Source of the DNA: Patescibacteria group bacterium | GTDB lineage: Bacteria > Patescibacteriota > JAHJAL01 | Direction of reading: 5' to 3' | DNA length: 64,000 bases | NCBI GenBank assembly: GCA_049322675.1 | Contig: JBMORM010000009.1 | Span: 92,995 to 156,994 of the forward strand | Part shown: one piece after another, positions 1 to 64,000 of the stretch | Layout: each line of letters begins with the position of its first letter | Numbering within the stretch: the stretch's first letter is position 1 | Translations under genes and position numbers: made by a program | The notes under the pieces: generated by a model | What the model saw: only the letters and a program-made list of their open reading frames with translations | The model's database searches: none | What the model was told of the DNA's origin: nothing

Positions 1-999
1 GCGAAATAAAATTGGTAAGAGTTGATAAAACCCCGGTAGTACACCAAAATAATTTAGACTGGAGGCGAATTTTAGGACCATTTCGTGCTTTCTTTTTATT
101 TTTAAAATATCTTTGATCCGAGGACAGGTATAATTTGGGTCGATAATTTTTTTGGCTACTTCCTGACCGGAAATTATCCCAAAATATATTCCTTCACCAG
201 TCAATCCGGAAGCAAAACCGGCAGCGTCACCGATCAAGAAATTTTCGCCGAAATCAAATCCGTGATAATCATAATTGATGATACTTCCCTGAAGTTCGCA
301 GCTGGTAATATCAATATTGTTTTCAGCTAACCAAATTTGGAAGTTTTTTAGTAAATTATTATTTTTGGTTAGTTCGGAAATAATTCGACCGCAACCGATC
401 GATGTATAGTTTTTATGCGGGAAAATCCAGGCGTAGCCGGAACCGAAAAGATTGGCATCAAAGTAAAGTTCCATTTTTTTGTATTTGGCGGGAAGAAGAT
501 ATTGAATCCCCGTCAGGTATTTTTTTGTATTCAATCCGAGGATTTTTCTAACCAGAGAAAGACTGCCGTCAGCGCCAATTAGATACTTAAAATAAATTTT
601 TTTCTCTTTGGTTTGTAAAAAATTTTTTTTAATTCCCAATACCGGACTATTTTTGAGAATAGCGATTTTTTTGGAGATTTTTTTTAATAATATTTGTCCC
701 AGTCGTCCTCGATCGATCGTCCCGACAAATGGCTGGGATTGAGAAATTGCAAATTGGCAATCGGGAACAGCAATATTCACTGAATTAAATAATCGATCAG
801 CTTCTTGCAAGCCATGATTTAGTTCAGAAATTTTGTGAGTCAGACCGCCGGCACAAACTTTTGGACCGATGATTTTGTTTTTTTCCAAGATGACTACTTT
901 GAGATTGCTTTTTTGTAATTCCAATGCGCAGCTCAAGCCGGCCGGCCCGGCGCCGACAATAGCCACGTCAAATCTTTCAGTTTTAGTTTTTATTGCCAA
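1..999 (-). CDS. FAD-dependent oxidoreductase, geranylgeranyl reductase family (C-terminus runs off window start)
   Basis: Minus-strand translation gives an N-terminal Rossmann motif DVAIVGAGPAGLSCALEL, then GADG and a GDAAGF-type FAD signature. No ATG is present at the start; a TTG at 999 is likely. Not listed in the ORF track because the gene is partial. Confidence 0.55.
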   Translation of the reverse strand, partial: MAIKTKTERFDVAIVGAGPAGLSCALELQKSNLKVVILEKNKIIGPKVCAGGLTHKISELNHGLQEADRLFNSVNIAVPDCQFAISQSQPFVGTIDRGRLGQILLKKISKKIAILKNSPVLGIKKNFLQTKEKKIYFKYLIGADGSLSLVRKILGLNTKKYLTGIQYLLPAKYKKMELYFDANLFGSGYAWIFPHKNYTSIGCGRIISELTKNNNLLKNFQIWLAENNIDITSCELQGSIINYDYHGFDFGENFLIGDAAGFASGLTGEGIYFGIISGQEVAKKIIDPNYTCPRIKDILKIKRKHEMVLKFASSLNYFGVLPGFYQLLPILFR

Positions 1000-1319
1000 G
1001 TTCGGTTTTTGTTTATTTCTTCTTTTTCCCGGAAAGATTTTTCCAGATCAATATCGAAAAGATTGCATATTTGCAACAAATACATTAAGACATCCGCGGC
1101 CTCGTGTCCGAGATCGTATTTGAGAGAATTTTGGTCAGTGTGAATATTGGTCGTCTTTCTGGCTGCTTTGGCTAGTTCACCACATTCTTCCAGAAAAAGC
1201 ATAAATACTTCCGGAGTAGTTTCTTTTTCAAACCCACGTTCAATTATCATATCTGAGACATACTTTTGAAAATCCTTGAGAGTTGGATTATTTTTTAATT
1301 GTAATTTACTTTCTGCCAT
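990..1319 (-). CDS. MazG-like nucleoside triphosphate pyrophosphohydrolase domain protein
   Basis: 109-aa ORF with EECGELAKA and HEAADVLMYLLQ motifs typical of the MazG/NTP-PPase all-alpha fold. It overlaps the start of the upstream oxidoreductase by a few nt. Confidence 0.5.
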   Translation of the reverse strand: MAESKLQLKNNPTLKDFQKYVSDMIIERGFEKETTPEVFMLFLEECGELAKAARKTTNIHTDQNSLKYDLGHEAADVLMYLLQICNLFDIDLEKSFREKEEINKNRTWQ

Positions 1320-1320
1320 T

Positions 1321-1380
1321 GAAAATTGATTATTGGAGATTTATTGGAAATTGAGAATTGAAAATTGGAAATTGAATGAA
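1321..1380. repeat. Copy of GGAAATTGGAAA/TTGAAAATTG short repeat family
   Basis: gaaaattgattattggagatttattggaaattgagaattgaaaattggaaattgaa. The same motif clusters recur at 1690-1760, 1905-1930, 26581-26665, 29990-30120 and 35531-35565. Confidence 0.5.
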
Positions 1381-1381
1381 G

Positions 1382-1465
1382 TGCCCTCCAGAGGATTCGA
1401 ACCTCCACAGCCTTGCGGCCACTAGCTCCTGAAGCTAGCGCGTCTACCAATTCCGCCAGGAGGGC
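1382..1465 (-). tRNA. tRNA-Leu (anticodon CAG), no encoded CCA
   Basis: Reverse complement is GCCCTCCTGGCGGAATTGGTAGACGCGCTAGCTTCAGGAGCTAG...GGTTCGAATCC...GGAGGGCA. The D-arm and anticodon arm are near-identical to E. coli tRNA-Leu(CAG). It has a long variable arm, the anticodon loop TTCAGGA and a 7-bp acceptor stem. Confidence 0.85.
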
Positions 1466-1473
1466 AGATTGTA

Positions 1474-1581
1474 GCTAAAAACTTAAAATCAAATTTTTCT
1501 CATGATAACGCTGCGAAGGACGGGATAAGAACCTTTTTAACGCTCGGATCATTCGTAAAAATTTGATTTTAAGTTTTTAGC
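1474..1581. repeat. 108-bp palindromic element: 25-bp perfect inverted repeat arms (1474-1498 / 1557-1581) around a 58-nt loop
   Basis: agctaaaaacttaaaatcaaattttt ... aaaaatttgattttaagtttttagc are exact reverse complements over 25 bp. The element lies in the spacer between tRNA-Gly and tRNA-Leu. Confidence 0.6.
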
Positions 1582-1611
1582 ATGTTTGATTGTTTATGTG
1601 AAAAGTGAAAA

Positions 1612-1682
1612 AGCGGGCGATGGGAATCGGACCCACGCTTCAACCTTGGGAAGGTCGCGTACTGCCACTATACTACGCCCGC
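1612..1682 (-). tRNA. tRNA-Gly (anticodon CCC), no encoded CCA
   Basis: Reverse complement is GCGGGCGTAGTATAGTGGCAGTACGCGACCTTCCCAAGGTTGAAGCGTGGGTCCGATTCCCATCGCCCGCT. The acceptor GCGGGCG/CGCCCGC pairs, the anticodon stem is CGACC/GGTTG, the loop is TTCCCAA and a T-arm is present. Confidence 0.85.
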
Positions 1683-1689
1683 TCGTCGA

Positions 1690-1760
1690 GACAAAATTGT
1701 AAAATGATCAATTTCCAATTTCCAGTTTCCAAAAAATTTCCAATGTTCAATTTTCAATAG
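1690..1760. repeat. Copy of GGAAATTGGAAA short repeat family, immediately upstream of tRNA-Gly on the minus strand
   Basis: The minus-strand reading tattgaaaattgaacattggaaattttttggaaactggaaattggaaattgatcatttt shares about 36 near-identical nt with the copies at 26581-26665 and 30060-30120. Confidence 0.5.
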
Positions 1761-2049
1761 CTAATGAAACGTGTCATCCTGGAACTGGAAGGTAATCCGT
1801 TCCAATATCCAGGATCCATTTCCTTATTCTAATACATTTTTTTTCTTTCTGGATCCTGGATGTCGAAGTGCGATTACGCTTTCGGCTCCAGGATGACATC
1901 TTTTTGTTTGGAAATTGGAAATTTGACGTGATTTGTCAACATCAGTTTGATCCTCGTGAGGGAAAAAATTATAAATTGCAAATTGAACTGGATATTGTTA
2001 TATTGAATTTATCACGATGAGAGGCCGCACCTAAGGTTTCGTCCGAAGG

Positions 2050-2595
2050 TCAATGCTTCTCTCGTTTTTTTTGTGCTTTTATCTTACGTTTACCTTTAAA
2101 ATGCAGGTTATTTTTGTAGCCCAATTTCTTTTTCAAACTATTTAAAAAAGAAATTTTTGTCATGTGTTTGCGGTATAAAGACGAGTATCTTTTTCGGTTG
2201 GGAATAAGTAAATGCGCCAGCTTGCCTTGTTCTTCCAGGTATTCGATCAAACAATGAAAATCACCGTCACCACTAATAATAATTGCCTGATGATAATTTT
2301 GGTATTCGATCATGGCATGAAGTACCAGTTCAGCATCGACATTACCTTTGACTGTATCGTTTGGCAGCTCGAGAGTTGGTTTGAAAATAAGAATGTATCC
2401 AAATTGTTGTAAAGAAGAATACAGGCTTTCATTTCCCGGAACATAACCGATAAATAAAAATGCTTTGACGGCGTGGTATTTGTCTGATAAATATTTTCGG
2501 AATCTTTTGAAATCGAGCACCCATCCTTGACTACGGATGGATAAATTTAAATTTTGACTATCAATGAAAGCGTAATTTTGGATTTTTTTGCGCAT
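2050..2595 (-). CDS. NYN domain (LabA-like) protein
   Basis: 181 aa. N-terminal AFIDSQNL...VLDF and ISGDGDF motifs are characteristic of the NYN/LabA PIN-like nuclease fold. The tail is basic and K-rich. Confidence 0.55.
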   Translation of the reverse strand: MRKKIQNYAFIDSQNLNLSIRSQGWVLDFKRFRKYLSDKYHAVKAFLFIGYVPGNESLYSSLQQFGYILIFKPTLELPNDTVKGNVDAELVLHAMIEYQNYHQAIIISGDGDFHCLIEYLEEQGKLAHLLIPNRKRYSSLYRKHMTKISFLNSLKKKLGYKNNLHFKGKRKIKAQKKREKH

Positions 2596-2600
2596 CGAAT

Positions 2601-2978
2601 TTATTTATTTTGCCATAAGCCATGTAAATTGCAGTAGATGCGAGCAGACAAGGTAGATGCGGTAGTTGTAAAAGCGGCTTGTGGTAGTTGCCCCGGTTTT
2701 AGAAATTGGATGAAAATCTGGCCATCGGCGATTAGTTCAATCCATTCGATAAAGTGTGCGTCTTCCATAGGATGAGGCTCTGAGCCGACTTTAACGATGA
2801 CTTGATCCTCTTTTTTTTCTATGACCGGAACATGTTTTTCCAGACTGGCATCGACAGTATTGGCTTGAAGTAACTCCATGTTTTGACCGCAACAAACCAA
2901 AGTGCCTCCCCCCGAATGCATTACAGTTACAATATTGCCGCAAACGTGACATTTGTAAATTCCTTGTAGCTGAGCCAT
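2601..2978 (-). CDS. dfx: Desulfoferrodoxin (2Fe superoxide reductase)
   Basis: 125 aa. The N-terminal desulforedoxin-like site is YKCHVCGNIV...LVCCGQ. The C-terminal SOR centre II has the EKHVP signature, HPMEDAH and CNLHG ligands. Confidence 0.8.
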   Translation of the reverse strand: MAQLQGIYKCHVCGNIVTVMHSGGGTLVCCGQNMELLQANTVDASLEKHVPVIEKKEDQVIVKVGSEPHPMEDAHFIEWIELIADGQIFIQFLKPGQLPQAAFTTTASTLSARIYCNLHGLWQNK

Positions 2979-2993
2979 AGATACTCCAAAATA

Positions 2994-3581
2994 TTAATAG
3001 TTTTCCGATAGTAATTGATAATAACCTTGCTCATGATCGCAAGAAGGACATTTGACCGGCGGAGTCTTGCCTTTGTGGATATAGCCGCATTCTCGGCAAA
3101 CCCATTGGACTTCTTGTTCTTTAACAAAAAGAGAATTGCTTCTAAGTTGAACGATCAATTTTTGATAACGTTCTTCATGGTGTTTTTCTGCTGCGGCGAT
3201 TGCGAGGAGTCTGGAAGCAACTGCAGGCAAACCATCGGCTTCGGCAGTTTGAGCAAATTCCGGATACATGGTGCTGCATTCATATTTCTCCCCGGTGGCG
3301 GCTGCTTGAAGATTATCCAATGTATCGCTTAACACATTGAAAGGCATTTCCGCTTCGACCTTGATCTCGTCAGGGGGCAGATTATTGGTTTTTTTTATTT
3401 CACCAATCATTTTTATCAATTGGGCGGCGTGTTCTCGTTCGTTGTCGGCAGTTTCCAAAAATAAGGCCGAGATTTGTTCGTATCCTTCTTTTTTAGCTAT
3501 CTTGGCATACGAGGTATAGCGGTTGCGCGCTTGACTTTCCCCGATATAAGCCTTGGCTAGGTTTTCCAATGTTTTTTGCAT
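2994..3581 (-). CDS. rbr: Rubrerythrin
   Basis: 195 aa. The ferritin-like diiron domain shows AYIGESQARNRY and EREHAAQL. The C-terminal rubredoxin-like domain has WVCRECGY...CPSCDH (CxxC...CxxC). Confidence 0.8.
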   Translation of the reverse strand: MQKTLENLAKAYIGESQARNRYTSYAKIAKKEGYEQISALFLETADNEREHAAQLIKMIGEIKKTNNLPPDEIKVEAEMPFNVLSDTLDNLQAAATGEKYECSTMYPEFAQTAEADGLPAVASRLLAIAAAEKHHEERYQKLIVQLRSNSLFVKEQEVQWVCRECGYIHKGKTPPVKCPSCDHEQGYYQLLSENY

Positions 3582-3702
3582 AAAAATTTTCCAGTTAAAG
3601 ATACTTGATTATATTTTAACTTTTTTCTGAAATAAATTAAAGCTGGCCGACGTATTAATAAGTGATACAATACAAAAAGATAACGATATCTACTCATTTT
3701 TT

Positions 3703-4296
3703 ATGATAAATAGTCTTTCAGAAAAATCTGATCAAGAATTGGTTTCTTTGACGCTGGTGGATCAAAATAATTTTGGTTATCTGATAGAGAGATATGAACA
3801 GAAACTTCTTCGTTATATCAGACGTTTGTCGAATATCAATATGGAAACAGCAGAAGATATTTTGCAGGAGACCTTTATTAAAGTATATAAAAATCTTAAT
3901 GGTTATGATCAAAGTATGAAATTTTCCAGTTGGATTTACCGAATCGCTCACAATGAGGTGATCAATTATTTTCGTAAGAATAAAAATATGGGGACAATGA
4001 TTAGTTTGGATGAAGAAAATGGCTTGATCAATATTTTGACCAGTGCGGAAAAAACGGAAAAAAATGCTATTGATGGCGAGTTGAATAAAAAAATGACTAA
4101 AGTTTTAAATATGTTGGATGACAAATACAAAGATATTTTGATCTTGAAATACTTGGAAGAGAAAGATTATCAGGAGATTAGTGATATTTTGCAAATCCCT
4201 ACCAATACCGTCGGCACTCTGATTCATCGAGGCAAGGCTGAATTGAAGAAACTGGCGATGGCAAACAAACTGGATTCTTTTTTAAATATTGAGTAA
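3703..4296 (+). CDS. ECF-family RNA polymerase sigma factor (sigma-70 regions 2 and 4)
   Basis: 197 aa. The region 2 motif is SSWIYRIAHNEVINYFRK. The region 4 helix-turn-helix is DILQIPTNTVGTLIHRGKAELKK. Confidence 0.7.
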   Translation: MINSLSEKSDQELVSLTLVDQNNFGYLIERYEQKLLRYIRRLSNINMETAEDILQETFIKVYKNLNGYDQSMKFSSWIYRIAHNEVINYFRKNKNMGTMISLDEENGLINILTSAEKTEKNAIDGELNKKMTKVLNMLDDKYKDILILKYLEEKDYQEISDILQIPTNTVGTLIHRGKAELKKLAMANKLDSFLNIE

Positions 4297-5059
4297 ATAT
4301 ATGAACACAAAAATCAGCGACAAGGTGTTGGAAAAAATAAAGGACGACAAAATAAAACCGATTCCTAGATGGTGGTATGTGTTGAAAAATACTTTGATCT
4401 GGTTGTTGTTGATTGTCCTATTGCTTTTGGGGGCGGCCATGACCAGTCTGTCTTTGGGAGATATTATCGATGGTGATTGGGATATTCGGCCAATGATGGG
4501 AGTTCATCTTTTGACATTTATTTTTATGACTTTTCCCTTTACCTGGGTAGCGTTGGGTTTAGTCATTATCTTTTTGGCTTATTATGATTTTAAATACTTA
4601 CCAAAGAGTTATAAAATCGGTGGGCAAAAATATTTGATCATAATCATTTCGATAGTTTTGGCTTCAGGATTGGGTATGTACTATATCGGCGGCCATAATC
4701 CCGTCAAAAGGTTACTGAGCAACTTTGCCCCGGTTAATGATTGGGAAAAGCAGAAAGATATGCGATGGATGAATCCCGGTCAAGGTTTATTGGCTGGTAA
4801 AATTGTCGAGGTAAACAACGAGGACTCTTTTGTGCTTCAAGATATTTTATTGAATCAGCAATGGACGATTGACATTTCGCAAGCAAAAATTGCCGAAAGC
4901 GTGAATATTGCGAAGGATGAGAAAATAAAAATGATCGGTGAAATGAAAGAGGGAAATAATTTTGTCGCTAAAGACGTACGGCCTTGGCAAAAGGGAAAAG
5001 ATAAATTTCTTCCCCCTCCCCCACCCCCGATTTTTGATGACGAAAAGCCAAAGAATTAA
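4289..5059 (+). CDS. Membrane protein, possible anti-sigma factor partner (polyproline C-terminus)
   Basis: 256 aa. It overlaps the sigma factor gene by ATGA, has several predicted TM helices and carries a PPPPPPPIFDDEK tail. Assignment as an anti-sigma factor is by position only. Confidence 0.35.
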   Translation: MSKYMNTKISDKVLEKIKDDKIKPIPRWWYVLKNTLIWLLLIVLLLLGAAMTSLSLGDIIDGDWDIRPMMGVHLLTFIFMTFPFTWVALGLVIIFLAYYDFKYLPKSYKIGGQKYLIIIISIVLASGLGMYYIGGHNPVKRLLSNFAPVNDWEKQKDMRWMNPGQGLLAGKIVEVNNEDSFVLQDILLNQQWTIDISQAKIAESVNIAKDEKIKMIGEMKEGNNFVAKDVRPWQKGKDKFLPPPPPPIFDDEKPKN

Positions 5060-5109
5060 TTGCAATAAAAATATTTGTAAAAGAGTTATCTACTAAAGTA
5101 AATAACATA

Positions 5110-5146
5110 AAAAAAACCATCGTGATTGCACGATGGTTTTTTTATT
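5110..5146. terminator. Bidirectional rho-independent terminator between convergent genes
   Basis: aaaaaaaCCATCGTGattgCACGATGGttttttttt: a 10-bp stem and 4-nt loop, flanked by an A-run and a T-run. Confidence 0.7.
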
Positions 5147-5172
5147 TAGACTGCGGGATGTCTTTGGGTATG

Positions 5173-8100
5173 TTAGTAGGTCGCGGTACAGATATATATT
5201 ATTTCGGTTTGATAAAAACCAGCCGATTGTAAATCAGTGATTTCGATTTGGTAGCCGACACGCGCTTGACCATTGATATCATTGGTGCCGGAGGTAGGAC
5301 CATGGTGATACATTACTTCTGCCGGGGCGGCGGCCAGACCAGCCCATTTGTTGGAAATAAATCTGTTTTGAACACCATTGCTTAGCATACTGTCATTGGT
5401 TGTATAACCCCAATAACCTTTTTGGCCTTCTGTGGGTTCTGTCCATTCAATCGGATTGGTATTGCTTCCGCTATAATTGTTGATCGTGTCGTTGTTACTT
5501 GATAGTGTATGTGATTGCTGAACCGTAACCACAAATCCGTCTGCTGCGTTTTGTTCGACCAAAAGATCGTGAGCGGCAACTTTTGATGAATTTGGTTCGA
5601 GTACGCCAAAATTGATTGAAGTATTAGTGGTAGGAATTGTGGTTAGAGATCCATTTACTGATTGATCTGCTTCAACACCAGAAACAGTAAATGTTAGCAA
5701 CGAAGGAATCGAGGCAGTAACCATCACGCCACCGGTGATGGCAACACGAGTTTGATGCATCATAACTGGATCGCCGCTACCATCAGTGCTTTCATAGCCA
5801 AAGAGTAAAACCAGATACGAATCAATATTGGCTGGATTTTGAACTAGATGGTCGTTGCCAATAACGATGGTAATCAAACCATTGCTTCCTCCAACCAAAG
5901 TGCCGGTAAATGGCAAGACAACGGTGTTTTGATCGGTATCAACGGTTGGCGTTCCCCAATCGACTCCACCGCCATTGACGATAATATCAGTGCTGGTCAC
6001 ACTGGAAAAATCAAATTCGGGATCAAGAGCAACTTTGAGACTGCCGTCAGTAATATCGGTATCACCGGTAATGTTGTAATGTATAGTATGTTTGCTATAT
6101 TCTTCGGCGATGGAATCCGACAAAACGTCGTTTAATGAAGCATCAATAATACTAATAGTGTCACTGGCATAATCAACGTTGTCTCCGCTACCGTCGGTTG
6201 AGGTATGAGATGTTAGATAAACCGGGTAGTCACCCAGGTCAGCTGGATTATTGATAAAATTGGTTTCACCGAGGGAAATTTCGACGGCGTCGTCACTACT
6301 ATCCAAGGATCCGCTGAAAGGAATAACGATGGTGTTTTCGATAGTATTAACGATAGCCGAGCTCCAAATAACGTCTCCTCCGGTTATCCCAATATCACTT
6401 GAGTTTAAACCAACCAAGTTGAATTGAGGAGCAAAGGTGATTTTCAAGCTGCCGTCAGTAATAATTTGTGATTGACGAATGTCATAGCGGAGAATATGAC
6501 GAGTGGGGGAAGATACTTGTGGGGAGACGATGGCATCATTGAGAGTACTATCGGTGTTGGTATCGGTCGGAGAGAAGGAGCCAAGAATTTGAACAGGGGC
6601 CTGGCCGTTGAGAGGATAGGGCCAACGATAACTACTGAAGGTAAATGGTTTGGTGGTGACACCGGAAAGGCTTCCACTGCAGTTGGAAGCATTGGAACCG
6701 CTGACGATTCTTTTGTTGTTGATTGTCGTCCCGGTGCTGCAAGTATTTAAACCGCTACTCAAAGTCTCTTGAAGATTATTGAGACTTTCATCGATAGTGA
6801 TTGTTTCTCCTAGACTACAGCGAGCCAGACTTTGATAAGCTAAAGTATCTCCGTTGTTGTTTAGCGTCATGCTGGCGGGATTGTAGGTGATTGATTGTGG
6901 AATTGAGCAAGTAAAAGTTTGAGTCAGGGTAGCCGGCGTACCATAATTGTCATCAGCATCGATACTAAAAACTCGGTAATTGATCTGATGACCATTGGCC
7001 TTGTAAACATCAATTTCAGCGTCAATATTGGTGTCGGTAGTGGTACCAATATCAATCCAGGCCGGCTCACCACCAACCGGATTGTAGTCGTAATAGTAAT
7101 AACCGTCGATTTTAAAAATGGCCGGACCAGCTCCCATGTCTAAGTCGCCTTGGATATATACCGTGTCGCCTTCGATTGGTAGGGTAAGTTTGTGATAATA
7201 AGATTGATAGGCTTCACTGCCTATGACATACTCCAAATCTCTAGCAAGGGAATCAACCACATATCCTTCTTTGTCCACAAAGATTACACCTTGGTAGTAT
7301 TGATAGTCATAAACTTCGTGTGCATTTTGAACACTAGTTAGATCCAATTCAATAGCATAAGCACCAGGGTGCGATATCTCCCAATCTATTTGAGTATCAC
7401 CGGTCGTTTCCGCGGGGAAACCTGGAGTGGCTAGATCATAATCCACCCAGTGTTTATAGCGATAATAGTATTGAGCCTTGTAGCGGCTAGCTCCGGTTAC
7501 TGTATCCCAGGACAGATGAGGAGTAATAACTCGAATACCACAGGCCGGACAGGTATCGTTGACGCTTAGATTGGTTGGCGCCGCAGGCATGGTTGAACAA
7601 TTGACGGTAATGGTTGCAGGATTGTAAGAATATATTTCTTTATAGCGACGATTTTCCAAAAAATAACTTGTAGTTGATTCATAACCACCGATTTTTGGCG
7701 CATAAGTATAGGTTTGTCCATCGATGACATTTTCGTCAATTATTGTCTGGTATTCATTGGCTTGTCGTTGGTAATAACCCATACCGGTATCAACTCTGCT
7801 TTCAAAACGATCGATAGCAAAATAAACTGGGGAACTATAATAAATCCAAGAACCTTCATATTCGCTATAGTAAGGAAAAGTGGTAGTAAAATTATAAACC
7901 ACTTTAATCGTATCTCCAGGAGCTGTCATAGAGTAACAAATATCATCCCAGGCCCCACCGATTAAATTGTCATTTTTGTCATAAAATTCCACAGAGGCGC
8001 CATAAGCCAAACGTGAAGCAGAAATGTGAGCCCTAACTTCGGCAGCACCAGGTTTGGTATATATCCAGGTTTGAGTCACGTTGGTCGGAGAGGCGGCCGG

Positions 8101-11100
8101 ATAATTGGGAGACATGACAGTAGTAGTCAGATCTTGTTCCCAGGTGCTGGTAGTGCCGGAAAATTTTTCTAACCACAAGGGAGAACTTGAACCAGTGTCG
8201 CGACCGGGTACGACAATGTTTACCTTGGGATTACTTGTATCCGAACAATCAGCAAAAGCGTAAGAAATAGTATTGTCTCCCGTGGGACAGGTGCCGGATA
8301 CGGTAACAATATTGCTAGTAGCCAATGGTCGCCATTGATCATCAACCGCCCAAACTATATATTTTCTATTAACTGAATCTAGTAGGTCAACAGAATAAGA
8401 TAATTGATCATCTACATAAGAAAAAGCATAATAACTCTCATAACTACTATCATATTGCGGAATAAGGACAACATATCCACTTGCACCTTCAATAGCATTC
8501 CAGGAAAGATTTACTTTTCCGGCTTGACGATTGTACAAAGCATCATATTCGCTACAATCCCAATTGCCACTAAGGGTCAAGTTGTCATTGAGTACATTTA
8601 CATCGGCTGTACCGGATAGAGCACCGTAACCCTCAAAGTTGTTGACAGTAGCCGTCATGGTGCCGCTGCAAGGCGGCATTCCTTCGGCACTATTGGCGTC
8701 GTCCCATTCGACTCGATTGATATGAAAACCAAAATATCCCTCGCGATCAACCGTTGCGTTAAAAGTAATATTAATGGTAGATCCATTGACTATATTACTA
8801 TAAAAAGGAGCGAAGCCGTCATGAGTGGACTGATCTACTCCATTTACTTTTACATTGTCCGGCCAAAGGACATAGTAATCAAAATATACACGCATGCGAG
8901 TTGCACCGGGTTTATTGATGGTATAACTAACCGAATCTCCGGCATTCCAGCCGGTGACCAAATCAGGATAGTTTGGTGAGGACAAGTCGATTTCCTCTGA
9001 ATTGGTGCCAAAGAAATAACCACTGTTGTCTGTGAGAACGATGCTGGAGCTGGCAGAACGAATATCGTTAGAATTGCCAACCGAAATGTTGCTGCGACAT
9101 GACAACAAATTACTGTCGAAAGTAATATTGCCTAGGCCACCACTGCCCGTAAAGAAATAATTTGGAACATTGTATTTTTTGCCGGTATTGTCCAAATAAT
9201 ATTCGTCACCACAGGTAACATAGGTAGTGACTGGAGCCGAAGAGCCGAGATTCATCATACTTACCGGATTGGGATTGATTTCTAAACCGTCCGGCCGGCC
9301 GCAAGGACCAAAAGATTGAGTAGCATAAATGTAATTTGGCGCGCAATTTTGTCCGTCACATGTTTTTGCTCTAAAATAAATTGTCTGTCCACCAAGGGTA
9401 GCTTTGGGTGGAGTCCAGGTCACAGAATTACTATTGGTCGTGTTGATGGTCTGCCATCCTGAACTATCTTGCGTCCAACGGTAATAATCTATCTTGAAAC
9501 GTCGAGCCAACGCCTCGTCAAAAAGCCGGCAATTTGCAGTATTGGCATTGTCGGGATACGAAGTTGCCTCGTGCTTGATGTAAGCTACTGATGTAAGACG
9601 AAGTTTGACTGTATCGCCATTGACGGTATAGACATTGGGACAACCATCCACATTGCAGGTATGCAAAACATTATCGCTTGCATCCATTATTTGTAGTCTA
9701 TCTTGCGGATAATTGCCGACTCCGGAAGAAAATTCATAATATCCACATTGGTCATAATCCCATTTGAATTCATCAAAATGAATTTGGATCTGCGAAGCAC
9801 CGGCTTTTTGAATAGTCCAGTCATAGGTATTATCTGAATTGGGCCAAATATATGGGTAATTTGGCGAGGAAATGTCAATTGGTTCGGAATTCCAGTTGTA
9901 GGTATTGTTGTTGTTTTCGTAAATGTCGCGAATCTCATCCTTGCTTAAAGCGCGATCATAGACTCGCAAATAATCATATTTTCCCTGAGCATATTGGTCT
10001 GTTCCCCAGCCGGTGCGACCAAGATATATCGGCATTAGACCGGTGTTGGACAAATCAATATCGGCCGGTCCGCTGCATACTGTCTGACCATCGATATAAA
10101 AGTCAATTTGGTTATTGCTGCGATCATAGCTGACGGCATATTGTTGCCAATTGTGAAGCAAAGGGGTGTAAGCGCAGGAAGTATGATCGGATTCACTACC
10201 AAAAACAAGACCTTGGTTTTCATCCAGGCCAAATTGCCAGAAATTGTCACGAGCAAAAATTGGGAAATATCCTCCAGCCATTTGATCTATTTTGGCCATA
10301 GTTTCGATGGTAACTTGATCGTTGTTTTCAATATCTTGCATAATCGCTCCACCACCGGTTTGATAGCGATAACTGTCAATTTGCCAACCAGTATCATTGT
10401 CACTATCGTTGGTTATGAATTTTAGTTTGATGGTATCGGTCAAAAAATATGGGGTATCGAAAGATCCTAAATTTCCGCTGTATTCTGCCAACAAATTATC
10501 ACTATTGTCCAAAATTTGTAGATAATCATTTTCATCAAAAGTATTGAAGACGGAAAAATGCAAAGAAATATTATTAGCTCCAGGTTGAGTAATAGTTTGA
10601 GTTTGATCGGTATTGGAATCGTAGTTGTAGGGATAGTTGGACGAATATATTCCTTGTTGGTTTAAAACATTATAACTATTTAATAGCCAACCTCTTCCTC
10701 CTCCACATTGACGCAACATGCGGATTTTGGCTGTTTCGCCTCCCACTACTACGTCAAATGAAGGCATGTTCCAGCCTCGGTACGTCCCCACTACATTATT
10801 GCTCGTGTCCAACACCTGAACATAGTCGCAGCTGGGATCATCATTGACATCAAAATCAGCGAAATGAAGATTGAGATAATCGGCCCCAACACTATTTATT
10901 GTCCATATTTTTGGAGCATAATAACGATATTTATCTATCTTGAAACCACTCTGATTAGTGTCGCCATCGGTTAACAATCTGATTTTGAGCTTGGGGATTC
11001 CACTATATAAATCTGTCCAAAATGACCCTAGTTCTCCGTTGAGACTGGTCAATAAATTGTCATCGCCATCGTATATTTCCAAAGAATCTGATCCATCCAA

Positions 11101-14100
11101 ATTGAAACGAGAGAAATGCAATTGATAACCGTCGGCATTTGCATCTTCAAATTCCCACCATTGATCAGTATTTGCCGGATAATAGCTGGGATAATTGGGG
11201 GAATTGACAGTGGTGTTTTTTTCCTGCCAGACCATACCATTATCCGTGAAATCAATTTTTTCATAGCTGTCAATCAAGAATCCCGGGCCTGTATTGCTGT
11301 CATTGCTGACAAAATGAACTTTGATTTGGTTGGTATCATAAAAATCACTCCATTCATCAGTTGTATTCCCGTTGTATGTTCTTAATAAATTATCTTCTGC
11401 GTCATACAAATCGATATAGTCAACACCTTCTTCGATGTCTATCACGGAAAAGTGAACACGAATTCTGGCGGTATTGGAGCCGGGGTTGATTTCCTGCCAG
11501 GTGTCATCATTGTCATTGTAGTTTGCCGGATAGTTGGGAGAAGCCACATTCAGGCCATCTATATAGATTGGATCATTTACCTCATAATCATCAGGATAAT
11601 TGGGAGACGACAAACCTTGTTGACTATCATAACTTGAGATACGGAAACCGCGTGCAGTATTGGAACCGTCGGCGACAAAATGAATTTTGACTAGATCTCC
11701 TGGCACCCAATCACTGGTAAAAGACCCAAGGTCGCCGCTATATGTCGTAATCACATTGTCGTTTTTGTCAAGCAGCTCGACAAAATCTTGAGTTTCTTCG
11801 GTGGCGAAATCCGAAAAATTCAAACGTATTCTGGTGGCCCCCGGATGATTTATTTCCCACCACCTATCAGTACTATCCAAATAATCTTGAGGGTAATTAT
11901 CCGATCTGATCGAACGACCATATTCGTATTTGTCGATCAGGAAACCGGCAAAGTTGGCCGAACCGTCGCTGACAAAATGAACTTTGATCCGATCTCCACC
12001 TACCCATTCGCTATAAAAGGCACCGAGGTCGCCGCTATATGTTTCTTGAACGTTGTCATTGCCATCCAATATTTCCACAAAATCATATCCTTCTTCGGTC
12101 TCAAAGTCAGCAAAATGTACTCGCATTTCGGTAGCATTGGGCTCATATATTTCATACCATTGGTCTTGGTTTTCATTGTATTGTGATGGATAACGACTAG
12201 AAGAAGGCGCCTGGCTCGCTTGATAATAATCAATCAGCCAGCCTTTGTAATTGTTGTCACTATCGGTATAAAAAGAGTAGTTGAAGACATCGCCACTAAT
12301 GGCCGGACTAAAAGATGATCCGAGGTTTCCCGATAAACTATATCCGTCGGTAGCAAAACCCGCATAGTTAAATTGATCAACGCCTTCTTCGGTTACAAAA
12401 TCATCGAAGTGAACTCGAATCATTCTGGCGTCGGGATGCCAGATCTGATAATTTTCCAATGACAAATCACTGTCATAATCACTAGGGTAATTGGGAGAAC
12501 TTTCAAGGTAATTGGTTCCACCCGAATCGCTCAAAGAAAAAGTTTGCCATTCAAACACGACTTCTTGATTACTAAGATTGTTGGTTTGCAAACCAATGCT
12601 TTGTTCAGTATTGGTATTGGTTCCATAGGAATGAGTATTGGTTGTTGCCTCTTCACCGACAACCAAATAATCATCCACACCATCGGTCTGAACGGAACTT
12701 TTGTATATAGCGTCGGATGACCAGCCTTCAGACGAAGAGCCGTCCAAGCCGGTAGTGGAGGCCACGGTCATATTACGTAAAATCGCATTACAGTCTCCGC
12801 CACAACTGCCATCGTTATTGAAAGCGGTGGTTATGTTTGTGCCAGACAAAGCATCATTGAAATTCCACTGGGCCAATAAGCCGGTCGTATTGCTGATTTT
12901 TTCCGGAATAGTGGTACTGCCGGAAGTGGACCATTCGACTTGAGTTTGTTGAGTGGGACTGTTACTATTTTGTGTCCAGGAAATATTGACTGTGCCAGTG
13001 GAGCTATTACAACTGGGACAACCGCCGGAGACAGTCAGATTGACGGGGTTTTTGGGGCGACATTGGATATTGGCAATTTGATATTCACTTTCAATAATAT
13101 CGCCATTCAACAATTTGATTTGAACTTTATAACTATAGGAATTTCCGCTATCAATATTCATATCTAGTAATTCGTTGTCATCGACCGAAACAGGACTTAA
13201 TATTTGGCGACTAACGCTGCCAAAATCATCTTTGAAAATATATGTTGATTCAATATTTTGCAGTTGAGTCCAATTCAATTTGATGGATGGAGTGGCGGAT
13301 TCACAATCGATAACGTAGCTCAATTCGATCACTGGTTGATAAGCAAACAAATCGGAGTTGCAATAAAGTGGCACAGTCACTTTGTCCACGCTGGGAACAG
13401 AATAATGCGGGAATTGATAATGTTTTTGTAATGTTTCTCCAGATGGCCAGAATAATAAATCCAGATCATAGGTGGTAGTTTGGTCGGTCTCGCTAGCCAA
13501 ATTTAAATCATAGGTATAAACCGGCATGTGAGCATAAACCCGATAAGTAGCGGCACAATCGGCGATGCCGTCATTATTGTCGTCAGGGTCTATGTCGTCG
13601 GCCCAGCTATCATTGTCGCTATCCGTGTCATCGGTATTATTGATGCCATCGCCATCCAAATCCAAATCCCAAGAATTGCTTTCGCTATCATTGTCCAAGT
13701 CAAAATCATAATCAATCTCATCCGCATCGGCGATGCCGTCATTGTCATCATCGACATCCAAATAATCAGGAATGCCATCATTGTCGTCGTTCAGATCTTT
13801 ATTGTTGTTGAATGTATCAGCGTCAATATCGTAGTCCAGATAATTTTTTCGACCATTGTCATCCAAATCATCATCAGGATCACTGGCACCTCCGCCGCTA
13901 TCTTCGTCGTCAATATTTGGCGTTCCGTCATTGTCTTGATCAACATCTTGCCAATCAGCTATGCCATCATTGTCGTCGTCCTGGTCGATTTCCAAATTGT
14001 CAGGTGTGCCGTTGGCGTTGTTGTCGGCATCAAATGTATTGGGAATACCGTCATTATCAACGTCTTGTTCTTGGTAATTGGGAACACTATCGGAGTCAAG

Positions 14101-16626
14101 ATCACCGTTGGGATCGATGAATCCGGGAAAAACCGTCCAATTGATCCCGTCGTTGTCTTTGTCAAAATCATCGCCGTTGAGAATACCGTCATTATCCAAA
14201 TCGTTGTCCGCGTCAGGAGTTGTAGTCGCACCATATGCGGGATCCTCAATATCGACAATACTATTATTGTTTAAGTCTCGGGTGCGATAGTTGGCGCGAT
14301 CGATAAAACCATCCAAATCACTATCATTGCGACATTGATCATTGTCAACACAAGTAGCTTCACAGCTAGACAATTCAATGTCGGAATAGCCGGGCGAGGT
14401 GGGATAGCGGAAGAAATCAGTTGAGATTTCTTGCAGCCTTAGGTCCCAGTCGTAGGGTTTTGCCCAGTTGTCATATACATCATCGCCAGTCAAGTCATAC
14501 CAGACAGCAGTAATATTTTCCCAAATATTTTTGGTTGGCCCCAAAGGTAGTTCATCGCGAGTAAGGTAATAGCGCTGGGCATCGGTAACTTTGTCCCAAT
14601 TTAGTTTGACTATTGGTTTTTGTCCCTGACATTTGGTAGAGGCCTGGATAGAAAATTCGGGAGCGGAAAAATCAGGATTATTGATCACTACTTTTCTTTC
14701 ATTTGGCTGATTATTGTATTCATTCTCCTCTTCCAAATTGATTGATGACGGATCAGTAGTTAAACCGCCAGTTTTGATTCGAAATGGCAAATCAAAATTG
14801 CCGGTATAACTGTAATACGGACCAAAATTTAAGGGGGTGGCGCCAGCCGGTTGATACGACATCGAGAGAGTAACTTTGGTTTGAATACGATGAAAAGGGT
14901 GAGATAGATCATTTTCCGCAAACGAAGCAGTAAAGGTAGAATTGGAAAGGTAGTCATCGAGAGTAGTTTGATTGGGATTGATAACCGTATCGCCCAAAGA
15001 AATATTTTTCAGTTGGTTGTTGCTATCGGTATAGCCGTAATCCAAATCGGTGCGAAAGGCGTCATCCAACCAAGCTTGAATATCAGTTTGAGCGGAGTGG
15101 TTGACACAGTTGAGATCCTGGACAGCGATCGAGAGATTAATAGAATCATTTTGATCGTATATGCCTTGGTCGAGGTTGAAGTTGTAGGCAAAATCACCAA
15201 TCACTTCCCCGCCGTATGTAGTTTGAACATAATATGTTTTGGCTTCCGCTGCCTGTTGATAAAAAACAAACAAGCCACCAAACCCGATAATCGCCCAAAG
15301 AGTCAATTTACTTAGTTGCGAATATCGCTTTTTGACGATTAGCCAGCCGATTAAGCAAATGACAATCAAAACCAGAAAATAAATGATGTAATCCAAGATT
15401 TTAGCTTTAGCAAATTTGTCCGGTGATTTGGCTGGTTGTTTATATTGATATTCCAAGGTGGAAAGGATTTTATTGTTGTCCAGAGTTTGGTTGGCGACAA
15501 TCTCGGACTTAATAATTGGTTCAACGCACTTGGAAGATAAGGAAACAGGGAAACTAAATATTTTATTTAGATTGTTTTCGAGTTTCTTTTGATAGTTTTC
15601 GCTACAAGCATGACCATCTTTTTGATCGATAATAATTAATGATAGAGTTGCGTCGGACAATTGACTTGGGATACCTAGACGATTATTGATTACTCGATCG
15701 GCCGAGTCAGACCAAAAAACGCGAGCAACCGTCGTCTCGTCTGCTTCAAAAATCGCTTTGTCCAAACTAACATTTTGAATAGTAGCGGATGGACCAGCGA
15801 TGACAAAATGAATCGGAACTATTCCGCCGATTACCTCCGATTGATTGGTAGATACGATCAATTTTGCTTCATAGGCTTGTGGAGAAAGATCATTGATTGG
15901 GGGTAAATTCCAACTGACTTCTCGGCTTTCGCTGGGCTTAAGAGTGACCGGTTGATCAAGTGAAGATGCATTTACTTTTTCACCGGCCAAAGAGCGATAA
16001 TAAACGGAAAAATCGGGATCAATGTTTAAGTTTTGGTTAATCGGGTTTTTGAGTTGGCAGATAATTTGCAAAGATTCTTCTCTTTTAACAACCACACCCT
16101 CACTGACTGAATATTTTTGGGAAGAATTATTGTTTTCACCTTCAATTGCGAGATGACAGGATTTTTCGCTAATATTCAAGGTTAATTTTTTTTCGGGCAA
16201 ATCGATCGTCCCAGCTTTAATATTACCCAAAGGAAGAGAATTGCTGTTGACGGCTATCACCCAAACATCGATTTTTCCCTGTACATAAGTTGGCAATTTG
16301 TAGGTGATTTTTGTCGATTTGTATTCGTCGGGATTCAACGACAGTTTTTGGCCACTCATCCATTGATCGATTATCTTTTCACTTCCTTCTTGGTTTTTCA
16401 TAATCTTGATTCCGAGCCGTATGTCACCTTGCAATTGATTTCCGTTTTGCAACCCAAAATTTATTTCCAATTGTTGATTACGGTTATTTTGTACTGATGC
16501 ATCCACAATATCCATGTCGGCTACCAAGGTGGTCTGCCAGTCGGTATTATTGGCGGCAAAGACCGGTGCAGGGACAAGAAAGAAAAGACAAATAATGATT
16601 GGTTGTATTTTTTGGAATAGAGTCAT
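5173..16626 (-). CDS. Giant (3,817 aa) secreted/membrane-anchored multidomain protein with about 10 CUB-like domains, thrombospondin-type-3-like calcium-binding repeats, Fn3-like and LamG-like modules
   Basis: The ORF is uninterrupted. It begins with a signal peptide (MTLFQKIQPIIICLFFLVPAPVFA). It contains repeated ~110-aa units matching the CUB consensus but lacking the canonical cysteines: SPNYPxxY..W.I....I.L.F..F..E...D...I.DG....GS....IKVHFVSD.S..GF.I..Y. A tract of about 250 aa carries DNDGIPD/DxDxDGxxD repeats. A LamG/ConA-like segment is present (...YLGRTGWGTDQYAQGKYDYLRVYDRALSKDEI). The C-terminal region holds two tandem ~150-aa repeats (TDGSLKITFAPQF.. / TDGSLKVALDPEF..). Confidence 0.75.
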   Translation of the reverse strand: MTLFQKIQPIIICLFFLVPAPVFAANNTDWQTTLVADMDIVDASVQNNRNQQLEINFGLQNGNQLQGDIRLGIKIMKNQEGSEKIIDQWMSGQKLSLNPDEYKSTKITYKLPTYVQGKIDVWVIAVNSNSLPLGNIKAGTIDLPEKKLTLNISEKSCHLAIEGENNNSSQKYSVSEGVVVKREESLQIICQLKNPINQNLNIDPDFSVYYRSLAGEKVNASSLDQPVTLKPSESREVSWNLPPINDLSPQAYEAKLIVSTNQSEVIGGIVPIHFVIAGPSATIQNVSLDKAIFEADETTVARVFWSDSADRVINNRLGIPSQLSDATLSLIIIDQKDGHACSENYQKKLENNLNKIFSFPVSLSSKCVEPIIKSEIVANQTLDNNKILSTLEYQYKQPAKSPDKFAKAKILDYIIYFLVLIVICLIGWLIVKKRYSQLSKLTLWAIIGFGGLFVFYQQAAEAKTYYVQTTYGGEVIGDFAYNFNLDQGIYDQNDSINLSIAVQDLNCVNHSAQTDIQAWLDDAFRTDLDYGYTDSNNQLKNISLGDTVINPNQTTLDDYLSNSTFTASFAENDLSHPFHRIQTKVTLSMSYQPAGATPLNFGPYYSYTGNFDLPFRIKTGGLTTDPSSINLEEENEYNNQPNERKVVINNPDFSAPEFSIQASTKCQGQKPIVKLNWDKVTDAQRYYLTRDELPLGPTKNIWENITAVWYDLTGDDVYDNWAKPYDWDLRLQEISTDFFRYPTSPGYSDIELSSCEATCVDNDQCRNDSDLDGFIDRANYRTRDLNNNSIVDIEDPAYGATTTPDADNDLDNDGILNGDDFDKDNDGINWTVFPGFIDPNGDLDSDSVPNYQEQDVDNDGIPNTFDADNNANGTPDNLEIDQDDDNDGIADWQDVDQDNDGTPNIDDEDSGGGASDPDDDLDDNGRKNYLDYDIDADTFNNNKDLNDDNDGIPDYLDVDDDNDGIADADEIDYDFDLDNDSESNSWDLDLDGDGINNTDDTDSDNDSWADDIDPDDNNDGIADCAATYRVYAHMPVYTYDLNLASETDQTTTYDLDLLFWPSGETLQKHYQFPHYSVPSVDKVTVPLYCNSDLFAYQPVIELSYVIDCESATPSIKLNWTQLQNIESTYIFKDDFGSVSRQILSPVSVDDNELLDMNIDSGNSYSYKVQIKLLNGDIIESEYQIANIQCRPKNPVNLTVSGGCPSCNSSTGTVNISWTQNSNSPTQQTQVEWSTSGSTTIPEKISNTTGLLAQWNFNDALSGTNITTAFNNDGSCGGDCNAILRNMTVASTTGLDGSSSEGWSSDAIYKSSVQTDGVDDYLVVGEEATTNTHSYGTNTNTEQSIGLQTNNLSNQEVVFEWQTFSLSDSGGTNYLESSPNYPSDYDSDLSLENYQIWHPDARMIRVHFDDFVTEEGVDQFNYAGFATDGYSLSGNLGSSFSPAISGDVFNYSFYTDSDNNYKGWLIDYYQASQAPSSSRYPSQYNENQDQWYEIYEPNATEMRVHFADFETEEGYDFVEILDGNDNVQETYSGDLGAFYSEWVGGDRIKVHFVSDGSANFAGFLIDKYEYGRSIRSDNYPQDYLDSTDRWWEINHPGATRIRLNFSDFATEETQDFVELLDKNDNVITTYSGDLGSFTSDWVPGDLVKIHFVADGSNTARGFRISSYDSQQGLSSPNYPDDYEVNDPIYIDGLNVASPNYPANYNDNDDTWQEINPGSNTARIRVHFSVIDIEEGVDYIDLYDAEDNLLRTYNGNTTDEWSDFYDTNQIKVHFVSNDSNTGPGFLIDSYEKIDFTDNGMVWQEKNTTVNSPNYPSYYPANTDQWWEFEDANADGYQLHFSRFNLDGSDSLEIYDGDDNLLTSLNGELGSFWTDLYSGIPKLKIRLLTDGDTNQSGFKIDKYRYYAPKIWTINSVGADYLNLHFADFDVNDDPSCDYVQVLDTSNNVVGTYRGWNMPSFDVVVGGETAKIRMLRQCGGGRGWLLNSYNVLNQQGIYSSNYPYNYDSNTDQTQTITQPGANNISLHFSVFNTFDENDYLQILDNSDNLLAEYSGNLGSFDTPYFLTDTIKLKFITNDSDNDTGWQIDSYRYQTGGGAIMQDIENNDQVTIETMAKIDQMAGGYFPIFARDNFWQFGLDENQGLVFGSESDHTSCAYTPLLHNWQQYAVSYDRSNNQIDFYIDGQTVCSGPADIDLSNTGLMPIYLGRTGWGTDQYAQGKYDYLRVYDRALSKDEIRDIYENNNNTYNWNSEPIDISSPNYPYIWPNSDNTYDWTIQKAGASQIQIHFDEFKWDYDQCGYYEFSSGVGNYPQDRLQIMDASDNVLHTCNVDGCPNVYTVNGDTVKLRLTSVAYIKHEATSYPDNANTANCRLFDEALARRFKIDYYRWTQDSSGWQTINTTNSNSVTWTPPKATLGGQTIYFRAKTCDGQNCAPNYIYATQSFGPCGRPDGLEINPNPVSMMNLGSSAPVTTYVTCGDEYYLDNTGKKYNVPNYFFTGSGGLGNITFDSNLLSCRSNISVGNSNDIRSASSSIVLTDNSGYFFGTNSEEIDLSSPNYPDLVTGWNAGDSVSYTINKPGATRMRVYFDYYVLWPDNVKVNGVDQSTHDGFAPFYSNIVNGSTINITFNATVDREGYFGFHINRVEWDDANSAEGMPPCSGTMTATVNNFEGYGALSGTADVNVLNDNLTLSGNWDCSEYDALYNRQAGKVNLSWNAIEGASGYVVLIPQYDSSYESYYAFSYVDDQLSYSVDLLDSVNRKYIVWAVDDQWRPLATSNIVTVSGTCPTGDNTISYAFADCSDTSNPKVNIVVPGRDTGSSSPLWLEKFSGTTSTWEQDLTTTVMSPNYPAASPTNVTQTWIYTKPGAAEVRAHISASRLAYGASVEFYDKNDNLIGGAWDDICYSMTAPGDTIKVVYNFTTTFPYYSEYEGSWIYYSSPVYFAIDRFESRVDTGMGYYQRQANEYQTIIDENVIDGQTYTYAPKIGGYESTTSYFLENRRYKEIYSYNPATITVNCSTMPAAPTNLSVNDTCPACGIRVITPHLSWDTVTGASRYKAQYYYRYKHWVDYDLATPGFPAETTGDTQIDWEISHPGAYAIELDLTSVQNAHEVYDYQYYQGVIFVDKEGYVVDSLARDLEYVIGSEAYQSYYHKLTLPIEGDTVYIQGDLDMGAGPAIFKIDGYYYYDYNPVGGEPAWIDIGTTTDTNIDAEIDVYKANGHQINYRVFSIDADDNYGTPATLTQTFTCSIPQSITYNPASMTLNNNGDTLAYQSLARCSLGETITIDESLNNLQETLSSGLNTCSTGTTINNKRIVSGSNASNCSGSLSGVTTKPFTFSSYRWPYPLNGQAPVQILGSFSPTDTNTDSTLNDAIVSPQVSSPTRHILRYDIRQSQIITDGSLKITFAPQFNLVGLNSSDIGITGGDVIWSSAIVNTIENTIVIPFSGSLDSSDDAVEISLGETNFINNPADLGDYPVYLTSHTSTDGSGDNVDYASDTISIIDASLNDVLSDSIAEEYSKHTIHYNITGDTDITDGSLKVALDPEFDFSSVTSTDIIVNGGGVDWGTPTVDTDQNTVVLPFTGTLVGGSNGLITIVIGNDHLVQNPANIDSYLVLLFGYESTDGSGDPVMMHQTRVAITGGVMVTASIPSLLTFTVSGVEADQSVNGSLTTIPTTNTSINFGVLEPNSSKVAAHDLLVEQNAADGFVVTVQQSHTLSSNNDTINNYSGSNTNPIEWTEPTEGQKGYWGYTTNDSMLSNGVQNRFISNKWAGLAAAPAEVMYHHGPTSGTNDINGQARVGYQIEITDLQSAGFYQTEIIYICTATY

Positions 16627-16670
16627 AGTAGTTGTTGGATGGATATTAATTGAATAATTAAATCATACTT

Positions 16671-18458
16671 TTATTCGCTGGCCGGTCGGACGCAGATAGC
16701 TAATCTTTCTTCGGTTTTGTATACACTTTTTATTTTTATTTTATACACAATATTTAGAGTATCTTCTTGGTTTTGAGCAGTATTGCGTGGCCAGAAATAG
16801 TAAGCCGTGGCCCGTTCATCACTAAAATTATATATATTGTATTCGAGACAGGAACCTCCCGTACAAATTGGACAACCATAAGCATCCCAAACTGGATTAC
16901 ATGTGTACACTGGATATCCTTGGTTAGCTCCAATTGGACCATCTTCGTTGGAGGACCAAGCATACATTACGTCCCAATTTGAGCTTCCCGTTTCATAGTC
17001 ATAAGGAGGATTATCTGGAAAACCAAAACTTTTTTGGATGTAATTGGAAAGATGACGATCAGTTTCATTGCTATTCCATAGTTGCGCTAAAACTGCTCTA
17101 ATTTGACTCAATTGATAGAGGGAAGGTAAATACCAATCTATGTAATCATAATCGGTTTTATTCCAACAATACGAAGCTGCCGGATTGTTGGGGAGACCAT
17201 TTTCAACCAAAGTTTTGGTGTTGTCATAACCGTTGACCCAGTCTTGAGTTGTTAATTCATTGAAACCTTCGGTTGTGGACCATTTTTGATAAGGGTTATT
17301 TACGGAAACAATCAATGGGCCAATTTTTATTCCACCGCCGCACTTGGTACCATTGGGATAATCTTCTTTGCATGGTCGTTGATAATCGTTGTCTGATGGC
17401 GGATCGGGATTTTCGTAATCACAATTTGGGTTTTCGGCCGGGTCGCAAGGTCCGGGGTTGGTAATATTTTCCGGATCGGCCGGGTCGGGTTCGGGGTCAC
17501 CTCCACCGCCGCCGGGAGTTTTCGGATCCCCGCAATTGACATAAACGGTAACATCGTTGGAATACAAACAACGATAACTGAAACGATAATGATAGAGACG
17601 ATGATTGAGAACATCCAAATCTGTAGTCGACACTTTGCCGACAGAGCCATTGATAATCTTGTAATCGTTTGCAGTGATGCGATCGTCATACAATGGCGCA
17701 GCACAGATATAGTCATCGATCATCACCTGACAATATTGGCTGGTATATTTTTGACCGGCACCCTTGATAAAACCACCGGTAACATAAAGACTATTTCCAA
17801 GACCGATACGACCCGGGCAATATAATTCAGCCAATTCGCTATTGTTGGATGTATTAATGTCATTGGTATAGGCGGAAAATAAATGAACTTTGGCTCGACC
17901 ACTGGAACAATCGACAGTCGCTTCCAGAGGGGAATTGGAATAAAAGTTGGCTTCAAAATATTCTTCGCGACAAATTGTGCTGGTGTCGCCGCTGGAATTA
18001 ATGGATTCAACCAGGTTGGTCATCTCTTTCCCTGCTTGAGTATTGAGCAAACTACAACCCAGATAATAACTCGTATCGCTATCGGGCGGACAAATCGGGT
18101 TTTGACGAACATTGGTTTGAGGGGTGGAAAAACAAGCTTTGTAACGTAATTTGTCTCCGGGTTTCAAAGTGGGCAAAGCTGTGCCGGTATCAATATTGAA
18201 TAGTGTTTTCTTTTCCAAACTTTGGTCAGCATATTTGTAGTAGGTGTATTCAACTTTGGTATCGGTTTTGCTTTCGCATTGAGCGCCGACGAAATTCATG
18301 CTAATATTCCAAGATTCATCAGCGGTGCCTTTATTATCAATTTGCAGCCTGGGCCAAATATCACAGGCATAAGCTTGACTACTGATGCCACGGACGGCTA
18401 AAACAAAAAGGAAGAGATAAAAAAACGATTTGATAAAGTTAAAAAATTTTTTGTCCAT
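16671..18458 (-). CDS. Secreted Cys-rich protein with Pro/Asp-rich linker and C-terminal DUF1566 (Lcl C-terminal)-like domain
   Basis: 595 aa. It has a signal peptide (..FLFVLAVRGISSQAYA), a PGGGGGDPEPDPADPENITNPGP linker and a C-terminal DWYLPSLYQLSQI motif that resembles the DUF1566 W-LPT..EL core. Confidence 0.45.
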   Translation of the reverse strand: MDKKFFNFIKSFFYLFLFVLAVRGISSQAYACDIWPRLQIDNKGTADESWNISMNFVGAQCESKTDTKVEYTYYKYADQSLEKKTLFNIDTGTALPTLKPGDKLRYKACFSTPQTNVRQNPICPPDSDTSYYLGCSLLNTQAGKEMTNLVESINSSGDTSTICREEYFEANFYSNSPLEATVDCSSGRAKVHLFSAYTNDINTSNNSELAELYCPGRIGLGNSLYVTGGFIKGAGQKYTSQYCQVMIDDYICAAPLYDDRITANDYKIINGSVGKVSTTDLDVLNHRLYHYRFSYRCLYSNDVTVYVNCGDPKTPGGGGGDPEPDPADPENITNPGPCDPAENPNCDYENPDPPSDNDYQRPCKEDYPNGTKCGGGIKIGPLIVSVNNPYQKWSTTEGFNELTTQDWVNGYDNTKTLVENGLPNNPAASYCWNKTDYDYIDWYLPSLYQLSQIRAVLAQLWNSNETDRHLSNYIQKSFGFPDNPPYDYETGSSNWDVMYAWSSNEDGPIGANQGYPVYTCNPVWDAYGCPICTGGSCLEYNIYNFSDERATAYYFWPRNTAQNQEDTLNIVYKIKIKSVYKTEERLAICVRPASE

Positions 18459-18464
18459 TGTAAA

Positions 18465-19094
18465 TTATTGATTGATCATTATTTGTTTCAATAAAAGATT
18501 TTTATTGTTCCAATCCCAGGTCCACCATACAGTGGCGGGTTGATTTTGAATATTTGACCATTGATCAGTCGAGATAGAGTTCATATCCTGGTTGATAATC
18601 AACTGAGGATTGACTAGAGAGTATATATAGTTTTGACCCTGCCAATTTAACGAGATTTGATTGTTGGTAGGATCAATATTGTTAATAATTAATTCGATTC
18701 CGGAGTGAAGTTTAATTTTAATAAGAGTAATAGTCGGTTTATCAGTTATCATTTGGTAGGTAACTTCAATCTGGTGGGGATTGGATATCAAATTTTTAAA
18801 ACTTACCTGATCGGTCTGAATCAAAGTACCATCGCTTTCCAAAACGAAAATATCAGCTGCGGATAGACCGGCCAATTTATATCGCAAATCCTGATCTTGA
18901 ATGATCAAGTCATCATCAGGCATGGAAACGACATGTCCCACTACTGATTGATAACTGCTATTTGTCTGATTATTATTAACCGATGATTGTTGGGTAAAAT
19001 ATTTTTGACTCAGCCACCAACCGCCGATAGATAATAATAAGACAAAAATTAGATAATAATATTTTTTTAAAGGCCAACGAGTGGTCATAATCAA
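18465..19094 (-). CDS. N-terminally membrane-anchored hypothetical protein
   Basis: 209 aa with a single N-terminal TM (YYYLIFVLLLSIGGWWL). Its ATGA overlap with the upstream gene implies co-translation in an operon. Confidence 0.45.
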   Translation of the reverse strand: MIMTTRWPLKKYYYLIFVLLLSIGGWWLSQKYFTQQSSVNNNQTNSSYQSVVGHVVSMPDDDLIIQDQDLRYKLAGLSAADIFVLESDGTLIQTDQVSFKNLISNPHQIEVTYQMITDKPTITLIKIKLHSGIELIINNIDPTNNQISLNWQGQNYIYSLVNPQLIINQDMNSISTDQWSNIQNQPATVWWTWDWNNKNLLLKQIMINQ

Positions 19095-19765
19095 TTTTTG
19101 ATTTCCTGGGTGTTATTGGGAATAATTTCGATTTTGGTAGCGGTGATAGTTTGTTCAGATATTTTTTTGCCGGTGATAGCTAGTTGGTTACCAACTTTCA
19201 ATTGTGAAAACGGAAGTTTTTCCGCACGCAGGTTGTGTTCGTCTTGGCCAATAATGTTGGTAGTATCGTCTGTTTGTATTTTCCAGGTGACATTACCGGC
19301 AGCAAGGGTAAAATTTTTACCGTCAACTGCGGTTACGGTACCGACGGTGGAGAACTCCGGCATTAGAATCGCTGACAAAACTTTGGTCTGTTCGTTTTCT
19401 CGCCGATAAATCAGATTGAGTTTGGCACCAACGACAATTGATTTTAAATCTGTGTTTTCAAAATCTTGATTATAGCTGCTTAGTCGCGTGACAGGAATTT
19501 TATCATTGAAAACAAATTGATAAACTTGTCCATCTTGGTCATTTTTGAGGGTAAGTTGATTGTTTTGCCACTTAGTAATTTCTCCGGTCATAGCGGAAAT
19601 TGGTTGATCAATACTCGCCGGCGGCTGACTACTAGTGAGTTGATTTTGGGTTTGACGATACCACCAAATACCGATGACAAGCAGCAAAACAAAAAGAAAA
19701 ACCAACAAAATTTTGGTTTTCGGTTGACTAAAAATTTCTTTGATTGGAGAGCGATTTTCTTCCAT
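19091..19765 (-). CDS. N-terminally membrane-anchored hypothetical protein (first gene of giant-protein operon)
   Basis: 224 aa with a single N-terminal TM (ILLVFLFVLLLVIGIWWY) and an extracytoplasmic domain. An AT-rich putative promoter region lies at 19766-19958. Confidence 0.45.
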   Translation of the reverse strand: MEENRSPIKEIFSQPKTKILLVFLFVLLLVIGIWWYRQTQNQLTSSQPPASIDQPISAMTGEITKWQNNQLTLKNDQDGQVYQFVFNDKIPVTRLSSYNQDFENTDLKSIVVGAKLNLIYRRENEQTKVLSAILMPEFSTVGTVTAVDGKNFTLAAGNVTWKIQTDDTTNIIGQDEHNLRAEKLPFSQLKVGNQLAITGKKISEQTITATKIEIIPNNTQEIKN

Positions 19766-19958
19766 AAAAAATGCTTCGATTATCTTAAACTTATTTTAGT
19801 TTAAACTCTTTTTTTTGATAGCACAACCCTGAAAAAAATCTCAATTATATATTTTATTTACTTTGATTTTTTTGACTTTGATTTATGTGATCAAGATATA
19901 TTTTTTGCTTATTTTTTTGTTACAATAAAAATATCAAGAAATTAATATATAAAAAAAT

Positions 19959-20426
19959 ATGTTCAAGAAATTTGCAATCATGTCTGGATTTTTATTATTG
20001 ATCGTTTTGGTTGGTTGTGGAAAATCGGACGGGAAAAATGACGGAAAGAAAACTAATCAAATCGCTAATCCGGCATCAACCAATTGCTTCCAAAAAGATG
20101 GTAATTTGGTTATGGAGAAGAAACCAGATGGTTCGGAATATGGGGTGTGCAAATTCAAAAATGGAAAAGAGTGCGAAGAATGGGCGTTGTTCAATGATTC
20201 TTGTCCGGTGGGCGGAGTAGATACTGCAAATTACGATAAGGCTGGCAGGTATTGTTTAATCACCGGCAACAAATATTTGGCCGATGTTGAACCGCCACAA
20301 TGTTCTTTGACCAGTGGAAAGGTTTGCGATGCCGAAAAATATTACCAAAATAACTGTCTTGGTGAGAGCAACAGCGAGTTTTGGAAAGATATTCCGGCAC
20401 AAGTGGATTCGAGCGAGAAAAAATAG
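19959..20426 (+). CDS. Lipoprotein with two DUF333-like (putative hemolysin-like, Cys-rich) repeats
   Basis: 155 aa. The lipobox is LLIVLVGC. The first repeat reads ANPASTNCFQKDGN...GVCKF.NGKECEEWALFNDSCP, matching the ANPAS..C...GG...C..DGS.C.EW signature. A second degenerate copy follows. Confidence 0.5.
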   Translation: MFKKFAIMSGFLLLIVLVGCGKSDGKNDGKKTNQIANPASTNCFQKDGNLVMEKKPDGSEYGVCKFKNGKECEEWALFNDSCPVGGVDTANYDKAGRYCLITGNKYLADVEPPQCSLTSGKVCDAEKYYQNNCLGESNSEFWKDIPAQVDSSEKK

Positions 20427-20441
20427 TTTTGGAGAAAAAAA

Positions 20442-20900
20442 TTACCAGGGGCCGCAGATTGGATCCTGGTGGTTTTGGTGTTCGACAATACGGCGAAGAT
20501 GCCCCGGAGATATATTTTCGGGTAGATTCGTTAGAGAGAAAAAGCGATATTCGATTATTTCTTTCGGATCAATTTTCACAAGGGACTGATCCACTTGGTC
20601 TTCGGATCGAAAAAAGATAATATGATCGCGCTTGCCTTCGATTTGCGATTTGTACAAACCAAACAATCAAACGTTTTTAAGAGATATATTTAGTTCCTCG
20701 CGTAATTCACGTTTGATAGCCGTGGAAAAATCCTCCTGATATTCTACCGCGCCGCCGGGCAACATCCAATCTGGTAAATAGGTATGTCGCACAAGCAATA
20801 TTTTTCCGTCGTTTATCAAAATGATTCGCACACCAAAAGTAACCGGCCTAAAGATGAGCCAGTAGAGACGCGCTATTGGATAGAGAAAGCGATATAACAT
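20442..20900 (-). pseudogene. NUDIX hydrolase interrupted by an in-frame TGA (stop at 20667-20669)
   Basis: The 77-aa ORF carries a full Nudix box (GGAVEYQEDFSTAIKRELREELNI). The 74-aa ORF continues in the same frame directly after the TGA. Combined length is about 152 aa, typical for a NUDIX protein. Confidence 0.55.
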
Positions 20901-20915
20901 TAGTTTGAAAATAAT

Positions 20916-20998
20916 GCGGTCGGGGAGACTTGAACTCCCACGGGTTGCCCCACATGCACCTCAAGCATGCGCGTATACCAAATTCCGCCACGACCGCT
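20916..20998 (-). tRNA. tRNA-Leu (anticodon GAG), no encoded CCA
   Basis: Reverse complement is GCGGTCGTGGCGGAATTTGGTATACGCGCATGCTTGAGGTGCATGTGGGGCAACCCGTGGGAGTTCAAGTCTCCCCGACCGCA. It has a long variable arm, the anticodon loop TTGAGGT and a T-loop GTTCAAGTC. Confidence 0.85.
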
Positions 20999-21235
20999 CG
21001 TCGGAGTCGTTCTTAACGTTTCGTGCGAGCCAGACATACTGTCTCCCACTTCACTTCCAGAACGCCTCCTCCTCTACAAAAAAATTTCTGCGACAATTTT
21101 TTTGTTAAGATACATTCGGGAATACGATCCTATCGTTTCGTGCGAGCCAAAACGTTTTGGATGGGTGAGCGCGAGACCTGCCCGTACAGTAAAGGATCGG
21201 TTCTTTTTCCCGAAAATTTCTTTGATAATTTTTAC
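20999..21235 (-). repeat. Two tandem units (about 105 and 130 nt) of a conserved tRNA 5'-leader element
   Basis: Minus-strand unit B (20999-21104) reads aaaaaattgtcgcagaaatttttttgtagaggaggaggcgttctggaagtgaag...ggctcgcacgaaacgttaagaacgactccgacgagcg and joins directly to the tRNA. Unit A (21105-21235) repeats the aaaattatcaaagaaattttcggg...ggctcgcacgaaacgataggatcgtattcc architecture. Homologous copies lie at 26716-26818 and 23420-23563. Confidence 0.6.
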
Positions 21236-21308
21236 GAAAAGCTAAATGTTAAATTTTCAGTAGTTACTTTTAAATATAATTTCTGTTCCCAGGAGTATGC
21301 AAGATTTT

Positions 21309-23030
21309 TTATTTTTGCTTCCATTCTCGTTTGGTGTTGATATACCAATCACTTATTCCCAAAAATCTTTCGGCGGGATTGGAAGCTTGTTGAACATTAA
21401 CGCCCATAACCGCTTTGTTGACAGCATAAATGTAGTAAGGCCGGTACAAAAAAACGGCCGGTTTTTCGTCATAGATGGCAACTTGCATGGGTAGATAGCT
21501 ATGAATACGACTGTCCGGATCATTGGTCCGACGAGCAGTTTCAATGTAACGATCAACTTCAACGTTGGAATAGTTGGAGAGGTTCAAACCGGGATCTGCA
21601 GTCTGGCTGGAATGCCAATATACGTACGGATCGGGATCACTGCCCAAATTTTCGCCGAAGAGAAGAGCATCGTAGTTTCGAGGTTTGATAAATTGATTCT
21701 CCAGATCACCGATATTATACACTCCTATTTCTAGATCTATACCAATATTTTTCCAATTGGTTTGAACCATTTTGGCAGCGCGGATAAAATCAGGCGAGTC
21801 AGAAGTAACCAAGGTAAATTTCAAGCGAGTATTATCTTTTTCCCTGATACCGTCGCCATCAATATCGCTCCATTTACCTTTTTCAAGAATACTTTTGGCT
21901 TTTTCAACATCATAAGGCAAATTTGGTATCTCGGGATTGTTTCCAAGAAAACCTTCCAAGATTGGCGTGTTGATAATTTTGCCTTTATCGAAAAGAACTT
22001 CTTTAAGAATCAGCTCTCGATCAAGTCCATAGTACAGGGCTTCTTTGACGTAGGGATCTCGAAGCAACGGCTTGGAATTTTGGTTGATGAAAATCGCGGT
22101 ATATTGAGGTAGGGAAATATCATAAAAATTGGCGGTCGTAGCTTGGCTTGAAACATATTGCCAGTCCATCGTCAAAACATGCCCGATACTGATTATTTCT
22201 TTTTTTTGATAGGCAGTATAAACATCCTGATAATTTTCGTAAAATTTAAAAATCAGCGTATCAAGATAAGGTTCGCGACCATGATATTTGGAAAATTTTT
22301 CCAATTCAATTGAGTTATACACTCCTTTTTTGTCCACCAAAATTTTTTTTACTTTAAAGGGACCACTACCAATCGGCTCATAGTTGTAATCAGTGTCCGG
22401 TAATTGGGAGGGGTCGATTTTGGCAAAAATATGTTCGGGAATAACTCCAGTTGTCAAATTGGTAAGAAAAGGCGAAAAGACTTCGGGCAAAGTGAATTTT
22501 ATTGTTTTGTCATCAATTTTTTCTATAGTTACGTCCCGCCAATTGTCCTTGAGTGTACCGGGGTACTTTTCATTTTGAATAAGTTGATAGGTAAAAACAA
22601 CATCTGCAGCTGTTAAAGGTTGTTCGTCGTGCCAAAAGAGATTATCTTTCAGATGGACAGTGTAGGACTTACCGTCTTCAGAAATTTCCCATTTATCTGC
22701 CAAGTCTCCGATCAATTGATGATTATTGTCGTAGGTCAACAAGCCGGAGAAGATGATCTGGACCAGATCCCGATCGATATCGTTGGTTTGAGATAAAATC
22801 GGGTTGATCATGGCCGGTTGGCCGGCCAATCCTTCGATCAATGTTCCACCCTTGGCTGCAATCACCGTGGTTTGGCCGGTATAGTATCTGCTGCCAAAAT
22901 ATCCTCCCAACAATAATATCAGGATAACTCCCAGAATTATTTTATTTGCATATATCCAATCAAAAACTTCTCGAAGATTTTTGGGCAAGACAAACCAGGA
23001 TGGCTTAAAACGTCGCCATGATTGATTCAT
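21309..23030 (-). CDS. ABC transporter substrate-binding protein, peptide/oligopeptide family 5, N-terminally anchored
   Basis: About 573 aa from the Met that begins MNQSWRRFKPSW. It has a TM anchor and SBP_bac_5-like motifs throughout (e.g., NYEPIGSGPFKVKK). Confidence 0.75.
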   Translation of the reverse strand: MNQSWRRFKPSWFVLPKNLREVFDWIYANKIILGVILILLLGGYFGSRYYTGQTTVIAAKGGTLIEGLAGQPAMINPILSQTNDIDRDLVQIIFSGLLTYDNNHQLIGDLADKWEISEDGKSYTVHLKDNLFWHDEQPLTAADVVFTYQLIQNEKYPGTLKDNWRDVTIEKIDDKTIKFTLPEVFSPFLTNLTTGVIPEHIFAKIDPSQLPDTDYNYEPIGSGPFKVKKILVDKKGVYNSIELEKFSKYHGREPYLDTLIFKFYENYQDVYTAYQKKEIISIGHVLTMDWQYVSSQATTANFYDISLPQYTAIFINQNSKPLLRDPYVKEALYYGLDRELILKEVLFDKGKIINTPILEGFLGNNPEIPNLPYDVEKAKSILEKGKWSDIDGDGIREKDNTRLKFTLVTSDSPDFIRAAKMVQTNWKNIGIDLEIGVYNIGDLENQFIKPRNYDALLFGENLGSDPDPYVYWHSSQTADPGLNLSNYSNVEVDRYIETARRTNDPDSRIHSYLPMQVAIYDEKPAVFLYRPYYIYAVNKAVMGVNVQQASNPAERFLGISDWYINTKREWKQK

Positions 23031-23038
23031 AGAAAAAG

Positions 23039-23254
23039 TTAGATAATAATATTGGCAATCGAAGCGGTAATAAAGAATACCGTCAGGACAATAGTTCCCC
23101 AATGTAGGAATTTTTCTAAACCTCTTTTGCTTTGGTAGATGTTACTTTCCCCGCCAAATACACCCCCCAAGGCTGAACCTTTGTGCTGCAGCAAAATAAA
23201 AACCACAATCAGGACGGAGATGACAATTTGCCCGTACATTATGTATTGTTGCAT
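23039..23254 (-). CDS. secG: Preprotein translocase subunit SecG
   Basis: 71 aa with two TM helices and the central LLQHKGSALGGVFGG motif. Confidence 0.7.
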   Translation of the reverse strand: MQQYIMYGQIVISVLIVVFILLQHKGSALGGVFGGESNIYQSKRGLEKFLHWGTIVLTVFFITASIANIII

Positions 23255-23348
23255 ATTTGTTTATTTAATAATGAATAATGAAGAGTGAATAATAACCTAT
23301 AATAAATATTTTATTATTAACTATTCATTTTTAATTATTAATTCAAAA

Positions 23349-23419
23349 AGGCGTGGACGGGATTCGCACCCGTGTACACGGTTTTGCAGACCGTTACCTA
23401 ACTCCTCGGTCACCACGCC
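23349..23419 (-). tRNA. tRNA-Cys (anticodon GCA), no encoded CCA
   Basis: Reverse complement is GGCGTGGTGACCGAGGAGTTAGGTAACGGTCTGCAAAACCGTGTACACGGGTGCGAATCCCGTCCACGCCT. The anticodon stem is ACGGT/ACCGT, the loop is CTGCAAA and the discriminator is U73 as expected for Cys. The D-arm is atypical. Confidence 0.7.
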
Positions 23420-23563
23420 TCGTCGGAACACGATCCTACCGCTACACGCAAGTCAAAAGTATTTGCCTTTCGTTTCGCTACCGGATCGGTTCCTCCTCTA
23501 CAAAAAAATTTCTACGACAATTTTTTTGTTAACATACATTCAGGAACACGATCCTATCGTTTA
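23420..23563 (-). repeat. tRNA 5'-leader element copy upstream of tRNA-Cys, plus the tail of a preceding unit
   Basis: The minus-strand reading is ...aaacgataggatcgtgttcc|tgaatgtatgttaacaaaaaaattgtcgtagaaatttttttgtagaggagga...gcgtgtagcggtaggatcgtgttccgacgag, then the tRNA. It shares the AAAAATTGTCG.AGAAATTTTT..GGAGGA core and the ggatcgt.ttcc unit end. Confidence 0.55.
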
Positions 23564-23681
23564 GAGATAGAAAATAAATTCTAGTTTATATGATTGGACT
23601 AATAATAATCATATCTATTATTGATCGATTTTGCAACTTTGATAAAAAAGGCTAATATTTATTTAAGGTAAAAATATTTTT

Positions 23682-24290
23682 ATGCAAATTTTTTTGACGT
23701 ATCACTGGCAGTTGATTTTGCAAGTGATTGGTATTTTGATTCTTTTGTTGATTATATATATAAACTTTTTCAGTCGGAAAACTCCGGCTTGGTTGGCAGA
23801 TCTGGTCAATTACCTAAACTTTCGCAATGAAGACAATATTGAACGATGGCTAATCTACTCAAAATATTTCAAGAATCACCGCGTAAAATGGTTGGAGGGA
23901 TACTGTGGAAAACGTGAAAACAAGGAGATATTTTTTGGTCTATTTGAGATGGATAATCAACTATTTTTTTGTTCAATTGTGAAAGCGGAAGTCAAGCCAA
24001 TGATTTTAACAAACAAATTGGACGAAAAATATGATTGGGATTTTTCCGAAAATATTATTATCAATAATACTTCCTACAACTTGTTTGCTAGCGAAAAATA
24101 TTTATCTACTAATATTAAAAAGTCGGGGAATTTTCAATTGATGCTGGGAGAAATATTCAAGGGGAAAATTAGTGTTTTGGAATTTACAGAACTAAATCAG
24201 GTTATTTTAATTTCAGATCGGCTATTTGAGACCAGCAAGGAAGGGATTGAATTTTTTTCAACATTTATTCATCTAAAAGACGAGTTATAA
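23682..24290 (+). CDS. Hypothetical membrane-anchored protein
   Basis: 202 aa with an N-terminal TM (LILQVIGILILLLIIYINFF). It ends 8 nt before pcrA. Confidence 0.4.
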   Translation: MQIFLTYHWQLILQVIGILILLLIIYINFFSRKTPAWLADLVNYLNFRNEDNIERWLIYSKYFKNHRVKWLEGYCGKRENKEIFFGLFEMDNQLFFCSIVKAEVKPMILTNKLDEKYDWDFSENIIINNTSYNLFASEKYLSTNIKKSGNFQLMLGEIFKGKISVLEFTELNQVILISDRLFETSKEGIEFFSTFIHLKDEL

Positions 24291-24297
24291 TTTTGCC

Positions 24298-26526
24298 ATG
24301 AAAAATGACATTGTTTCTGGTTTAAACGACAAACAAAAAGAAGCGGTTTTGTGCGCTGACGGCCCACTTTTAATTTTGGCGGGCGCCGGGAGCGGAAAAA
24401 CCAAGACTTTGACGCATCGCATTGCTCATATTGTCAAAGAAAAAAAGATAAGCCCTTATAATATTTTGGCGGTAACTTTTACCAATAAAGCTGCCAAGGA
24501 AATGAAGTCTAGGATTTCTAAGTTATTGAAATTGTCAGACAATTTTGGTTCTTTTGAGACAAACCTACCTTGGATGGGGACATTTCATTCAATTTGCGTG
24601 CGGATTTTGAGAGAACATGCCGGTAAACTTGGTTACAAAAATTCTTTTGCCATCTACGATAGCGACGACCAATTGACGGCGGTAAAAAAGGTAATGAAGG
24701 AACATCATATCGATCCAAAACAATATCATCCTCAGGCTATCAGATCGCATATTTCCGGCGCAAAAAATGAATTGATTGACGCCAAACATTATCAGGAAAT
24801 GGCCCATATCAATGATTTTAGTTCCATGGTTTCTTTGGTGTATCTCGATTATCAAAAATTACTAAAGGACAACAATGCGATGGATTTTGATGATTTGATT
24901 ATGAACACAGTGATGTTATTGGAAAAATATCCGGAAATCCGGCGGGATTATCAGGAGAAGTTTCAGTATATTTTAATTGATGAATATCAAGACACCAATC
25001 AGGCTCAATATACTCTGGTAATGCTTTTAACCAATCAAAAAAATAATATTTGCGTCGTCGGAGACGACGCACAATCTATTTACTCATGGCGAGGAGCGAC
25101 GATACGAAATATCCTGGAATTTGAAAAAGATTTCAAAAATACCAAAGTCATAAAATTGGAGCAGAACTATCGATCGACTAAAAATATTTTGGCTGCGGCC
25201 GATCAGGTAATCGCCAAAAATTCCGGGCAAAAAAAGAAGAAATTGTGGACGGAAAATCCCCAAGGAGAAAAGCTGACTATTTACCAAGCGCAAAATGAAT
25301 TGGACGAAGCCCGATTTGTGGCGGAAGAGATTTTGAAGAATAAGGATAACAATGAATTGGATTTGAAAGACTTTGCGATTTTGTATCGCACCAATGCTCA
25401 ATCACGCACAATTGAAGAAATGCTACTTAAATACAATATTCATTACCGAATCGTCGGTGGTCTGAAATTTTACGAAAGAAAAGAAATAAAAGATGTGCTG
25501 GCGTATTTGAAAGTTATCGTAAATCCAACCGACATCTTGAGTCTGAGCAGAATTATCAACACGCCTCCGCGCGGGATTACCAAAAACACTATCAACAGTT
25601 TGGAAGTAATTGCCAGAGAGTATTCGATGAACATCTGGGAAGTGATTTCAAAAATAGCCAATGACAATAATGGCATCAGAGAATTGGCGGAAAATCATAT
25701 TAATGCTCGGGCGATAAAGAACCTGATCGGCTTTTTTAATTTTATTTCCGAATGGCAAGGGAAAATGACAAAAAATAATCCTTCGGAATTTTTGGTTGAG
25801 ATAATAAACAAAAGTGGTTATCGGGACTGGCTCAATGACAAATCGATCGAGGGTGAAACCAGATTAGAAAACTTGCAAGAGTTGCTGACAGTTTTGGAAA
25901 AATACAACAATTTTGAAGCCGAGGAAGGTATTCGTTTATTTTTGGAAGAAGTCGCTTTGATTACAGATATTGACAATTTTGACGAAAACGAAAATGTGGT
26001 TACTTTGATGACTTTGCATAGTGCCAAGGGTTTGGAATTTCCGGTGGTGTTTATGGTAGGTATGGAAGAAAATTTATTTCCTCATGCTCGTTCGATCATG
26101 GAGGCGGCAGAAATGGAAGAGGAAAGACGTTTGTGTTATGTAGGCATCACTAGAGCGAAAAAGTTTTTATACTTAACCTATGCTCAGCTACGCAATATTT
26201 TTGGTAACACCCAAATCAATCCTCCTTCCAGATTTTTGGCGGACATTCCGGGAGAATTAATCAAGGAAGTGGGGCAAAGGAAAAAATCAGGTATTTTGAA
26301 AAATCCGGCACTTGGAGTCAGACCAAATAAAATGGGGCAAAAAATAATTCTTGACGAGGACTGGGGTATTTTTAAGTCCGGGGATGTAGTGACACATCCC
26401 AAATTCGGTCGAGGCAGAATCGTTCAAATTCAGGGAGGTATTATCAAAGTCGGATTTGAAAGTGGTGGTATTAAGAGTCTGGCAGCCGCTATCGCCCCAT
26501 TGAAAAAAATCGACAACGACGAATAA
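24298..26526 (+). CDS. pcrA: ATP-dependent DNA helicase PcrA/UvrD
   Basis: 742 aa. Walker A is AGAGSGKTKTLTHRIAHIV, with helicase motifs DEYQDTNQAQY and VGDDAQSIYSWRGA. The C-terminal region is UvrD-like. Confidence 0.85.
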   Translation: MKNDIVSGLNDKQKEAVLCADGPLLILAGAGSGKTKTLTHRIAHIVKEKKISPYNILAVTFTNKAAKEMKSRISKLLKLSDNFGSFETNLPWMGTFHSICVRILREHAGKLGYKNSFAIYDSDDQLTAVKKVMKEHHIDPKQYHPQAIRSHISGAKNELIDAKHYQEMAHINDFSSMVSLVYLDYQKLLKDNNAMDFDDLIMNTVMLLEKYPEIRRDYQEKFQYILIDEYQDTNQAQYTLVMLLTNQKNNICVVGDDAQSIYSWRGATIRNILEFEKDFKNTKVIKLEQNYRSTKNILAAADQVIAKNSGQKKKKLWTENPQGEKLTIYQAQNELDEARFVAEEILKNKDNNELDLKDFAILYRTNAQSRTIEEMLLKYNIHYRIVGGLKFYERKEIKDVLAYLKVIVNPTDILSLSRIINTPPRGITKNTINSLEVIAREYSMNIWEVISKIANDNNGIRELAENHINARAIKNLIGFFNFISEWQGKMTKNNPSEFLVEIINKSGYRDWLNDKSIEGETRLENLQELLTVLEKYNNFEAEEGIRLFLEEVALITDIDNFDENENVVTLMTLHSAKGLEFPVVFMVGMEENLFPHARSIMEAAEMEEERRLCYVGITRAKKFLYLTYAQLRNIFGNTQINPPSRFLADIPGELIKEVGQRKKSGILKNPALGVRPNKMGQKIILDEDWGIFKSGDVVTHPKFGRGRIVQIQGGIIKVGFESGGIKSLAAAIAPLKKIDNDE

Positions 26527-26580
26527 TAATTTGATTGAAATATTCTTTGATGATAAGATTAAAAATGTATTTTGTTCGCG

Positions 26581-26665
26581 AATTTCCAATTTCCAGTTCT
26601 TCCCTCACGGGACCGAACTACTGCTGGCAATTTCCAAAAAATTTCCAATGATCAATTTTCAATGA
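26581..26665. repeat. Copy of GGAAATTGGAAA/TTTCCAATTTCC short repeat family
   Basis: aatttccaatttccag...gcaatttccaaaaaatttccaatgatcaattttcaatg. The reverse complement shares about 36 nt with the copy at 1690-1760. Confidence 0.5.
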
Positions 26666-26715
26666 AAAGTTCGTTTTTGAAATTTTAAATTATGAATCTG
26701 GTATTTAAGTCTCCC

Positions 26716-26818
26716 AAAAATTGTCGAAGAAATTTTTGGGAAAAGGAGGAGGCGTTCTGGTAGTGAAGCATGAGACGGTATTCCGGCTCATGTGAAACGA
26801 TAAGAACGACTCCGACGC
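26716..26818 (+). repeat. Conserved tRNA 5'-leader element (clearest copy), immediately upstream of tRNA-Val
   Basis: caaaaattgtcgaagaaatttttgggaaaaggaggaggcgttctggtagtgaagcatgagacggtattccggctcatgtgaaacgataagaacgactccgacgcgg. The 24-nt block GGAGGAGGCGTTCTGG.AGTGAAG and the GAAACG.TAAGAACGACTCCGACG block are identical or near-identical to the tRNA-Leu(GAG) copy. Confidence 0.6.
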
Positions 26819-26892
26819 GGGCGGTTAGCTCAGCTGGTTAGAGCGCTTGCCTTACACGCAGGAGGCCAAAGGTTCGATCCCTTTACCGCCCA
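26819..26892 (+). tRNA. tRNA-Val (anticodon TAC), no encoded CCA
   Basis: GGGCGGTTAGCTCAGCTGGTTAGAGCGCTTGCCTTACACGCAGGAGGCCAAAGGTTCGATCCCTTTACCGCCCA: a canonical cloverleaf with the anticodon loop CTTACAC. Confidence 0.85.
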
Positions 26893-26912
26893 TTGAAAAA
26901 AGGAGAGTAAAT

Positions 26913-27542
26913 TTGATAATTAAAAAAAGAGACAACTTTTTTGTCATTGCCGTTTTTTTGTTGTTGTTTTTTGCAGTGTGGTTTTTTATTAGGACCATGA
27001 TTGGTTCTGCTGTTGATACAAAAATTTCGACGGCGATTTTTGATTTTGGTCATAGTGATTTTCTGACCATATTTTTCTTGTTTATCACAAATTATACTTT
27101 GGGAGAAATAGCTGGGGTTTTTGCGGTAATGATTTATGGCGCTTTTTGCAAGGATAAATTTTTCTTGATTATTTCGAGCCTTGTTTCTTTATTAATTTTG
27201 GCAGCCGATTGGTTTCTAAAAAATATTTTTGTTCGTCCCAGACCATTTGTTACCTTGCCTGAAGTAGAAAATATTTCTGATTATATTTTACGTGATTATT
27301 CATTTCCTAGCGGACATACGGTATTCGCTTTTTTTATCGCTTACATCCTAACCCATCGTTTTCAATTTGTCGGGATAAAAAAGTATTCAATATATTTCTT
27401 GGCGATTTTGGTTGGTTTTTCCAGGATATATCTGGGAGTTCACTACTTTGGAGATGTTCTTGCCGGAGCTATACTGGGATCATTGTTTGGAATTATAACA
27501 ATGTTGATTATGAATAAATACCCTCGAACTATTTTGAAATAA
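26913..27542 (+). CDS. PAP2-family (phosphatidic acid phosphatase type 2 / undecaprenyl-PP phosphatase-like) membrane protein
   Basis: PAP2 motifs are FVRPRPF, SFPSGHT and SRIYLGVHYFGDVLAG. I chose the TTG start at 26913, which has an AGGAGA Shine-Dalgarno 6 nt upstream, because the upstream ATG at 26847 overlaps tRNA-Val. Confidence 0.65.
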   Translation: MIIKKRDNFFVIAVFLLLFFAVWFFIRTMIGSAVDTKISTAIFDFGHSDFLTIFFLFITNYTLGEIAGVFAVMIYGAFCKDKFFLIISSLVSLLILAADWFLKNIFVRPRPFVTLPEVENISDYILRDYSFPSGHTVFAFFIAYILTHRFQFVGIKKYSIYFLAILVGFSRIYLGVHYFGDVLAGAILGSLFGIITMLIMNKYPRTILK

Positions 27543-27562
27543 TAAAAAATTTAACAAAAATA

Positions 27563-27596
27563 ACCCCCCTATTTATCTTAAGGGGGTTTTGGTTTT
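27563..27596. terminator. Hairpin plus T-run between convergent genes
   Basis: aaCCCCCCtatttatcttaaGGGGGttttggtttt. Confidence 0.5.
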
Positions 27597-27608
27597 ATTT
27601 ATAATTTT

Positions 27609-29231
27609 CTAGACCGGTCGATTTTTTAGGATATTTCTTTGGGAGCGACGATAAAAACCATACAAGATAAACAGGATGGGAACACCGAGAGTAAGACCCC
27701 AACGCAAACCGGTTTTCTGTCCCTCGGACAAAGGTCCGATTGGTCGATCGGTGACACCTTTTGATCTGATTTGAATTAGTGTGTCACCCAGAGTGAGAGA
27801 ATCAAGACAGTTGTAGAAAAACAAGTCATTGCCAGCAAATGACTGACTGAGAAAATCGGAATCGCTGACCAAAATTATTTTTCCTTCGTTTTGAGCTTGT
27901 GCCATGACAACTAGAGGTAAAGGGTCTTTGCTCTGTCTGGTAATACCAAAATCTTGTTCGGGGCCGAGATTGATTGGTTGCAAGGTCTTTTGGGCAGGTG
28001 CATCAGCGTTGCCTTCGGTATTTGTATTAGCTGGTGCGGTTACTTCTTGTTCGGAAATGAGATTATAATACTGAGAAGTCGAAGCAAGTACTTCGGTATT
28101 AACTCCATCTTTTTTGTCTATCTTAATTGGGTTAGCCCAAGGTATAGTAAAAGACTCGAGGTTACTGGTGATCGCGTTATTTTGGTTAATATTGGTAACT
28201 TTGGTAAAAAATGGATATGGCACAGAGTATGTTACATAACCCTGATTGAAACTGGCCATATCATTGCTTGAATCGGCAACCAGTTTGGGTTCGATCGAAA
28301 GTCCCCATTTGGATAATAGATTCTGGTAGTCATTTTCTAATCGAGAAGAAGAAAAAGAGTAGCTCAATTCTTGCTTCATCCGATCAATCAAGAGAATGGC
28401 GTTTTTGCCTTTGGCGACAAAGTCATGTATTTGTTTTGCTTCTTCATCGCTAATCGGTTCGGTAGGACCGGGAATAATCAAGGTATCGATTTCATCAAGC
28501 GGATTGGTTTTATCTTCACCTTCTTTGGTGGACAAATCTATTGTTTTAATATCATAATTGCGAGCCAGTTCTTTCTCAAATTTGTAGTCGGCCCGAGGAT
28601 CGTTGCCGGCAAATTGGGAAGAGGAAGCAAAAGTATGTTCGCCATGTCCGGTTAAAAACCCGATCTTTTTTTGACTTACTGAGCCTACTTTCAAAAGCAT
28701 CGAACCCAAATCATATTCAAGGTTTTCCAGATTTTCTATTACTGGTAATGTTTCTTTATTACTATATCCGGAAAGAACACCGGCTGTTTGGCCAGTTGGA
28801 GTATTTTGAGTTTCGCCTTTTTTGAGAACAGCCAAACCAAAATATGCTTTGATTACCTGCATTTGATCTTTGTCAACCACTTGCAGATCCAAGGCGGGAA
28901 TATTGAGACTTGTCGCCATTTCTTCGGAAGTTTTGTCTTTTGCCGGATCGACAATAGTCAAAGAAATTTTTCCTTTGGCCATATTTTCGTACTCATGAAG
29001 CTTGTCAACGACTTGAGTTTTGGTTGATACAAATTGCGGAGGCAGAGTATCGGAAATAAACGCCTTGATTTCAACACCTTCCGGAAGATCATTGACTATT
29101 TGTTTACTGGCAGATGACAAGGTATAAATTTTTCCTTGCGTAAAGTCAAGTCGGAAAAAAAACAAATTTGACAATAGGTTAACGATGATGAAAATCGAGA
29201 CAAACAAAAATATTTTACTTGAATGAAACAT
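27609..29231 (-). CDS. GldG-like ABC-2 transporter auxiliary component (COG3225-like)
   Basis: 540 aa. An N-terminal TM is followed by LDFTQGKIYTLSSASKQIVNDLPEGVEIKAF, typical of the Gldg family. A C-terminal TM is present. It is the last gene of a three-gene ABC operon. Confidence 0.55.
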   Translation of the reverse strand: MFHSSKIFLFVSIFIIVNLLSNLFFFRLDFTQGKIYTLSSASKQIVNDLPEGVEIKAFISDTLPPQFVSTKTQVVDKLHEYENMAKGKISLTIVDPAKDKTSEEMATSLNIPALDLQVVDKDQMQVIKAYFGLAVLKKGETQNTPTGQTAGVLSGYSNKETLPVIENLENLEYDLGSMLLKVGSVSQKKIGFLTGHGEHTFASSSQFAGNDPRADYKFEKELARNYDIKTIDLSTKEGEDKTNPLDEIDTLIIPGPTEPISDEEAKQIHDFVAKGKNAILLIDRMKQELSYSFSSSRLENDYQNLLSKWGLSIEPKLVADSSNDMASFNQGYVTYSVPYPFFTKVTNINQNNAITSNLESFTIPWANPIKIDKKDGVNTEVLASTSQYYNLISEQEVTAPANTNTEGNADAPAQKTLQPINLGPEQDFGITRQSKDPLPLVVMAQAQNEGKIILVSDSDFLSQSFAGNDLFFYNCLDSLTLGDTLIQIRSKGVTDRPIGPLSEGQKTGLRWGLTLGVPILFILYGFYRRSQRNILKNRPV

Positions 29232-29240
29232 AAAAAATAA

Positions 29241-29966
29241 TTAGCGTTTGTTATAAAGGAAATAGGTATTGAAATAAAGTGCCAAAGCAATAAATGACAG
29301 GTAATATAAGACGTCGCGACTGTCTATAACACCTCTGGTAATTGATTCATAATGAGCACCAAAGCTTATGAAATTTATTATTTCAACTAAGAAATTTGGC
29401 AAGGAATAGGTGACAACCGGCTGCGCCAGGATAAATAAAAAGAAGGAGATCAAGACGGAAATAATAAAAGCGACGATTTGATTTTTTGTCAGAGAACTGA
29501 CGAGCAGCCCCAAAGAAATATAACCGGCGCCGATCAGGAGCGATCCCAAGTAGGAAACTATAGTTGCGCCCCAATCAAGTTTTCCCAGAAAAGATAGGGC
29601 GATTGGTAGTGGCAGAGTACAAGCCAAGGCAATAAAAAGGAAGAGTAAACTGGCACAAAATTTTGATGCTACGATCAAAGGAAGAGGAACGGATGATGTT
29701 AATAAATTTTCAATCGTGCCCTGTCGAGATTCTTCCGCCCATAATCTCATAGTCAAAGCCGGAATCAGAAACAAAAATGTCCATGGTAGAAAATTAAAGA
29801 ACGATCGCATATCTACTTGGCCAACCAGAAAAAAGTTACGGAAAAATAACCAAAAAGTTAGCCCCAATAGCACCATTACAAAAATGTAAGCAATAGGAGT
29901 ATTAAAATAAATACGGAGTTCTTTTTTGACAATTGAGCTAAATTGGATAAAAAATTTAGATGACAT
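29241..29966 (-). CDS. ABC-2 family transporter permease (GldF-like)
   Basis: 241 aa polytopic membrane protein with about 6 TM helices, sitting between the ATPase and the GldG-like gene. Confidence 0.55.
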   Translation of the reverse strand: MSSKFFIQFSSIVKKELRIYFNTPIAYIFVMVLLGLTFWLFFRNFFLVGQVDMRSFFNFLPWTFLFLIPALTMRLWAEESRQGTIENLLTSSVPLPLIVASKFCASLLFLFIALACTLPLPIALSFLGKLDWGATIVSYLGSLLIGAGYISLGLLVSSLTKNQIVAFIISVLISFFLFILAQPVVTYSLPNFLVEIINFISFGAHYESITRGVIDSRDVLYYLSFIALALYFNTYFLYNKR

Positions 29967-29989
29967 AAAAAATTTATAATTTTCAATTT

Positions 29990-30120
29990 AAAATTTACAT
30001 TAAATTTCCAATTTCCAATGATCAATTTCCAAAGAAGGCTCAATTTCCAAACAGATTGTATTCATTGAAAATTGAAAATTAGACATTTTTTGGAAATTGG
30101 AAACTGGAAATTGGAAATCT
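29990..30120. repeat. Inverted pair of GGAAATTGGAAA-family repeats in the spacer between the ABC ATPase and permease genes
   Basis: aatttccaatttccaatgatcaatttccaaag ... cattgaaaattgaaaattagacattttttggaaattggaaactggaaattggaaatc. The two halves are in opposite orientation and can form a long imperfect hairpin. Confidence 0.5.
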
Positions 30121-31042
30121 ATTTCGTGAGTTCGTGGAATATGTCTTCCATGCTGTTTTCTTTGAAAGTTATTTCGAGCAAATCAAAGCCGCGGCCGATA
30201 ACTGCTTTATTGATTTCTGAACGCAAATCGGTGTCGGATTCAATGATAAAAAGATGGATGCCGTGTTGTTTACTTGCTTCTTTTTTGATATTACCGGCAC
30301 CGGGAATTTTTTTGATAGTAGAAATAATATCGTCTGCATCGCCTTTAATTGTGACCAGAATCTGATACGCTGATGCTTGGCCTCTTTTTATATCAGCAAG
30401 GCTACCGTCAGCGACCAAATGACCGTCTTTTATTAGTATGACTCGATCGCAGATGGCCTCAACTTCTTGCATGATGTGCGTGGATAAAATAATGGTCTTT
30501 TCTTTACTGAGAGAGGCGATCAATTCGCGGATTTCAATAATTTGGTTAGGATCAAGACCGGTGGTCGGTTCGTCCAGAATCAAAACTTGGGGATCATGAA
30601 TCAAGGCACAGGCCAAAGCCACTCGTTGTTTGTATCCCTTGGAAAGTTCAGATATATCTTGAAAAGTTTTTTCTTTTAAACCACAGGATTTGATTACTTT
30701 TTGGATGGCGCGTTTTTTGTCATTGCCGGTCAACCCATGAATTTCGGCAGCAAATTCCAATTGTTCATAAACTGACAGCTCAAAGTATAAAGAAGCAGAC
30801 TCCGGAAGGTAACCAATCATATTTTGGGCTGGTATCAGATCGGTAGTCACGTCGAAATCACCCACTTTGACTTGACCGGCGGTTGGCTTCAAAAATCCGG
30901 TAATAATACGCATGGCTGTCGTTTTGCCCGCGCCATTTGGTCCCAACAGTCCGACAATTTCTCCTTTGTTGATAGAAAAATTTACTTCTTTCAGAGCGGT
31001 ATGTGATCCGTATTTTTTGACAAGGTTATTTACTTCAATCAT
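30119..31042 (-). CDS. ABC transporter ATP-binding protein (GldA-like, ABC-2 type)
   Basis: Walker A is LLGPNGAGKTT, with signature LSKGYKQRVALA and Walker B ILILDEPTTGLD. The likely start is MIEVNNL at 31042. Confidence 0.8.
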   Translation of the reverse strand: MIEVNNLVKKYGSHTALKEVNFSINKGEIVGLLGPNGAGKTTAMRIITGFLKPTAGQVKVGDFDVTTDLIPAQNMIGYLPESASLYFELSVYEQLEFAAEIHGLTGNDKKRAIQKVIKSCGLKEKTFQDISELSKGYKQRVALACALIHDPQVLILDEPTTGLDPNQIIEIRELIASLSKEKTIILSTHIMQEVEAICDRVILIKDGHLVADGSLADIKRGQASAYQILVTIKGDADDIISTIKKIPGAGNIKKEASKQHGIHLFIIESDTDLRSEINKAVIGRGFDLLEITFKENSMEDIFHELTK

Positions 31043-31157
31043 ATTTGTTGTGAGGTAATTATTTTTTTCATACTTGTATATTTTAAATAATTTTTTTAAT
31101 TTGAGCAAATATAAAGTTGAGATATAATTTATCTAGTTTTAATAAATAATTATTGTT

Positions 31158-31604
31158 ATGAAAATCTTAAAATACAAAAATTTTCTTTGTCAGATCAATA
31201 ATTCAGTTGGCACAACCATGTTTCAAAATCTTTGGGTTTCAGACGATAATAACGAGATTGATGTAACTCGAGGAGGAGAATTGTCATGTGCGGTTTATGT
31301 TACATCAGTTTTAAAATTGTTTGATTTGTTGCCAACGCAAAAAGCCACTGTGGAAAACACAATTATCGAAATGAAAAAAAATCGCTGGCAGGAGGTTGAG
31401 TTAGGTGATTTGAAAGCGGGAGATGTAATCGTCTGGAATAAGAGAACCGATAAAAACAGTGAAGAACACGGCCATATTGGTTTTTATATTGGCGATAAAA
31501 AAGCGGTGAGCAATAGTACCAAGCTAAAAAAAATCGTCCGCCATGGTTACGATTTTGGCGGACGAAGAGAGATTGTCAAGGTATTGAGATGGAAAAATTG
31601 GTAA
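31158..31604 (+). CDS. Hypothetical protein with Cys...His pattern resembling CHAP/NlpC-P60-type amidase (weak)
   Basis: 148 aa. Motifs are GGELSCAVYVTSVL ... GDVIVW ... HGHIGFYIGD. Confidence 0.3.
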   Translation: MKILKYKNFLCQINNSVGTTMFQNLWVSDDNNEIDVTRGGELSCAVYVTSVLKLFDLLPTQKATVENTIIEMKKNRWQEVELGDLKAGDVIVWNKRTDKNSEEHGHIGFYIGDKKAVSNSTKLKKIVRHGYDFGGRREIVKVLRWKNW

Positions 31605-31607
31605 AAA

Positions 31608-32516
31608 TTATTTGACGATTTCAAAATACAATTTCCCTTTATTGGTTGCTTTGTCCAGAGAGTCGATTTTCATCTGGATTTTTTCTATGCGTAAGTTTTT
31701 TTGAGCTGGTAAAAGTTCTTGCAGATAATATTTTTCCATATCATTAAGATCTTTTTGCTGTTGCAACACTTGTAGCCAACCGTGCAATTTGGTTATTTCT
31801 CGATAGCCGCCGCAAGCTTCGTGGTTAATAAAAAATAGTTGTTCGACATTGTGGCCTTCGACTATTTCTTTAATATATCGATTTAGATAATGGCTTTTGT
31901 CTTTCAAGCCGCACAAAATGCTTCCAGGATATGTTAGAAGAACGGAATTTGATATATAGTTTTTTCGTTTTATTTCCTCGATATAATCTATTGTTTGCAT
32001 AATAAATCTGGGATCAATACAACAGACAAAAATCGCTTGTGGCTTTATTTCATCAATATTTTGATTGAGTGAAACAATATCACAATTTGTTCCTAAACAA
32101 TCATAATAATGGATTTCATTTTTTTGAATTTTCTGAATAACGGTTTGAATTGTTATTTCTCGATTTTGTTCGAGCAAATATTTTTTTGACAAATCAGTAA
32201 ATCTGTTTAGTATTTCCTTATATTCGCCTTGTCCATCACCGATTAATATTATTTTGTTACTATGATGCAGACCGATTGAGGCCAGATCTACCTTTTCGAC
32301 CAATTCTATCTGGTCTTCGGTTTTAGATTGTTTGATAAAATTGTAGTGATCAATACGCGGTTCGGACAAGCTACTCTTGGCATATCTAATGTTGTGCGAC
32401 CATAGTTCTGGGTTACCAATACAAATTACTGCCGCATCCACTTTATGAAAATCTTCGAAGTCAATCAATTTTCTTGGTAAAGTTTCAATTTTCGATTCTG
32501 ATTCTGCGAGTTTCAT
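31608..32516 (-). CDS. Tandem-domain beta-carbonic-anhydrase-like protein (N-terminal copy degenerate)
   Basis: 302 aa. The C-terminal half has CCIDPRF ... INHEACGGY, matching the CxDxR...HxxCG zinc-site signature. The N-terminal half is a degenerate copy (ICIGNPELW ... GDGQGEY). It is a paralogue of the next gene. Confidence 0.4.
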   Translation of the reverse strand: MKLAESESKIETLPRKLIDFEDFHKVDAAVICIGNPELWSHNIRYAKSSLSEPRIDHYNFIKQSKTEDQIELVEKVDLASIGLHHSNKIILIGDGQGEYKEILNRFTDLSKKYLLEQNREITIQTVIQKIQKNEIHYYDCLGTNCDIVSLNQNIDEIKPQAIFVCCIDPRFIMQTIDYIEEIKRKNYISNSVLLTYPGSILCGLKDKSHYLNRYIKEIVEGHNVEQLFFINHEACGGYREITKLHGWLQVLQQQKDLNDMEKYYLQELLPAQKNLRIEKIQMKIDSLDKATNKGKLYFEIVK

Positions 32517-32587
32517 TTTTTTGGGTTAATGATTAAACAAACCAGCATAACAAAATGCTGGTCTGGATTTGACTTTTTGAGGATATA

Positions 32588-33019
32588 TTATAATTTTTCG
32601 AATGTCAATTCGCTGTCGCCCAGGGTTTTCAATATGTATTCCTCGACGACGACATCGGGAAAGCGACTATTTATTCGTTCTTTAATGGAGTGAAGATGCT
32701 CGGTTTGCCTTTTCATGGCTTCTTCTCCTTCAACTCCTTCGATTAATTTATAACCGCCACAACCCTGGTGGCTGATTAAGATAATTTTTTTGGCATGATG
32801 AAGTTTTAGTGAGGCGGCTTCAATGTTATTGAGATAAATATCCACAGTTTCGCTTCTGGCCAAGCACAATGGACCACCGGGATAGGTGTAGGGATCAAAC
32901 TTTTTTATGTCCAGTTCATTTTGGACAAAATCAATAGTTTGTTGCCAAAAACGCGGATCAATACAAAACACAACAGCAGCTTCGACTTCGTGAAAGTTTT
33001 CGTAGTTGTAAGTTTTCAT
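32588..33019 (-). CDS. Single-domain beta-carbonic-anhydrase-like protein
   Basis: 143 aa with VFCIDPRF and ISHQGCGGY about 65 aa apart. The segment FWQQTIDFVQNELDIKKFDPYTYPGGPLCLA closely parallels FIMQTIDYIEEIKRKNYISNSVLLTYPGSILCGL in the neighbouring gene. Confidence 0.4.
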   Translation of the reverse strand: MKTYNYENFHEVEAAVVFCIDPRFWQQTIDFVQNELDIKKFDPYTYPGGPLCLARSETVDIYLNNIEAASLKLHHAKKIILISHQGCGGYKLIEGVEGEEAMKRQTEHLHSIKERINSRFPDVVVEEYILKTLGDSELTFEKL

Positions 33020-33034
33020 ATGAAAAAAATATTA

Positions 33035-33450
33035 TTAATGATTTCTTTTACGATATTTTTCGGCGATTTTGAGGCGGGCCAGTTCGCGTTCGATTTGAGC
33101 GGTCAAGGCGGCAAATTCTTCTCTGTCTGTTACTTTTTGCTGGCGGAGCTCTTCGGCTTGTTTTTTGGCTGTCATGACTCTTTCTTCGACGATTTCTTCT
33201 ATCTTTTCCGCCGCGTCGGCCAAAACGATTACAGTCTTGTCAGTAATTTCGGCAAAACCGCCCAAGATGGCAATAGGAGTTTCTTCTTTGCCTTGTAAAA
33301 AACGTAATTCGCCCGGTTTTAATGTCGTGACAATCGAAATATGCCCGGGCAAAACAGTAATTTCGCCTTGGTTGGTGGTCAAAGAAACTTGATTGACTTG
33401 TTCGTCAAACAAAGTTCTTTCTGGTGAGATTATTTTTAGTTGTAGAGTCA

Positions 33451-33451
<1 letters not shown>
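33035..33451 (-). CDS. atpC: F0F1 ATP synthase subunit epsilon
   Basis: 138 aa. It lies immediately downstream of atpD, with ATGA-type coupling at 33451. Confidence 0.8.
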
Positions 33452-34824
<1,373 letters not shown>

Positions 34825-34891
34825 TTAATAAAAATTTAAGGAGTATTTTGTTAAATTAACAATTAACAATGAAAAATTAACAATAAAAATT

Positions 34892-35257
34892 ATGAAAGAT
34901 AAACAAAATAATGTTATTCAAATAAAATCATTTAATTTTTCAATAAGGATAATAAAATTATCTTTGTATTTATCAAAGCAAAAATGGGAATATATAATTT
35001 CAAAACAGATAATAAGGAGCGGAACTTCAATAGGGGCAAATATAGAAGAAGCAATTGGCGGCTATTCTAAAAAAGATTTTATGAATAAAATTTCTATTGC
35101 GTACAAAGAAGCAAGGGAAACATTATATTGGATTAAATTATTATATGCCACAAATTTTTTATCAGAAAAAGAATATCATTCCATATCAATTGATTGCCGA
35201 GAGCTACTGAAAATTTTAACTAAAATATTGATTACTTGCAAAAAAAGTAAAAGTTAA
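34892..35257 (+). CDS. Four-helix-bundle protein (23S rRNA intervening-sequence protein family, PF05635-like), antisense insertion inside the atp operon
   Basis: 121 aa. The motifs RSGTSIGANIEEAIGGYSKKDF and KEARETLYWIKLL are diagnostic for this family. Imperfect inverted repeats flank the gene (ttaaattaacaattaacaatgaaaaattaacaat / ttaattgttcattgttaattttt). Confidence 0.7.
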   Translation: MKDKQNNVIQIKSFNFSIRIIKLSLYLSKQKWEYIISKQIIRSGTSIGANIEEAIGGYSKKDFMNKISIAYKEARETLYWIKLLYATNFLSEKEYHSISIDCRELLKILTKILITCKKSKS

Positions 35258-35281
35258 TTATTAATTGTTCATTGTTAATTT

Positions 35282-36193
35282 TTAAATGGCATTCGCACCA
35301 GCAACTATTTCTGCTAGTTCTTGAGTTATTGCTGCTTGTCTGGCTTGGTTGTAAGCCAGATTAAGACTATCGATCATGTCGGTAGCCGATTTGTGAGCAT
35401 TTTTCATAGCCAGCATGCGGGCGGAATGTTCGGAAGCGTCGGACTCTAGTACGGCTTGATAGATTTGGAGTTCTAATATTCGAGGCAGGATTTGGTCTAA
35501 GACCAATTTCGGGGAGGGCTCATACCGGTAGTCAATTTTCAATTTCCAATTTTCAATTTTCAAAATATCAGATTTATCATTAGAGACGACTCCGATTTCT
35601 GAATCCGGGCGGGTTTTTAGGGGTAATAATTTTTTAATGATTGGTTGCTGTTTTAGAGTTGAAACAAAGTCGGTATAGACTAGATAAACGGCTTGATATT
35701 GTTTTTGAACAAAACCGTCTAATAATAATTTGGAGATTGGTGAAATAGTTGAGATTTCGTTCAATAAATCAGGTTTGTCAAAATCGGCAGCAATATCGTA
35801 CTTTAGGCGACGAAGTTGGTCACGAACTTTGCGTCCGAAAGTAAGAAAAGTATGATTGATATTTTTCTGTGAAAGTTCTTTACTGCAGGATATACACTTT
35901 TTTAATACATTGCCATTGAAAGCACCGCACAATCCCCTATTTGATGAAACAACTAGGATAGCGGCGTGTTTTATTTTTTTCGGATTTTTAAGCAAGGGAT
36001 GAATATATTTTGGATTGGAAAGAGATATTTTTTCGATTATATTCCAGGCCAAGTTTGAATAATTTCTGGACAAGACAACTTGACTTACCGCTTTGCGCAT
36101 CTTGGAAGCTGCCACTAGCTCCATGGCTTTGGTAATTTTTTTAGTATTTTGGATTGATTTAATCCGATGTTTTATTTCTTTACTTTGGGACAT
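35282..36193 (-). CDS. atpG: F0F1 ATP synthase subunit gamma
   Basis: 303 aa with conserved N- and C-terminal helices (..LAMKNAHKSATDMIDSLNLAYNQARQAAITQELAEIV). Confidence 0.85.
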   Translation of the reverse strand: MSQSKEIKHRIKSIQNTKKITKAMELVAASKMRKAVSQVVLSRNYSNLAWNIIEKISLSNPKYIHPLLKNPKKIKHAAILVVSSNRGLCGAFNGNVLKKCISCSKELSQKNINHTFLTFGRKVRDQLRRLKYDIAADFDKPDLLNEISTISPISKLLLDGFVQKQYQAVYLVYTDFVSTLKQQPIIKKLLPLKTRPDSEIGVVSNDKSDILKIENWKLKIDYRYEPSPKLVLDQILPRILELQIYQAVLESDASEHSARMLAMKNAHKSATDMIDSLNLAYNQARQAAITQELAEIVAGANAI

Positions 36194-36202
36194 AGTACGA
36201 GT

Positions 36203-37726
36203 TTATTTTTGAACGTAATCAATAGTCGTTTTGAATGTTTCGATTGTTTTAATCAATTTCTTTTCGGTTTTTTCATCCAGTTCTTTTTTTTCTTCGATTT
36301 CGGACAATATTTTGCTAGAGTCTGTTTTTAGATAATCATTCAATTCGTTTTGGAAGCGCTTGATGTTTTCGACAGCGATATCATTGAGATAACCATTGTT
36401 GGCGGCATACAATATCACTACTTGATTCGCCACCGGCAAAGGAGAATATTGAGTTTGTTTCAATAGTTCGGTTAAACGTTTGCCGAGTTCGATCTGTTTT
36501 TTGGTTTCTTCATCGAGATCGGAGCCAAATTGGGCAAAGGCTTCCAATTCGCGGAATTGAGCCAGACTCAATTTCAATTTACCGGCGACTTTTTTCATGG
36601 CTTTGATCTGGGCAGTCGAGCCGACGCGCGATACTGACAAACCGATATTCAATGCCGGACGAATACCTTTATAGAAAAGGTCCGCTTCCAGGAAAATTTG
36701 ACCGTCGGTAATAGAAATGACATTGGTTGGAATATAGGCCGAGATATCGCCGGCTTGAGTTTCAATAATCGGCAAAGCGGTTAAAGAACCACCGCCAAAA
36801 TCCTGACTAAGTTTGGCGGCGCGTTCCAACAATCGGGAGTGAAGATAAAAAACGTCACCGGGATAAGCTTCGCGTCCAGGTGGTCGACGCAACAGCAATG
36901 AAATTTGACGATAGGCCACAGCATGTTTGGATAGATCATCATATACCACCAAGACATCTTTGCCTTGATCCATAAAATATTCGCCAATAGCGCAGCCCGA
37001 GTATGGTGCGATGTAATTTAGTGAAGCGGAATCAGAAGCGCCAGCCACAACTACAACAGTGTAATCCATAGCGCCATGTTCTTTCAGTTTATCAATAATA
37101 CGAGCTACTTTGGATTTTTTTTGACCAATTGCGACATAGATACAAATCATGTCTTGGCCCTTCTGATTAATAATGGCATCAATAGCCAAGGCGGTTTTGC
37201 CAGTTTGCCGATCGCCGATAATCAACTCGCGTTGACCCCGACCAATTGGAATAATACTATCAATTGCCAGAATACCGGTTTGTACCGGCTGATTGACTTT
37301 TTTACGCGTAATGACGCCGGGAGCGATTTTTTCCACCGGATAATATTTTTTTGATTTAATCGCACCTTCATTATCTTGTGGCTCACCAAGCGGGTTGACA
37401 ACACGTCCAATCAGGTTATCACCAACAGGAATAGACAAGATTCGGCCAGTGGTTTTTACTTCGTCACCCTCAGACACATTGGAATATTCTCCCAAAATAA
37501 TCGCGCCAATAGTGTCTTCATTGAGGTTTAGAGCCACGCCCAGTTGACCGGAGGAAAATTCGATAATTTCTTGGGACATGACTTGAGATAGTCCGTCGAT
37601 AATAGCTATTCCGTCACCAACTTCCAATACCCGACCAATTTGTTCTACTACCGGTTTTTTTTCTATTTTGGCAAATTCTTTTTTTAGTTCGGAAAGAATG
37701 TCATTTTTGTCTAAAATTTTAGGCAT
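36203..37726 (-). CDS. atpA: F0F1 ATP synthase subunit alpha
   Basis: 507 aa with Walker [10 protein letters not shown] and strong global identity. Confidence 0.95.
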
Positions 37727-37843
37727 ACAAAAGATTTAATTTTTAATTTCTAATTTAAAATTTTCAATCATTTAAGAAAATTGCCGATTGCAATATTTAA
37801 GAGTTGATTGAAAATCATAAATCATAAATTGAAAACAAAAAAA

Positions 37844-38284
37844 TTAGATAGATTTTTGCAGCTCTTCAAGAGCAGTTATCAGATTTTTCGGTAATTTTTG
37901 ATCTCGCTCGACCGGTCTTTTTTGTAGGATTGATTTTACGGAAAAATCAATTTTCCAATCTGAGGAATACACAATCTGGCCACCAATCAATTTTTCGTCG
38001 ATAATATTGGATACCTCCACTGGTTGATCAATTTTTTTTGATATGGTTTCGGATAAATGATGAAGGTTATTCAGTGGCGAAGAAGATACGATATCGATAA
38101 AAAGTGTTTGGTTTTTGCGATCAATCAAATCAGATATTTCTTCAATAATTTTTGGCAACTTGTCTTGATCTTTTTTTGATACAACAAAAGTTACAAAATC
38201 GAGGATGATTTTTTTACGAAGGGGTCGGTTGCCCGACAGTGAATCATACAATAGATTGGCATATTGTTGAGGACTGATTGACAT
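37844..38284 (-). CDS. atpH: F0F1 ATP synthase subunit delta (OSCP), short form
   Basis: 146 aa. Assignment is by position between atpF and atpA plus OSCP-like helical composition. Confidence 0.6.
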   Translation of the reverse strand: MSISPQQYANLLYDSLSGNRPLRKKIILDFVTFVVSKKDQDKLPKIIEEISDLIDRKNQTLFIDIVSSSPLNNLHHLSETISKKIDQPVEVSNIIDEKLIGGQIVYSSDWKIDFSVKSILQKRPVERDQKLPKNLITALEELQKSI

Positions 38285-38829
38285 TATTTATTGATTAATG
38301 ATTCCAGAGATTGCTTGATCATTTCTCGATCGGAATCTTTGGTTATTTTTTTCGCTAAAACTTGTTCGGTAATCGAAATAACCAAGTCAGACAGATCCGA
38401 CAAGATATCGTTTCTAATTTTTGAGGCCATGGAAATGTTTTGTTTTTGCGCTTTGGCAAGTATAGCTTCTGCTTCGAGTTTGGCGACTGACAAAATTTCC
38501 TCTTTTTGGGCCGAGGCAGAAACCGTGGCAATCTGTATGATTTCTTTTGCTTCAATCCTGGCTTTTTTTAGGCTCTCTTCTCTTTCTTTGGCAATTTTCA
38601 ACAACTCTTCTTCAATTCTTCCGCTATCTTCCAGGCTTTTTTTTATCTTTTCTTCTCGACTGCGTAACAGATTCAAAATAGGTTGATATAAAAAATGATT
38701 TAGTACCAACAACAAGATAATAAAATTAATTACTTGAGCGAGAAAAAGTCTCCAGTCAATACCCAATTTTGAAATTAGATCCATAGATTTTGTTATTTTT
38801 ATACAAAAGTTCCAAGTTTCAAGCCCCAA
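38284..38829 (-). CDS. atpF: F0F1 ATP synthase subunit b
   Basis: 181 aa with an N-terminal TM followed by a long charged coiled coil. Confidence 0.7.
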   Translation of the reverse strand: MGLETWNFCIKITKSMDLISKLGIDWRLFLAQVINFIILLLVLNHFLYQPILNLLRSREEKIKKSLEDSGRIEEELLKIAKEREESLKKARIEAKEIIQIATVSASAQKEEILSVAKLEAEAILAKAQKQNISMASKIRNDILSDLSDLVISITEQVLAKKITKDSDREMIKQSLESLINK

Positions 38830-38877
38830 GCTTCAAAAATAGTAATCTTTGCGACTTGCGACTTGTGCTTGTAACCT

Positions 38878-39123
38878 TTAGGCAAATTTAATAATCAAAG
38901 CGATGACCAATGCATAAATCGCAATAGCTTCCGCGAAAGCAACTGCCAAAATCATAGCTGTTTGAATTTTTGGGGCTGCTTCTGGATTACGACCAATCGC
39001 TTCTACCGCCTTGGCTGCCATTTTTCCGATTGAAAAGGCTGGAACCATGCCGCCAATTGCGATAGTTGCTGCAGCGGCGATAATTTTGTACATCTCCAAA
39101 TTACTGCTAACTTCTCCTTCCAT
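38878..39123 (-). CDS. atpE: F0F1 ATP synthase subunit c
   Basis: 81 aa hairpin proteolipid with GRNPEA and AFAEAIAIYALVIAL motifs. The conserved acidic residue is in helix 2. Confidence 0.8.
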   Translation of the reverse strand: MEGEVSSNLEMYKIIAAAATIAIGGMVPAFSIGKMAAKAVEAIGRNPEAAPKIQTAMILAVAFAEAIAIYALVIALIIKFA

Positions 39124-39175
39124 AGTGACTCCTTGACTTAATTATTTAATTATTAATAATCTCAAAATAGCTATG

Positions 39176-39943
39176 CTAATGCTCGGCATGATGTGACGTA
39201 GAGGCATTTTTGATAAAAACCAACGTCAACATGGAAAAAACTAAGGCCTGGATAAATCCCACGAATATCTCGAGAAACAAAAAAGGCAATGGAACGAGAT
39301 ACGGGACCAAAAAGCCAACAACCAACAACAATACTTCGCCGGCGAAAATATTACCAAACAAGCGAAAAGAAAAAGAAATTACTTTTGCAAATTCGGAAAT
39401 AATTTCCAAGGCGCCGACAAAAGTGCCGATAATATATGGTTTCTGCCAGGGGCTAACAAAGAATTTTTGCGCGTACTCACTGATTCCAAGAGAAATAATA
39501 CCATATACCTGCACCGAAAGCATAGCTATCAGGGCGATAGCTAGAGTAATATTCATGTCGGCAGACGCGGAACGAATAAATGGAATAAGGATTGTTTCTC
39601 CATGATGTTCTTCCCAGATACCGATGCTGCCCAAACCGGGCACCAGTTCAATCCAGTTGGATAAAATAACAAACAAAAAGATGGTAAAAACAACAGGGAA
39701 AAAAGCATAAGCTTGTTTGCGATTTTGAATAATCGATTCCATAAAATCAATTGCACCCGATATAACTATTTCAATCATATTTTGCAGGCCGGAAGGAATT
39801 TTTTTTATAAACCGATTGAATATTAGGGAAAAAATAATCAGAGATAAAGAAATTACCAATGAGACCACCAGAGTATTGGTGATCGGAAAATCTCCGAGAT
39901 GAGCGATAGGTTCGGCCGCCAATGATATTGCAGGAGCGCTCAT
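39176..39943 (-). CDS. atpB: F0F1 ATP synthase subunit a
   Basis: 255 aa polytopic protein with the FRLFGNIFAGEVLL motif containing the essential Arg. Confidence 0.8.
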   Translation of the reverse strand: MSAPAISLAAEPIAHLGDFPITNTLVVSLVISLSLIIFSLIFNRFIKKIPSGLQNMIEIVISGAIDFMESIIQNRKQAYAFFPVVFTIFLFVILSNWIELVPGLGSIGIWEEHHGETILIPFIRSASADMNITLAIALIAMLSVQVYGIISLGISEYAQKFFVSPWQKPYIIGTFVGALEIISEFAKVISFSFRLFGNIFAGEVLLLVVGFLVPYLVPLPFLFLEIFVGFIQALVFSMLTLVFIKNASTSHHAEH

Positions 39944-40005
39944 AGTGATTTAAAAAATGATTTTACACATAAATGGTTTTTGATGTTTGAAAGATAAAAA
40001 TATTC

Positions 40006-40251
40006 TTATTTTTTGTCATCAAATTCGGCAGTCATTTTGATAGTTTTTTGATAAACAAAAATACTGGTAATCAATAAAGAAAAAAATAATCCAATCAAAA
40101 GAAAAATAGGGGAAGTATTGAAATGCTTATCCAGCCAACGTCCGGATAAAGCAAAAACGATTAGAGGAATAGCAATCAAATATCCCAATTCCCAAGCCAA
40201 AGACAAAGCGGAAAAAGACGAAGTATTTTTGATAGGTTTTTTTCCAGGCAT
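40006..40251 (-). CDS. AtpZ/AtpI-like small membrane protein (first gene of atp operon)
   Basis: 81 aa. The motif LGYLIAIPLIVFALSGRWLDKHF matches the AtpZ signature G....P...G...G.WLD. Confidence 0.55.
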   Translation of the reverse strand: MPGKKPIKNTSSFSALSLAWELGYLIAIPLIVFALSGRWLDKHFNTSPIFLLIGLFFSLLITSIFVYQKTIKMTAEFDDKK

Positions 40252-40408
40252 AAAAATATTTGCCTTTTTACAAAGAATTCTGTGTTGAGATTTTATGTTA
40301 TCAAAATTTTTATAAACAATTCAAGATATTTTTAATATATTTTTAATGTTCGATAAATACTTATAGTTTTTAAAATTCTATTTCCAATATATTTTGAGAA
40401 TATTTATC

Positions 40409-40437
40409 TTGTTATTTTTCTCCCTACATGTTATAAT
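40409..40437 (+). promoter_or_regulatory. Sigma-70-like promoter for the 40483 gene cluster
   Basis: TTGTTA (40409-40414), a 17-nt spacer, then TATAAT (40432-40437). A GAGGA ribosome-binding site lies 6 nt before the ATG at 40483. Confidence 0.45.
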
Positions 40438-40482
40438 GTAGAGATTTCTTTTAAAAATAATAGCTAATATGTGAGGAAAAAT

Positions 40483-40800
40483 ATGCAAAAAATTATCAAT
40501 CCAGAGAATTTTGTCGATAACAGTATTTTTGATTTGTTGGAAATAAGAGAAATGTCCGACGAAAAAAAGAACGAGATCATGAAAGACATGATGACCACGA
40601 TCAACAATCGTGTTTTGGCCCGTACTTTAGATTTGGTGGATGAACGAAATTTGCGAAAGTCATTTGAGTCATTGCTTGATAAAAATGACCAGGCCAAAAT
40701 TGAATCGTTTTTATCAGAAAATAATATTGATTTAAAAATAATTGCCGTAGAAGAAGCAATGCTCTACAAGATGGAATTGGTTAATACTTTAGGAAAATAG
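40483..40800 (+). CDS. Small helical hypothetical protein (cassette 1 small partner)
   Basis: 105 aa from ATG 40483 (the ORF track begins at GTG 40471). It is a paralogue of the 99-aa ORF at 43821 (S.E.K..I...........A.....L......K....L...D....I..FL pattern). Confidence 0.45.
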   Translation: MQKIINPENFVDNSIFDLLEIREMSDEKKNEIMKDMMTTINNRVLARTLDLVDERNLRKSFESLLDKNDQAKIESFLSENNIDLKIIAVEEAMLYKMELVNTLGK

Positions 40801-40802
40801 CC

Positions 40803-43046
40803 ATGCAAAAAATAATAGAACACAATAAATTTCCGGAGTTGAAACCCCCATCTACCCTTTTCTTGGACAAGGCAAAAGAAGGGAAGAAAAATGGCGAGAA
40901 ACAACAAAAACCAGAGGAAAATCCAGAAAAAGAAAATACCGTAAAAGATTCCGAAAAAAATAAAGTTGAAAATTCGGAAAAGATAAAAGAGCTGGAAGAG
41001 TTAGTCAAAAAAATAAACCAGGATGAAAAAGCCAGGTTTGAAAAAAGATTTGGTAAAGGACTCTGGGGAAAAGTCAATCATTGGTTAAATAACACCGATA
41101 AGGGCAAGATGGTCAAGATGTCGGCCAAGATAATTTTGGGCGGAACAGCATTGGTTTCGGTAACCGCAATGAGCGGTGGCTCAGCGATTTGGTTGGCTCC
41201 TTTGGTCTATGGCGCCGGTTCAAAAAATGTTATCGATGGGGCGATAGAAGCGGTTCAATACTTTGCCAAGGGAGGAGGAAGAAATAGATTAAAAATGGAG
41301 GCTGAAAAACAAAACACTTTATTATCATTAAAATCAAAAGCGAAAAAGTTATTTAGCGGCGAGAAAAAAGACCAAGACAACAAAGAAATGTTTATGTCGC
41401 CTGAAGAATATTTGATAAATACGATAAAGGTTTGTGAACAAAATGTCAGCAATGTAATCACAGAAAATATGAAAGCGGAAGCCAGGGCGAAATTGTGGAG
41501 AACTATTTTATCCTCTACCGCCACCATCGGTTTCGGGTTGGTAAATGGAATTCCATTGGGAATCCAAAATTTTGACGGCAAAGAGATGTCGCATCATGTT
41601 TTTTGGTCGTTACGCAAAGGACTGGAATTTGTATATAATACGGGTGAAAAATTGGCCCAGACTCATTCATCCAATCTTTTTGGCCTTGCCACTCATACCA
41701 TGGGCGAGGTTGGAACAAAATTCGTCCCAAGCAAACTACTCGTCGGTCCGGCCACCGCAATCATTGGTACCTTTATAAAGGAGGGGGCAAAAGTCGGAAA
41801 AACTGGATGGCAAAAAATCCATGGCGGGGGCAAAAAAATATTGGATCAGATTTCCCAAAAAAAACAAAATATAATAATTGAGGTGGTTTCCGACGAGACG
41901 AATAGTGATTTATTGAAAGTGGACGAGATATCTGATTCCATTCCCAAATCTATTGATGAACTCAAAAAAAATAAAAAAGAAACTGTTTTCAAAAATAATG
42001 AAAATGGCGATATTACTAAGGTTTGGTTAGACGAAAATATCGAATCCATAAAAAATCAAGAGTACCTTTTGTTTGCAAAAAAAATCCATGAATGTGCAGA
42101 TATTTGTTTTTCACTAGCAAAAAATGATATTCCACTGGAAAATATTAAAGAGAAATATATTGCGTTTAAAAAAATATTAATAAAGGAATTAAAAAGAAAT
42201 GATTGGAATCCTCAAGTATTTTTTTCGTCATTGAAACGTAATCAACCTGATACCCAATTAATCGATTGCTTTGTTGATGGTTGGGGTAGCCTAGAAAAAT
42301 ATCTTCAAGCAAGTATCATTTCTGCACAAAAAAACAATAAGAATGAAAAAGAAGATATTAGTCCCTTTTACGATCTTCCAGTTGAGTCCAATCGAACGGT
42401 TATGGCGGTGGAAAACTTGGAAAAAAACGGATTATTTGAAAAAGGTGACGAGGAATCTCCATATGGATATTTTGTTTCCACAAACGGTCAGAAATATCCG
42501 GTTCTTGGTCGCAATAGCGAAAAAATTAACGGAGGAGTATATCCAGGTGGAAGCGATAGAGAAATATTGGTCGTGGACGATCAAGACGAAACAATAAGAG
42601 AGTCTTACAACGAGTTAAAAAGTCAGCTCGACCAATTTTTCAAAAACAAAAAAAACAGACACGAAAAAGATATTTTGCAAAAAGTTTATGCATATGTAGA
42701 AGAAAAAATGCCTTTCGATGAAAATAGAGTGAATATGATAATTGCCTTCAAAGAAAATCAATTGAATAGTCTGGGAGTGTTTATCCGAATGAAAGCCGGT
42801 GTGTGCCGACATCAAGCTTTGTTCGTAGCCTATTTACTGGAAAAATTGAAAGAAGAAAATTATCTAAAAGGTAATTTTAGTATGGAACGAAATAGTATCA
42901 AACAGGTCGGCGCTCATGTTTGGATTAGATATACCAGGAGAGATGGACTGGAATATATCCTGGACACCGCCTTAAGGTTTTTTGGTACAAAAAAGGAAGC
43001 CAAGAAAAAAGGGGCCTGGAAGTACGAATTGGAAAATCGCAAATAA
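40803..43046 (+). CDS. Large lineage-specific protein with Gly-rich membrane segment and C-terminal transglutaminase-like cysteine-peptidase domain
   Basis: 747 aa. The N-terminus is K/E-rich. A hydrophobic Gly-zipper-like segment reads ILGGTALVSVTAMSGGSAIWLAPLVYGAGS. The C-terminal triad is in the canonical order: AGVCRHQALFVAYLL (Cys), GAHVWIRY (His), ILDTA (Asp). Confidence 0.5.
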   Translation: MQKIIEHNKFPELKPPSTLFLDKAKEGKKNGEKQQKPEENPEKENTVKDSEKNKVENSEKIKELEELVKKINQDEKARFEKRFGKGLWGKVNHWLNNTDKGKMVKMSAKIILGGTALVSVTAMSGGSAIWLAPLVYGAGSKNVIDGAIEAVQYFAKGGGRNRLKMEAEKQNTLLSLKSKAKKLFSGEKKDQDNKEMFMSPEEYLINTIKVCEQNVSNVITENMKAEARAKLWRTILSSTATIGFGLVNGIPLGIQNFDGKEMSHHVFWSLRKGLEFVYNTGEKLAQTHSSNLFGLATHTMGEVGTKFVPSKLLVGPATAIIGTFIKEGAKVGKTGWQKIHGGGKKILDQISQKKQNIIIEVVSDETNSDLLKVDEISDSIPKSIDELKKNKKETVFKNNENGDITKVWLDENIESIKNQEYLLFAKKIHECADICFSLAKNDIPLENIKEKYIAFKKILIKELKRNDWNPQVFFSSLKRNQPDTQLIDCFVDGWGSLEKYLQASIISAQKNNKNEKEDISPFYDLPVESNRTVMAVENLEKNGLFEKGDEESPYGYFVSTNGQKYPVLGRNSEKINGGVYPGGSDREILVVDDQDETIRESYNELKSQLDQFFKNKKNRHEKDILQKVYAYVEEKMPFDENRVNMIIAFKENQLNSLGVFIRMKAGVCRHQALFVAYLLEKLKEENYLKGNFSMERNSIKQVGAHVWIRYTRRDGLEYILDTALRFFGTKKEAKKKGAWKYELENRK

Positions 43047-43063
43047 TTCTATTTTTCTCAAGG

Positions 43064-43090
43064 AAAAAACCCGCTGACCAAGCGGGTTTA
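43064..43090 (-). terminator. Rho-independent terminator for the minus-strand gene 43185-43550
   Basis: The minus-strand reading is aaaCCCGCTtggtcAGCGGGttttttcc. Confidence 0.45.
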
Positions 43091-43116
43091 AGTTTGTTTA
43101 AAAAGAAGAAGGAGAG

Positions 43117-43144
43117 GATCCCGTGGCAAGCGGGATTTTTTTTG
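43117..43144 (+). terminator. Rho-independent terminator for the plus-strand gene ending at 43046
   Basis: gATCCCGtggcaagCGGGATtttttttg. Confidence 0.55.
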
Positions 43145-43184
43145 AATGGAGGGAGGGGAGGAATTTTGGGGGCGGCTCAAGTTT

Positions 43185-43550
43185 TTATCTGTACAGCTTG
43201 AGCCATTTCAAAATTTGTTTAAATACTTTTCCGGCTACGATGAACCAGAAAAATATTCCAAATTTGAAATACCCCCAAATTCCTACAATAGTGAATATCA
43301 TCCCTCCGATGATAATCACTATCCCTCCGATAATCAGGCCGAATGGCCCGATAAATCGAAGAAAATCGTCTGGATGGTGATTGGCCATCCAGGCCAACCC
43401 GGTTGTCCCGACGATCAAGAGACAACCTGTGAAAAATGTGAGGGCCACCGCTATAAATATTATTAAAGCGCAGCCGGTGGCCCCCATATATAATTTTATC
43501 CAGAAATTTAAGCCCTGCCACCAGGCGAGGGCTTTTTGCCACATATTCAT
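43185..43550 (-). CDS. Small polytopic membrane protein
   Basis: 121 aa with 3-4 TM helices. A strong AGGAGG Shine-Dalgarno lies upstream of the ATG at 43550. I preferred it over the overlapping low-complexity plus-strand ORF 43146-43466. Confidence 0.5.
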   Translation of the reverse strand: MNMWQKALAWWQGLNFWIKLYMGATGCALIIFIAVALTFFTGCLLIVGTTGLAWMANHHPDDFLRFIGPFGLIIGGIVIIIGGMIFTIVGIWGYFKFGIFFWFIVAGKVFKQILKWLKLYR

Positions 43551-43820
43551 CCTTTCTTTACCTCCTTTCTATATTAAGGTGAAAGGATTTTTTCCTTCTT
43601 CTTTTTAAAGAGCATTTGCTCTTTGTTTTTATTTTGGCGTTTATTATATCATAATTTCATATTATTATCAAGACTTTGAGTCATTCTTATGATACAAATC
43701 GCAGAAATAATGTATGATATTAATTTTCAACATCTAATTTTGTCTTTATCCATTGACAAAATTATAATAATTTAACATTATGTAGTCTGATAATTAATCT
43801 AATAACAAAACTTATAAAAA

Positions 43821-44120
43821 ATGAAAAAAGATTATTGGGACAAATATATAGATGACTTATTGATTGATTTGGGAGCGGACGATTGGTCTAAAGAAGAAAG
43901 AGACAAGATACGAGATCAAGTGGCGGAAGCCTGGCAAACTCAGTTGATGGCCGATATCACCGGTAAATTAAATAGTTCTCAAAAAGTAACCTTAAAAACT
44001 ATGTTAAGTGAGGACAAAACAACGCTCCAGATCATCAATTTTCTCTATTCTATCCGTCCGGATATTATGAAAATAGTAGAATCCAGTATGATTGAGTTCA
44101 AAAAACAGTTGTTATCTTGA
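43821..44120 (+). CDS. Small helical hypothetical protein (cassette 2 small partner)
   Basis: 99 aa, paralogous to the 40483-40800 product. Confidence 0.45.
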   Translation: MKKDYWDKYIDDLLIDLGADDWSKEERDKIRDQVAEAWQTQLMADITGKLNSSQKVTLKTMLSEDKTTLQIINFLYSIRPDIMKIVESSMIEFKKQLLS

Positions 44121-44241
44121 TATTTTTTCTTTAGCAATAATCAGTCTGCCACTATCTTTTTGTCTTGACTGAATTGACAATTCCCCCTACAATTATTTCT
44201 TAATATATCTTTATTTTAGAAAATAATAATTTGTTACAAAT

Positions 44242-46494
44242 ATGAAAACTATAGAAAAAGAAAATTTGGTTTTTTCGCCACAAGAAGTTCGTGAATCAAA
44301 GCCAAATGTTAATTTGGAAAAATATCTGGAGAAACACTCTGATTTTAATCAGTTATTAAAAAAACCAAAGAAATCAGATGTTAAAGAAATTACTGATAAA
44401 CATACTTTGGGTTTAGAGAAATCAACCAAGCAATTGGCCGAGACACAAGGATTGGACAAAGAGAGTCAAAAATCATTGGTGGAAAAAACTTCATCTACCT
44501 TTAAAACTATCTGGTCTTTACCGGTAGTCAGAGACGTGATCGCCCAAGGGAAAAATTCTCTTGAAAACATTAAACAACTTGGGACGAACATCAAAAATAC
44601 TCTATATGATTCACTGGGAAATTTATTGAAGTTTGGTCAGGGTGAGACAGATAAATTGGTTTTTCCAAATCAGAAGAAAAATATCGAACAAGTAAAAGCC
44701 AAATTGGCTGAAATCAGAGAAAAAAACGAAAGGATTTTGCGCCAAAACGGATTTTTTGAAAACGAAACCATGAAAAAAGTCGCCAATTTTTTTGGTGAAG
44801 TAAAATCAGCAACTATCGATTTTACTATCGGTGCCGGCACTTTTGTTGCAACGACCGGTATTTTGGCTCCGGTCAATCCTGTAGTAGCAGTTGTGTCCGG
44901 TGTGGCCACAACGGCTGCAGTAATTGGCGGAAAATCGGAATATGACAGGCAAAATAAGGAAAATCAAGCAAGGGTAAAAAATCTAACGGATCGGAAATTG
45001 GAAAATCTCGCGGCTAAAATTAATCAAGAAGAAGACATTTTGACTTTAGTCGCCTATCAAAAGTCTCTACCATTTTTGGCGATAAGCAAAAAAGAAACAG
45101 CCAAGTTGGAAAATGCGTTACTGAATAACATTGACAAAAAGATACAAGAAAACAAGTCAAAGTCAGTCAAATATTCAATCGAAGGCAAAGAGTTGAAGTT
45201 GATTGTGTCAAAAAATGATGAAAAAACAATCGATGACTTGAGCAAAAATTTTATTGAAAATTTTACCAATGACCTAAAGAAAGAAAAATTGGTATTGGAT
45301 CGTAAAAAAATCGCCCAGGAAAGTCTAAGGACAGCTATGGCCGCGCCAAAAAATATCGCCAAAACTGCCTACAACATGTTTTTATCCAATCTCAAGACTC
45401 GCGGACCAGTCTATGCCGCATTACTTACCTTTGCTGTAGCATACAAGTGGAGTACAGGACAAGCTGACGCCCAAGATTTGCACGCTACCATTGATTGGGA
45501 TCAGGTTTGGCACAATGCTCCAGCGGAGATAAAAAAAGCAGTTGGTTTGGACGATGCAAAATTTGGAGAGAATCATCATTACGTTGATAAAGATTTTTCT
45601 GACCCGCACGAAAAACAACAATTTGAAACTTTTTACACAAACAATACCGATAAATTTCAGGTCAATCTGATGGTCAACGGAAAAGAACAAGTTGGCAATT
45701 TTCATCATTATTCTCAAACCGATGCCCAGCATTTTGCCAATATTTTGGACGCGGATGAAAAAAAAGACTTTGGAGTTTCTGAATATGCCAAGATTATTGA
45801 AAAAAATCATGGTATGAGTCCTGCGAATTTGAATGGATTGAGCGACGAGATTCATCTTTTGCCCAAGTTTTTTAAAGAAGCTTCTCCCGAACAAATAAAA
45901 GAATATTTTAGAAATCACAATATCGACATCGATAGTCCCAAAAATTTGGCGGTTGAAAATAATAAGTTTGTCATTGAGCTAATTAACAAAGCTAAAGGCT
46001 TGCCTGACTCGGTCCTAAATAATAAAGACTGGCAAGATAGTTTTAGTGAAATGACTAGAAAAGCCTTGAATATGGCTGACAAATATCCAAAAATATCGGA
46101 GTTGGATTCGGTAAAAAATTTATCTGACAAAGATCTAGAACATCCCGAGATACTACAATGTTTACAGGATTATTTTGCGACTACGAATAAAAGTAATGGA
46201 CCGATTGCTCTAGGTAATCTTGATGGTAATATTGCGGATTATCAAAAATTGTTTCAAAAACACGTACAAGATAATTTAGAAAAGAAGCCGGAAGCCAATT
46301 ATCTTGGTGCAGTTTTGGCTGATACTTATGCCTGGGGGAGAAATAATATAAAGACTATCGTCATCTCAACGGTTGTTGTCGCCTCCTCTCTCGTATTTAA
46401 AAATAGGATCACTAGCGGCGTTTCGTATGTCTGGAGTAAATTGACCAAGAAGAAAAAAGCCAAAGCAACCGGCCTACCAACACTACGATTTTAA
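44242..46494 (+). CDS. Large lineage-specific protein with Gly-rich membrane segment (cassette 2 large partner)
   Basis: 750 aa. An N-terminal K/E-rich region is followed by IDFTIGAGTFVATTGILAPVNPVVAVVSGVATTAAVIGG, analogous to the segment in the 747-aa protein. A C-terminal TM (IVISTVVVASSLVF) is present. No recognizable catalytic domain was found. Confidence 0.5.
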   Translation: MKTIEKENLVFSPQEVRESKPNVNLEKYLEKHSDFNQLLKKPKKSDVKEITDKHTLGLEKSTKQLAETQGLDKESQKSLVEKTSSTFKTIWSLPVVRDVIAQGKNSLENIKQLGTNIKNTLYDSLGNLLKFGQGETDKLVFPNQKKNIEQVKAKLAEIREKNERILRQNGFFENETMKKVANFFGEVKSATIDFTIGAGTFVATTGILAPVNPVVAVVSGVATTAAVIGGKSEYDRQNKENQARVKNLTDRKLENLAAKINQEEDILTLVAYQKSLPFLAISKKETAKLENALLNNIDKKIQENKSKSVKYSIEGKELKLIVSKNDEKTIDDLSKNFIENFTNDLKKEKLVLDRKKIAQESLRTAMAAPKNIAKTAYNMFLSNLKTRGPVYAALLTFAVAYKWSTGQADAQDLHATIDWDQVWHNAPAEIKKAVGLDDAKFGENHHYVDKDFSDPHEKQQFETFYTNNTDKFQVNLMVNGKEQVGNFHHYSQTDAQHFANILDADEKKDFGVSEYAKIIEKNHGMSPANLNGLSDEIHLLPKFFKEASPEQIKEYFRNHNIDIDSPKNLAVENNKFVIELINKAKGLPDSVLNNKDWQDSFSEMTRKALNMADKYPKISELDSVKNLSDKDLEHPEILQCLQDYFATTNKSNGPIALGNLDGNIADYQKLFQKHVQDNLEKKPEANYLGAVLADTYAWGRNNIKTIVISTVVVASSLVFKNRITSGVSYVWSKLTKKKKAKATGLPTLRF

Positions 46495-46517
46495 ATTTTA
46501 AAAAATATATTAATCAT

Positions 46518-48986
46518 ATGAAAAAGAACAATGATAATTTAGTTTTCGCAAGTGTCAAGAAATCAACTTCTTCCGATTTTGGTATTGATGAAAAAGAAAT
46601 ATCCATTTCCGATCAACAAAAAATACTTATCACTGTAATATATGCAGACAAAAAGCGTAAATATAGCGATGTTTTTTCCGCTAAAGACAAAGTGGATTAC
46701 GAATCTATTTCAGATGAATATTTAAAAAAATTCTCCCAACAAACAGGGGCGGATAATATTGATTATTTATTGGCTAATCAATACAAGATTTTTGAGAATA
46801 TCGAGATACAAAAGAAAATCAATCTGGCATTTAATGATTTTTTTACGGAAAAAAAAGAAAAATCAGGTCTTAATCGGGTCTTGAAAGAGATCATCAGCCA
46901 ACCGAAAAAGGATCAAATGGAAAAGGTCAGAAAAGAAATTCAGGCTGTAAAACAAAAAAATGCAGACAAACAAAATATCAAAAACATAACTAGACCCATT
47001 TCCGACAAATCGAATAATGAAATAAAAAAAGATGTTCAAGAAACAAGTGGTTTCTTTTCTAAAATAACAAGAAGAATAACAGGGTTTTTTAGTATAAAGC
47101 CCGCCATTACTCGCAAGATTAATGAAAAACAATTGGCAGAAGATTTAAATACGGAAAGTACTCCTACTGAAGAAATCTCTAAAGATATAGCAAGCCAGCC
47201 GAATAATGAAGATGTTAACAAAGATAACCCGAAAAAAGAAGCAAAGAAAGAGGAACCTTGTTTAAAGTGCTTGGAATTTAGTTTGAGAAGAAGCGGTTCA
47301 CGTTGCGGTAATTGCGGAAAAATACTTGAGAGCGTTGACTTGAACCAAATTGGTAACCTTGAAAAGATATTAAGCTATCACAAGACCATCAACAAAATTG
47401 ATGATGAGGGCGGTATTGGTTCGTGCTATAGAGAACATTTACACAACACTTTGCAAGATCTTATCGAAGACCACTTGATAGATATCAAGACAAGATATTA
47501 CGGCAACGAAGCATTTGAACCTTACGATTTGTATCGAGAATTAGGAGAAATATATACAATAAAATACGAACTCCTGAAAAAAGACTATCTACATAAAAAC
47601 ACAAATGATTCGGAGAAAGATTTTGAAACAAAGATGCAACGAAATACCGATGTCTATAACAAAAAATGCTACGAACATATGGATGAAAAAATCCGAGTTC
47701 TTTCTTCCGTTCTTGGAAAATTTCTTTGTCAGCCAAATGGAGTAGTGCCTGCTATTACCTCATCTCAGATATATTTATTAAAAGCGCATTGCTCGCAATT
47801 GGCATTATCTTTCTATATTGATGAAAATATTTCAATCGAGGAATTTGATTTTTATTCAAAAAAACAAACTCTTTATATTATTGATTCCAATTTAGATTTA
47901 TTTAAACAGATACATCAAACAGTCGATGGATTGAATCCAAATGCTGAACAAAAAAAATTGGTTTCATTTATGGTAGAAGAAAATTTATTAAAGCTGCTAG
48001 AGGAAGACAATGAAATTATAGCTATCGAAGAACTAATAAAATCATTGAGCGAAAAGTCACGCGATATTATCAATCAAGACGGACAAGAAAATTGTGAACA
48101 AAATTCGGAAAACAATTTGATCGCTGCCGATAGCGAGATAGAAATTCCTCATAAAAAAGATCGTAGTATTTTTTTGTCTGACTTGTTCAATAGAGAAGAG
48201 ATAAAGAGATTAGAAAAATTCATTATTTTTGTTACCAAGAAGATAAATAAGCTGATCGATGGAGATTTGGACAAAAAGTATTCTTTGAAACAACAAAGAG
48301 AAATTTTGATTGAAGGCGAAGGGAAAAAATCTTCAATTAAAGAAAAGTTTATTTCCGATGAAATTGAAAAACATATTATTTCGGCAAGCAAGACATTTGA
48401 AAAAGAAAACTTACATAAAAAAAGTAAGAAAAAGGATGAACGAATTGAAATAAATAATATTTTCGTAAGGAACATCAGTTCAATTACCGAAGAATTGATA
48501 GAAAAAATTTACCATGATCAAAAACAATGGATAAACGAGATAGATTTCAACATCCTTAGTCCATATCTAGCAAATGCTTCTATGAATAATCCAAATCTGC
48601 CAAATTCTTCATTGAAAAAATTATATGAGGAAGCTATGGACTATTTGTTTTTATCCACTCGCAACAAGACACATTTGTACCAAAATAATGCAGTTGACAA
48701 GAATCAGTTTACAAACGAATTCTGCATCTGGCTTGACAAAAAACTATCATATTTGGTGTCCGTCGAATTAAACCGGGTAAGCTACGCAGAATTCAAGAGT
48801 TTTCTTGGAACACTTCCAAAAAATAAACGAGGCGATACACGGAAATACAGAAGGAAGAATCCCCTTCTAGTTAATTTCCAACAAGATGAAAAAGATATTT
48901 GGTTGGAAAATTTAGTTAAAAATAGAGATAATAATTTTGTTACCAAAATTTTAAATATAACAGAAAATGATTTGCCGAAATCATAA
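46518..48986 (+). CDS. Large lineage-specific K/E-rich protein with a CxxC...CxxC zinc ribbon
   Basis: 822 aa. The N-terminus NDNLVFASVKK resembles ENLVFSPQEV of the preceding protein. A zinc ribbon reads PCLKCLEFSLRRSGSRCGNCGK. Confidence 0.5.
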   Translation: MKKNNDNLVFASVKKSTSSDFGIDEKEISISDQQKILITVIYADKKRKYSDVFSAKDKVDYESISDEYLKKFSQQTGADNIDYLLANQYKIFENIEIQKKINLAFNDFFTEKKEKSGLNRVLKEIISQPKKDQMEKVRKEIQAVKQKNADKQNIKNITRPISDKSNNEIKKDVQETSGFFSKITRRITGFFSIKPAITRKINEKQLAEDLNTESTPTEEISKDIASQPNNEDVNKDNPKKEAKKEEPCLKCLEFSLRRSGSRCGNCGKILESVDLNQIGNLEKILSYHKTINKIDDEGGIGSCYREHLHNTLQDLIEDHLIDIKTRYYGNEAFEPYDLYRELGEIYTIKYELLKKDYLHKNTNDSEKDFETKMQRNTDVYNKKCYEHMDEKIRVLSSVLGKFLCQPNGVVPAITSSQIYLLKAHCSQLALSFYIDENISIEEFDFYSKKQTLYIIDSNLDLFKQIHQTVDGLNPNAEQKKLVSFMVEENLLKLLEEDNEIIAIEELIKSLSEKSRDIINQDGQENCEQNSENNLIAADSEIEIPHKKDRSIFLSDLFNREEIKRLEKFIIFVTKKINKLIDGDLDKKYSLKQQREILIEGEGKKSSIKEKFISDEIEKHIISASKTFEKENLHKKSKKKDERIEINNIFVRNISSITEELIEKIYHDQKQWINEIDFNILSPYLANASMNNPNLPNSSLKKLYEEAMDYLFLSTRNKTHLYQNNAVDKNQFTNEFCIWLDKKLSYLVSVELNRVSYAEFKSFLGTLPKNKRGDTRKYRRKNPLLVNFQQDEKDIWLENLVKNRDNNFVTKILNITENDLPKS

Positions 48987-49041
48987 ATTTTTCGGTATAA
49001 TTGATCTAGTTTAAAATAATATCAATATTGAAAGGAAATTT

Positions 49042-49602
49042 TTGGGTAAGAATTTTTTTCGTATCAATCACAATATTCGTGCCAGAGAAGTTTTTTTGGT
49101 TGATGAGACCGGTCAGGTATTGGGAAATGTTTTGTTGCAAGATGCATTACAAAAAGCTCAAATCGCCGAATTGGATTTGGTAGAGGTTTCGCCCAATGCC
49201 AAACCACCGGTATGCAAGATATTGGATTTCGGTAAGTTTAAATATGAGGTAGAAAAACAGGAAAGAAAGCAGAAAGCCAAAAATAAGTCCGCAGATCTGA
49301 AGGAAATACGTCTGTCATTAAATATCGACGACAACGACCTCAATGTTAAAATCAGAAAGGCTAAGGAATTTTTACAAAAAAAACATAAGGTTAAAGTATC
49401 ATTGATGCTTAAAGGGCGTGAAGCGATGTTTTCCGACAAAGCGAGAGAGGTTATCAATTCTTTTTATGTAAAAATGGATGGGATGGCAAAGATTGAGGTG
49501 CCAATGAAGAGATTGGGGAAAAACTGGCAGATTACTATGGCACCCGAGACCAAGCCCAAGTTGAAAGAAGAACATATAGAAGATAATCAGCTCTCCAAGT
49601 AA
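49042..49602 (+). CDS. infC: Translation initiation factor IF-3
   Basis: INHNIRAREVFLVDETGQVLG...LDLVEVSPNAKPPVCKILDFGKFKYE matches IF3 N- and C-domains. A non-ATG start (TTG at 49042 or nearby) is consistent with infC autoregulation. Confidence 0.85.
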   Translation: MGKNFFRINHNIRAREVFLVDETGQVLGNVLLQDALQKAQIAELDLVEVSPNAKPPVCKILDFGKFKYEVEKQERKQKAKNKSADLKEIRLSLNIDDNDLNVKIRKAKEFLQKKHKVKVSLMLKGREAMFSDKAREVINSFYVKMDGMAKIEVPMKRLGKNWQITMAPETKPKLKEEHIEDNQLSK

Positions 49603-49700
49603 TTGACAATGTATTGTATTTTTGTTTTTACGTACTTGCTACTTAATTAAGATTAAGATATAATTTTATTTGTTTGTATTTATCGGTTGAATATTTATAT

Positions 49701-49898
49701 ATGCCTAAATTAAAGACACATCGTGGTTACAAAAAGCGATTGACGCGAACTGGCACAGGCAAGTTAACCAGAAAACATGCCGGCGAATGTCATTTTTTGG
49801 AGAAAAGAAGTGCCAAGAGAAAGAGAAAGTTGGCTGTAGCAAATACTATCCATCCGACCGCACTAAAAAGAATCAAAAAGACGGTTGTTTATTTGTAG
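49701..49898 (+). CDS. rpmI: 50S ribosomal protein L35
   Basis: MPKLKTHRGYKKRLTRTGTGKLTRKHAG... I chose the internal Met of the longer ORF. Confidence 0.85.
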   Translation: MPKLKTHRGYKKRLTRTGTGKLTRKHAGECHFLEKRSAKRKRKLAVANTIHPTALKRIKKTVVYL

Positions 49899-49957
49899 TT
49901 TCTGCGTAAGGTTTGTTTTATAAGCCTAGATTTATGTTTTGATATTAATTTTTTTAT

Positions 49958-50326
49958 ATGACTAGAATAAAACGTGGTATTCTTACCAAAAAGAAACACA
50001 AGAAGTTGATGAAACTCACCAAGGGTTATCAAGGTCCAGAACGTGTAAAAACCAGAAAAGAAGGGTACTTGAAGGCGGGTCAACATGCGTTTGCCGGACG
50101 CAAAATAAAAAAGAGAGACTATCGGTCATTGTGGATTTTGCGTATTGGCGCCAAATCGCGCGAATTTGGACTTTCTTATAATCGTTTTATAAACGGCTTA
50201 AAGAAAGCCAATATAGAGCTGGATAGAAAGATATTGGCTCATTTGGCAGTGGCCGAACCGAAAGCATTTGAGGAGTTGGTAAAAAAAGCACAAACTGGCT
50301 TGGGAAAAGTGAAGGTTGGTGAATAA
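49958..50326 (+). CDS. rplT: 50S ribosomal protein L20
   Basis: [26 protein letters not shown]...[13 protein letters not shown]... Confidence 0.9.
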
Positions 50327-50345
50327 AAATAATGTAATTTTGGAA

Positions 50346-50370
50346 AGCCCCAGTATCCTGGGGTTTTTTT
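50346..50370 (+). terminator. Rho-independent terminator after rplT
   Basis: aaaGCCCCAGtatcCTGGGGttttttt. Confidence 0.7.
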
Positions 50371-50394
50371 GTGAGTACAAAAGTTAATTTTATT

Positions 50395-50772
50395 TTATTT
50401 TTTTTCCAGATTGAATCCAATCGGGGTCTTCTGATTATGTTCTTCCATGGCGGCAGTCAGATTTATGTTGCCAAAATTTTTTTCATATTGCTTTATTTGG
50501 GCTCCCAAAGCATTGAATAATGCTTTAGCGTGTTGAGGACTAATCGACAATCGATTGATTACTTTCATCATGTTCATTTGTGGCAAATGTTGGGCAAAAT
50601 CGAAGGTAAAGCCAAATGGGTTGTGATTAATAAAAACGGCGTCAGAGTATTTGGCTTCGAGTTTGTCAGGATCGATATTTATTTGTAGGCCTTTTTTTGA
50701 TTGTTCGTTGTTTTCGTTCATTGATTTTTTTAATAAATATTGTAATTGTATTTCAGTTGAATTATACGACAA
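50395..50772 (-). CDS. DUF3467-like hypothetical protein
   Basis: 125 aa. The motif DAVFINHNPFGFTFDF resembles the DUF3467 core. Confidence 0.45.
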   Translation of the reverse strand: MSYNSTEIQLQYLLKKSMNENNEQSKKGLQINIDPDKLEAKYSDAVFINHNPFGFTFDFAQHLPQMNMMKVINRLSISPQHAKALFNALGAQIKQYEKNFGNINLTAAMEEHNQKTPIGFNLEKK

Positions 50773-50932
50773 ATTAAAGATTGATTAAATGACAATTAGA
50801 AGTATTTTTACCCTTGACTTGGGAGGCAAAAATACGGTAAGCTGTTTATTAGTCACATTTGTGTAAAGTATCCTTTCTTTATCATATGAAAGGGTGTTTT
50901 TGGGTCTATTTAATCAATAACTTACAAAAAAA

Positions 50933-51400
50933 ATGAATGACAAAAACAAATTTATTTTGACCAAGCAGGGACTGGAAGAAATCAGAGACGAATTGGAAAA
51001 ATTGTACGAGGAAAGAAAACAGGTCGCGGCAATGATAAAAGAGGCTCGCAGCTATGGAGACATCTCAGAAAATTCAGAATATTCTCAAGCAAAAGAAAGA
51101 CAAGGCATGCTTGAAGGCAGAATTGCCGAGTTGGAGAATATTTTGAGAAATGCCATAATGGCCGAAGATAGCAGTTGTCGTCCCCATGTTGTTTGCGTTG
51201 GTTCAAAAGTAAAGGTAAGAAATTTGAATCAAGAAATTGATTATATTTTGGTGGGAGCAACACAGTCAAATCCCAAGGAAGGAAAAATATCGGTTGACTC
51301 TCCGGTTGGGAAGGCATTGTTGGGTAAATCTGTAGGCGAAGAGGTAACCGTGCAAGCTCCGGGTGGACAGATAAAGCTAATGGTAAAACAAATTGCCTAG
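50933..51400 (+). CDS. greA: Transcription elongation factor GreA
   Basis: 155 aa. The N-terminal coiled coil carries ...ARSYGDISENSEYSQAKERQGMLEGRIAELE. A C-terminal FKBP-like domain is present. Confidence 0.85.
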   Translation: MNDKNKFILTKQGLEEIRDELEKLYEERKQVAAMIKEARSYGDISENSEYSQAKERQGMLEGRIAELENILRNAIMAEDSSCRPHVVCVGSKVKVRNLNQEIDYILVGATQSNPKEGKISVDSPVGKALLGKSVGEEVTVQAPGGQIKLMVKQIA

Positions 51401-51425
51401 GTTATCAAAGGAAGCAATTTGTAGA

Positions 51426-51456
51426 AAATCCCAATTTTAATCTAATTGGGATTTTT
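51426..51456 (+). terminator. Rho-independent terminator after greA
   Basis: AAATCCCAATTttaatctAATTGGGATTTttat. Confidence 0.6.
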
Positions 51457-51505
51457 ATATAATGAAAAGGACGAAAAGATCATCAAATAATTAATAGGCA
51501 AAAAT

Positions 51506-53701
51506 ATGAACCAAGAAATTGAAGGGCATCAAAGTGTCGAGGAAGTACGGCGGGAGAAATTAAACAAAATTATTCAAATGGGGATAATCCCATATGCTGA
51601 TCGAGGAGAAAAAACTGCCGATATCGCGGCTATACTATCCAATTTTGAAAAATGGATGGAAAAGGATATTTTCGTTTGCGGGCGGATTATGGCTATCAGA
51701 AAACATGGAAAAGCTATTTTTGCGGATTTAAAAGATGATTCGGCGGAGATACAGCTCCATATTAAGGCGGATAATTTTTCCAACAATGAATTTGAATTTT
51801 TTGATGAACTGATTGATATTGGAGATTTTTTGCAAATTTATGGAAAATGTTTCAAAACTAAGCGTGGCGAGAAATCAGTTGAGGTTTCGATGTTCAAACT
51901 TTTATCCAAATCCTTGTTACCTTTACCGGAAAAATGGAAAGGATTACAAGATGCAGAAAAGAGATATCGATGGCGTTATCTGGACTTGTTGACCAATGAC
52001 CAGATCCGTGATCGTTTTCGTTTACGAGCGCGTATGATCAGCGCTATGCGAAAGTTTATGGACGAAAGAGGTTTTTTAGAGGTTGAAACCCCTGTTTTAC
52101 AGTCAAGCGCCGGCGGCGCGATCGCAAAACCATTTTTGTCCTATTATGATGCCATGGATTGTCCGGTCAAATTGAGGATTGCTCCGGAATTATATTTGAA
52201 AAGACTGTTGGTGGCAGGATACGAAAAAGTTTATGAAATTGGCAAGGTATATCGCAATGAGGGACGAGATCCATCTCATCTTCCGGAGTTTACCATGTTT
52301 GAATTTTATCAAGCATATTCAAATTACGAAGATTTGATGACAATGACAGAGGAAATGATCGCCAAGGTTTTGAAAGATACAGTTGGACGAATGTCTGTCA
52401 AAATAGGAGAACATAACATAGATTTAATTCCCCCCTACCCCAGGAAAAATATTTTTGAAATTATTAAAGAATACGGCGGACAGGATTTGTCTCAATACAA
52501 GACAGCACAAGATTTATTGACATATATCAGGCAAGCCGGTATCAAAATTGAAGGGAATTTGGAAAAATTTGGGTATGGTAAATTATTGGATGAAATTTAT
52601 AAAAAAATTGCTCGACCAAAGGTGATTGATCCTGTTTTTTTGATTGATCATCCGATTGAATTGTCTCCTTTAGCTCGAAAAAAAGATGCCGACCCGACCA
52701 GAGTTGATCGTTTCCAATTGATAGTCAATGGTTGGGAAATTTGCAATTCATTTTCCGAGTTGATAGATCCGGTAGACCAAGAGGAAAGGTTCAAAATACA
52801 ATCATCTTTGCGCTCAGGAGGAGATGAAGAAGCGCATGAATTTGACGAAGACTATGTTGAAGCAATGAAATATGGCATGCCGCCGATTGCCGGTTGGGGA
52901 ATGGGATTGGATCGAATGATGTCATTATTGACAGGAGTTGACAATTTGCGTGAGTTGATTTTGTTCCCTTTTGTGAAGAAGAAAGAGAAAGAAGAAAAGG
53001 ACAATATAATCGTTGATAAAAAAGAAATTATTGATAACCCGCCGATAAAACCAAGCAAGGAATTGTTGGATGATTTGGATTCCAAATTGCTTGCCAGTGA
53101 TTTATTTGATGATAATGAGCTGGACAAGTTAAATATTGAGACGATGGGAATTAGTCATGCTGATGCCTTGGAGTTGATGAAAAATAATCTTGAGTCGAAG
53201 AATCTGCAAAAACATAGTCTTGCGGTGGAAGCAATCTTAAAAAAAGTTGCGCAAAAAATCGGGGCTGACGAAGACGTCTGGTCAATTGCTGGTCTATTAC
53301 ACGATATAGACTATGAGAAGACAATGAAAGAACCAACACGACATTGTTTGCTGACTGAAGGTATTTTAAAAGCCAAGAAAGTAAGTCCGTTGATTATTCA
53401 GGCCATCAAAGCTCATAATCCTGAGTGTGGCGGCAAAAGAAAAACCAGATTAGACTACGCTTTGTATGCGATTGATCCCTTGAGTGGCTTTATTATTGCC
53501 TGCGCCTTGGTAACACCGGACAAAAAATTGACAAATTTGACAGTAGAATCAATTTTAAGAAAGTACAAAGAAAAATCATTTGCCAAAAGTGCAAATCGAG
53601 AAGCAATGCTTTCTATTGTCCAATTGGGAATTGAATTGGAAGATTTTGTCGAGTTGGGATTGGAAGCCCTAAAAGAAATTAGTCAGGAACTAGAATTATA
53701 G
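51506..53701 (+). CDS. lysS: Lysyl-tRNA synthetase (class II) fused to a C-terminal HD/HDIG (YqeK-like) phosphohydrolase domain
   Basis: The N-terminal ~500 aa carry the OB-fold anticodon-binding domain and class II motifs (..FLEVETPVLQ.., ..GMPPIAGWGMGLDRMMSLLTG..). A K/E linker follows. Residues ~560-731 contain KHSLAVEAILKKVAQKIG...AGLLHDIDYEK, the H...HD signature of HD-domain hydrolases. Confidence 0.85.
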   Translation: MNQEIEGHQSVEEVRREKLNKIIQMGIIPYADRGEKTADIAAILSNFEKWMEKDIFVCGRIMAIRKHGKAIFADLKDDSAEIQLHIKADNFSNNEFEFFDELIDIGDFLQIYGKCFKTKRGEKSVEVSMFKLLSKSLLPLPEKWKGLQDAEKRYRWRYLDLLTNDQIRDRFRLRARMISAMRKFMDERGFLEVETPVLQSSAGGAIAKPFLSYYDAMDCPVKLRIAPELYLKRLLVAGYEKVYEIGKVYRNEGRDPSHLPEFTMFEFYQAYSNYEDLMTMTEEMIAKVLKDTVGRMSVKIGEHNIDLIPPYPRKNIFEIIKEYGGQDLSQYKTAQDLLTYIRQAGIKIEGNLEKFGYGKLLDEIYKKIARPKVIDPVFLIDHPIELSPLARKKDADPTRVDRFQLIVNGWEICNSFSELIDPVDQEERFKIQSSLRSGGDEEAHEFDEDYVEAMKYGMPPIAGWGMGLDRMMSLLTGVDNLRELILFPFVKKKEKEEKDNIIVDKKEIIDNPPIKPSKELLDDLDSKLLASDLFDDNELDKLNIETMGISHADALELMKNNLESKNLQKHSLAVEAILKKVAQKIGADEDVWSIAGLLHDIDYEKTMKEPTRHCLLTEGILKAKKVSPLIIQAIKAHNPECGGKRKTRLDYALYAIDPLSGFIIACALVTPDKKLTNLTVESILRKYKEKSFAKSANREAMLSIVQLGIELEDFVELGLEALKEISQELEL

Positions 53702-53710
53702 GTATAAAAA

Positions 53711-53941
53711 ATGAAAGAATTTAATGATCATTTTGGCAATAGTAGTGACATTCATGAAGTCAATATTGAGTTTATGTCAAAATATACAAAAATGGGAAAT
53801 GTGTTGGGAGTTGACAATATTCGTACCAAGAAAGAATATTTTGATCCAGAAAAAGTTCGAGAAGATCTTATTAAAAAAGCCCAGGAATTGGCTAAAAAAG
53901 ATTGTGTTAGGTCTTTGTACAAGGAAATATTTGGCTATTGA
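53711..53941 (+). CDS. Hypothetical small protein
   Basis: 76-aa ORF with no recognizable motif. Part of a run of four small unknown plus-strand ORFs. Confidence 0.3.
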   Translation: MKEFNDHFGNSSDIHEVNIEFMSKYTKMGNVLGVDNIRTKKEYFDPEKVREDLIKKAQELAKKDCVRSLYKEIFGY

Positions 53942-53978
53942 TCGTCAATTTTAATACTGATTCTATTTTTTAAACATA

Positions 53979-54245
53979 ATGATTGAGAATTTTACAGATT
54001 CAAAAAAAGAAAATAGTATGAAAGGAACCGTTTTTTATGGTTCTCATGGTTTTTTAAAACGATTTGGAGACAATATTATTGATATAAAAGATAAAGGTAA
54101 AAGTTGTAATAATTCTGAAGGTTTGATTTTTGAAGAAAAACCGGGAGAAAACCAAAAAAAATATAAGGATATCATGATAAAAAATATAAGGGATTTTGTT
54201 TATAGTGTTAAAGAATATTTCTTGGAGAAGAATGAAACAGAATAA
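53979..54245 (+). CDS. Hypothetical small protein
   Basis: 88-aa ORF, K/E-rich. Confidence 0.3.
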   Translation: MIENFTDSKKENSMKGTVFYGSHGFLKRFGDNIIDIKDKGKSCNNSEGLIFEEKPGENQKKYKDIMIKNIRDFVYSVKEYFLEKNETE

Positions 54246-54250
54246 TTTTT

Positions 54251-54946
54251 TTGGAGAATAACATGTTGGAAAATTTGCAAAAAGAAGAGATTGTTCCTGA
54301 GCGTAATCATGTCTGTTGTGGAAGATGTGCCAAAGAAGCCAGTAGTAGATTGAGTCAATTGAGAAGCATCTTGTTGGATAATCCAGGCGAATATTTGCAT
54401 TACGATAATATTTTTATCGAATTTTCTAATCCGATCGTAGCTTATGACGATTGTGACAAAAAAAGATATTTTTTTACCGCTAAAGGAGAATTGTTTAACA
54501 GCAAGAATGATTCTCTGAAAGCCAAGGTACTTTTTTCCAATTTATTGGACAATCCAATATTGTTTGAAAAATCATCTCAGAAGAGATCAATGATTTTACG
54601 CAACCCGTATAGAGACGATTCTCCAAAGTGGACTGAAGAGATAGAACGCAATTACGGTACAAAAAACTTATTTTTGGTCTCATTGGCCGACGACAATATA
54701 TCCGAAAATAAAGATTTCGGTTTGGTTTTTAGCATGTACTCTTCGATTCTGGATGTATTAAAGGAAAGAGAGAAAAGAGAAAAGATTGTGTCTCTAAAAA
54801 GAAAAATATTGGGTTTAATCAGAACTTCGACTGCTGAAGAAATTGAAGATAAAACAGGCGTTGATTTTCTTCAGGGAATTATTGAAGAAGGAATATATTC
54901 TTCTCATTTTTTTGAGAAATTAAAATTTTATTATAATAATCGTTGA
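54251..54946 (+). CDS. Hypothetical protein
   Basis: 231-aa ORF. An N-terminal CCGRC cysteine cluster is the only notable feature. Confidence 0.4.
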   Translation: MENNMLENLQKEEIVPERNHVCCGRCAKEASSRLSQLRSILLDNPGEYLHYDNIFIEFSNPIVAYDDCDKKRYFFTAKGELFNSKNDSLKAKVLFSNLLDNPILFEKSSQKRSMILRNPYRDDSPKWTEEIERNYGTKNLFLVSLADDNISENKDFGLVFSMYSSILDVLKEREKREKIVSLKRKILGLIRTSTAEEIEDKTGVDFLQGIIEEGIYSSHFFEKLKFYYNNR

Positions 54947-54947
54947 A

Positions 54948-55328
54948 ATGGAAAGATTTTTTCCAAAATCATATCCCGAAGATAGACCGGTACCCAGTAA
55001 GAAAATGTCGGTAAAAACCCTGACAGCCAGTGTGTTTGTGATTGACGCCATGCCTTTTGGCACGGTTTATGACGAAAAAACCGTTAAGATGGATCCTTTG
55101 GACCTGGGAGACAATAGGAAAATTTTGCTTGAAAGAGCAAGAATAGTTTTGGATACAACTAGAAAAGGATTGAAACTGGAGGAAGATCCAAGAGAATTGA
55201 AGGTGGAAGATATGTTAAAAGACCATGAGCTATTAAAGAATATAAATGACGCTGGATTTGATTCTAAAATAATTAAAATCCTGACGGAAATAAAAAGATA
55301 TCTTTTGAAATGGTTTAACGGATCATAG
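54948..55328 (+). CDS. Hypothetical protein
   Basis: 126-aa ORF starting 2 nt after the previous stop. Confidence 0.4.
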   Translation: MERFFPKSYPEDRPVPSKKMSVKTLTASVFVIDAMPFGTVYDEKTVKMDPLDLGDNRKILLERARIVLDTTRKGLKLEEDPRELKVEDMLKDHELLKNINDAGFDSKIIKILTEIKRYLLKWFNGS

Positions 55329-57767
55329 AATCGAATACGGATCGACATCGATTGTCCAGCCATCTGGTATCATAGTTAAAAACTGCTGTAAATTTTGACC
55401 TTTGAGAATGATATGCCAGCGGTATTTATTTTTTATTTTGTGTAAAAATGTTGGTGAGGGACCCAGGATAGCCTGTAGGTCTTTATTTTTTTGTGTGGAA
55501 AATGCTTGGTTTAATACCTTGAAAACTTTAATTACTTCACTTCGGCATTTTGCCTGGTCAGGAGATTCATATAATAAACGAACAAGATTAACAAAAGGTG
55601 GAAATAGACTTTTTTGACGTTCGATCAATTCCGAATATGCAAAAAGCTGATAATCTTCTTTGGTCAAGGTTTCTAACAAGGGATTTTCCGGATCGAATGA
55701 CTGGATAAATACTTTGCCGGGGGTTTGACCTCGCCCAACACGACCAATTAATTGCAGCAAGAGCGAAAAATTTCTTTCTGTAGAACGAAAATCCGGCAAA
55801 TTGAATCCGGCATCGGCATTGATAATGCCGATCAAGTCGACATTGGGCAAATCCCATCCCTTGGCGATCATTTGGGTACCGATCAAAATATCCGCCTGAT
55901 GCGATTTGAAACTGGCAAAGATCTTATGATGGGCATTTTTGGTCTGAGTGGTATCGTGATCCATTCTCAAAATTCTAGCTTCAGGGAATAATTGACTGGT
56001 GTCTTGATGGACTTTCTGAGTACCGGCGCCATAAAATTTGATAGCGTGGCCGGAGCATTGAGGACAGGTGCGAGGGTTTTTTCCCTGTTGTCCGCAGTGA
56101 TGACATACAAGCGATTCCTGATTGAGATTAATATGATATGTAAGTGGAATATGACAATTGGAACAAAGGGCTACATAGCCACATTCTCGACAGAATACAT
56201 AGGTAGCCAAACCGCGGCGATTGAGAAATAGAAGTATCTGTTTTTTTTCCGTCAAAGCTTGCCTGATGGCCAATTGCAAAGAATAACTTAGCAAACTTTT
56301 GTTTTTGGCTGCAAATTCATCACGCAAATCGATCATAAAAAATTCTGGGCGTCGGTATTTTTGTGGAGATGACAATTCAGATATTGTCTGATTTAGGCGC
56401 AACAATTGATAGTGTCCTTTTTTAGCTTGCCAAAATGTTTCCAAACGAGGAGTGGCACTTCCTAGAATCAATTGAGAATTGGTCAATTCGCAGTATTTTT
56501 TGGCTACTGTTACAGCATGATAACGGGGAGTCATGTCCTGTTTGTAGCTGAATTCATGTTCTTCATCAATAATAATCAAACCTAGATTTGGAATCGGGGT
56601 AAAAAGAGCTGAACGGGAACCGATAACAATCCTGGCCTGACCATCGAAGATTTTCATCCACTGGTCGTATCTCTCACCAAGACTCATGTGGGAATGATAA
56701 ATTGCCAATTTTCCCTGAAATCTTTCTAAAAAACGAAGGATAGTTTGGGGTAATAAGGCTATTTCTGGAACTAAAACAATAACATTTTGTCCTTTTTGAA
56801 GAGCCGCCGCCGCCGCTTGCAGATAAATCTCAGTCTTGCCACTGCCGGTACGGCCAAAAAGTAGGATTGGTTTTGGGTTTTCTTGTTGACTTTGGTATTG
56901 AATTGCTTGCAACGCCTTGCTTTGATCGGTTGTGAGTGAAAGATTGGGGATATTGTTGTTTTTTTCAAATACCTCCGGGGTTCGAATCGTTTTTTCCTGA
57001 CGTGAAGTGAGCAAATTATTTCTTATCATTAGATTCAAGGTAGCTCGAGATACTTTTAGCTCTTGGCGAATAGTTGTCCAAGGAGCGGAGCGTCTGTATT
57101 TGAGAAAATCAATGATTGATTTTTGTTTGCCGGTTTTTGGTTGAATTGTGGTGCTATTTTTTACTGAATTAAGCGAAATTATCTCGCTAAACTTTGGCTT
57201 TATGACAGGTGGAAGAAGGCAATATTTTTTAATAATCAAACCTTTTTTGACTAGAATCGATAGCTCTTTTTGACTGTTTGGACCAAATTTTTCAGAGATA
57301 ATTTTTTCCGGTGTTGGTTTTTTTGTATGAAATAAAAAATTGATAATTTTGTTTTCTTTTGATTGTTTGTCGATTTTTTTTGTTCCCAATTTATAGATAG
57401 GAATTATCGATTGAGTAACAAATGAGGGTATCATGGCGAAAATTGCTTGTCCCGGGGAACAAAAATAATAATCAGCGATAAAATTGGCGAGGGCGATTTG
57501 ATATTTATTTAGAATAGGTTTATTATCGATAATTTGTTGGACGGATTTTAATTTGTATCCCTGCGGGCCTCGGTTGTGAATGGCAACGACAATACCATGA
57601 ACCAAACGACGACCAAATGGGACCAAGACCAATTGACCAATTTGAATCGATTCGACTAGTTCTTGTTTGATCAGATAAGTGTATCCTTCTTTTTGCGTGT
57701 GGCCAGTTTTACTATCAACAATAATCTGACAATATTTGTTATTCATGTTTTTATTATAACTTGGCAA
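55323..57767 (-). CDS. priA: Primosomal protein N' (PriA helicase)
   Basis: 814 aa. Walker A is LLFGRTGSGKTEIYLQ, with DEEHE (DExH) and a Cys-rich zinc-binding insert (CRECGYVALCSNCHIPLTYH...CHHCGQ...CPQCSGH). Confidence 0.85.
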   Translation of the reverse strand: MPSYNKNMNNKYCQIIVDSKTGHTQKEGYTYLIKQELVESIQIGQLVLVPFGRRLVHGIVVAIHNRGPQGYKLKSVQQIIDNKPILNKYQIALANFIADYYFCSPGQAIFAMIPSFVTQSIIPIYKLGTKKIDKQSKENKIINFLFHTKKPTPEKIISEKFGPNSQKELSILVKKGLIIKKYCLLPPVIKPKFSEIISLNSVKNSTTIQPKTGKQKSIIDFLKYRRSAPWTTIRQELKVSRATLNLMIRNNLLTSRQEKTIRTPEVFEKNNNIPNLSLTTDQSKALQAIQYQSQQENPKPILLFGRTGSGKTEIYLQAAAAALQKGQNVIVLVPEIALLPQTILRFLERFQGKLAIYHSHMSLGERYDQWMKIFDGQARIVIGSRSALFTPIPNLGLIIIDEEHEFSYKQDMTPRYHAVTVAKKYCELTNSQLILGSATPRLETFWQAKKGHYQLLRLNQTISELSSPQKYRRPEFFMIDLRDEFAAKNKSLLSYSLQLAIRQALTEKKQILLFLNRRGLATYVFCRECGYVALCSNCHIPLTYHINLNQESLVCHHCGQQGKNPRTCPQCSGHAIKFYGAGTQKVHQDTSQLFPEARILRMDHDTTQTKNAHHKIFASFKSHQADILIGTQMIAKGWDLPNVDLIGIINADAGFNLPDFRSTERNFSLLLQLIGRVGRGQTPGKVFIQSFDPENPLLETLTKEDYQLFAYSELIERQKSLFPPFVNLVRLLYESPDQAKCRSEVIKVFKVLNQAFSTQKNKDLQAILGPSPTFLHKIKNKYRWHIILKGQNLQQFLTMIPDGWTIDVDPYSIL

Positions 57768-57817
57768 GAATTAAAAAAGCAGATAAATATTTTATCTGCT
57801 TTTTTAATTCTAAGTTA

Positions 57818-58081
57818 TTAATTTTTTAGCGTGATTTGATCATTTTTGTTGTCAAAGTCGTCGTAATTAATAAATTTGTAGTATTCGCGCAGTTTTTTTA
57901 GTTTTTCCCGGGCACCATCTTCTTTGATAGAATCAAAGACAATTTTGCTTTCTTCGGGAGTTAATTTGGCTTTTTGACAAATTTCTTTGTGGACTACTCG
58001 GACTACATCCAAGTTCAAGTCTTCTGCCGGCATTTCCAGCTTTCGAAAATTGTTTTCTAACATGTCGCCTCCTTTAGGCAA
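57818..58081 (-). CDS. Hypothetical small protein
   Basis: 87-aa charged ORF between tatD and priA. Confidence 0.35.
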   Translation of the reverse strand: MPKGGDMLENNFRKLEMPAEDLNLDVVRVVHKEICQKAKLTPEESKIVFDSIKEDGAREKLKKLREYYKFINYDDFDNKNDQITLKN

Positions 58082-58146
58082 ATTAAAAAAGTCACAATAT
58101 TTATTTTATGACTTTTTATACTTTTTTGACAGGTTTTTTTGGAAAA

Positions 58147-58908
58147 TTAGAGATTAAATAATTTGATTGCGTTTTCCGAGGTGTTTTTCCCTACTTCTTC
58201 AATAGTCATATCTTTTAATTCGGATATTTTTCTGGCAACTTCAACGACAAATGACGGTTCGTTTATCTGCCCCCGATATGGCACGGGAGTAAGATAGGGA
58301 GTGTCAGTTTCCAATAGAATACGATCAATAGGGGTTTGTCTGATGGTTTCCAAAATATTCTCGTCGCTAGTATAGGTAATACTGCCGGTAAAACCGAGAT
58401 GAAATCCCAAATCCAGAATTCTCTGCGCCAAAGACCAATCTCCTTCAAAACAATGCCAAACTCCTCTAATACCTTCGGACTTGTAAAGAGACAGGATTTC
58501 CATGACATCGTCGGCAGCGCCTCTGGCATGCACGATTATAGGCTTGGCTTCTTGAGCAGCGATAGAAATAAATTGTTGAAATATTTTGCGTTGATTTTCG
58601 ATAGTATTGGAATTGCGATGATAATCCAAACCAATCTCACCCACGGCGACGATTTCCGGATTGGCGATCAGTTCAGCTAGGGCTTGCATGTTTTCTATGT
58701 TGGCAGAATCAACGTGATTGGGATGAACTCCGGCAGCGGCAAAGACCAAATCGTTGCTTTTAGCCATTTCAAAAGCGGAAACAGAACTAGCCAAATCTAT
58801 CCCGGGATTAATTACGTGAGTAACATTGGCTTCTTTGGACCTTTTTATAACATCTTTGATATCGGGGTATTGGGCGAGATTAATGTGACAATGAGAATCG
58901 ATAAACAT
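58147..58908 (-). CDS. tatD: TatD-family metal-dependent DNase/hydrolase
   Basis: 253 aa beginning MFIDSHCHINL, with conserved His/Asp/Glu ligands (..VHARGAADD.., ..LLETDTPYL..). Confidence 0.85.
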   Translation of the reverse strand: MFIDSHCHINLAQYPDIKDVIKRSKEANVTHVINPGIDLASSVSAFEMAKSNDLVFAAAGVHPNHVDSANIENMQALAELIANPEIVAVGEIGLDYHRNSNTIENQRKIFQQFISIAAQEAKPIIVHARGAADDVMEILSLYKSEGIRGVWHCFEGDWSLAQRILDLGFHLGFTGSITYTSDENILETIRQTPIDRILLETDTPYLTPVPYRGQINEPSFVVEVARKISELKDMTIEEVGKNTSENAIKLFNL

Positions 58909-58966
58909 AAAAACAAAAATTAATAATTAACAATGAAAAATGAATAATAAAATATTTTATAAATAA

Positions 58967-59803
58967 TTACAAAAAAACATAGGCTAAACAGCAGATGATA
59001 ACGACGAAAGCAAATAATTTTCTTTTTTTGATTCTTTCTTTTAGTAAATAAACGGAAATGATTGTAGTTAAAATCGGATATAGAAGTCCGATTAGACTGG
59101 TTTTGGCAACTCCGATATATTTGAAACTATAGTAGGACAAAACCATAGTTAATACTGCAAATACGGCGATTAACCATGTTTGCCAGAGATTTTTTTTGGT
59201 AGCTAGTTTGAATTTGTTGCGAAAACTAAAATAAAAAATCAGGGCGACAAAACCGGTGCGAATAAAATACAGAGAGGCAGGACTAAACACGTTGAGCAGT
59301 TGGTTAATAAATAGGCTTTCAATCGAGGCAAGAATAATGGAGAGTAGCAATGGTACGGTTATAGAAAAATTGTCGATTCGCCAGCGATGAATATGGCTAA
59401 TAAATAATGTGGGTGCTGCTACCAAGGCAGCAATAATTATCTTGTCATTGCGTTCATCCGGGATTAAAAGTAAGGACAGAAAGATGGTAAAAAGGGGTTG
59501 GGTAATGGATATCAACTGAAAATCAGTTAATGATTCCTTTTGCAGACAGGCATAATAAAAATAGTTCCAGATAGCCGCAAGTGAGATCATACACACAAAG
59601 GCCAGGATCGATTCCCAATTCCAAAACAATTCCCAATTGATACCTCCCAGCCAGGGCAAGGCAAAAGAAGTGGTTAAACAAAGGAATATAAATAGCCAGA
59701 TCATGAATGACAGAACATGCATTTTTTCACGAGAAAGAAGATGTTTGTTGACGGTAGTGGCAATTACATTGGCTAGCGCCGAACCAAAAGCGTAGAACAT
59801 CAA
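58967..59803 (-). CDS. EamA/DMT-family membrane transporter
   Basis: 278 aa with about 10 TM helices. It shows a duplicated EamA-like architecture. Confidence 0.55.
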   Translation of the reverse strand: MMFYAFGSALANVIATTVNKHLLSREKMHVLSFMIWLFIFLCLTTSFALPWLGGINWELFWNWESILAFVCMISLAAIWNYFYYACLQKESLTDFQLISITQPLFTIFLSLLLIPDERNDKIIIAALVAAPTLFISHIHRWRIDNFSITVPLLLSIILASIESLFINQLLNVFSPASLYFIRTGFVALIFYFSFRNKFKLATKKNLWQTWLIAVFAVLTMVLSYYSFKYIGVAKTSLIGLLYPILTTIISVYLLKERIKKRKLFAFVVIICCLAYVFL

Positions 59804-59874
59804 TACAATTTTTAATTTTTAATTTTTAATTTTTAAACACATATTGTTTAGAAACTAAAAATTAGAAATCGATG

Positions 59875-61434
59875 TTATTGAATTCTGGGAAATAATGGAT
59901 TGATAGGTTGAATTTCGATGTCTGATTTAAGTTGTCCCCAGGTTAATAATTGTTGATACTTTTCGGTGTTGTCTGTCTGATTTTTCGAACTATCAAAATA
60001 ATCTTGGCCGAGAGCAACCAAAATTTTTTGGGAAATTTTTGGAGTAATTGGCTCAAGCAATAAGGCAATTAGTCTAATCGTTTCAATTAAATTTAAAATA
60101 ACCGTTTTTAGTTTGGCGGCGTTACCGTTTTTTGCCAATTCCCATGGTTTCTGATCATCCACATATTTATTGGCAACTTCGATCATAAGCCAAATTTCTT
60201 GCAACAACAAATCTGTCCGACCAAATTTTCCCTGATTAAAATCATACGAGGAAATATCCGGAATGTTAATAGGGATATCTTTTTCTAACATGGCATTAGA
60301 TAATATTTTGCCGGCAAAATATTTTTGGTTCATGGCAATAACGCGTGAAACTAGATTACCGAGCTTGTTGGCCAATTCGGAGTTGTATATTTCCTGAAAA
60401 CGCTCAACTGTCATATCGCTATCTTGAAAAGCACTGATTTCTTTTAATAAAATTAGACGCAAGGCATTTGGTCCGTATTTGGCGGAAAGTTCTTGAGGAT
60501 CAATCACATTTCCCAGACTTTTGCTCATCTTTTGCCCGCCACTAAGAATATGGCCATGGGTATAAATAATTTTTGGCAAAGGCAAATCTGCAGCCAACAA
60601 GATGGCCGGCCAAATGGCGGCGTGAAAACGCAAGATATCGTGACCGATCAAATGAGTGTTGGCTGGCCAATATTCGCGAAGCTTATTGTTTTGATCAAAA
60701 TAGTTTATACCGGACAAATAGTTGGTTAAAGCATCACACCAGACATACATTACTTGACTCTGATCACCGGGGACTGGTACTCCCCAAGGCATTTTTTCTT
60801 GGGAACGGGAAAAACTGACGTCCAAAAGTCCGTCTTTTAGAAGCGATACTATTTGATTCTCGCGTTCTAAAGGTAATATTTTTAATTCACCGGAAGTTAT
60901 TTTTTGCAAAATAATTTCGGAAAACTGGGATAATTTAAAAAAATAATTTTCTTCTGAGATTAATTCTGGTTTTTTGAGGTGGTCAGGACATTCTCCGTGT
61001 TCGTTGAGTTCATTTTCTTTTTTATAGGCTTCACAACCGGAACAGTAAAGACCGCTGAATTGTTTTTTTTCCAGAAGTCCTTTGGCTTGCAGTCTATTCC
61101 ATATTTCAAAAACTGTCGGCCAGTGTTTTTTCTGGTCGGTAGTACGAATGAAATCGTTATAAGAAACCTGATGGTCGTCGATCATTTTTTTGACTAAAGA
61201 ACTAATATGATCAACGTATTCTTGCGGCGTTTGACTATTTTTCAAAGCTGTATGATAAATCTTGGAACCATTTTCGTCCGTACCGGTCAGAAAAAATACA
61301 TCTTTTCCTAATAATCTTTGCAGACGGGCAATGGCGTCCGCTTGGAATGTTTCCAAGGCAAAACCAATGTGGGGTTTACTATTGGCGTAAACAATAGATG
61401 TGGTTATGTAAAATTTTTGGGACACTTTATTCAA
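59875..61434 (-). CDS. metG: Methionyl-tRNA synthetase
   Basis: 519 aa. The HIGH-region equivalent is ITTSIVYANSKPHIGFALE, with KMSKS. The Zn knuckle reads CSGCEAY...CPDH. Confidence 0.9.
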   Translation of the reverse strand: MNKVSQKFYITTSIVYANSKPHIGFALETFQADAIARLQRLLGKDVFFLTGTDENGSKIYHTALKNSQTPQEYVDHISSLVKKMIDDHQVSYNDFIRTTDQKKHWPTVFEIWNRLQAKGLLEKKQFSGLYCSGCEAYKKENELNEHGECPDHLKKPELISEENYFFKLSQFSEIILQKITSGELKILPLERENQIVSLLKDGLLDVSFSRSQEKMPWGVPVPGDQSQVMYVWCDALTNYLSGINYFDQNNKLREYWPANTHLIGHDILRFHAAIWPAILLAADLPLPKIIYTHGHILSGGQKMSKSLGNVIDPQELSAKYGPNALRLILLKEISAFQDSDMTVERFQEIYNSELANKLGNLVSRVIAMNQKYFAGKILSNAMLEKDIPINIPDISSYDFNQGKFGRTDLLLQEIWLMIEVANKYVDDQKPWELAKNGNAAKLKTVILNLIETIRLIALLLEPITPKISQKILVALGQDYFDSSKNQTDNTEKYQQLLTWGQLKSDIEIQPINPLFPRIQ

Positions 61435-61486
61435 TTAATAATGGATAATGAATAGTGAATAATATGTATTATTATTTTGATTCTTG

Positions 61487-62281
61487 CTACTTGCTACTTG
61501 ATACTTTTTTCAAGTTTTCTAATATATAGTATAACTTTTTCCACTCAGTTTGCGCCAGGGTTTGGGCTCGCCGAGTGGGATCAATTTGTGCTTCGGTTAG
61601 AATATTTTTAATCTGATCTTTGGGGATTTTATAACCGGATGATAAATTATTGAGAATAGTTTTACGGCGAGAAGAAAAACCAATTTTGATCAAGCGAAAA
61701 AAGTCCTCAAAATTATCTGCATCCGGGGTTTTGATATTATCCACAGCTAAAACAGCGGAATCAACTTTGGGGATTGGCCTGAAAGCTGATTTGTCAACTT
61801 TGCAGATTAGTTTGGGCTGGCCATAAGCATTGATCAGATTTGATAGTTTGGTTTGATTATCGGGCGCGGCTATGATTTTTTTGGCGACTTCGTATTGAAT
61901 CATCAAGACGACAGATTGCGGCAACGATAAACCATGCTGAAAAATATTTCGAAAAATCAATCCGGTAACATGATAAGGAATATTGGCGACAATTTTATAT
62001 TTTTTGCTCTTGATGTATTGTCGCCAATCAATCTGGTTGAAATCGGCGTTAATAATTTTTAAGTTGGAATATTTTTGCTGAAGTTTTTCCAAATCAGGAA
62101 TCAAAGAGTCGTCGATTTCAAAAGCAATTACTTTCTGGACTTTTTGACATAATTGTTCAGTCAGTATTCCCCTACCCGGCCCGATTTCGACGACAATATC
62201 TTCAGATGACAAATCAGCTGCCTCGATAATTTTTGGCAGCAAAGATTTGTTGACTAAAAAATTTTGACTGAAACGGACCAA
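61487..62281 (-). CDS. rsmA: 16S rRNA (adenine1518/1519-N6)-dimethyltransferase RsmA/KsgA
   Basis: FSQNFLVNKSLLPKIIEAADLSSEDIVVEIGPGRGILTEQL is the SAM-binding motif. Total length is 264 aa. Confidence 0.85.
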   Translation of the reverse strand: MVRFSQNFLVNKSLLPKIIEAADLSSEDIVVEIGPGRGILTEQLCQKVQKVIAFEIDDSLIPDLEKLQQKYSNLKIINADFNQIDWRQYIKSKKYKIVANIPYHVTGLIFRNIFQHGLSLPQSVVLMIQYEVAKKIIAAPDNQTKLSNLINAYGQPKLICKVDKSAFRPIPKVDSAVLAVDNIKTPDADNFEDFFRLIKIGFSSRRKTILNNLSSGYKIPKDQIKNILTEAQIDPTRRAQTLAQTEWKKLYYILENLKKVSSSK

Positions 62282-62314
62282 TTATTATGATTAATTATTT
62301 TTGATGGATTATAA

Positions 62315-63529
62315 TCATATCGGTGAGACAGTCACTTCGGCTAAACCTTGTCCCAATGGAGCAATGGCAGCAAAGGCAACTGAATTGAGGTCAATAATAC
62401 GACCAGTCCATTCGGCCGGACCATAGTCATTGACGACTACCACGACTGAGGCGCCTGTGGAATTGTTGGTGACCAAAAGATTGGTACCTTTTGGGTAGGT
62501 TCGGTGTGCGCAAGCTGGGGTACTGCCGTAATAATACCAACTAGCCGTACCAACTTGTCCGACACCGGTTGGGGCCGGATAATATATTGGTTCTGGCTCC
62601 GGCGTCTTTTGACCGCGAGCAATACGTGTAGGTTTTGGCTCAGAAATTGTTTGTTCGTTGATTATTTCGCGGTTTATCTCTGTATTATTCTCATATGTTA
62701 AGCGATAAGTGACTGTTTTTGTTCCATTTTGGCCTGGTTCTAAAACCGTTTCTTCACCAATAAACATGTCAGAGTTGTCAACGTAGATAGTCTCAAAAGG
62801 AATAATCTGATCTTCAGATACTTCTTTGGAGTAAGTACTGGCCAATGATATTTCTTCTCCTGAACGTATTTCTTCATCCGGATTATTGTTGACCAGTTCT
62901 TCGTTAATATTTAATTCTTCTTTGGCTTGAGCCAGCAATTCGGCTTTGGTTTTGGCTTGGGTTTGCATTTCATATTTTTTTTCGCCGAAAGTGACGGTGA
63001 CTGGCAACGCTCGATCAATGACAATAGTACCTCCGGAAGCGATCTTTTTTTCCAGGTTGGGATATACTCTATCTTTGGAATTTAAACGAATGTTACAAGA
63101 AGCGAGTATGTCGCCGACGGTAGCGGCGCGGGTTTGGATTGAATAGGAACGATTTTGATCAACAATTTGTATTGGGATTATTGAATCCAAAATGGAAATA
63201 CGCGTTGGAGTTCCATCAAGTTGAGTATTTCGGTCAGGGAAGGAGATAGTTCCGCTTGGTAAAGTAATATCTATTTCCGCCAGTGCTTCGGCAACCGTTG
63301 TCGCACGACTAATATGGGCGATTTTTTGGCCATTATTGTCGATTGTCAATTTTGTGGCCTTGTGAAGTAGAAATTGTTTGGAAGATAGATCGACAGGTGT
63401 ATCGGATTTGGCAGACGAGTGGTTGACCGGTTGAGACAAAACCACTAGCAAACAAGCAAGCATCAAAATGCCGCCGTAAATCAGAGTTCCTTGATTTATT
63501 TCTTTTTTCACCTCCATAATCGTAACCAA
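62315..63529 (-). CDS. YabE-like cell-wall protein (DUF348 / G5 / C-terminal 3D or RlpA-like double-psi beta-barrel domain)
   Basis: 404 aa. An N-terminal TM is followed by a G5-like segment. The C-terminus GTASWYYYGSTPACAHRTYPKGTNLLVTNNSTGASVVVVVNDYGP matches the 3D/RlpA-like core. Confidence 0.55.
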   Translation of the reverse strand: MVTIMEVKKEINQGTLIYGGILMLACLLVVLSQPVNHSSAKSDTPVDLSSKQFLLHKATKLTIDNNGQKIAHISRATTVAEALAEIDITLPSGTISFPDRNTQLDGTPTRISILDSIIPIQIVDQNRSYSIQTRAATVGDILASCNIRLNSKDRVYPNLEKKIASGGTIVIDRALPVTVTFGEKKYEMQTQAKTKAELLAQAKEELNINEELVNNNPDEEIRSGEEISLASTYSKEVSEDQIIPFETIYVDNSDMFIGEETVLEPGQNGTKTVTYRLTYENNTEINREIINEQTISEPKPTRIARGQKTPEPEPIYYPAPTGVGQVGTASWYYYGSTPACAHRTYPKGTNLLVTNNSTGASVVVVVNDYGPAEWTGRIIDLNSVAFAAIAPLGQGLAEVTVSPI

Positions 63530-63603
63530 ACTAGGTTACAATAAGATATTATACATAATCGCTCCGCTTTTTTCAAAGTTTAAAAAAGCATATAATGCTT
63601 GTA

Positions 63604-64000
63604 TGGAAAAAAAATACTTATCCAAATATTTACTGCCCGTAAAGAATTTCGTCCAAAAAGTCGGCAAATTGCAAAGGGACAAGTTTTATCTTGACCGCGA
63701 GATCAATTTATCAACCAGTAAGGACGTACATTTGAAAATTGATTTGGAGTCTGAAGAAAAAATAAAAAAATATTTGACCGACGCTTTCCCGGAAATTGGT
63801 TTTTTGGGAGAAGAGTCGGGCCGAAATGATGCCAAGAAATCCTATTGGGTGGTAGATCCCTTGGATGGAACAGTAAACTATTATTTTTATAATCCCCTGT
63901 TTGCAATTTCTATTGCCTTGGTTGAGAACCAAGATATTGTTTTTGCGATAATTTACGCCCCAATGACTGGAGAATTTTTTTGGGCGGGGAAGAACGAAGG
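63604..64000 (+). CDS. suhB: Inositol monophosphatase family protein (partial, runs off window end)
   Basis: IGFLGEESG and WVVDPLDGTVNY are the IMPase family motifs. Confidence 0.7.

What the first reader, a model, noticed from the sequence alone, without database searches (positions are those of the whole stretch)
5173..19765. Four-gene surface operon ending in a 3,817-aa protein built from eukaryote-type CUB domains, TSP3-like Ca-binding repeats and a LamG-like module
Four co-directional minus-strand genes are separated by 6, 44 and an overlapping ATGA (two N-terminally anchored proteins, then a secreted Cys-rich protein with a DUF1566-like C-terminus, then an 11.4-kb ORF). The giant ORF encodes about 10 repeats that fit the CUB consensus (SPNYP..Y...W.I......I.L.F..F..E...D...I.DG.....G......IKVHFVSD.S..GF.I..Y) but lack the canonical disulfide cysteines. 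It also carries a roughly 250-aa DNDGIPD/DxDxDG aspartate-rich tract and a ConA/LamG-like segment. CUB arrays are characteristic of animal extracellular proteins, so such a mosaic in a small-genome bacterium points to an adhesin for attachment to a partner or host cell. An ECF sigma/anti-sigma-like pair converges on its 3' end, and superoxide reductase plus rubrerythrin lie just beyond.
Basis: partly seen in the sequence, partly recalled or inferred. Interest (0 to 1): 0.75.

Follow-up and report, generated by a model that had tools for sequence, protein, structure and literature searches.

The report
Giant CUB adhesin ending in pilin
An uncultured ultra-small (Patescibacteria/CPR) bacterium encodes a real 3,817-residue surface protein that strings animal-type calcium-binding CUB domains onto a pilus-subunit-like tail and is fused to its own membrane-anchored partner, making it a concrete candidate for how such bacteria grip their host cells.

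Summary
The four minus-strand genes and the 11.4-kb ORF are real. A 91%-identical, 3,818-aa ortholog from another assembly rules out repeat collapse. Pfam confirms CUB (E 2.6e-59) and Laminin_G_3. I count 11 CUB-like modules, four to six of them with an intact Ca2+-site triad. The acidic tract matches TSP_3 only below threshold. DUF1566 is not supported, and the "ATGA overlap" is wrong.

- The last 321 aa are a complete two-domain pilin-like module, preceded by an extra N-domain copy. It belongs to a CPR-only family of ~350-aa proteins distantly related to the newly described Pam pilus pilins.
- The ORF fuses two units: a signal peptide, three Ig-like domains and a C-terminal TM helix, then an internal signal peptide (AEA|KT) heading the giant passenger. 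In a relative these are two overlapping genes.
- The whole four-gene cassette is duplicated in the genome.

Best reading: a Ca2+-dependent host or partner adhesin, cut from its membrane-anchored partner and held or displayed through a strand-complementing pilin-type tail. The assembly steps are inferred, not shown. NCBI already names it "CUB domain-containing protein". I rate it a new variant of known adhesin kinds.

The parts
19091..19765 (-). Gene 1: 224 aa, N-terminal membrane anchor plus a beta-rich ectodomain (DUF5666)
   Evidence: ORF. DUF5666 hit, E 9e-7, at aa 142-213. Hydrophobic segment at aa 18-36. The paralog next to P0002 is 24% identical, E 5e-13.
18465..19088 (-). Gene 2: 207 aa from the ATG (209 aa from the TTG at 19094), N-terminal anchor plus ectodomain, no known family
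   Evidence: No Pfam or NCBIfam hit. The paralog is 22% identical, E 2e-6.
16671..18458 (-). Gene 3: 595-aa secreted protein with 22 Cys. The N-terminal ~310 aa are shared with the paralog's 327-aa gene; the C-terminal ~230 aa are specific to this copy.
   Evidence: 27% identity, E 4e-19, to L002:7188-8171. No DUF1566, Pfam or PDB match.
16555..16626 (-). Signal peptide 1 of the giant ORF (aa 1-24, VFA|AN)
   Evidence: Read from the sequence. Hydrophobicity scan.
15412..16554 (-). Module A (aa 25-405): three Ig/FnIII-like beta-sandwich domains with four invariant Cys and the PQAY and SATIQN..LDK motifs
15241..15411 (-). TM helix (about aa 410-432), basic loop KKRYSQLSK, then an internal signal peptide ending AEA|KT (about aa 442-462)
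   Evidence: The same TM, K/R cluster, hydrophobic stretch and [AV]xA pattern occurs in all 17 relatives examined. In L003 this position is the start of a separate gene with its own signal peptide.
14647..15240 (-). Conserved N-terminal domain of the passenger (aa 463-660; motif NFNLDQGIYDQNDSINLSIAV..C.N)
   Evidence: Shared with P0002 and P0010. The motif recurs after the internal signal peptide in most module-A fusions and in the split partners.
13558..14346 (-). Acidic tract (aa 761-1023), 32% Asp. Twelve DxDxDG motifs lie in aa 768-1020, and eight of these fit DxDxDGxxDxxD/E. Presumed Ca2+-binding loops.
   Evidence: TSP_3 is below threshold on short pieces, E 5e-4, 20 bits against 25. 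No hit for the whole tract.
10360..12498 (-). Seven tandem CUB domains (aa 1377-2089) with a 12-residue CUB stub at aa 1674-1685
   Evidence: Pfam CUB, E 2.6e-59. Boundaries from the self-HMM. PDB hits to cubilin, the TSG-6 CUB domain and Kremen-1. The Ca2+-site E/D/D triad is intact in CUB1-3 and CUB5; CUB4 and CUB7 have Asn at the third position.
9931..10323 (-). Laminin_G_3 / concanavalin-A-like lectin domain (aa 2102-2232)
   Evidence: Pfam PF13385, E 2.1e-16, 60.9 bits against a cut-off of 27.6.
7072..9867 (-). Four divergent CUB-like modules (aa 2254-2385, 2550-2643, 2839-2950, 3067-3185) separated by Cys-paired FnIII/Big-like spacers
   Evidence: Self-HMM E values of 2e-8, 4e-8, 3e-8 and 6e-3. 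The Ca2+-site residues are mostly lost. The equivalent modules in paralog P0002 are clearer CUBs.
6142..6570 (-). Extra copy of the pilin N-domain (aa 3353-3495)
   Evidence: The profile of the ~350-aa pilin family matches here at positions 31-168, E 8e-14.
5176..6138 (-). Complete Pam-like pilin module (aa 3497-3817): N-domain, connecting strand and C-domain
   Evidence: NCBIfam CPR_Pam_pilin_C covers model positions 2-148 of 148, E 2e-6 to 5e-7, 28-30 bits, below the cut-off of 55. 660 representatives match; most are 340-400-aa proteins aligned end to end. 39 of 60 of these hit the same model. The family profile matches positions 39-362 of 362, E 4.5e-91. AF2 model with pLDDT 90 shows two beta-sandwich domains.
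5110..5143 (-). Terminator-like hairpin (15-bp stem, A-run before and T-run after) in the 113-nt convergent spacer
3703..5059 (+). Converging ECF-type sigma factor (3703-4296) and a multi-pass membrane protein (4289-5059, anti-sigma-like by position only)
   Evidence: Sigma70_r2 E 8e-19 and r4_2 E 2e-13. The membrane protein has only a weak BOF hit and no similarity to gene 1.

Best explanation
The 3,817-codon ORF is a genuine gene of a Patescibacteria (CPR) bacterium. It encodes a two-part surface precursor.

**Part A (aa 1 to about 440).** It enters the Sec pathway by an N-terminal signal peptide. It folds outside the cell into three Ig/FnIII-like domains. It stays in the membrane through a C-terminal TM helix followed by a cytoplasmic KKRYSQLSK loop.

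**Part B (aa about 463-3817).** It is threaded out by a second, internal signal peptide. Signal peptidase most likely cuts it free at AEA|KT (inferred). Part B is a fibre of about 3,350 aa, made up in order of:
- a conserved N-terminal beta domain;
- a 260-aa acidic tract of EF-hand/TSP3-type loops, presumed to bind Ca2+ and stiffen the fibre;
- seven tandem and four scattered CUB domains that lack the canonical cysteines, four to six of which keep the Glu/Asp/Asp Ca2+ site that animal CUB domains use to clamp basic residues of ligands;
- one LamG lectin-like domain;
- FnIII/Big-like spacers;
- at the C-terminus, a whole pilin of the CPR-specific Pam-like family: two N-domains, a connecting strand and an open C-domain.

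**Proposed mechanism (inferred).** The pilin tail is locked by beta-strand complementation to another subunit or to a membrane-anchored partner. Part A and the N-anchored products of genes 1 and 2 are the candidates. This is the way Pam pilins, chaperone-usher tip adhesins (FimH, PapG) and WxL/WxLIP pairs are held. The CUB/LamG region then binds, Ca2+-dependently, a protein or glycan on the host or partner cell.

The three upstream genes are co-inherited accessory factors of unknown individual role.
For: **The ORF is real.** An ortholog of 3,818 aa is 91% identical. A Logan contig carries the identical ORF. There are no long DNA repeats.

**Organism and annotation.** NCBI names it 'MAG: CUB domain-containing protein [Patescibacteria group bacterium]'.

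**Binding modules.** Pfam confirms CUB and LamG. Residue-level alignment to the TSG-6, Kremen-1 and cubilin CUB domains shows the E/D/D triad conserved in CUB1-3 and CUB5.

**Pilin tail.**
- NCBIfam CPR_Pam_pilin_C matches over the full model length.
- 660 relatives are mostly stand-alone ~350-aa secreted proteins aligned end to end.
- 39 of 60 of these hit the same Pam model.
- 126 of 127 confirmed genomic loci carry Patescibacteria-type or unclassified labels; one short contig sits in a MAG labelled Gammaproteobacteria.
- The AF2 model has pLDDT 90 and two beta-sandwich domains. Structural neighbours include CsuE, PapG, FimH, TasA and TLP fibres.

**Interchangeable cargo.** Of 21 larger proteins with the same tail, 11 carry Laminin_G_3; others carry pentraxin, beta-helix, Kelch or DUF2341 modules.

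**Two-part nature.**
- In L003 part A is a separate 446-aa gene, 35% identical, overlapping by 8 nt the start of a 2,881-aa CUB/LamG/pilin protein that has its own signal peptide.
- Part A homologs occur stand-alone (430-480 aa) or fused to passengers in 41 metagenome loci.
- All 17 junctions examined have TM, K/R cluster, hydrophobic stretch and [AV]xA.
- Stand-alone part-A genes are followed at once by secreted-protein genes.

**Cassette.** The same four genes are duplicated in the same contig, at 22-35% identity. Spacing is tight and there is one terminator-like hairpin.

**Precedents.** Pam pilus donor-strand assembly uses TM-anchored chaperones and a TM anchor (bioRxiv 10.64898/2026.03.03.709456). 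In WxL clusters, a large WxL protein pairs with WxLIP, which has two Ig-like domains and a C-terminal TM helix (PMC10599100).
Against: - The Pam match is below NCBI's curated cut-off (28-30 bits against 55).
- No PamC, PamD, PamT or PamR, and no stand-alone pilin gene, is present in the window. A Nomurabacteria locus around a stand-alone family member shows no Pam parts either.
- Part A shows no specific similarity to PapD-type chaperones or WxLIP. RbmA appears only at rank 31.
- The pilin C-domain is the least conserved region between orthologs, 72% against a 91% mean. That is unexpected for a pure assembly handle.
- About seven sibling giants have uncleaved-looking N-terminal anchors. It is therefore unclear which end faces the cell.
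- Signal-peptidase cleavage, Ca2+ binding, the ligand and co-transcription are all unmeasured.
- The host is unknown.
Confidence: 0.5

Rival explanations
1. Structural fibre or matrix subunit rather than an adhesin. The pilin-type tail (TasA/TLP-like) polymerises with other copies or with stand-alone pilins. This builds a decorated fibre, sheath or biofilm matrix, with the CUB, LamG and acidic regions acting as Ca2+-stiffened spacers.
Against: A 3,300-aa N-terminal load on every subunit is hard to pack into a filament. Sibling proteins swap in lectin-like cargoes (LamG, pentraxin, Kelch), which is the pattern expected of binding specificity.
Confidence: 0.15
2. Hairpin-anchored monomeric surface protein. 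The internal hydrophobic segment is not cleaved, so parts A and B are both tethered by a TM hairpin. The C-terminal pilin-like module is then a distal, self-complemented Ig-like cap or a wall/S-layer-binding foot, with no pilus involved.
For: No Pam machinery is in the window. Several sibling giants start with uncleaved-looking N-terminal anchors. The C-domain diverges fast between orthologs, as exposed tips do.
Against: All 17 junctions examined keep small residues at positions -3 and -1 ([AV]xA). That conservation is expected only if signal peptidase cuts there. In L003 the passenger is a separate secreted protein. The tail is homologous end to end to stand-alone secreted pilin-like proteins.
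Confidence: 0.2
3. Recently acquired eukaryotic gene fragment used against a eukaryotic host. On this reading the CUB array was horizontally transferred from an animal and targets animal extracellular matrix or complement-type ligands.
For: The best solved relatives are animal proteins.
Against: Similarity to animal CUBs is remote: E about 1e-6 to 1e-7 for a two-repeat query. The disulfides are lost. There are no introns. The repeats sit in a wholly bacterial, CPR-specific framework of part A, pilin tail and LamG. Paralogs and relatives at 35-49% identity indicate long residence in this lineage.
Confidence: 0.05
4. Assembly artefact: the 11.4-kb ORF comes from collapse or chimeric joining of a shorter repetitive gene.
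For: The protein is repetitive at the amino-acid level.
Against: An independent assembly gives a collinear 3,818-aa ortholog with 3 gaps. A Logan contig carries the identical ORF. DNA repeats are at most 83 nt long and at most 85% identical. The paralog and P0010 share the same overall architecture.
Confidence: 0.01

Closest known systems
Pam pilus of CPR bacteria (PamA/PamB pilins, PamC/D TM-anchored chaperones, PamT tip, PamR anchor; Troman et al., bioRxiv 10.64898/2026.03.03.709456)
   Same: - It is CPR-restricted.
- The subunit is a secreted two-domain beta protein: an N-domain, a connecting strand and an open C-domain.
- The NCBIfam Pam C-domain model aligns over its full length to the last 150 aa here and to 39 of 60 family members.
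- The partners are Ig-like proteins with a C-terminal TM helix, the same topology as part A.
   Different: - Scores are below the curated cut-off.
- No pam operon parts are in the window.
- The pilin module sits at the end of a 3,300-aa cargo instead of standing alone.
- The family found here is labelled mostly Paceibacteria/Parcubacteria and Saccharibacteria, with one Roizmanbacteria (Microgenomatia) locus. The paper reports Saccharimonadia and Microgenomatia.
- The paper describes no adhesin-pilin fusions.
Two-domain tip adhesins of chaperone-usher pili (FimH, PapG, CsuE)
   Same: The logic is the same: an N-terminal receptor-binding part and a C-terminal pilin domain completed by a strand from the next subunit. 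Foldseek lists CsuE, PapG, FimH and FocH among the neighbours of the tail model.
   Different: The organism is monoderm and has no usher. The cargo is about 20 times larger and multi-domain. TM-scores are only 0.2-0.25. There is no sequence similarity.
WxL clusters of Firmicutes: large WxL protein plus WxLIP (DUF916-DUF3324-TM) (PMC10599100)
   Same: [quoted passage not shown] That domain is held by a partner made of a signal peptide, Ig-like domains and a C-terminal TM helix, which inserts a beta-hairpin into it. A WxLIP-WxL complex (9i25) appears among the Foldseek neighbours of the tail.
   Different: There are no Pfam WxL, DUF916 or DUF3324 hits. Part A has three domains, not two. Here the partner is fused to the N-terminus of the large protein. 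Peptidoglycan binding is unknown.
Ca2+-binding CUB domains of animal extracellular proteins (C1r/C1s/MASP, cubilin, TSG-6, Kremen)
   Same: There is a strong Pfam match. The motif order is conserved (SPNYP..Y, W.I, F..F..E, D.v.i.D, F.SD.S..GF) and includes the Glu/Asp/Asp Ca2+ triad.
   Different: The first disulfide is absent in all modules. The second is kept at most in CUB8. The context is bacterial. Five of the eleven modules have lost the triad.
Giant repetitive bacterial adhesins (RTX adhesins such as LapA or MpIBP, and SiiE)
   Same: It is a multi-thousand-residue, Ca2+-dependent modular fibre with lectin-like ligand-binding modules.
   Different: Export is by Sec rather than type I secretion. 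There are no RTX or BIg repeats. Anchoring is by a pilin-type tail and/or a fused partner rather than an outer-membrane plug.

Membership tests
CUB domain (Pfam PF00431) | Profile match above the Pfam gathering score | tested here: met
   198.8 bits against a cut-off of 21.4, E 2.6e-59, 7 stretches. 11 modules by self-HMM.
CUB domain (Pfam PF00431) | Four conserved cysteines forming two disulfides | tested here: not met
   In the alignment with the TSG-6, Kremen-1 and cubilin CUBs, Cys1 and Cys2 are absent in all modules. Cys3 and Cys4 are plausibly kept only in CUB8, and Cys3 alone in CUB6.
CUB domain (Pfam PF00431) | Ca2+-binding subset: Tyr plus the Glu/Asp/Asp triad | tested here: met
   The triad aligns in CUB1, 2, 3 and 5. 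CUB4 and CUB7 have Asn at the third position. It is lost in CUB6 and CUB8-11. Metal binding itself was not measured.
CUB domain (Pfam PF00431) | Beta-sandwich fold of about 110 residues | not tested
   No structure was predicted for a repeat. The fold is inferred from significant sequence matches to solved CUBs.
Laminin_G_3 / ConA-like lectin (PF13385) | Profile match above the gathering score | tested here: met
   60.9 bits against 27.6, aa 2102-2232, model positions 16-150 of 151.
Thrombospondin type 3 repeat (PF02412) | Profile match above the gathering score | tested here: not met
   No hit for the whole protein or the whole tract. On 58-62-aa pieces it is the top hit, but at 20 bits against a cut-off of 25, E 5e-4.
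Thrombospondin type 3 repeat (PF02412) | DxDxDGxxDxxD calcium-loop motif, with flanking Cys pairs in true TSP3 repeats | tested here: inconclusive
   There are 8 full 12-residue motifs and 12 DxDxDG cores. The tract holds only one Cys, so the TSP3 disulfide pattern is absent.
DUF1566 (Lcl C-terminal domain) for gene 3 | Profile match | tested here: not met
   No Pfam hit at E <= 0.1 for the whole protein, and none at E <= 1 for the C-terminal 229 aa. No PDB sequence hit.
Pam pilus pilin (NCBIfam NF058581 CPR_Pam_pilin_C) | Score at or above the curated cut-off (55 bits) | tested here: not met
   27.8-30 bits, E 2e-6 to 5e-7, but covering model positions 2-148 of 148. 39 of 60 family members also match, best E 5e-13. 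I read this as a distant homolog, not a curated member.
Pam pilus pilin (NCBIfam NF058581 CPR_Pam_pilin_C) | Two-domain secreted subunit (beta-sandwich N-domain, linker strand, open C-domain) | tested here: met
   End-to-end homology to ~350-aa secreted proteins. The AF2 model has pLDDT 90 and two beta domains. Whether the groove is open could not be inspected.
Pam pilus pilin (NCBIfam NF058581 CPR_Pam_pilin_C) | Assembly by donor-strand exchange into a filament | not testable with these tools
   This needs multimer prediction or cryo-EM. Pam structures are absent from the PDB copy.
Pam pilus pilin (NCBIfam NF058581 CPR_Pam_pilin_C) | pam operon context (PamC/D chaperones, PamT, PamR) | tested here: not met
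   No NCBIfam Pam component and no further pilin gene is in the 64-kb window. The rest of the 374-kb contig was not available.
Pam pilus pilin (NCBIfam NF058581 CPR_Pam_pilin_C) | Restriction to CPR bacteria | tested here: met
   127 confirmed loci in GTDB representative genomes. 126 carry Patescibacteria-type or unclassified labels, and one short contig sits in a MAG labelled Gammaproteobacteria.
WxL / WxLIP system | WxL domain and DUF916/DUF3324 profile matches | tested here: not met
   No Pfam hit for the tail or for part A at E <= 5. This is an analogy of architecture only.
PapD-like periplasmic chaperone (as a possible identity of part A) | Two-lobed Ig-like chaperone fold | tested here: not met

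The most novel reading that the evidence does not exclude
Part A (signal peptide, three Ig-like domains, TM helix), the internal signal peptide and the conserved 'NLN..Y.PGE' N-domain together define an undescribed surface-display system of uncultured, probably CPR, bacteria. The carrier and passenger are made as one precursor, or as two overlapping genes. Signal peptidase separates them, and they are then re-joined outside the cell by non-covalent docking or strand complementation. In the CUB giants this system is coupled to a Pam-like pilin tail. That would yield the first candidate host-recognition adhesins of the newly found CPR pilus class.
Probability: 0.3. Interest if true: 0.75.

Novelty: new variant of a known kind. 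Interest (0 to 1): 0.6.

Why it matters
Patescibacteria make up a large share of bacterial diversity, and all cultivated members so far live attached to other microbes (PMC12206443). The molecules that recognise the host are still largely unknown.

The 2026 Pam-pilus preprint states that it is not known how those filaments contact the host. It describes no adhesin.

This locus and its roughly 20 siblings show pilin-type tails carrying exchangeable lectin-like or CUB cargoes. That is the layout expected of specificity-determining adhesins, and it gives concrete proteins to test.

The recurrent "anchor protein, internal signal peptide, passenger" fusion has no family assignment in Pfam or NCBIfam. 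It may be a general CPR display mechanism.

The cysteine-free CUB modules that still keep the Ca2+ site also show this "animal" ligand-binding module working in a bacterial, disulfide-poor setting.

Tried and rejected
**Searches that found nothing**
- Pfam on ten sub-segments of the giant at E <= 5 gave nothing for part A, the N-domain, the spacers or the tail.
- A PDB sequence search of the acidic tract, of the gene 3 C-terminus and of the pilin-family profile returned no hits.
- The exact-sequence look-up of the 822-aa ORF at 46518-48986, tried to map the window, found nothing on record.
- NCBIfam found no Pam parts around a stand-alone pilin in a complete Nomurabacteria genome.
- Literature searches for CUB domains in CPR or in bacteria, and for giant CPR surface proteins, found nothing relevant.

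**Searches of limited power**
- The whole-protein homology search returned only the protein itself and its paralog. The word prefilter was probably swamped by the Asp-rich query, because later domain-wise searches worked.
- Fold searches of both AF2 models returned only generic Ig-like neighbours. They neither prove nor disprove a Pam, PapD or WxLIP relationship.

**Ideas rejected**
- The anti-sigma-like neighbour does not share a domain with gene 1. BLASTP gives no similarity.
- Part A is not a PapD-like chaperone.
- The ORF is not an assembly collapse.
- The CUB array is not a recent eukaryotic transfer: similarity to animal CUBs is remote and the framework is CPR-specific.

Full report
**1. 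The observation**

The window holds four co-directional minus-strand ORFs at the stated coordinates:
- 19765-19091, 224 aa;
- 19088-18465, 207 aa from the ATG. The tool lists a TTG start at 19094;
- 18458-16671, 595 aa;
- 16626-5173, 3,817 aa.

The gaps of 6 and 44 nt are correct. The claimed ATGA overlap is not there. The gene 1 stop overlaps a TTG (TTGA), and the first in-frame ATG follows after a 2-nt gap.

A strong terminator-like hairpin sits 30 nt after the last stop, at 5143-5110. It has a 15-bp stem and a T-run. Nothing comparable separates the four genes.

The neighbours are as described:
- a converging ECF sigma (Sigma70_r2 and r4_2) with a membrane protein;
- then rubrerythrin, desulfoferrodoxin and a NYN protein.

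The rest of the window is housekeeping: PcrA, an Opp-type binding protein, IF-3, GreA, LysRS and PriA.

**2. The giant ORF is real**
- The identical protein is on an independently assembled Logan contig.
- NCBI holds it as MFZ5391795.1, [quoted passage not shown], on a 373,927-bp contig.
- A member of the same 90% cluster from another assembly, P0005, is 3,818 aa and 91% identical, with only three gaps end to end.
- DNA repeats inside the ORF are at most 83 nt long and at most 85% identical.

Collapse of a shorter repetitive gene is therefore excluded.

**3. Domain calls**

*CUB.* Pfam gives CUB at E 2.6e-59 with 7 stretches, and Laminin_G_3 at E 2e-16 for aa 2102-2232. An HMM built from six repeats finds eleven CUB-like modules:
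- seven in tandem across aa 1377-2089, with a 12-residue stub at aa 1674-1685;
- four divergent ones at aa 2254-2385, 2550-2643, 2839-2950 and 3067-3185.

A two-repeat query hits cubilin, the TSG-6 CUB domain and Kremen-1 among solved structures.

In the joint alignment, the Glu/Asp/Asp residues that ligate Ca2+ in this class of CUB are conserved in CUB1-3 and CUB5. CUB4 and CUB7 have Asn at the third position. The triad is lost in CUB6 and CUB8-11.

The first canonical disulfide is absent everywhere. CUB8 plausibly keeps the second.

*Acidic tract.* Residues 761-1023 are 32% Asp. Twelve DxDxDG cores lie in aa 768-1020, and eight of them fit DxDxDGxxDxxD/E. TSP_3 is not reported on the whole tract. 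On short pieces it is the top hit but below threshold: 20 bits against 25, E 5e-4.

*Gene 3.* It has a signal peptide and 22 Cys but no DUF1566 or any other family match.

**4.

NCBIfam NF058581, "CPR_Pam_pilin_C, Pam pilus system pilin subunit", aligns over its whole length (positions 2-148 of 148) to the last 150 residues. The E-value is 2e-6 to 5e-7, and the 28-30 bits are below the curated cut-off of 55.

An exhaustive HMMER search with aa 3370-3817 finds 660 cluster representatives. Most are 340-400-aa proteins that align from just after their signal peptide to their last residue with aa 3497-3817 of the giant.
- Thirty-nine of 60 of these also hit the Pam model, with a best E of 5e-13.
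- A profile of them matches the giant at positions 39-362 of 362 (E 4.5e-91). It also matches an extra N-domain copy at aa 3353-3495 (E 8e-14).
- In GTDB representative genomes the family gives 127 confirmed loci. Of these, 126 carry Patescibacteria-type or unclassified labels (Kaiser-, Nomura-, Falkow-, Pacei-/Parcubacteria, Saccharibacteria, one Roizmanbacteria). One short contig sits in a MAG labelled Gammaproteobacteria.
- The AF2 model of the tail is confident (pLDDT 90) and shows two beta-sandwich domains.

Structural neighbours are generic Ig-like proteins. They include CsuE, PapG, FimH, TasA and TLP fibres and Gram-positive pilins, at low TM-scores. Pam structures are not in the PDB copy.

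The Pam pilus was described in 2026 (bioRxiv 10.64898/2026.03.03.709456). Its pilins have an N-domain, a donor "linker" strand and an open Ig-like C-domain. Its chaperones PamC and PamD, and its anchor PamR, carry C-terminal TM helices. No adhesin is described.

The tail here is best called a distant Pam-like pilin, not a curated member.

**5. The tail carries interchangeable cargo**

Twenty-one larger proteins (670-3,354 aa) end in the same module. Eleven carry Laminin_G_3. Others carry Laminin_G_2, pentraxin, DUF2341, beta-helix, Kelch or propeller modules.

CUB arrays occur only in this protein, its paralog P0002 and P0010. A single CUB occurs in P0011.

This is the pattern of a common assembly handle with swappable binding heads.

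**6.

Residues 405-462 read TM helix, then KKRYSQLSK, then a signal-peptide-like stretch ending AEA|KT. The paralog has the same arrangement, ending VYA|KT.

In the relative P0010 (locus L003, from a different sample) the two parts are separate genes:
- a 446-aa protein, 35% identical to aa 34-378 here, that ends in a TM helix and KKRNV*;
- overlapping it by 8 nt, next to a run of seven A's, the start of a 2,881-aa CUB/LamG/pilin protein that begins with its own signal peptide (VRA|AT).

Part A has stand-alone homologs of 430-470 aa and other fusions. In 41 metagenome loci it is either alone or the N-terminal part of 680-1,566-aa ORFs.

All 17 junctions read show TM, K/R cluster, hydrophobic stretch and [AV]xA. 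This is usually followed by a domain with the motif N(L/T)N(L/K)..Y.PGE.I....C.N, present here as NFNLDQGIYDQNDSINLSIAV..C.N.

Where part A is alone, a secreted-protein gene follows at once.

**7. The cassette is duplicated**

P0002 (MFZ5391985.1, 2,681 aa, 35% identical to the giant) lies on a contig of the same 373,927-bp length. Its accession is 190 protein numbers away, so I take it to be on the same contig. It has the same architecture.

It is preceded by homologs of genes 1-3, of 226, 186 and 327 aa. These are 24%, 22% and 27% identical. The ortholog locus L087 keeps all four genes.

Genes 1-3 were not found next to other part-A or pilin-tail loci.

**8. Mechanism**

Shown:
- the gene is real;
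- CUB and LamG content;
- conservation of the Ca2+-site residues in four to six CUBs;
- a complete Pam-like pilin tail;
- the bipartite precursor architecture, with split and fused forms;
- CPR restriction of the tail family;
- duplication of the cassette.

Inferred:
- signal-peptidase cleavage at AEA|KT;
- Ca2+ binding;
- adhesion to a host or partner cell;
- tethering of the tail by strand complementation to a pilus subunit or to a membrane-anchored partner (part A, or the products of genes 1 and 2).

The closest functional precedents are Pam pili, FimH/PapG-type two-domain tip adhesins, and WxL/WxLIP pairs. [quoted passage not shown]

Open points:
- Which end faces the cell is unresolved. 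About seven sibling giants have uncleaved-looking N-terminal anchors.
- The pilin C-domain is the least conserved region between orthologs, 72% against a 91% mean.
- No pilus machinery is present in the window.

**9. Verdict**

Two of its family calls fail (DUF1566) or are only sub-threshold (TSP3). It also missed the two features that say most about how the protein works.

The CUB content is already in the public annotation. The pilin-tailed giant adhesin class and the part-A/internal-signal-peptide fusion have no family assignment in Pfam or NCBIfam, and my literature searches found no description of them.

I rate it a new variant of known kinds (giant modular adhesin, or a tip adhesin with a pilin domain), with interest 0.6.

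Noticed in passing
window 40803-43046, 44242-46494, 46518-48986 (+): Three large consecutive ORFs (747, 750 and 822 aa) have no NCBIfam match. They lie in a stretch with strongly positive AT skew (about 40-50 kb) and may be further surface proteins.
   Followed up: partly
window 51506-53701 (+): The lysyl-tRNA synthetase (aa 11-492) carries a C-terminal HDIG/HD-domain extension (aa 564-638 and beyond). This is an unusual fusion.
   Followed up: no
window 5176-5706 (aa 3641-3817 of the giant) compared with P0005: The pilin C-domain is the most divergent region between the two orthologs, 72% identical against 91% overall. CUB9 is 100% identical. This could reflect recombination with other pilin genes or selection on an exposed surface.
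   Followed up: partly
L003 1366-1383: The split between the part-A gene and the giant gene in the relative P0010 lies next to a run of seven A's. A single-base change would fuse the frames, so fusion and fission of this pair may be easy, or even phase-variable.
   Followed up: partly
L090 6897-12757; L126 6973-12709; L006 2313-6158; L109 347-4669: Part-A genes or fusions occur as tandem or nearby pairs in several metagenome contigs. The two L090 copies are nearly identical around the junction.
   Followed up: no
L004 14420-20093: One part-A fusion (P0164) lies beside a 696-aa PKD-like protein and type IV pilus genes (PilB-like T2SSE and PilC-like T2SSF). A reverse-transcriptase gene (RVT_1) sits between pilB and pilC.
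   Followed up: no
window 19959-20426 (+): A DUF333 protein (E 4e-22) is encoded divergently, just upstream of gene 1, across a very AT-rich 193-nt spacer.
   Followed up: no
window 16671-17360 (gene 3, aa 367-595): The C-terminal ~230 aa of gene 3 are absent from the paralogous cassette's gene 3 (327 aa). They match no family, although a few motifs (..YC..., DWYLPS..QL, ..ICVRP) look DUF1566-like by eye.
   Followed up: partly

What the first reader, a model, noticed from the sequence alone, without database searches (positions are those of the whole stretch)
20999..21235. Tandem duplication of the tRNA leader unit upstream of tRNA-Leu(GAG), with the same unit-end motif upstream of tRNA-Cys
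Two consecutive units on the minus strand both end with ggctcgcacgaaacg.ta.ga. The distal unit terminates in ...gataggatcgtattcc, exactly where the proximal unit begins. In the tRNA-Cys locus the same ...aaacgataggatcgtgttcc junction precedes the leader at 23541-23563. Units therefore appear to be modular and head-to-tail, as if each once preceded a tRNA. This suggests loss of tRNAs, or a replicative or recombining element that targets tRNA 5' ends.
Basis: seen in the sequence. Interest (0 to 1): 0.5.

Follow-up and report, generated by a model that had tools for sequence, protein, structure and literature searches.

The report
Modular hairpin repeats abutting tRNA genes
The "duplicated tRNA leader" is real: it is two copies of a previously undescribed, about 125-base two-hairpin module that sits directly against tRNA genes in one group of Patescibacteria, keeps its fold through compensatory changes, and is gained, lost, duplicated and swapped between tRNA loci by recombination.

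Summary
Four copies of one module lie in the window, all at tRNA genes: Leu(GAG) proximal and distal, Cys and Val. Each module has an 11-bp A/T hairpin (H1, loop GUCGNAGA), an AGGAGG-like single strand and a long hairpin (P2) with purine-rich internal loops. A GACGA(G) spacer ends 0-9 nt from the tRNA.

A covariance model finds 39 copies in Patescibacteria contigs. In the 32 best, 95% of cells pair and 26 of 32 pairs show compensatory changes. Rfam has no match.

The tandem pair is not a one-off duplication. A distal "B" variant followed by a proximal "A" variant recurs at five other tRNA loci in other genomes. Orthologous loci in six related genomes carry zero, half, one or two modules. Window and L074 differ at tRNA-Cys by exactly one module, bounded by repeats of the P2 3' arm.

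tRNA loss is not supported: junctions are direct and uniform. A recombining element at tRNA ends is partly supported, but copies also abut tRNA 3' ends in antisense and precede rpsD. No transposase was found.

The function is inferred only: most likely a transcribed leader removed by RNase P.

The parts
20915..20997 (-). tRNA-Leu(GAG); no encoded CCA. The NUDIX gene starts 14 nt downstream.
   Evidence: ARAGORN; Rfam tRNA model, 53 bits; Pfam NUDIX match for 20667-20900.
20998..21118 (-). Proximal unit, variant A. It consists of junction/box cgaatgTATCTTaac (21118-21104), H1 hairpin 21105-21076 (loop GUCGCAGA, 21094-21087), purine tract AGAGGAGGA (21075-21067), P2 hairpin 21069-21003, and single-stranded GACGA 21002-20998 abutting tRNA position +1.
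   Evidence: CM R1, 117 bits, E=9e-25; MFE -39.4 kcal/mol, z=-5.3; sequence read.
21119..21250 (-). Distal unit, variant B, partly decayed. It has an H1-like hairpin at 21236-21209 (loop AUCAAAGA) and P2 arms gaaccgatcc (21203-21194) and ggatcgtattc (21130-21120). The inner palindrome is decayed: gggcaggtctcgcgctcaccc, against GGGCAGGTCATGACCTGCCC in intact B copies.
   Evidence: CM R1, 34 bits, E=6e-6; fold z=+0.5; alignments with intact B copies; same unit in L017.
23348..23420 (-). tRNA-Cys(GCA), followed on the same strand by secG and the SBP_bac_5 gene.
   Evidence: ARAGORN; Rfam places it at 23349-23419; Pfam SecG and SBP_bac_5.
23420..23542 (-). tRNA-Cys unit, variant A. It consists of box tgaatgTATGTTaac (23542-23528), H1 23529-23500 (loop GUCGUAGA, 23518-23511), AGAGGAGGA, P2 23493-23425 and GACGA 23424-23420.
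   Evidence: CM R1, 130 bits, E=1e-27; MFE -39.0 kcal/mol, z=-5.3.
23543..23562 (-). Isolated copy of a unit's 3' end (aaacgataggatcgtgttcc) upstream of the Cys unit. It is the direct repeat that bounds the one-unit difference from L074.
   Evidence: Repeat family D9, 89 nt at 89% identity with the Leu junction; three-way alignment of window, L074 and L017.
26700..26818 (+). tRNA-Val unit, variant A, single copy. It consists of box ggTATTTAag (26700-26709), H1 26712-26741 (loop GUCGAAGA, 26723-26730; the stem is CCC/GGG where Leu and Cys have ACA/UGU), AAAAGGAGGA, P2 26748-26813 and GACGC 26814-26818.
   Evidence: CM R1, 111 bits; MFE -46.7 kcal/mol, z=-7.1.
26819..26892 (+). tRNA-Val(TAC), followed about 20 nt later by the PAP2 gene.
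   Evidence: ARAGORN; Rfam, 70 bits; Pfam PAP2.
1684..1693 (-). ctcGACGAGC directly upstream of tRNA-Gly(CCC). Only the unit's terminal spacer is present here. The orthologous loci L010 and L033 carry full units.
   Evidence: Three-way alignment; no CM hit at this position with filters off.

Best explanation
The 237-nt finding is two adjacent members of a family of modular, hairpin-forming repeats. In one clade of Patescibacteria these repeats occupy the spacer that directly abuts tRNA genes.

Shown:
- Each module is an A/T-rich hairpin H1, an AGGAGG-like single strand, a long hairpin P2 with two purine-rich internal loops, and a GACGA(G) spacer.
- Both hairpins are maintained by compensatory substitutions across lineages whose P2 sequences are unrelated.
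- Modules are added, removed and exchanged by recombination at the module ends (…TTCC-YGA|ATGTAT… and …TTCC-GA|CGAG-tRNA).
- As a result, orthologous tRNA loci in related genomes hold zero, half, one or two modules, and copies within a genome resemble each other more than their orthologs.
- The window's Leu(GAG) pair is an older B-type module, which is tRNA-proximal in L074, with a younger A-type module now lying between it and the tRNA.
- The junction fragment upstream of tRNA-Cys is the direct repeat left by the same kind of event.

Inferred:
- In its usual orientation the module is transcribed as the 5' leader of the pre-tRNA and cut off by RNase P.
- The constant 5-7 nt single-stranded spacer keeps the cleavage site accessible next to a very stable helix.
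- The module acts in cis as a structured RNA, affecting transcript stability, processing or expression level. It may possibly carry its own -10-like box (TATnTT) just upstream of H1.
- It is dispensable, because some orthologous tRNA loci lack it entirely.
For: Architecture and fold: searches give the same two-hairpin fold in 11 copies, with z from -3.6 to -7.3, even where P2 sequences are unrelated (L035, L039, L029, L025, L019).

Covariation:
- RNAalifold finds 18 of 32 pairs with double changes.
- On 32 copies, 95% of cells are paired, against 32-50% when partners are slid.
- 26 of 32 pairs show changes on both sides, and 0 of 500 shuffles reach the observed values.

Association with tRNAs: of the 32 best copies, 21 abut a tRNA 5' end, 3 abut a tRNA 3' end in antisense, 4 are distal members of arrays that abut a tRNA, and 4 lie elsewhere. 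There are no hits in 33 IMG/VR loci. None of the 13 non-Patescibacteria genome hits has one, except L019.

Recurrent B-A order: window and L017 (Leu-GAG), L022/L031 (Val), L032 (Lys-CTT), L033 (Gly) and L026 (Leu-CAA, B-A-A).

Turnover at orthologous loci: and the Gly(CCC) locus in three states.

Chimeric Cys unit.

Concerted evolution: the GGGACAAATCC-type P2 occurs at the Val, Lys and Gly loci of one assembly, JAEAMF01.

Strand: the model scores the reverse strand at only 16-29 bits. Internal loops are purine-rich on the unit strand in all lineages.

Spacer and RNase P: hairpins that sequester the 5' leader block RNase P in a designed system (PMC7897497, abstract seen). That is consistent with, but does not prove, a role for the constant spacer.
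Against: - No expression data exist. Neither transcription nor the strand that is transcribed has been shown.
- Three full copies and one half-copy lie antisense to the tRNA they abut, where they cannot be 5' leaders.
- One copy precedes a protein gene, rpsD.
- Well-preserved copies are almost purely Watson-Crick. G.U pairs outnumber A.C mismatches only modestly (36 against 21 overall, about 12 against 3 in intact copies), and some of these come from alignment register. A DNA-level hairpin is therefore not excluded.
- The promoter scan is not above background (26 sites against 18.6 expected). The TATnTT box is missing in one lineage (SDBT01).
- L078 expresses the same tRNAs with no module, so any host function is non-essential.
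- The copies are related repeats rather than independent lineages, which inflates the covariation counts.
Confidence: 0.55

Rival explanations
1. Selfish miniature mobile DNA that moves as a single-stranded hairpin, in the manner of REPIN/RAYT elements or IS200/IS605-derived palindromic elements. An enzyme encoded elsewhere in the genome would excise ATGTAT…TTCCGA and reinsert it at YGA^CGA sites. The right end of a resident copy recreates such a site, so new copies stack on the tRNA-proximal side. The fold would be conserved because the enzyme needs it, not because the host does.
For: - Presence/absence differences of exactly one unit with sharp, repeated junctions.
- B is always distal and more decayed, and A is always proximal.
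- L038's leftmost copy lies next to unrelated flank ending in …acTGA|ATATAT.
- The window's unit-less Gly locus still reads ctcGA|CGAGC.
- The spacer is duplicated in L010 (GACGA-GACGAGC) and L008.
- Copies occur in either orientation relative to the tRNA.
- Subterminal hairpins sit at both ends.
- The AT-rich H1 is retained in a genome of 60% GC (L029).
- Intact copies are nearly pure Watson-Crick.
- The same genome carries another palindromic repeat family.
Against: - No transposase, RAYT, integrase or reverse transcriptase among the 47 ORFs of the window, and none next to any copy.
- Leftmost array boundaries share no common target sequence.
- Simple recombination between the repeated 3' arms explains the one-unit indels without any enzyme.
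- Strand-specific purine-rich internal loops, an SD-like tract, and a position exactly at the start of the mature RNA or start codon all look like RNA-level constraints.
- Absent from viral contigs.
Confidence: 0.25
2. Portable promoter-plus-leader cassette ('mobile promoter'). On this view each unit brings a -10 box (TATnTT) 5-9 nt upstream of H1. The transcript then starts with a protective 5' hairpin, and the B-A pair acts as tandem promoters, as in rRNA operons. The AGGAGG tract would serve as a ribosome-binding site when the cassette lands before a protein gene.
For: - A TATnTT-like hexamer with T, A and T at the key positions lies upstream of H1 in about 18 of 25 copies. These include copies with unrelated left flanks (L010, L005, L003, Val, L024, and L004 with TATAAT).
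- Units sit at the head of tRNA-plus-gene strings.
- In seven cases the upstream gene is divergent, so a promoter must lie nearby.
- In L029, P2 ends 10 nt before the GTG start of S4, and no other SD is present.
- Homologous promoter regions upstream of unrelated genes are a documented phenomenon (PMC3488235).
Against: - The consensus scan is not enriched and calls no promoter at the box.
- There is no consistent -35 element.
- The box is absent in SDBT01 copies.
- A good TTGCAA-17-TATGAT site lies upstream of the Cys unit and is conserved in L074, which has no unit.
- Antisense copies would fire into tRNAs.
- A promoter role does not explain the covarying P2.
Confidence: 0.12
3. Local accident: a one-off tandem duplication of the Leu(GAG) leader, or leftover leaders of tRNA genes that were deleted.
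For: The two units are adjacent and share a 15-nt identical block. The distal copy is decayed.
Against: - The distal unit is a different variant (B), not a copy of the proximal one.
- The same B-A order and the same junction recur at five other tRNA loci in other genomes.
- No tRNA remnant lies between units.
- In L074, B itself abuts the tRNA, so A lies between B and a tRNA that is still present.
Confidence: 0.04

Closest known systems
REP / BIME / REPIN elements of proteobacteria (from established knowledge; REPIN population paper PMC8049555 listed)
   Same: Multi-copy extragenic imperfect palindromes that form hairpins. They occur singly or in arrays and mosaics, evolve in concert within a genome, and are transcribed with neighbouring genes. 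The hairpin is kept despite sequence change.
   Different: - REPs are 20-40 nt, whereas this module is about 125 nt.
- REPs have a GTAG head and a cognate RAYT gene, which was not found here.
- REPs are scattered after many genes rather than pressed against tRNA ends.
- REPs have no SD-like tract and no fixed spacer to a mature RNA end.
BOX elements of Streptococcus pneumoniae and Correia elements of Neisseria (from established knowledge)
   Same: Modular repeats of 100-200 nt built from sub-modules with variable copy number. They fold into stable RNA structures and can supply promoters or processing sites that change expression of the adjacent gene.
   Different: - Different sequences and host phyla.
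- Correia elements have terminal inverted repeats and a TA duplication.
- Neither family is tRNA-abutting.
- Neither has been shown to have lineage-spanning compensatory covariation of the kind seen here.
Putative mobile promoters (PMC3488235, 'Promoter propagation in prokaryotes')
   Same: Homologous upstream regions found in front of non-homologous genes within and between genomes.
   Different: Those were defined by sequence similarity alone. Here the conserved part is mostly a transcribed, covarying structure, and promoter activity is unproven.
IS200/IS605-derived palindromic elements (PATEs) and their single-strand transposition mechanism (from established knowledge)
   Same: Subterminal hairpins at both ends, one-sided insertion next to a short sequence, precise loss, and no terminal inverted repeats.
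   Different: No TnpA or TnpB was found. No common target was seen at leftmost boundaries. tRNA adjacency is not a feature of that family.
Structured cis-acting 5' leaders such as T-box and tandem riboswitches, and the designed RNase P riboswitch (PMC7897497)
   Same: A structured leader placed a fixed short distance from the regulated or processed site, with tandem copies known. Leader helices near position -1 control RNase P access in the designed system.
   Different: - No Rfam family matches.
- The same module serves at least 13 different tRNA species, so there is no specifier.
- Internal loops are not conserved in sequence across lineages.
- The module is dispensable at orthologous loci.
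TIGR arrays of TIGR-Tas systems, reported in parasitic bacteria and phages (PMC12045711)
   Same: Tandem structured RNA units in small-genome bacteria.
   Different: TIGR units are about 36 nt, with 8-12-nt repeats and 9-nt spacers, in arrays of 5-15 next to a Nop-domain tas gene. Here the period is about 130 nt, there are at most 3 copies, and no Nop-domain protein is present.

Membership tests
Any Rfam 15 family | Match to a curated covariance model | tested here: not met
   Only tRNAs reach gathering score in the window. At E<=10 nothing relevant overlaps the units in 20800-27000, nor the intact B unit of L017.
tRNA / tRNA pseudogene (units as decayed tRNAs) | Cloverleaf detectable by a tRNA model | tested here: not met
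   ARAGORN and the Rfam tRNA model at E<=10 hit only the five true tRNAs. The units fold as two hairpins.
REP / REPIN | Short (20-40 nt) imperfect palindrome, or an inverted pair of such, with a conserved GTAG head | tested here: not met
   The unit is about 125 nt with two different hairpins. GTAG occurs inside P2 (GGUAGUG), not at an end.
REP / REPIN | Cognate RAYT (Y1 HUH transposase) gene in the genome | not testable with these tools
   None among the 47 window ORFs.
Classical MITE | Terminal inverted repeats plus a short target-site duplication | tested here: not met
   The ends (ATGTAT… and …TTCCGACGAG) are not inverted repeats of each other. The flanking repeats seen are the 12-20-nt P2 3' arm, which is element sequence.
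IS200/IS605-type palindromic element | Subterminal hairpins at both ends | tested here: met
   H1 lies 12-14 nt from the left boundary. P2 ends 2-5 nt from the right junction.
IS200/IS605-type palindromic element | Insertion 3' of one fixed 4-5-nt target | tested here: inconclusive
   YGA precedes the insertion point in all tandem junctions and in L038. It does not in L010, L005, L003 or L024.
IS200/IS605-type palindromic element | TnpA or TnpB encoded by autonomous copies | not testable with these tools
   Not in the window. The whole genome is not available.
Integron attC site | R'' RYYYAAC … R' GTTRRRY boxes on an imperfect palindrome, in cassette arrays with or near intI | tested here: not met
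   P2 arms are GGAACCGATCC/GGATCGTGTTCC and similar. Only one copy has GTTAAGA, which fails the final Y. There are no cassettes and no integrase.
TIGR array | Units of about 36 nt with alternating 8-12-nt repeats and 9-nt spacers, next to a Nop-domain tas gene | tested here: not met
   The period here is about 130 nt and no Nop-domain protein is present. Family features were taken from PMC12045711.
Intrinsic terminator | G+C-rich stem followed by a U tract | tested here: not met
   The terminator scan calls none at the units. The H1 stem is all A/U, and P2 is followed by GACGAG.
Structured cis-acting RNA leader (generic kind) | Conserved secondary structure supported by compensatory changes | tested here: met
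   26 of 32 pairs have changes on both sides and 95% of cells are paired, against 32-50% in slid controls. Caveat: the copies are related, and the alignment is fitted to the model.
Structured cis-acting RNA leader (generic kind) | Transcribed together with the downstream gene | not testable with these tools
   No transcript data are available. Only position supports it: 0-9 nt from the mature 5' end.
Mobile promoter | Demonstrable promoter in the shared segment | tested here: inconclusive
   The TATnTT box is present in most copies. The consensus scan is not above background and calls no site there.

The most novel reading that the evidence does not exclude
On its own strand the module always sits immediately 5' of a cloverleaf, either a tRNA or the mirror image of one. 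The most novel reading not excluded is therefore an element that homes by recognising tRNA structure rather than sequence. That could happen on folded single-stranded DNA. Alternatively it could happen at the RNA level: RNase P cutting defines the module's 3' end, and leaders are re-joined to other RNase P products and copied back into the genome.

A related functional version is that RNase P releases the module as an abundant small RNA. Its exposed AGGAGG and purine-rich loops would bind 30S subunits or a ribosomal protein such as S4, since one copy precedes rpsD. That would couple tRNA output to ribosome status.
Probability: 0.1. Interest if true: 0.85.

Novelty: new variant of a known kind. 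Interest (0 to 1): 0.55.

Why it matters
Patescibacteria have tiny genomes with little non-coding DNA, yet this clade keeps and reshuffles a 125-nt structured module against its tRNA genes. If the module is a host element, it is a new kind of pre-tRNA leader. It would be shared by at least 13 tRNA species and would offer a natural test of how helices next to the cleavage site affect RNase P. If it is selfish, it would be a miniature element with an unusually precise preference for tRNA ends on either strand, which would need a new targeting mechanism. In practice these repeats break assemblies (contig L073 ends inside H1 at both ends), and the tRNA finders and Rfam search run here did not report them. 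The covariance model built here gives a way to find them.

Tried and rejected
1. Pseudoknot between the H1 loop GUCG and the spacer CGAC. The two are complementary, but no compensation is seen. Loops GUCA (L035, L029), CCAAAAGA (L026) and UGAUCAGA (L076) all keep CGAC. Unsupported.

2. Mimicry of, or descent from, the 16S rRNA 3' end (h45 plus anti-SD). Blocks such as CCGTAGGGG…AACCTGC…GGT.GGATC occur together only in the L017 B copy, and GGAGGCGTTC/GAACGACTCC only in one P2 subtype. Other subtypes are unrelated, and there is no SSU hit. Judged coincidence.

3. A small ORF in the leader. GTG-initiated 10-13-codon frames exist in the Leu and Val units but not in Cys, and the substitutions are compensatory for pairing. 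Rejected.

4. Kink-turn or box C/D reading of GUGAAG…CGAAAC. The loop is a symmetric 3x3 purine loop with no 3-nt bulge, and it is not conserved in sequence across lineages.

5. TIGR array, integron attC, terminator, tRNA pseudogene. See the membership tests.

6. Phage origin. The 33 IMG/VR loci that hold the H1 pattern have no unit.

7. Promoter assignment by consensus scan. Inconclusive.

8. Strand of function from the G.U to A.C ratio. Only a weak excess was found.

9. A nearby recombinase. None found.

10. Taxonomy of L019 (labelled Christensenellaceae) and L029 (60% GC). This could not be settled with the tools, so whether the family leaves Patescibacteria is open.
Full report
**1. The observation**

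On the minus strand, tRNA-Leu(GAG) lies at 20915-20997. It is preceded by …ggctcgcacgaaacgttaagaacgactccgacga. About 130 nt further upstream lies …ggctcgcacgaaacgataggatcgtattcc, followed directly by cgaatgtatcttaac and an A/T hairpin. The tRNA-Cys locus has aaacgataggatcgtgttcc|tgaatgtatgttaac at 23562-23527.

The repeat finder reports 21050-21138 and 23474-23562 as an 89-nt repeat at 89% identity, and links both to the tRNA-Val leader (D9, I1, I6, I13). A 20-nt pattern for the hairpin loop hits exactly four places, against 0.13 expected by chance. The description is therefore correct, and the similarity is far beyond low-complexity resemblance.

**2. Anatomy of a unit**

Alignment and folding give the same architecture for the three tRNA-proximal copies:
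- an 11-bp A/T-rich hairpin, H1, with loop GUCGNAGA;
- a purine tract, (A)GAGGAGGA;
- a long hairpin, P2, made of a basal helix of 10-11 bp with one bulge or mismatch, a 4x4 loop, 2 bp, a 3x3 purine loop (GAA/GAA) and an apical stem;
- a single-stranded GACGA(G) that ends at tRNA position +1.

The folds are much more stable than shuffled sequence (z = -5.3, -5.3 and -7.1). The distal Leu copy is not (z = +0.5).

The H1 stems differ compensatorily: ACAAAAAAAUU in Leu and Cys against UCCCAAAAAUU in Val. So do the P2 arms: GGAGGCGUUC/GAACGACUCC against GGAACCGAUCC/GGAUCGUGUUCC.

Rfam has no family for this element.

**3. Relatives elsewhere**

One scan of 185,579 species genomes with a loop-plus-AGGAGGA pattern gave 21 loci. 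Eight of them came from a single Patescibacteria MAG, DAIRGB01. All of those lie next to tRNAs.
- L017 is syntenic with window 15655-23525 at 94.7% identity.
- L010 is syntenic with window 300-4242.

A metagenome scan added about a dozen real loci.

A covariance model built from 14 copies finds 39 copies at E<0.001 in the sequence held. It finds none in 33 viral loci. It finds none in the non-Patescibacteria chance hits, except L019, a contig binned as Christensenellaceae. With filters off, the window has only the four copies.

Of the 32 best copies (with tRNA positions):

| Position | Copies |
|---|---|
| Abut a tRNA 5' end (0-9 nt) | 21 |
| Abut a tRNA 3' end in antisense | 3 |
| Distal members of arrays that abut a tRNA | 4 |
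| Elsewhere | 4 |

The tRNAs involved are Leu (five anticodons), Cys, Val, Lys (two), Gly, Pro, Met and Glu.

**4. Is the structure real?**

RNAalifold finds 18 of 32 pairs with double substitutions. On the 32-copy alignment, 95% of cells pair and 26 of 32 pairs have changes on both sides. No shuffle out of 500 reaches any measure, and sliding partners by 1-3 columns drops pairing to 32-50%.

There are two caveats. The copies are related repeats, and the alignment is fitted to the model. However, copies with entirely unrelated P2 sequences fold independently into the same layout of basal stem, loop, short stem, 3x3 or 4x4 purine-rich loop and apical stem, with z from -3.6 to -7.3. These copies are L035 (GCAUUUUA…UAAAAUGC), L039, L029, L025 and L019.

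Three lines bear on which strand is functional. The purine-rich loops lie on the unit strand. The model scores the reverse strand poorly, at 16-29 bits. G.U pairs modestly outnumber A.C mismatches. Together these favour function as RNA, or as single-stranded DNA, of the unit strand, but not decisively.

**5. The 'tandem duplication' is a recurrent two-variant array**

The distal Leu unit belongs to a variant (B). In this variant the 5' half of the inner P2 is replaced by a perfect 20-nt palindrome, GGGCAGGUCAUGACCUGCCC, plus a short A/U hairpin. Intact B copies fold as a three-way junction (L005 and L017-Cys, z about -5).

In the window's distal unit this palindrome has decayed, and the model scores the unit at 34 bits, against 71-73 bits for intact B copies.

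The order B-distal, A-proximal, with the same junction TTCC(C/T)GA|ATGTATnTTAAC, recurs at these loci:
- Leu-GAG in L017;
- Val in L022/L031;
- Lys-CTT in L032;
- Gly in L033;
- Leu-CAA in L026, as B-A-A.

No A-B order was seen.

**6. Turnover at orthologous loci**

Homologs of the adjacent SBP_bac_5 protein led to four further syntenic genomes. All keep the order UvrD, 200-aa gene, tRNA-Cys, secG, SBP, tRNA-Leu(GAG). The state at each locus is as follows:

| Genome | tRNA-Leu(GAG) locus | tRNA-Cys locus |
|---|---|---|
| Window | B-A | repeat fragment plus A |
| L017 | B-A | B |
| L076 | A-A, with identical P2 (a recent duplication) | none |
| L075 | one divergent unit, with a 45-nt hairpin nested in the H1 loop | none |
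| L074 | a 5'-truncated B abutting the tRNA | only the P2 3' arm plus spacer |
| L078 | nothing; an 89-nt plain spacer | none |

Window and L074 share the upstream flank at tRNA-Cys, including a TTGCAA-17-TATGAT promoter-like site. They differ by exactly one unit, bounded by direct repeats of the 3' arm. L074's junction TTC-TGA|CGAC reads like the recombinant of the window's TTCC-TGA|ATGTAT and TTCC-GA|CGA.

At tRNA-Gly(CCC), L033 has B-A and L010 has one A with a duplicated spacer (GACGA-GACGAGC). The window has no unit but keeps ctcGACGAGC behind a different 285-nt insert.

Between window and L017, whose flanks are about 95% identical, the 5' half of the Cys unit is replaced. The B/A junction at Leu is also a cluster of differences. 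In assembly JAEAMF01 the same P2 type sits at Val, Lys and Gly, which indicates concerted evolution.

These results show that units are gained, lost, duplicated and exchanged by recombination at the unit ends. They also show that units are dispensable.

**7. What does not fit a simple leader**

- In DAIRGB01, three full units and one half-unit lie immediately 3' of tRNAs (Thr-TGT, Tyr, Thr-GGT, Met) on the opposite strand. The GACGA end again faces the tRNA, 2-9 nt away.
- In a genome of 60% GC (L029/L030), a unit fills the rpsK-rpsD spacer. P2 ends 10 nt before the GTG start of S4, and no other Shine-Dalgarno sequence is present.
- In L025, a unit follows 5S rRNA and its terminator, and precedes a short transcript or a 21-codon ORF.

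**8. Mechanism**

The following are shown:
- a covarying two-hairpin module;
- tight tRNA adjacency;
- unit-length recombinational turnover;
- exchange between loci.

The most likely role is inferred, at confidence 0.55. The module is transcribed as part of the pre-tRNA and removed by RNase P. The constant 5-7 nt single-stranded spacer would keep the cleavage site free next to a very stable helix; designed leaders that sequester this region block RNase P (PMC7897497). The module would then act in cis on stability, processing or expression.

Three rivals remain:
- A selfish single-strand-hairpin element, inserting at YGA^CGA, at 0.25. The sharp junctions, the proximal stacking, both orientations and a second palindromic repeat family in the same genome all fit it. 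No enzyme was found, and leftmost boundaries share no target.
- A portable promoter cassette, at 0.12. The TATnTT box fits, but the scan does not support it.
- A local accident or tRNA loss, at 0.04. This is contradicted by sections 5 and 6.

**9. Novelty**

No Rfam family matches, and none of the papers returned by the text searches run here describes it. The closest known kinds are REP/BIME/REPIN, BOX and Correia repeats, mobile promoters (PMC3488235) and structured leaders. This element differs from all of them in four ways:
- it is pressed against tRNA ends;
- it shows lineage-spanning covariation;
- it has an SD-like tract;
- it forms ordered B-A arrays.

It is best rated as a new variant of a known kind.

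Noticed in passing
window 1732-1926 (minus strand), between the NYN-domain gene and tRNA-Gly(CCC); also L005 753-949 and L003 1487-1779: A palindromic repeat of about 155-195 nt (GATGTCATCCTGGAGCCGAAAGCG…CCAGGATGACAC) that folds into one long hairpin (z=-6.9). It occupies the place where related genomes have the tRNA-leader unit, and it recurs at unrelated loci of the sister genome. This is a second, MITE-like repeat family.
   Followed up: partly
window 26577-26640 (+) and 1975-1915 (-); L003 about 790-850; L005 about 5620-5680: A third shared module, TTCCCTCACGGGACCGAACTRCTGCTGGCAATTTCC. It lies 110-270 nt upstream of several tRNAs (Val, Gly, Leu-TAA, Lys-CTT) and is at least 90% conserved between loci. 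At Gly the variant reads TTGACA where the others read CTGGCA. Its function is unknown.
   Followed up: partly
window 1315-1380, 1700-1770, 26628-26685, 29969-30121, 35534-35568, 37738-37772: Runs of AATTTCC/AATTTTC-like heptamers in both orientations flank tRNA genes and several other intergenic regions (repeat families D2, D3, D8, I2-I11). They also occur after tRNA-Lys in L034.
   Followed up: no
window 34892-35257 (+): A gene for a '23S rRNA-intervening sequence protein' (PF05635, E=1e-25) sits on the opposite strand inside the ATP synthase operon, between the beta and gamma subunit genes. It is flanked by AT-rich inverted repeats (I21).
   Followed up: no
window 5173-16626 (-): One open reading frame of 3,817 codons with several internal repeat families (D1, D4, D7, D11-D13). 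It was not analysed further.
   Followed up: no
window 51506-53701 (+): A class II Lys/Asp/Asn-type tRNA synthetase fused to a C-terminal HD domain (PF00152 plus PF01966).
   Followed up: no
window 2050-2595 (-) and 3703-4296 (+): A NYN-domain nuclease-like protein lies directly upstream of the tRNA-Gly/tRNA-Leu(CAG) pair, with an ECF-type sigma factor nearby. An ECF-type sigma gene also lies within about 2 kb downstream of the SBP gene in L075 and L076.
   Followed up: no
L004 1128-1283 (-): A 6S RNA gene (Rfam, 58 bits) lies 44 nt upstream of a leader unit and tRNA-Pro on the same strand. 6S RNA, unit and tRNA may therefore form one transcript.
   Followed up: no
L073 (Logan contig from SRR32167788), equal to window 21079-23530: An independent assembly is 100% identical to the window but ends inside the H1 hairpin at both ends. 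These repeats break short-read assemblies.
   Followed up: yes
L075 4240-4300 and L076 4480-4520: The H1 loop is not sacrosanct. L075 carries a 45-nt hairpin nested in the loop, L076 has loop UGAUCAGA and L026 has CCAAAAGA. Only the 3' AGA plus AAUUUUU stays constant.
   Followed up: partly
L025 3810-3875 (-): Right after a unit's GACGAG spacer there is a TTG-initiated 21-codon ORF (MLHPLKRTTQTALRLGIFTTL) followed by a terminator-like hairpin. It could be a small protein or an unknown small RNA.
   Followed up: no
window 20915-23420 (-): The gene order is tRNA-Cys, secG, a solute-binding protein, then tRNA-Leu(GAG). The secG/tRNA-Leu(GAG) linkage recalls the secG-leuU operon of E. coli (recalled from memory, not tested).
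   Followed up: no

What the first reader, a model, noticed from the sequence alone, without database searches (positions are those of the whole stretch)
26716..26818. Conserved ~100-nt leader element fused to the 5' end of three different tRNA genes
About 100 nt directly upstream of tRNA-Val (+), tRNA-Leu-GAG (-) and tRNA-Cys (-) are homologous. All three share the core AAAAATTGTCG.AGAAATTTTT...GGAGGA. The Val and Leu copies share an identical 24-nt block GGAGGAGGCGTTCTGG.AGTGAAG and the block GAAACG.TAAGAACGACTCCGACG. Between those blocks is a hairpin-capable segment showing compensatory-looking changes (catgagacggtattccggctcatg versus gggagacagtatgtctggctc). A box YTC(C)GACGA abuts the mature 5' end of four of the five tRNAs. 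It could be a dedicated tRNA promoter plus a processed leader, or a small regulatory RNA co-transcribed with tRNAs. I do not recognize it as a described element.
Basis: seen in the sequence. Interest (0 to 1): 0.65.

Follow-up and report, generated by a model that had tools for sequence, protein, structure and literature searches.

The report
Structured RNA module capping tRNA leaders
A conserved two-hairpin RNA of about 110 nt sits directly in front of many tRNA genes in this candidate-phyla-radiation bacterium and in distant bacteria; RNase P would probably cut it off as a stable small RNA, and it matches no described RNA family.

Summary
Three tRNA genes in the window (Val, Leu-GAG, Cys) are each preceded by a ~108-nt module, and the Leu and Cys loci carry further upstream copies or remnants.

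This hairpin, P0, has an 11-bp A/U-rich stem whose outer pairs covary. The "GGAGGA" and "GACG" boxes form the two sides of the base of a ~30-bp irregular rod. That rod ends 1 nt before tRNA +1.

Across 23 copies from at least 10 assemblies, 96.5% of pair cells are paired, against 34-51% in slid controls, and 24 of 32 pairs show compensatory changes. The copies come from three related Patescibacteria, a Saccharibacterium, and Christensenellaceae and other Clostridia MAGs.

Most copies abut a stable-RNA gene. The family matches nothing in Rfam 15, and I found no description in the literature searched. Copies form tandem arrays, and modules differ between strains that are nearly identical in the flanking DNA.

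Best model (inferred, not shown): the module is transcribed with the tRNA and released by RNase P. The released RNA would have a hairpin at or near its 5' end and a base-paired 3' end. The family spreads among tRNA leaders by recombination. Its function is unknown. The rivals are a cis-acting pre-tRNA leader and a selfish DNA repeat.

The parts
26712..26741 (+). P0 hairpin of the Val unit. The 5' arm is 26712-26722, the loop GTCGAAGA is 26723-26730, and the 3' arm is 26731-26741. The loop probably forms a bulged G, a U-A pair, a C-G pair and a GNA triloop.
   Evidence: RNAalifold and fold results. Outer pairs covary across 23 copies. The 11-bp stem separates true members from chance pattern hits.
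26742..26818 (+). Linker AAA, rod and tail of the Val unit. From the base: G26745-C26816; tandem G.A/A.G (26746-47 with 26814-15); P1a GGAG/CTCC; a G.A mismatch; P1b CGTTCT/AGAACG; a 4x4 loop GGTA/GATA; 2 bp; a 3x3 loop GAA/GAA; and the variable P2 hairpin. G26817 and C26818 are unpaired and lie just before the tRNA.
26819..26892 (+). tRNA-Val (TAC). No CCA is encoded.
   Evidence: ARAGORN and Rfam.
20999..21107 (-). Proximal (type A) unit in front of tRNA-Leu-GAG. Its P0 has ACA/TGT outer pairs and its rod is the same type as the Val rod. A20998 is position -1 of the tRNA.
   Evidence: cmsearch 121.9 bits; sequence.
21114..21239 (-). Distal (type B) unit upstream of the Leu unit. P0 and P1 are retained, but the 5' half of the rod is replaced by an extra hairpin. 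The unit ends ..TCCCGAATGTATCTTAAC instead of GACGA followed by a tRNA.
   Evidence: cmsearch 31.1 bits. Homologous type B units occur in L120, L133 and L136. Fold.
20915..20997 (-). tRNA-Leu (GAG).
23421..23531 (-). Proximal (type A) unit in front of tRNA-Cys. Its P1 is of the GGAACCGATCC/GGATCGTGTTCC type. A23420 is position -1.
   Evidence: cmsearch 122.2 bits; sequence.
23528..23563 (-). A 3' remnant of an older unit (TAAACGATAGGATCGTGTTCCTGA, 23563-23540) followed by the spacer ATGTATGTTAAC.
   Evidence: The same remnant sits directly on tRNA-Cys in the related MAG (L145).
23348..23420 (-). tRNA-Cys (GCA).
23608..23636 (-). Sigma-70-like promoter TTGCAA-17-TATGAT upstream of the whole Cys leader. 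The -10 TATGAT is conserved in all four relatives examined, and the TTGCAA -35 in the two closest (L145, L152).
   Evidence: Promoter scan. Conserved in L145, L146, L149 and L152.
1683..1691 (-). Tail-only remnant TCTCGACGA directly upstream of tRNA-Gly-CCC. The orthologous tRNA-Gly in the related MAG has a full type B plus type A leader.
   Evidence: L136.
26677..26707 (+). Probable Val promoter region: TTGAAA, 19 nt, then TATTTA. It is orthologous to TTGAAA-17-TAGAAT in the element-free relative L146. This assignment is an inference.
   Evidence: Sequences. The 19-nt spacing is non-canonical and the scan did not call it.

Best explanation
The element is a modular, structured RNA of about 105-110 nt encoded in the transcribed 5' leader of tRNA genes.

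Architecture (shown): an A/U-rich hairpin P0, then three purines, then a ~30-bp irregular rod. The base of the rod is built from the conserved 'GGA' of the linker and the conserved 'GAC' of the tail. One or two unpaired nucleotides separate the rod from tRNA +1.

Mechanism (inferred):
- The module is transcribed from the tRNA promoter, or from one just upstream of P0.
- RNase P cleavage at tRNA +1 releases it.
- The released RNA has a hairpin at or near its 5' end and a 3' end buried in a helix with a ~2-nt overhang. Such an RNA should resist 5'- and 3'-end-dependent nucleases and persist as a small RNA.
- The conserved unpaired or non-canonical positions (P0 apex, purine linker, G.A-rich internal loops) would be the surface for a common partner, most likely a protein.

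Evolution (shown): the family is multicopy. It forms tandem arrays in which upstream units diverge or are truncated. It is reshuffled module by module between tRNA loci by recombination, and it occurs in distant phyla. The molecular function of the released RNA is not known.
For: Structure:
- An independent MAFFT/RNAalifold alignment of 10 copies gives two hairpins, with 15 of 31 pairs compensatory.
- With 23 copies, 96.5% of cells are paired against 34-51% in slid controls. 24 of 32 pairs have double changes. The covariation score is 0.59 against at most 0.11 in the slid controls.

Strand: G-U pairs and conserved purine-purine mismatches occur only on the tRNA-sense strand. Orientation follows the tRNA rather than the replication strand. 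GC skew is uniform across the window, yet one copy is on + and two are on -.

Transcription: promoters lie upstream of the element.

Junction: in 11 of 14 sense-oriented copies, exactly 1 nt separates GACG from tRNA +1. The tail GAC pairs with the linker GGA in 18-22 of 23 copies.

Autonomy: intact copies exist without a sense tRNA (L030, L094, L077, L049 and internal array units). This argues that the RNA matters by itself.

Background: CPR bacteria do carry RNase P RNA, in diverged forms (PMC8172020).

Recombination: at Val and Cys, strains with 97% and 92% PcrA identity have identical flanks and tRNA but different modules.

Distribution:
- The window clade: DAIRGB01, JAEAMF01 and relatives with 62-65% PcrA identity.
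- A Saccharibacterium (L075).
- Christensenellaceae and other Clostridia MAGs (L015, L049, L077, L094).

Against: - There are no expression or end-mapping data, so release and stability are inferred from anatomy alone.
- At Cys the primary transcript starts about 70 nt upstream of P0, so P0 is not always 5'-terminal.
- Orthologous tRNAs do without the element (L146 Val and Cys, the window's Gly). Any function is therefore dispensable per locus, which also fits a selfish element.
- No partner protein has been identified.
- The near-identical P0 sequence across phyla fits horizontal spread better than ancient function.
- The exact 1-nt junction is hard to obtain by ordinary recombination alone.
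Confidence: 0.45

Rival explanations
1. A cis-acting pre-tRNA leader. The hairpins would act only on the tRNA downstream. They might protect the 5' end of the precursor, present the cleavage site to a diverged RNase P, or tune the transcription or processing rate. After cleavage the leader would simply be degraded.
For: The junction with tRNA +1 is exact in most copies. The leader and the tRNA fold independently, with the rod ending 2 nt from the acceptor stem. The tail places an A at position -4. From my own recollection of work on Bacillus RNase P, not checked here, that position is favoured by the bacterial RNase P protein. CPR RNase P RNAs are diverged (PMC8172020).
Against: Structurally intact copies exist that are not followed by a sense tRNA (L030 at 113.8 bits, L094, L077, L049). 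Type B internal units are conserved across genomes although they are not next to a tRNA. The same tRNA works without the element in close relatives. Sequence conservation of the loops across phyla is more than a protective hairpin would need.
Confidence: 0.22
2. A selfish, non-autonomous DNA repeat of the REP, MITE or PATE kind. Its hairpins would be recognised as single-stranded DNA by a transposase or recombinase encoded elsewhere, and it would insert at the borders of stable-RNA genes.
For: - The family is multicopy, with tandem arrays in which the upstream units are diverged or truncated.
- Presence, absence and module type differ between near-identical strains.
- P0 is almost identical in sequence across phyla.
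- Array junctions repeat the element's own 3' end..TCC(C/T)GA|ATGTAT.. versus ..TCCGA|CGA-tRNA.
- In L030 and L094 the element ends against the 3' end of a convergent tRNA.
- In L077 it is bracketed by ~70-nt direct repeats containing the 5S rRNA 3' end.
- Serine recombinase genes lie next to the L075 and L049 copies.
- The P0 apex, a C-G pair closing a GNA triloop, resembles a motif that I recall as unusually stable in DNA hairpins.
Against: - No transposase, reverse transcriptase or integrase is encoded in the 64-kb window.
- There are no terminal inverted repeats, and the two hairpins are unlike each other.
- Orientation follows the tRNA rather than the replication strand.
- Conserved G.A mismatches and G-U pairs are more typical of RNA structure.
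- A short DNA target could not explain exclusive association with tRNA borders.
- The model found nothing in pattern-selected viral contigs, and BLAST of single copies found nothing in the phage or plasmid collections.
Confidence: 0.2
3. A promoter or operator. The AT-rich palindrome would be an UP-element, a -35 region or a transcription-factor site for tRNA genes.
For: The sequence is AT-rich, lies upstream of highly expressed genes, and contains TTGTCG, which resembles a -35 hexamer. With N = A the loop contains TGTCGAA, which I recall as the Spo0A-box consensus. Weak promoter-like hexamers occur nearby.
Against: Complementarity of the outer stem pairs is preserved through six different sequences. 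No -10 element lies at the proper spacing. At Cys the real promoter lies upstream of the whole element. The reading does not explain the rod. Spo0A is not expected in Patescibacteria.
Confidence: 0.05

Closest known systems
MALAT1/MEN-beta with mascRNA: 3'-end formation by RNase P at a downstream tRNA-like structure (named from my own knowledge, not tested here)
   Same: A structured RNA lies immediately upstream of a tRNA-shaped element. RNase P cleavage at the tRNA 5' end creates the upstream RNA's 3' end, and that end is then held in a helix that protects it.
   Different: That system is a eukaryotic long non-coding RNA with a triple helix and a tRNA-like decoy. Here the RNAs are bacterial, the tRNAs are real and functional, the module is ~110 nt, and there is no evidence for a triple helix. 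Release by RNase P has not been shown here.
Spacer-derived small RNAs from bacterial tRNA precursors, e.g. E. coli 3'ETS-leuZ (from my own knowledge)
   Same: These are by-products of tRNA operon processing that persist and act in trans.
   Different: They are single-locus, lineage-restricted sequences that act by base pairing. They are not multicopy, covarying, modular hairpin modules shared between different tRNAs and phyla.
Small repeated structured elements: REP/BIME, Correia/NEMIS, and pneumococcal BOX/RUP (from my own knowledge)
   Same: They are multicopy and intergenic, form hairpins, and are modular and mosaic. Their presence varies between strains, and they are co-transcribed with neighbouring genes.
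   Different: Those elements are scattered between protein genes. They have terminal inverted repeats or REP palindromes and, for REP, a dedicated RAYT transposase. This element is tied to stable-RNA gene borders with a 1-nt junction, is oriented with the tRNA, and has two unlike hairpins.
T-box leader (Stem I)
   Same: It is a long irregular rod hairpin with purine-rich internal loops in a 5' leader connected with tRNA biology.
   Different: T-boxes precede aminoacyl-tRNA synthetase and amino-acid genes. They carry a specifier loop, the T-box sequence and a terminator/antiterminator. None of these is present here, and the Rfam T-box model does not match.
boxB-boxA antitermination leaders of rRNA operons (nut-like)
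   Same: They combine a hairpin with a conserved linear motif in the leader of stable-RNA operons. Two Clostridia copies lie just downstream of 5S rRNA genes.
   Different: There is no boxA-like sequence. The conserved linear motif is purine-only and is paired with the tail. Orphan and arrayed copies are not expected for a nut site.

Membership tests
Any Rfam 15 family | The covariance model reaches its gathering score, or at least gives a low E-value, on the element. | tested here: not met
   Only the tRNAs score in the window. In the related loci the only other matches lie away from the element: 5S rRNA, a LOOT RNA and a glycine riboswitch. Permissive E<=10 scans of 20500-27500, L133, L146 and L049 give no hit on the element.
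T-box riboswitch | Stem I with a specifier loop, the conserved T-box sequence, and a terminator/antiterminator upstream of an aminoacyl-tRNA synthetase or amino-acid gene. | tested here: not met
   RF00230 gives no hit at E<=10. No terminator lies between the element and the tRNA. The downstream gene is a tRNA.
Sigma-70 promoter / UP element | -35 and -10 hexamers at 16-18 nt spacing, with no requirement for complementarity within the sequence. | tested here: not met
   No -10 element lies downstream of TTGTCG. The stem pairs covary.
MITE / Correia-type element | Terminal inverted repeats and a target-site duplication. | tested here: not met
   The ends (..CCCAAAAATT and ..CTCCGACGA) are not inverted repeats. 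No consistent short duplication flanks the copies.
REP/BIME or IS200/IS605-derived PATE | Similar subterminal hairpins at both ends recognised by a Y1 HUH transposase (TnpA/RAYT), with orientation biased to the lagging-strand template. | tested here: not met
   P0 and the rod are dissimilar. No TnpA or RAYT is encoded in the window. The copies lie on both strands of a region with uniform GC skew. The whole genome could not be searched for the enzyme.
Fragment of 5S or 16S rRNA | Significant sequence or structure similarity to the rRNA. | tested here: not met
   Smith-Waterman scores against the 16S 3' end and against the E. coli and B. subtilis 5S sequences (written from memory) are mostly within the shuffle distribution; the best case is 16 of 500 shuffles reaching the score. 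The 5S covariance model gives no hit.
Self-cleaving ribozymes (hammerhead, twister, pistol, hatchet, HDV-like) | The family's conserved core and junction topology. | tested here: not met
   No Rfam hit. The rod is an unbranched hairpin without the hammerhead CUGANGA/GAAA three-way junction. Cleavage activity itself cannot be tested here.
RNase P-released upstream RNA (works like MALAT1-mascRNA; a functional class rather than a sequence family) | A structured RNA directly abuts a tRNA or tRNA-like 5' end. | tested here: met
   In 11 of 14 sense copies, 1 nt separates GACG from tRNA +1.
RNase P-released upstream RNA (works like MALAT1-mascRNA; a functional class rather than a sequence family) | The 3' end created by cleavage is sequestered in a helix. 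| tested here: met
   The tail GAC pairs with the linker GGA as a G-C pair plus tandem G.A mismatches.
RNase P-released upstream RNA (works like MALAT1-mascRNA; a functional class rather than a sequence family) | The released RNA accumulates in the cell. | not testable with these tools
   No transcriptome or end-mapping data are available for these uncultured organisms.

The most novel reading that the evidence does not exclude
This is a previously undescribed class of bacterial small RNA that uses tRNA genes and RNase P as its 3'-end-forming machinery. It propagates as a semi-autonomous module from one tRNA leader to another and across phyla (Patescibacteria, Saccharibacteria, Clostridia). 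In effect it would be a 'tRNA-riding' RNA element with its own conserved protein-binding surface.
Probability: 0.3. Interest if true: 0.85.

Novelty: new variant of a known kind. Interest (0 to 1): 0.72.

Why it matters
As far as I know, no conserved structured RNA has been described in bacterial tRNA 5' leaders, which are usually treated as short, unconserved and disposable. This leader is under clear structural selection, is shared by unrelated tRNAs and by distant phyla, and turns over between strains.

If the released leader is a stable RNA, it would be a bacterial counterpart of RNase P-defined non-coding RNAs such as MALAT1. It would also add an abundant, multicopy small RNA to the poorly known RNA repertoire of CPR bacteria and gut Clostridia.

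If the element is instead a mobile element, its precise homing to the borders of stable-RNA genes would be a new targeting logic in bacteria.

Either way, the covariance model built here can be used to annotate these regions. They break metagenome assemblies: several contigs end inside the element.

Tried and rejected
- **Rfam.** Gathering and permissive scans of the window and related loci gave nothing but the tRNAs on or beside the element; the only other matches lay elsewhere in the loci (5S rRNA, a LOOT RNA, a glycine riboswitch).
- **Small ORF behind the GGAGGA.** A GTG-started peptide exists in two copies. It has no start codon in the Cys copy and runs into the tRNA in L029. The substitutions are RNA-type compensatory changes. 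Rejected.
- **Derivation from the 16S 3' end** (CCGTAGGGG, GGATC.C..CC) or from the 5S loop E region (GGTAGTG, GTGAAACG). Local alignment is no better than shuffles. Rejected.
- **Known 3D motifs.** I compared the rod by eye with the K-turn, the bulged-G/loop E motif, the 11-nt receptor and the hammerhead core. The registers do not fit or are not conserved between copies. These were resemblances recalled from memory, not tests.
- **Pseudoknot between the P0 loop GUCG and the tail CGAC.** It is complementary in most copies. Both sides are invariant, so it cannot be tested, and it competes with the base of the rod.
- **Reverse-strand promoter** (TCGACA in the P0 loop with TACATT or TATAAA downstream). 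The spacing is inconsistent and no gene is served at two of the three window loci.
- **Leader-tRNA cross-pairing.** The leader and the tRNA fold independently.
- **Viral, phage and plasmid collections.** No members were found.
- **Literature.** Keyword and literal-sequence searches found no description.
- **Extending the source contig.** Exact-protein look-up recovered only a short Logan contig that ends 156 nt beyond the NYN gene, short of the tRNA-Gly region.

Full report
**1. What is in the window**

The window is a low-GC (~38%) bacterial chromosome segment with housekeeping genes: PcrA, ATP synthase, IF3, GreA, PriA and an SBP_bac_5 transporter protein. It encodes no transposase, reverse transcriptase or integrase. 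An identical protein is recorded on a 374-kb NCBI contig of a 'Patescibacteria group bacterium'.

ARAGORN and Rfam find five tRNAs:
- Leu-CAG and Gly-CCC, at 1381-1683 on the minus strand.
- Leu-GAG, at 20915-20997 on the minus strand.
- Cys, at 23348-23420 on the minus strand.
- Val-TAC, at 26819-26892 on the plus strand.

**2.

The ~108 nt upstream of Val, Leu-GAG and Cys are homologous. The box AAAAATTGTCGNAGAAATTTTT is exact in all three, against a chance expectation of 0.06. The tail is GACGA|tRNA for Leu and Cys and GACGC|tRNA for Val. tRNA-Gly has only TCTCGACGA.

A divergent second unit lies upstream of the Leu unit (21239-21114, minus strand). The last ~24 nt of another unit lie upstream of the Cys unit (23563-23540, minus strand).

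**3. Anatomy**

Each copy folds the same way, with z-scores of -3 to -5.6 against shuffles.

- *P0.* The 'box' is a hairpin with an 11-bp A/U-rich stem and an 8-nt loop GUCGNAGA. Variant copies keep C3, G7 and A8 of the loop but vary positions 4-6. The apex is therefore probably a C-G pair closing a triloop, which would explain the free N.
- *Linker.* Three purines follow P0.
- *Rod.* From the base it runs: a G-C pair; tandem G.A/A.G mismatches formed by the linker 'GGA' and the tail 'GAC'; helix P1 (4-5 bp, a mismatch or bulge, then 6 bp); a 4x4 loop whose middle two positions covary like Watson-Crick pairs and whose ends are G.A; 2 bp; a 3x3 GNA/GNA loop; and a variable hairpin P2 containing a conserved A.G or G.A mismatch.
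- *Junction.* One or two unpaired nucleotides separate the rod from tRNA +1.

The 'GGAGGA' and 'GACG' boxes are therefore two halves of one helix end.

**4. Relatives and covariation**

It found three copies in Patescibacteria MAG DAIRGB01 (L029, L030, L041). A metagenome scan found copies on four contigs of MAG JAEAMF01 (GCA_016294905.1), on two activated-sludge contigs, and one cut-off copy at the end of a further metagenome contig (L139).

MAFFT plus RNAalifold on 10 distinct copies gave the two hairpins, with 15 of 31 pairs showing compensatory double changes and almost no broken pairs. I built a covariance model from this alignment. It finds:
- Tandem upstream units in several loci.
- A long-P0 variant in relatives with 62-65% PcrA identity (L146, L149).
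- Five clear members among the remaining pattern-selected genome loci, in other lineages:
  - L015, a Christensenellaceae MAG, in front of tRNA-Glu.
  - L075, a Saccharibacterium, in front of tRNA-Ile-UAU.
  - L094, a Clostridia MAG.
  - L077 and L049, Christensenellaceae MAGs.

P0 stem length separates the eight true members cleanly (11 bp) from chance pattern matches (9 bp or fewer). The five members from other lineages fold into the same architecture, with z-scores of -3.6 to -7.4.

On the 23-copy alignment, 96.5% of pair cells are standard pairs, against 34-51% when the partners are slid. 24 of 32 pairs show double changes. The covariation score is 0.59 against at most 0.11 in the slid controls (the 18-copy version is). 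These alignments are fitted to the model, which inflates pairing. The independent result and the slid controls argue that the structure is real.

The model found nothing in 816 kb of viral loci. BLAST of two single copies, one per collection, found nothing in the plasmid or phage collections.

**5. Genomic logic**

Copies scoring about 30 bits or more were found only in tRNA leaders, at the border of another stable-RNA gene (L030, L094, L077), or, in L049, beside a region of unknown nature.

Sense-oriented copies precede Val, four Leu isoacceptors, Cys, Gly, Lys, initiator Met, Glu and Ile. In 11 of 14, exactly 1 nt separates GACG from tRNA +1.

Exceptions:
- L030 and L094 end against the 3' end of an intact convergent tRNA.
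- The L149 array abuts a tRNA-Val whose 3' acceptor strand it has replaced.
- L077 and L058 lie ~70 nt downstream of a 5S rRNA gene. In L077 the element is bracketed by ~70-nt direct repeats that contain the 5S 3' end and its terminator.
- L049 is followed by ~100 nt of unknown sequence and a terminator.

Presence is not fixed at orthologous tRNAs:
- The window has the element at Val, Leu-GAG and Cys, but only a tail at Gly.
- JAEAMF01 has it at Val, Lys, Gly and initiator Met. At Cys it has only a remnant, and at Leu-GAG a fused type B piece.
- The 65% relative has it only at Leu-GAG. Its Val has a plain TTGAAA-17-TAGAAT promoter and a 35-nt leader.

In strains with 97% and 92% PcrA identity, the flanks and tRNAs are essentially identical but the modules differ. 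At Val, L151 carries an extra partial P0, a spacer and a different rod. At Cys, L152 carries a different P0 loop and a solitary P0 in place of the remnant. Copies are mosaics of P0 types and rod types. The family therefore evolves by frequent recombination among its copies.

**6. Strand and transcription**

G-U pairs and conserved purine-purine mismatches exist only on the tRNA-sense strand. Orientation follows the tRNA rather than the replication strand.

At Cys, a sigma-70-like promoter lies upstream of the entire leader; its -10 is conserved in every relative examined, and its -35 in the two closest. At Val, the promoter region shared with the element-free ortholog ends just before the element. 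The element is therefore almost certainly transcribed with the tRNA. This is an inference.

The leader and the tRNA fold independently. CPR bacteria possess RNase P RNA, in diverged forms (PMC8172020).

**7. Interpretation**

Shown: a conserved, strand-specific, two-hairpin structure; its exact junction with tRNAs; its multicopy, modular and recombining nature; and its occurrence in several phyla.

Inferred: RNase P cleavage at tRNA +1 would free an RNA with a hairpin at or near its 5' end and with its 3' end held in the base of the rod with a ~2-nt overhang. That design should make the RNA long-lived. It resembles how RNase P creates the protected 3' end of MALAT1, a comparison from my own knowledge.

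Intact orphan copies, internal array units, and conserved loops and mismatches all suggest that the RNA matters on its own, probably as a protein-binding RNA. I put this model at 0.45.

Rivals:
- A purely cis-acting pre-tRNA leader (0.22).
- A selfish DNA repeat that homes to the borders of stable-RNA genes (0.20). It is favoured by the turnover, the arrays, the cross-phylum sequence identity of P0, and the serine recombinases next to two copies. It is disfavoured by the absence of a candidate enzyme in the window, by orientation following the tRNA, and by the RNA-like non-canonical pairs.
- A promoter or operator (0.05).

**8. Novelty**

No Rfam 15 family matches the element. I found no paper describing it, whether by keyword or by literal sequence. 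It works like known things: RNase P-defined RNA ends, spacer-derived small RNAs, and small repeated structured elements. It is not a member of any family I could test. I rate it a new variant of a known kind. There is a real chance, about 0.3, that it is a new class of tRNA-dependent RNA element.

Noticed in passing
window 1474-1498 and 1557-1581 (minus-strand spacer between tRNA-Gly and tRNA-Leu-CAG); L136 3694-3881: A perfect 25-bp A/U-rich inverted repeat encloses ~58 nt in the Gly-Leu inter-tRNA spacer. The orthologous spacer in the related MAG has a similarly long inverted repeat with a different sequence, so the architecture is conserved but the sequence is not.
   Followed up: partly
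window 26577-26634 (+); similar at 1943-1975 (-); L041 ~800-850 (-): A ~58-nt element, ..TTCCCTCACGGGACCGAACTACTGCTGGCAATTTCC.., is present upstream of the Val leader in the window. It is cleanly absent from the strain with 97% PcrA identity (L151) and is flanked by AATTTCC repeats. It looks like a second small insertion/deletion element.
   Followed up: partly
window 1315-1378, 1703-1761, 26628-26685, 29967-30121, 35529-35568, 37738-37772: Runs of AATTTCC/GGAAATT heptamer-like repeats occur in many intergenic regions, often as inverted pairs flanking the tRNA-Gly/Leu operon.
   Followed up: no
window 2050-2595 (-): A NYN-domain (PIN-like nuclease) protein is encoded about 370 nt upstream of, and on the same strand as, the tRNA-Gly/Leu operon. 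An identical protein is recorded on a 374-kb NCBI Patescibacteria contig.
   Followed up: partly
window 5173-16626 (-): A giant 3817-aa ORF with precomputed CUB and Laminin_G_3 hits carries internal repeats at about 13558-14196 (periods of 39 and 189 nt) and a repeat pair at 11663-12042.
   Followed up: no
L075 180-2867 and 7321-7440: In the Saccharibacteria contig, the leader-bearing tRNA-Ile(UAU) is followed by three convergent serine-recombinase genes. The first is 507 aa, and its ORF overlaps the tRNA 3' end. A LOOT RNA lies further along the contig. This looks like a mobile element integrated at the tRNA.
   Followed up: partly
L049 1499-5515: A resolvase-domain ORF converges on the element copy and a Fic/DOC gene lies nearby. 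The ~100 nt between the element tail and the terminator match nothing.
   Followed up: partly
L077 128-200 and 311-377; L077 1417-2190: Direct repeats of ~70 nt bracket the element. Each contains the last 10 nt of 5S rRNA, its terminator and a GTGGTGGAAnGCGA motif. A spo0A gene lies 1.1 kb downstream, and the P0 loop contains TGTCGAA, which I recall as the Spo0A-box consensus. This is probably coincidental.
   Followed up: no
L149 15750-16079: Two and a half tandem units converge on a tRNA-Val whose 3' acceptor strand has been replaced by the end of the array. ARAGORN still calls it a tRNA, but with three G-U pairs and a mismatch in the acceptor stem. It is probably a pseudogene created by a rearrangement.
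   Followed up: partly
window tRNAs; L139, L138, L145 and L290 contig ends: None of the tRNA genes read to their 3' end (the five in the window, L029, L041) encodes CCA. Several metagenome contigs end inside or next to the element, so the repeat breaks assemblies.
   Followed up: no
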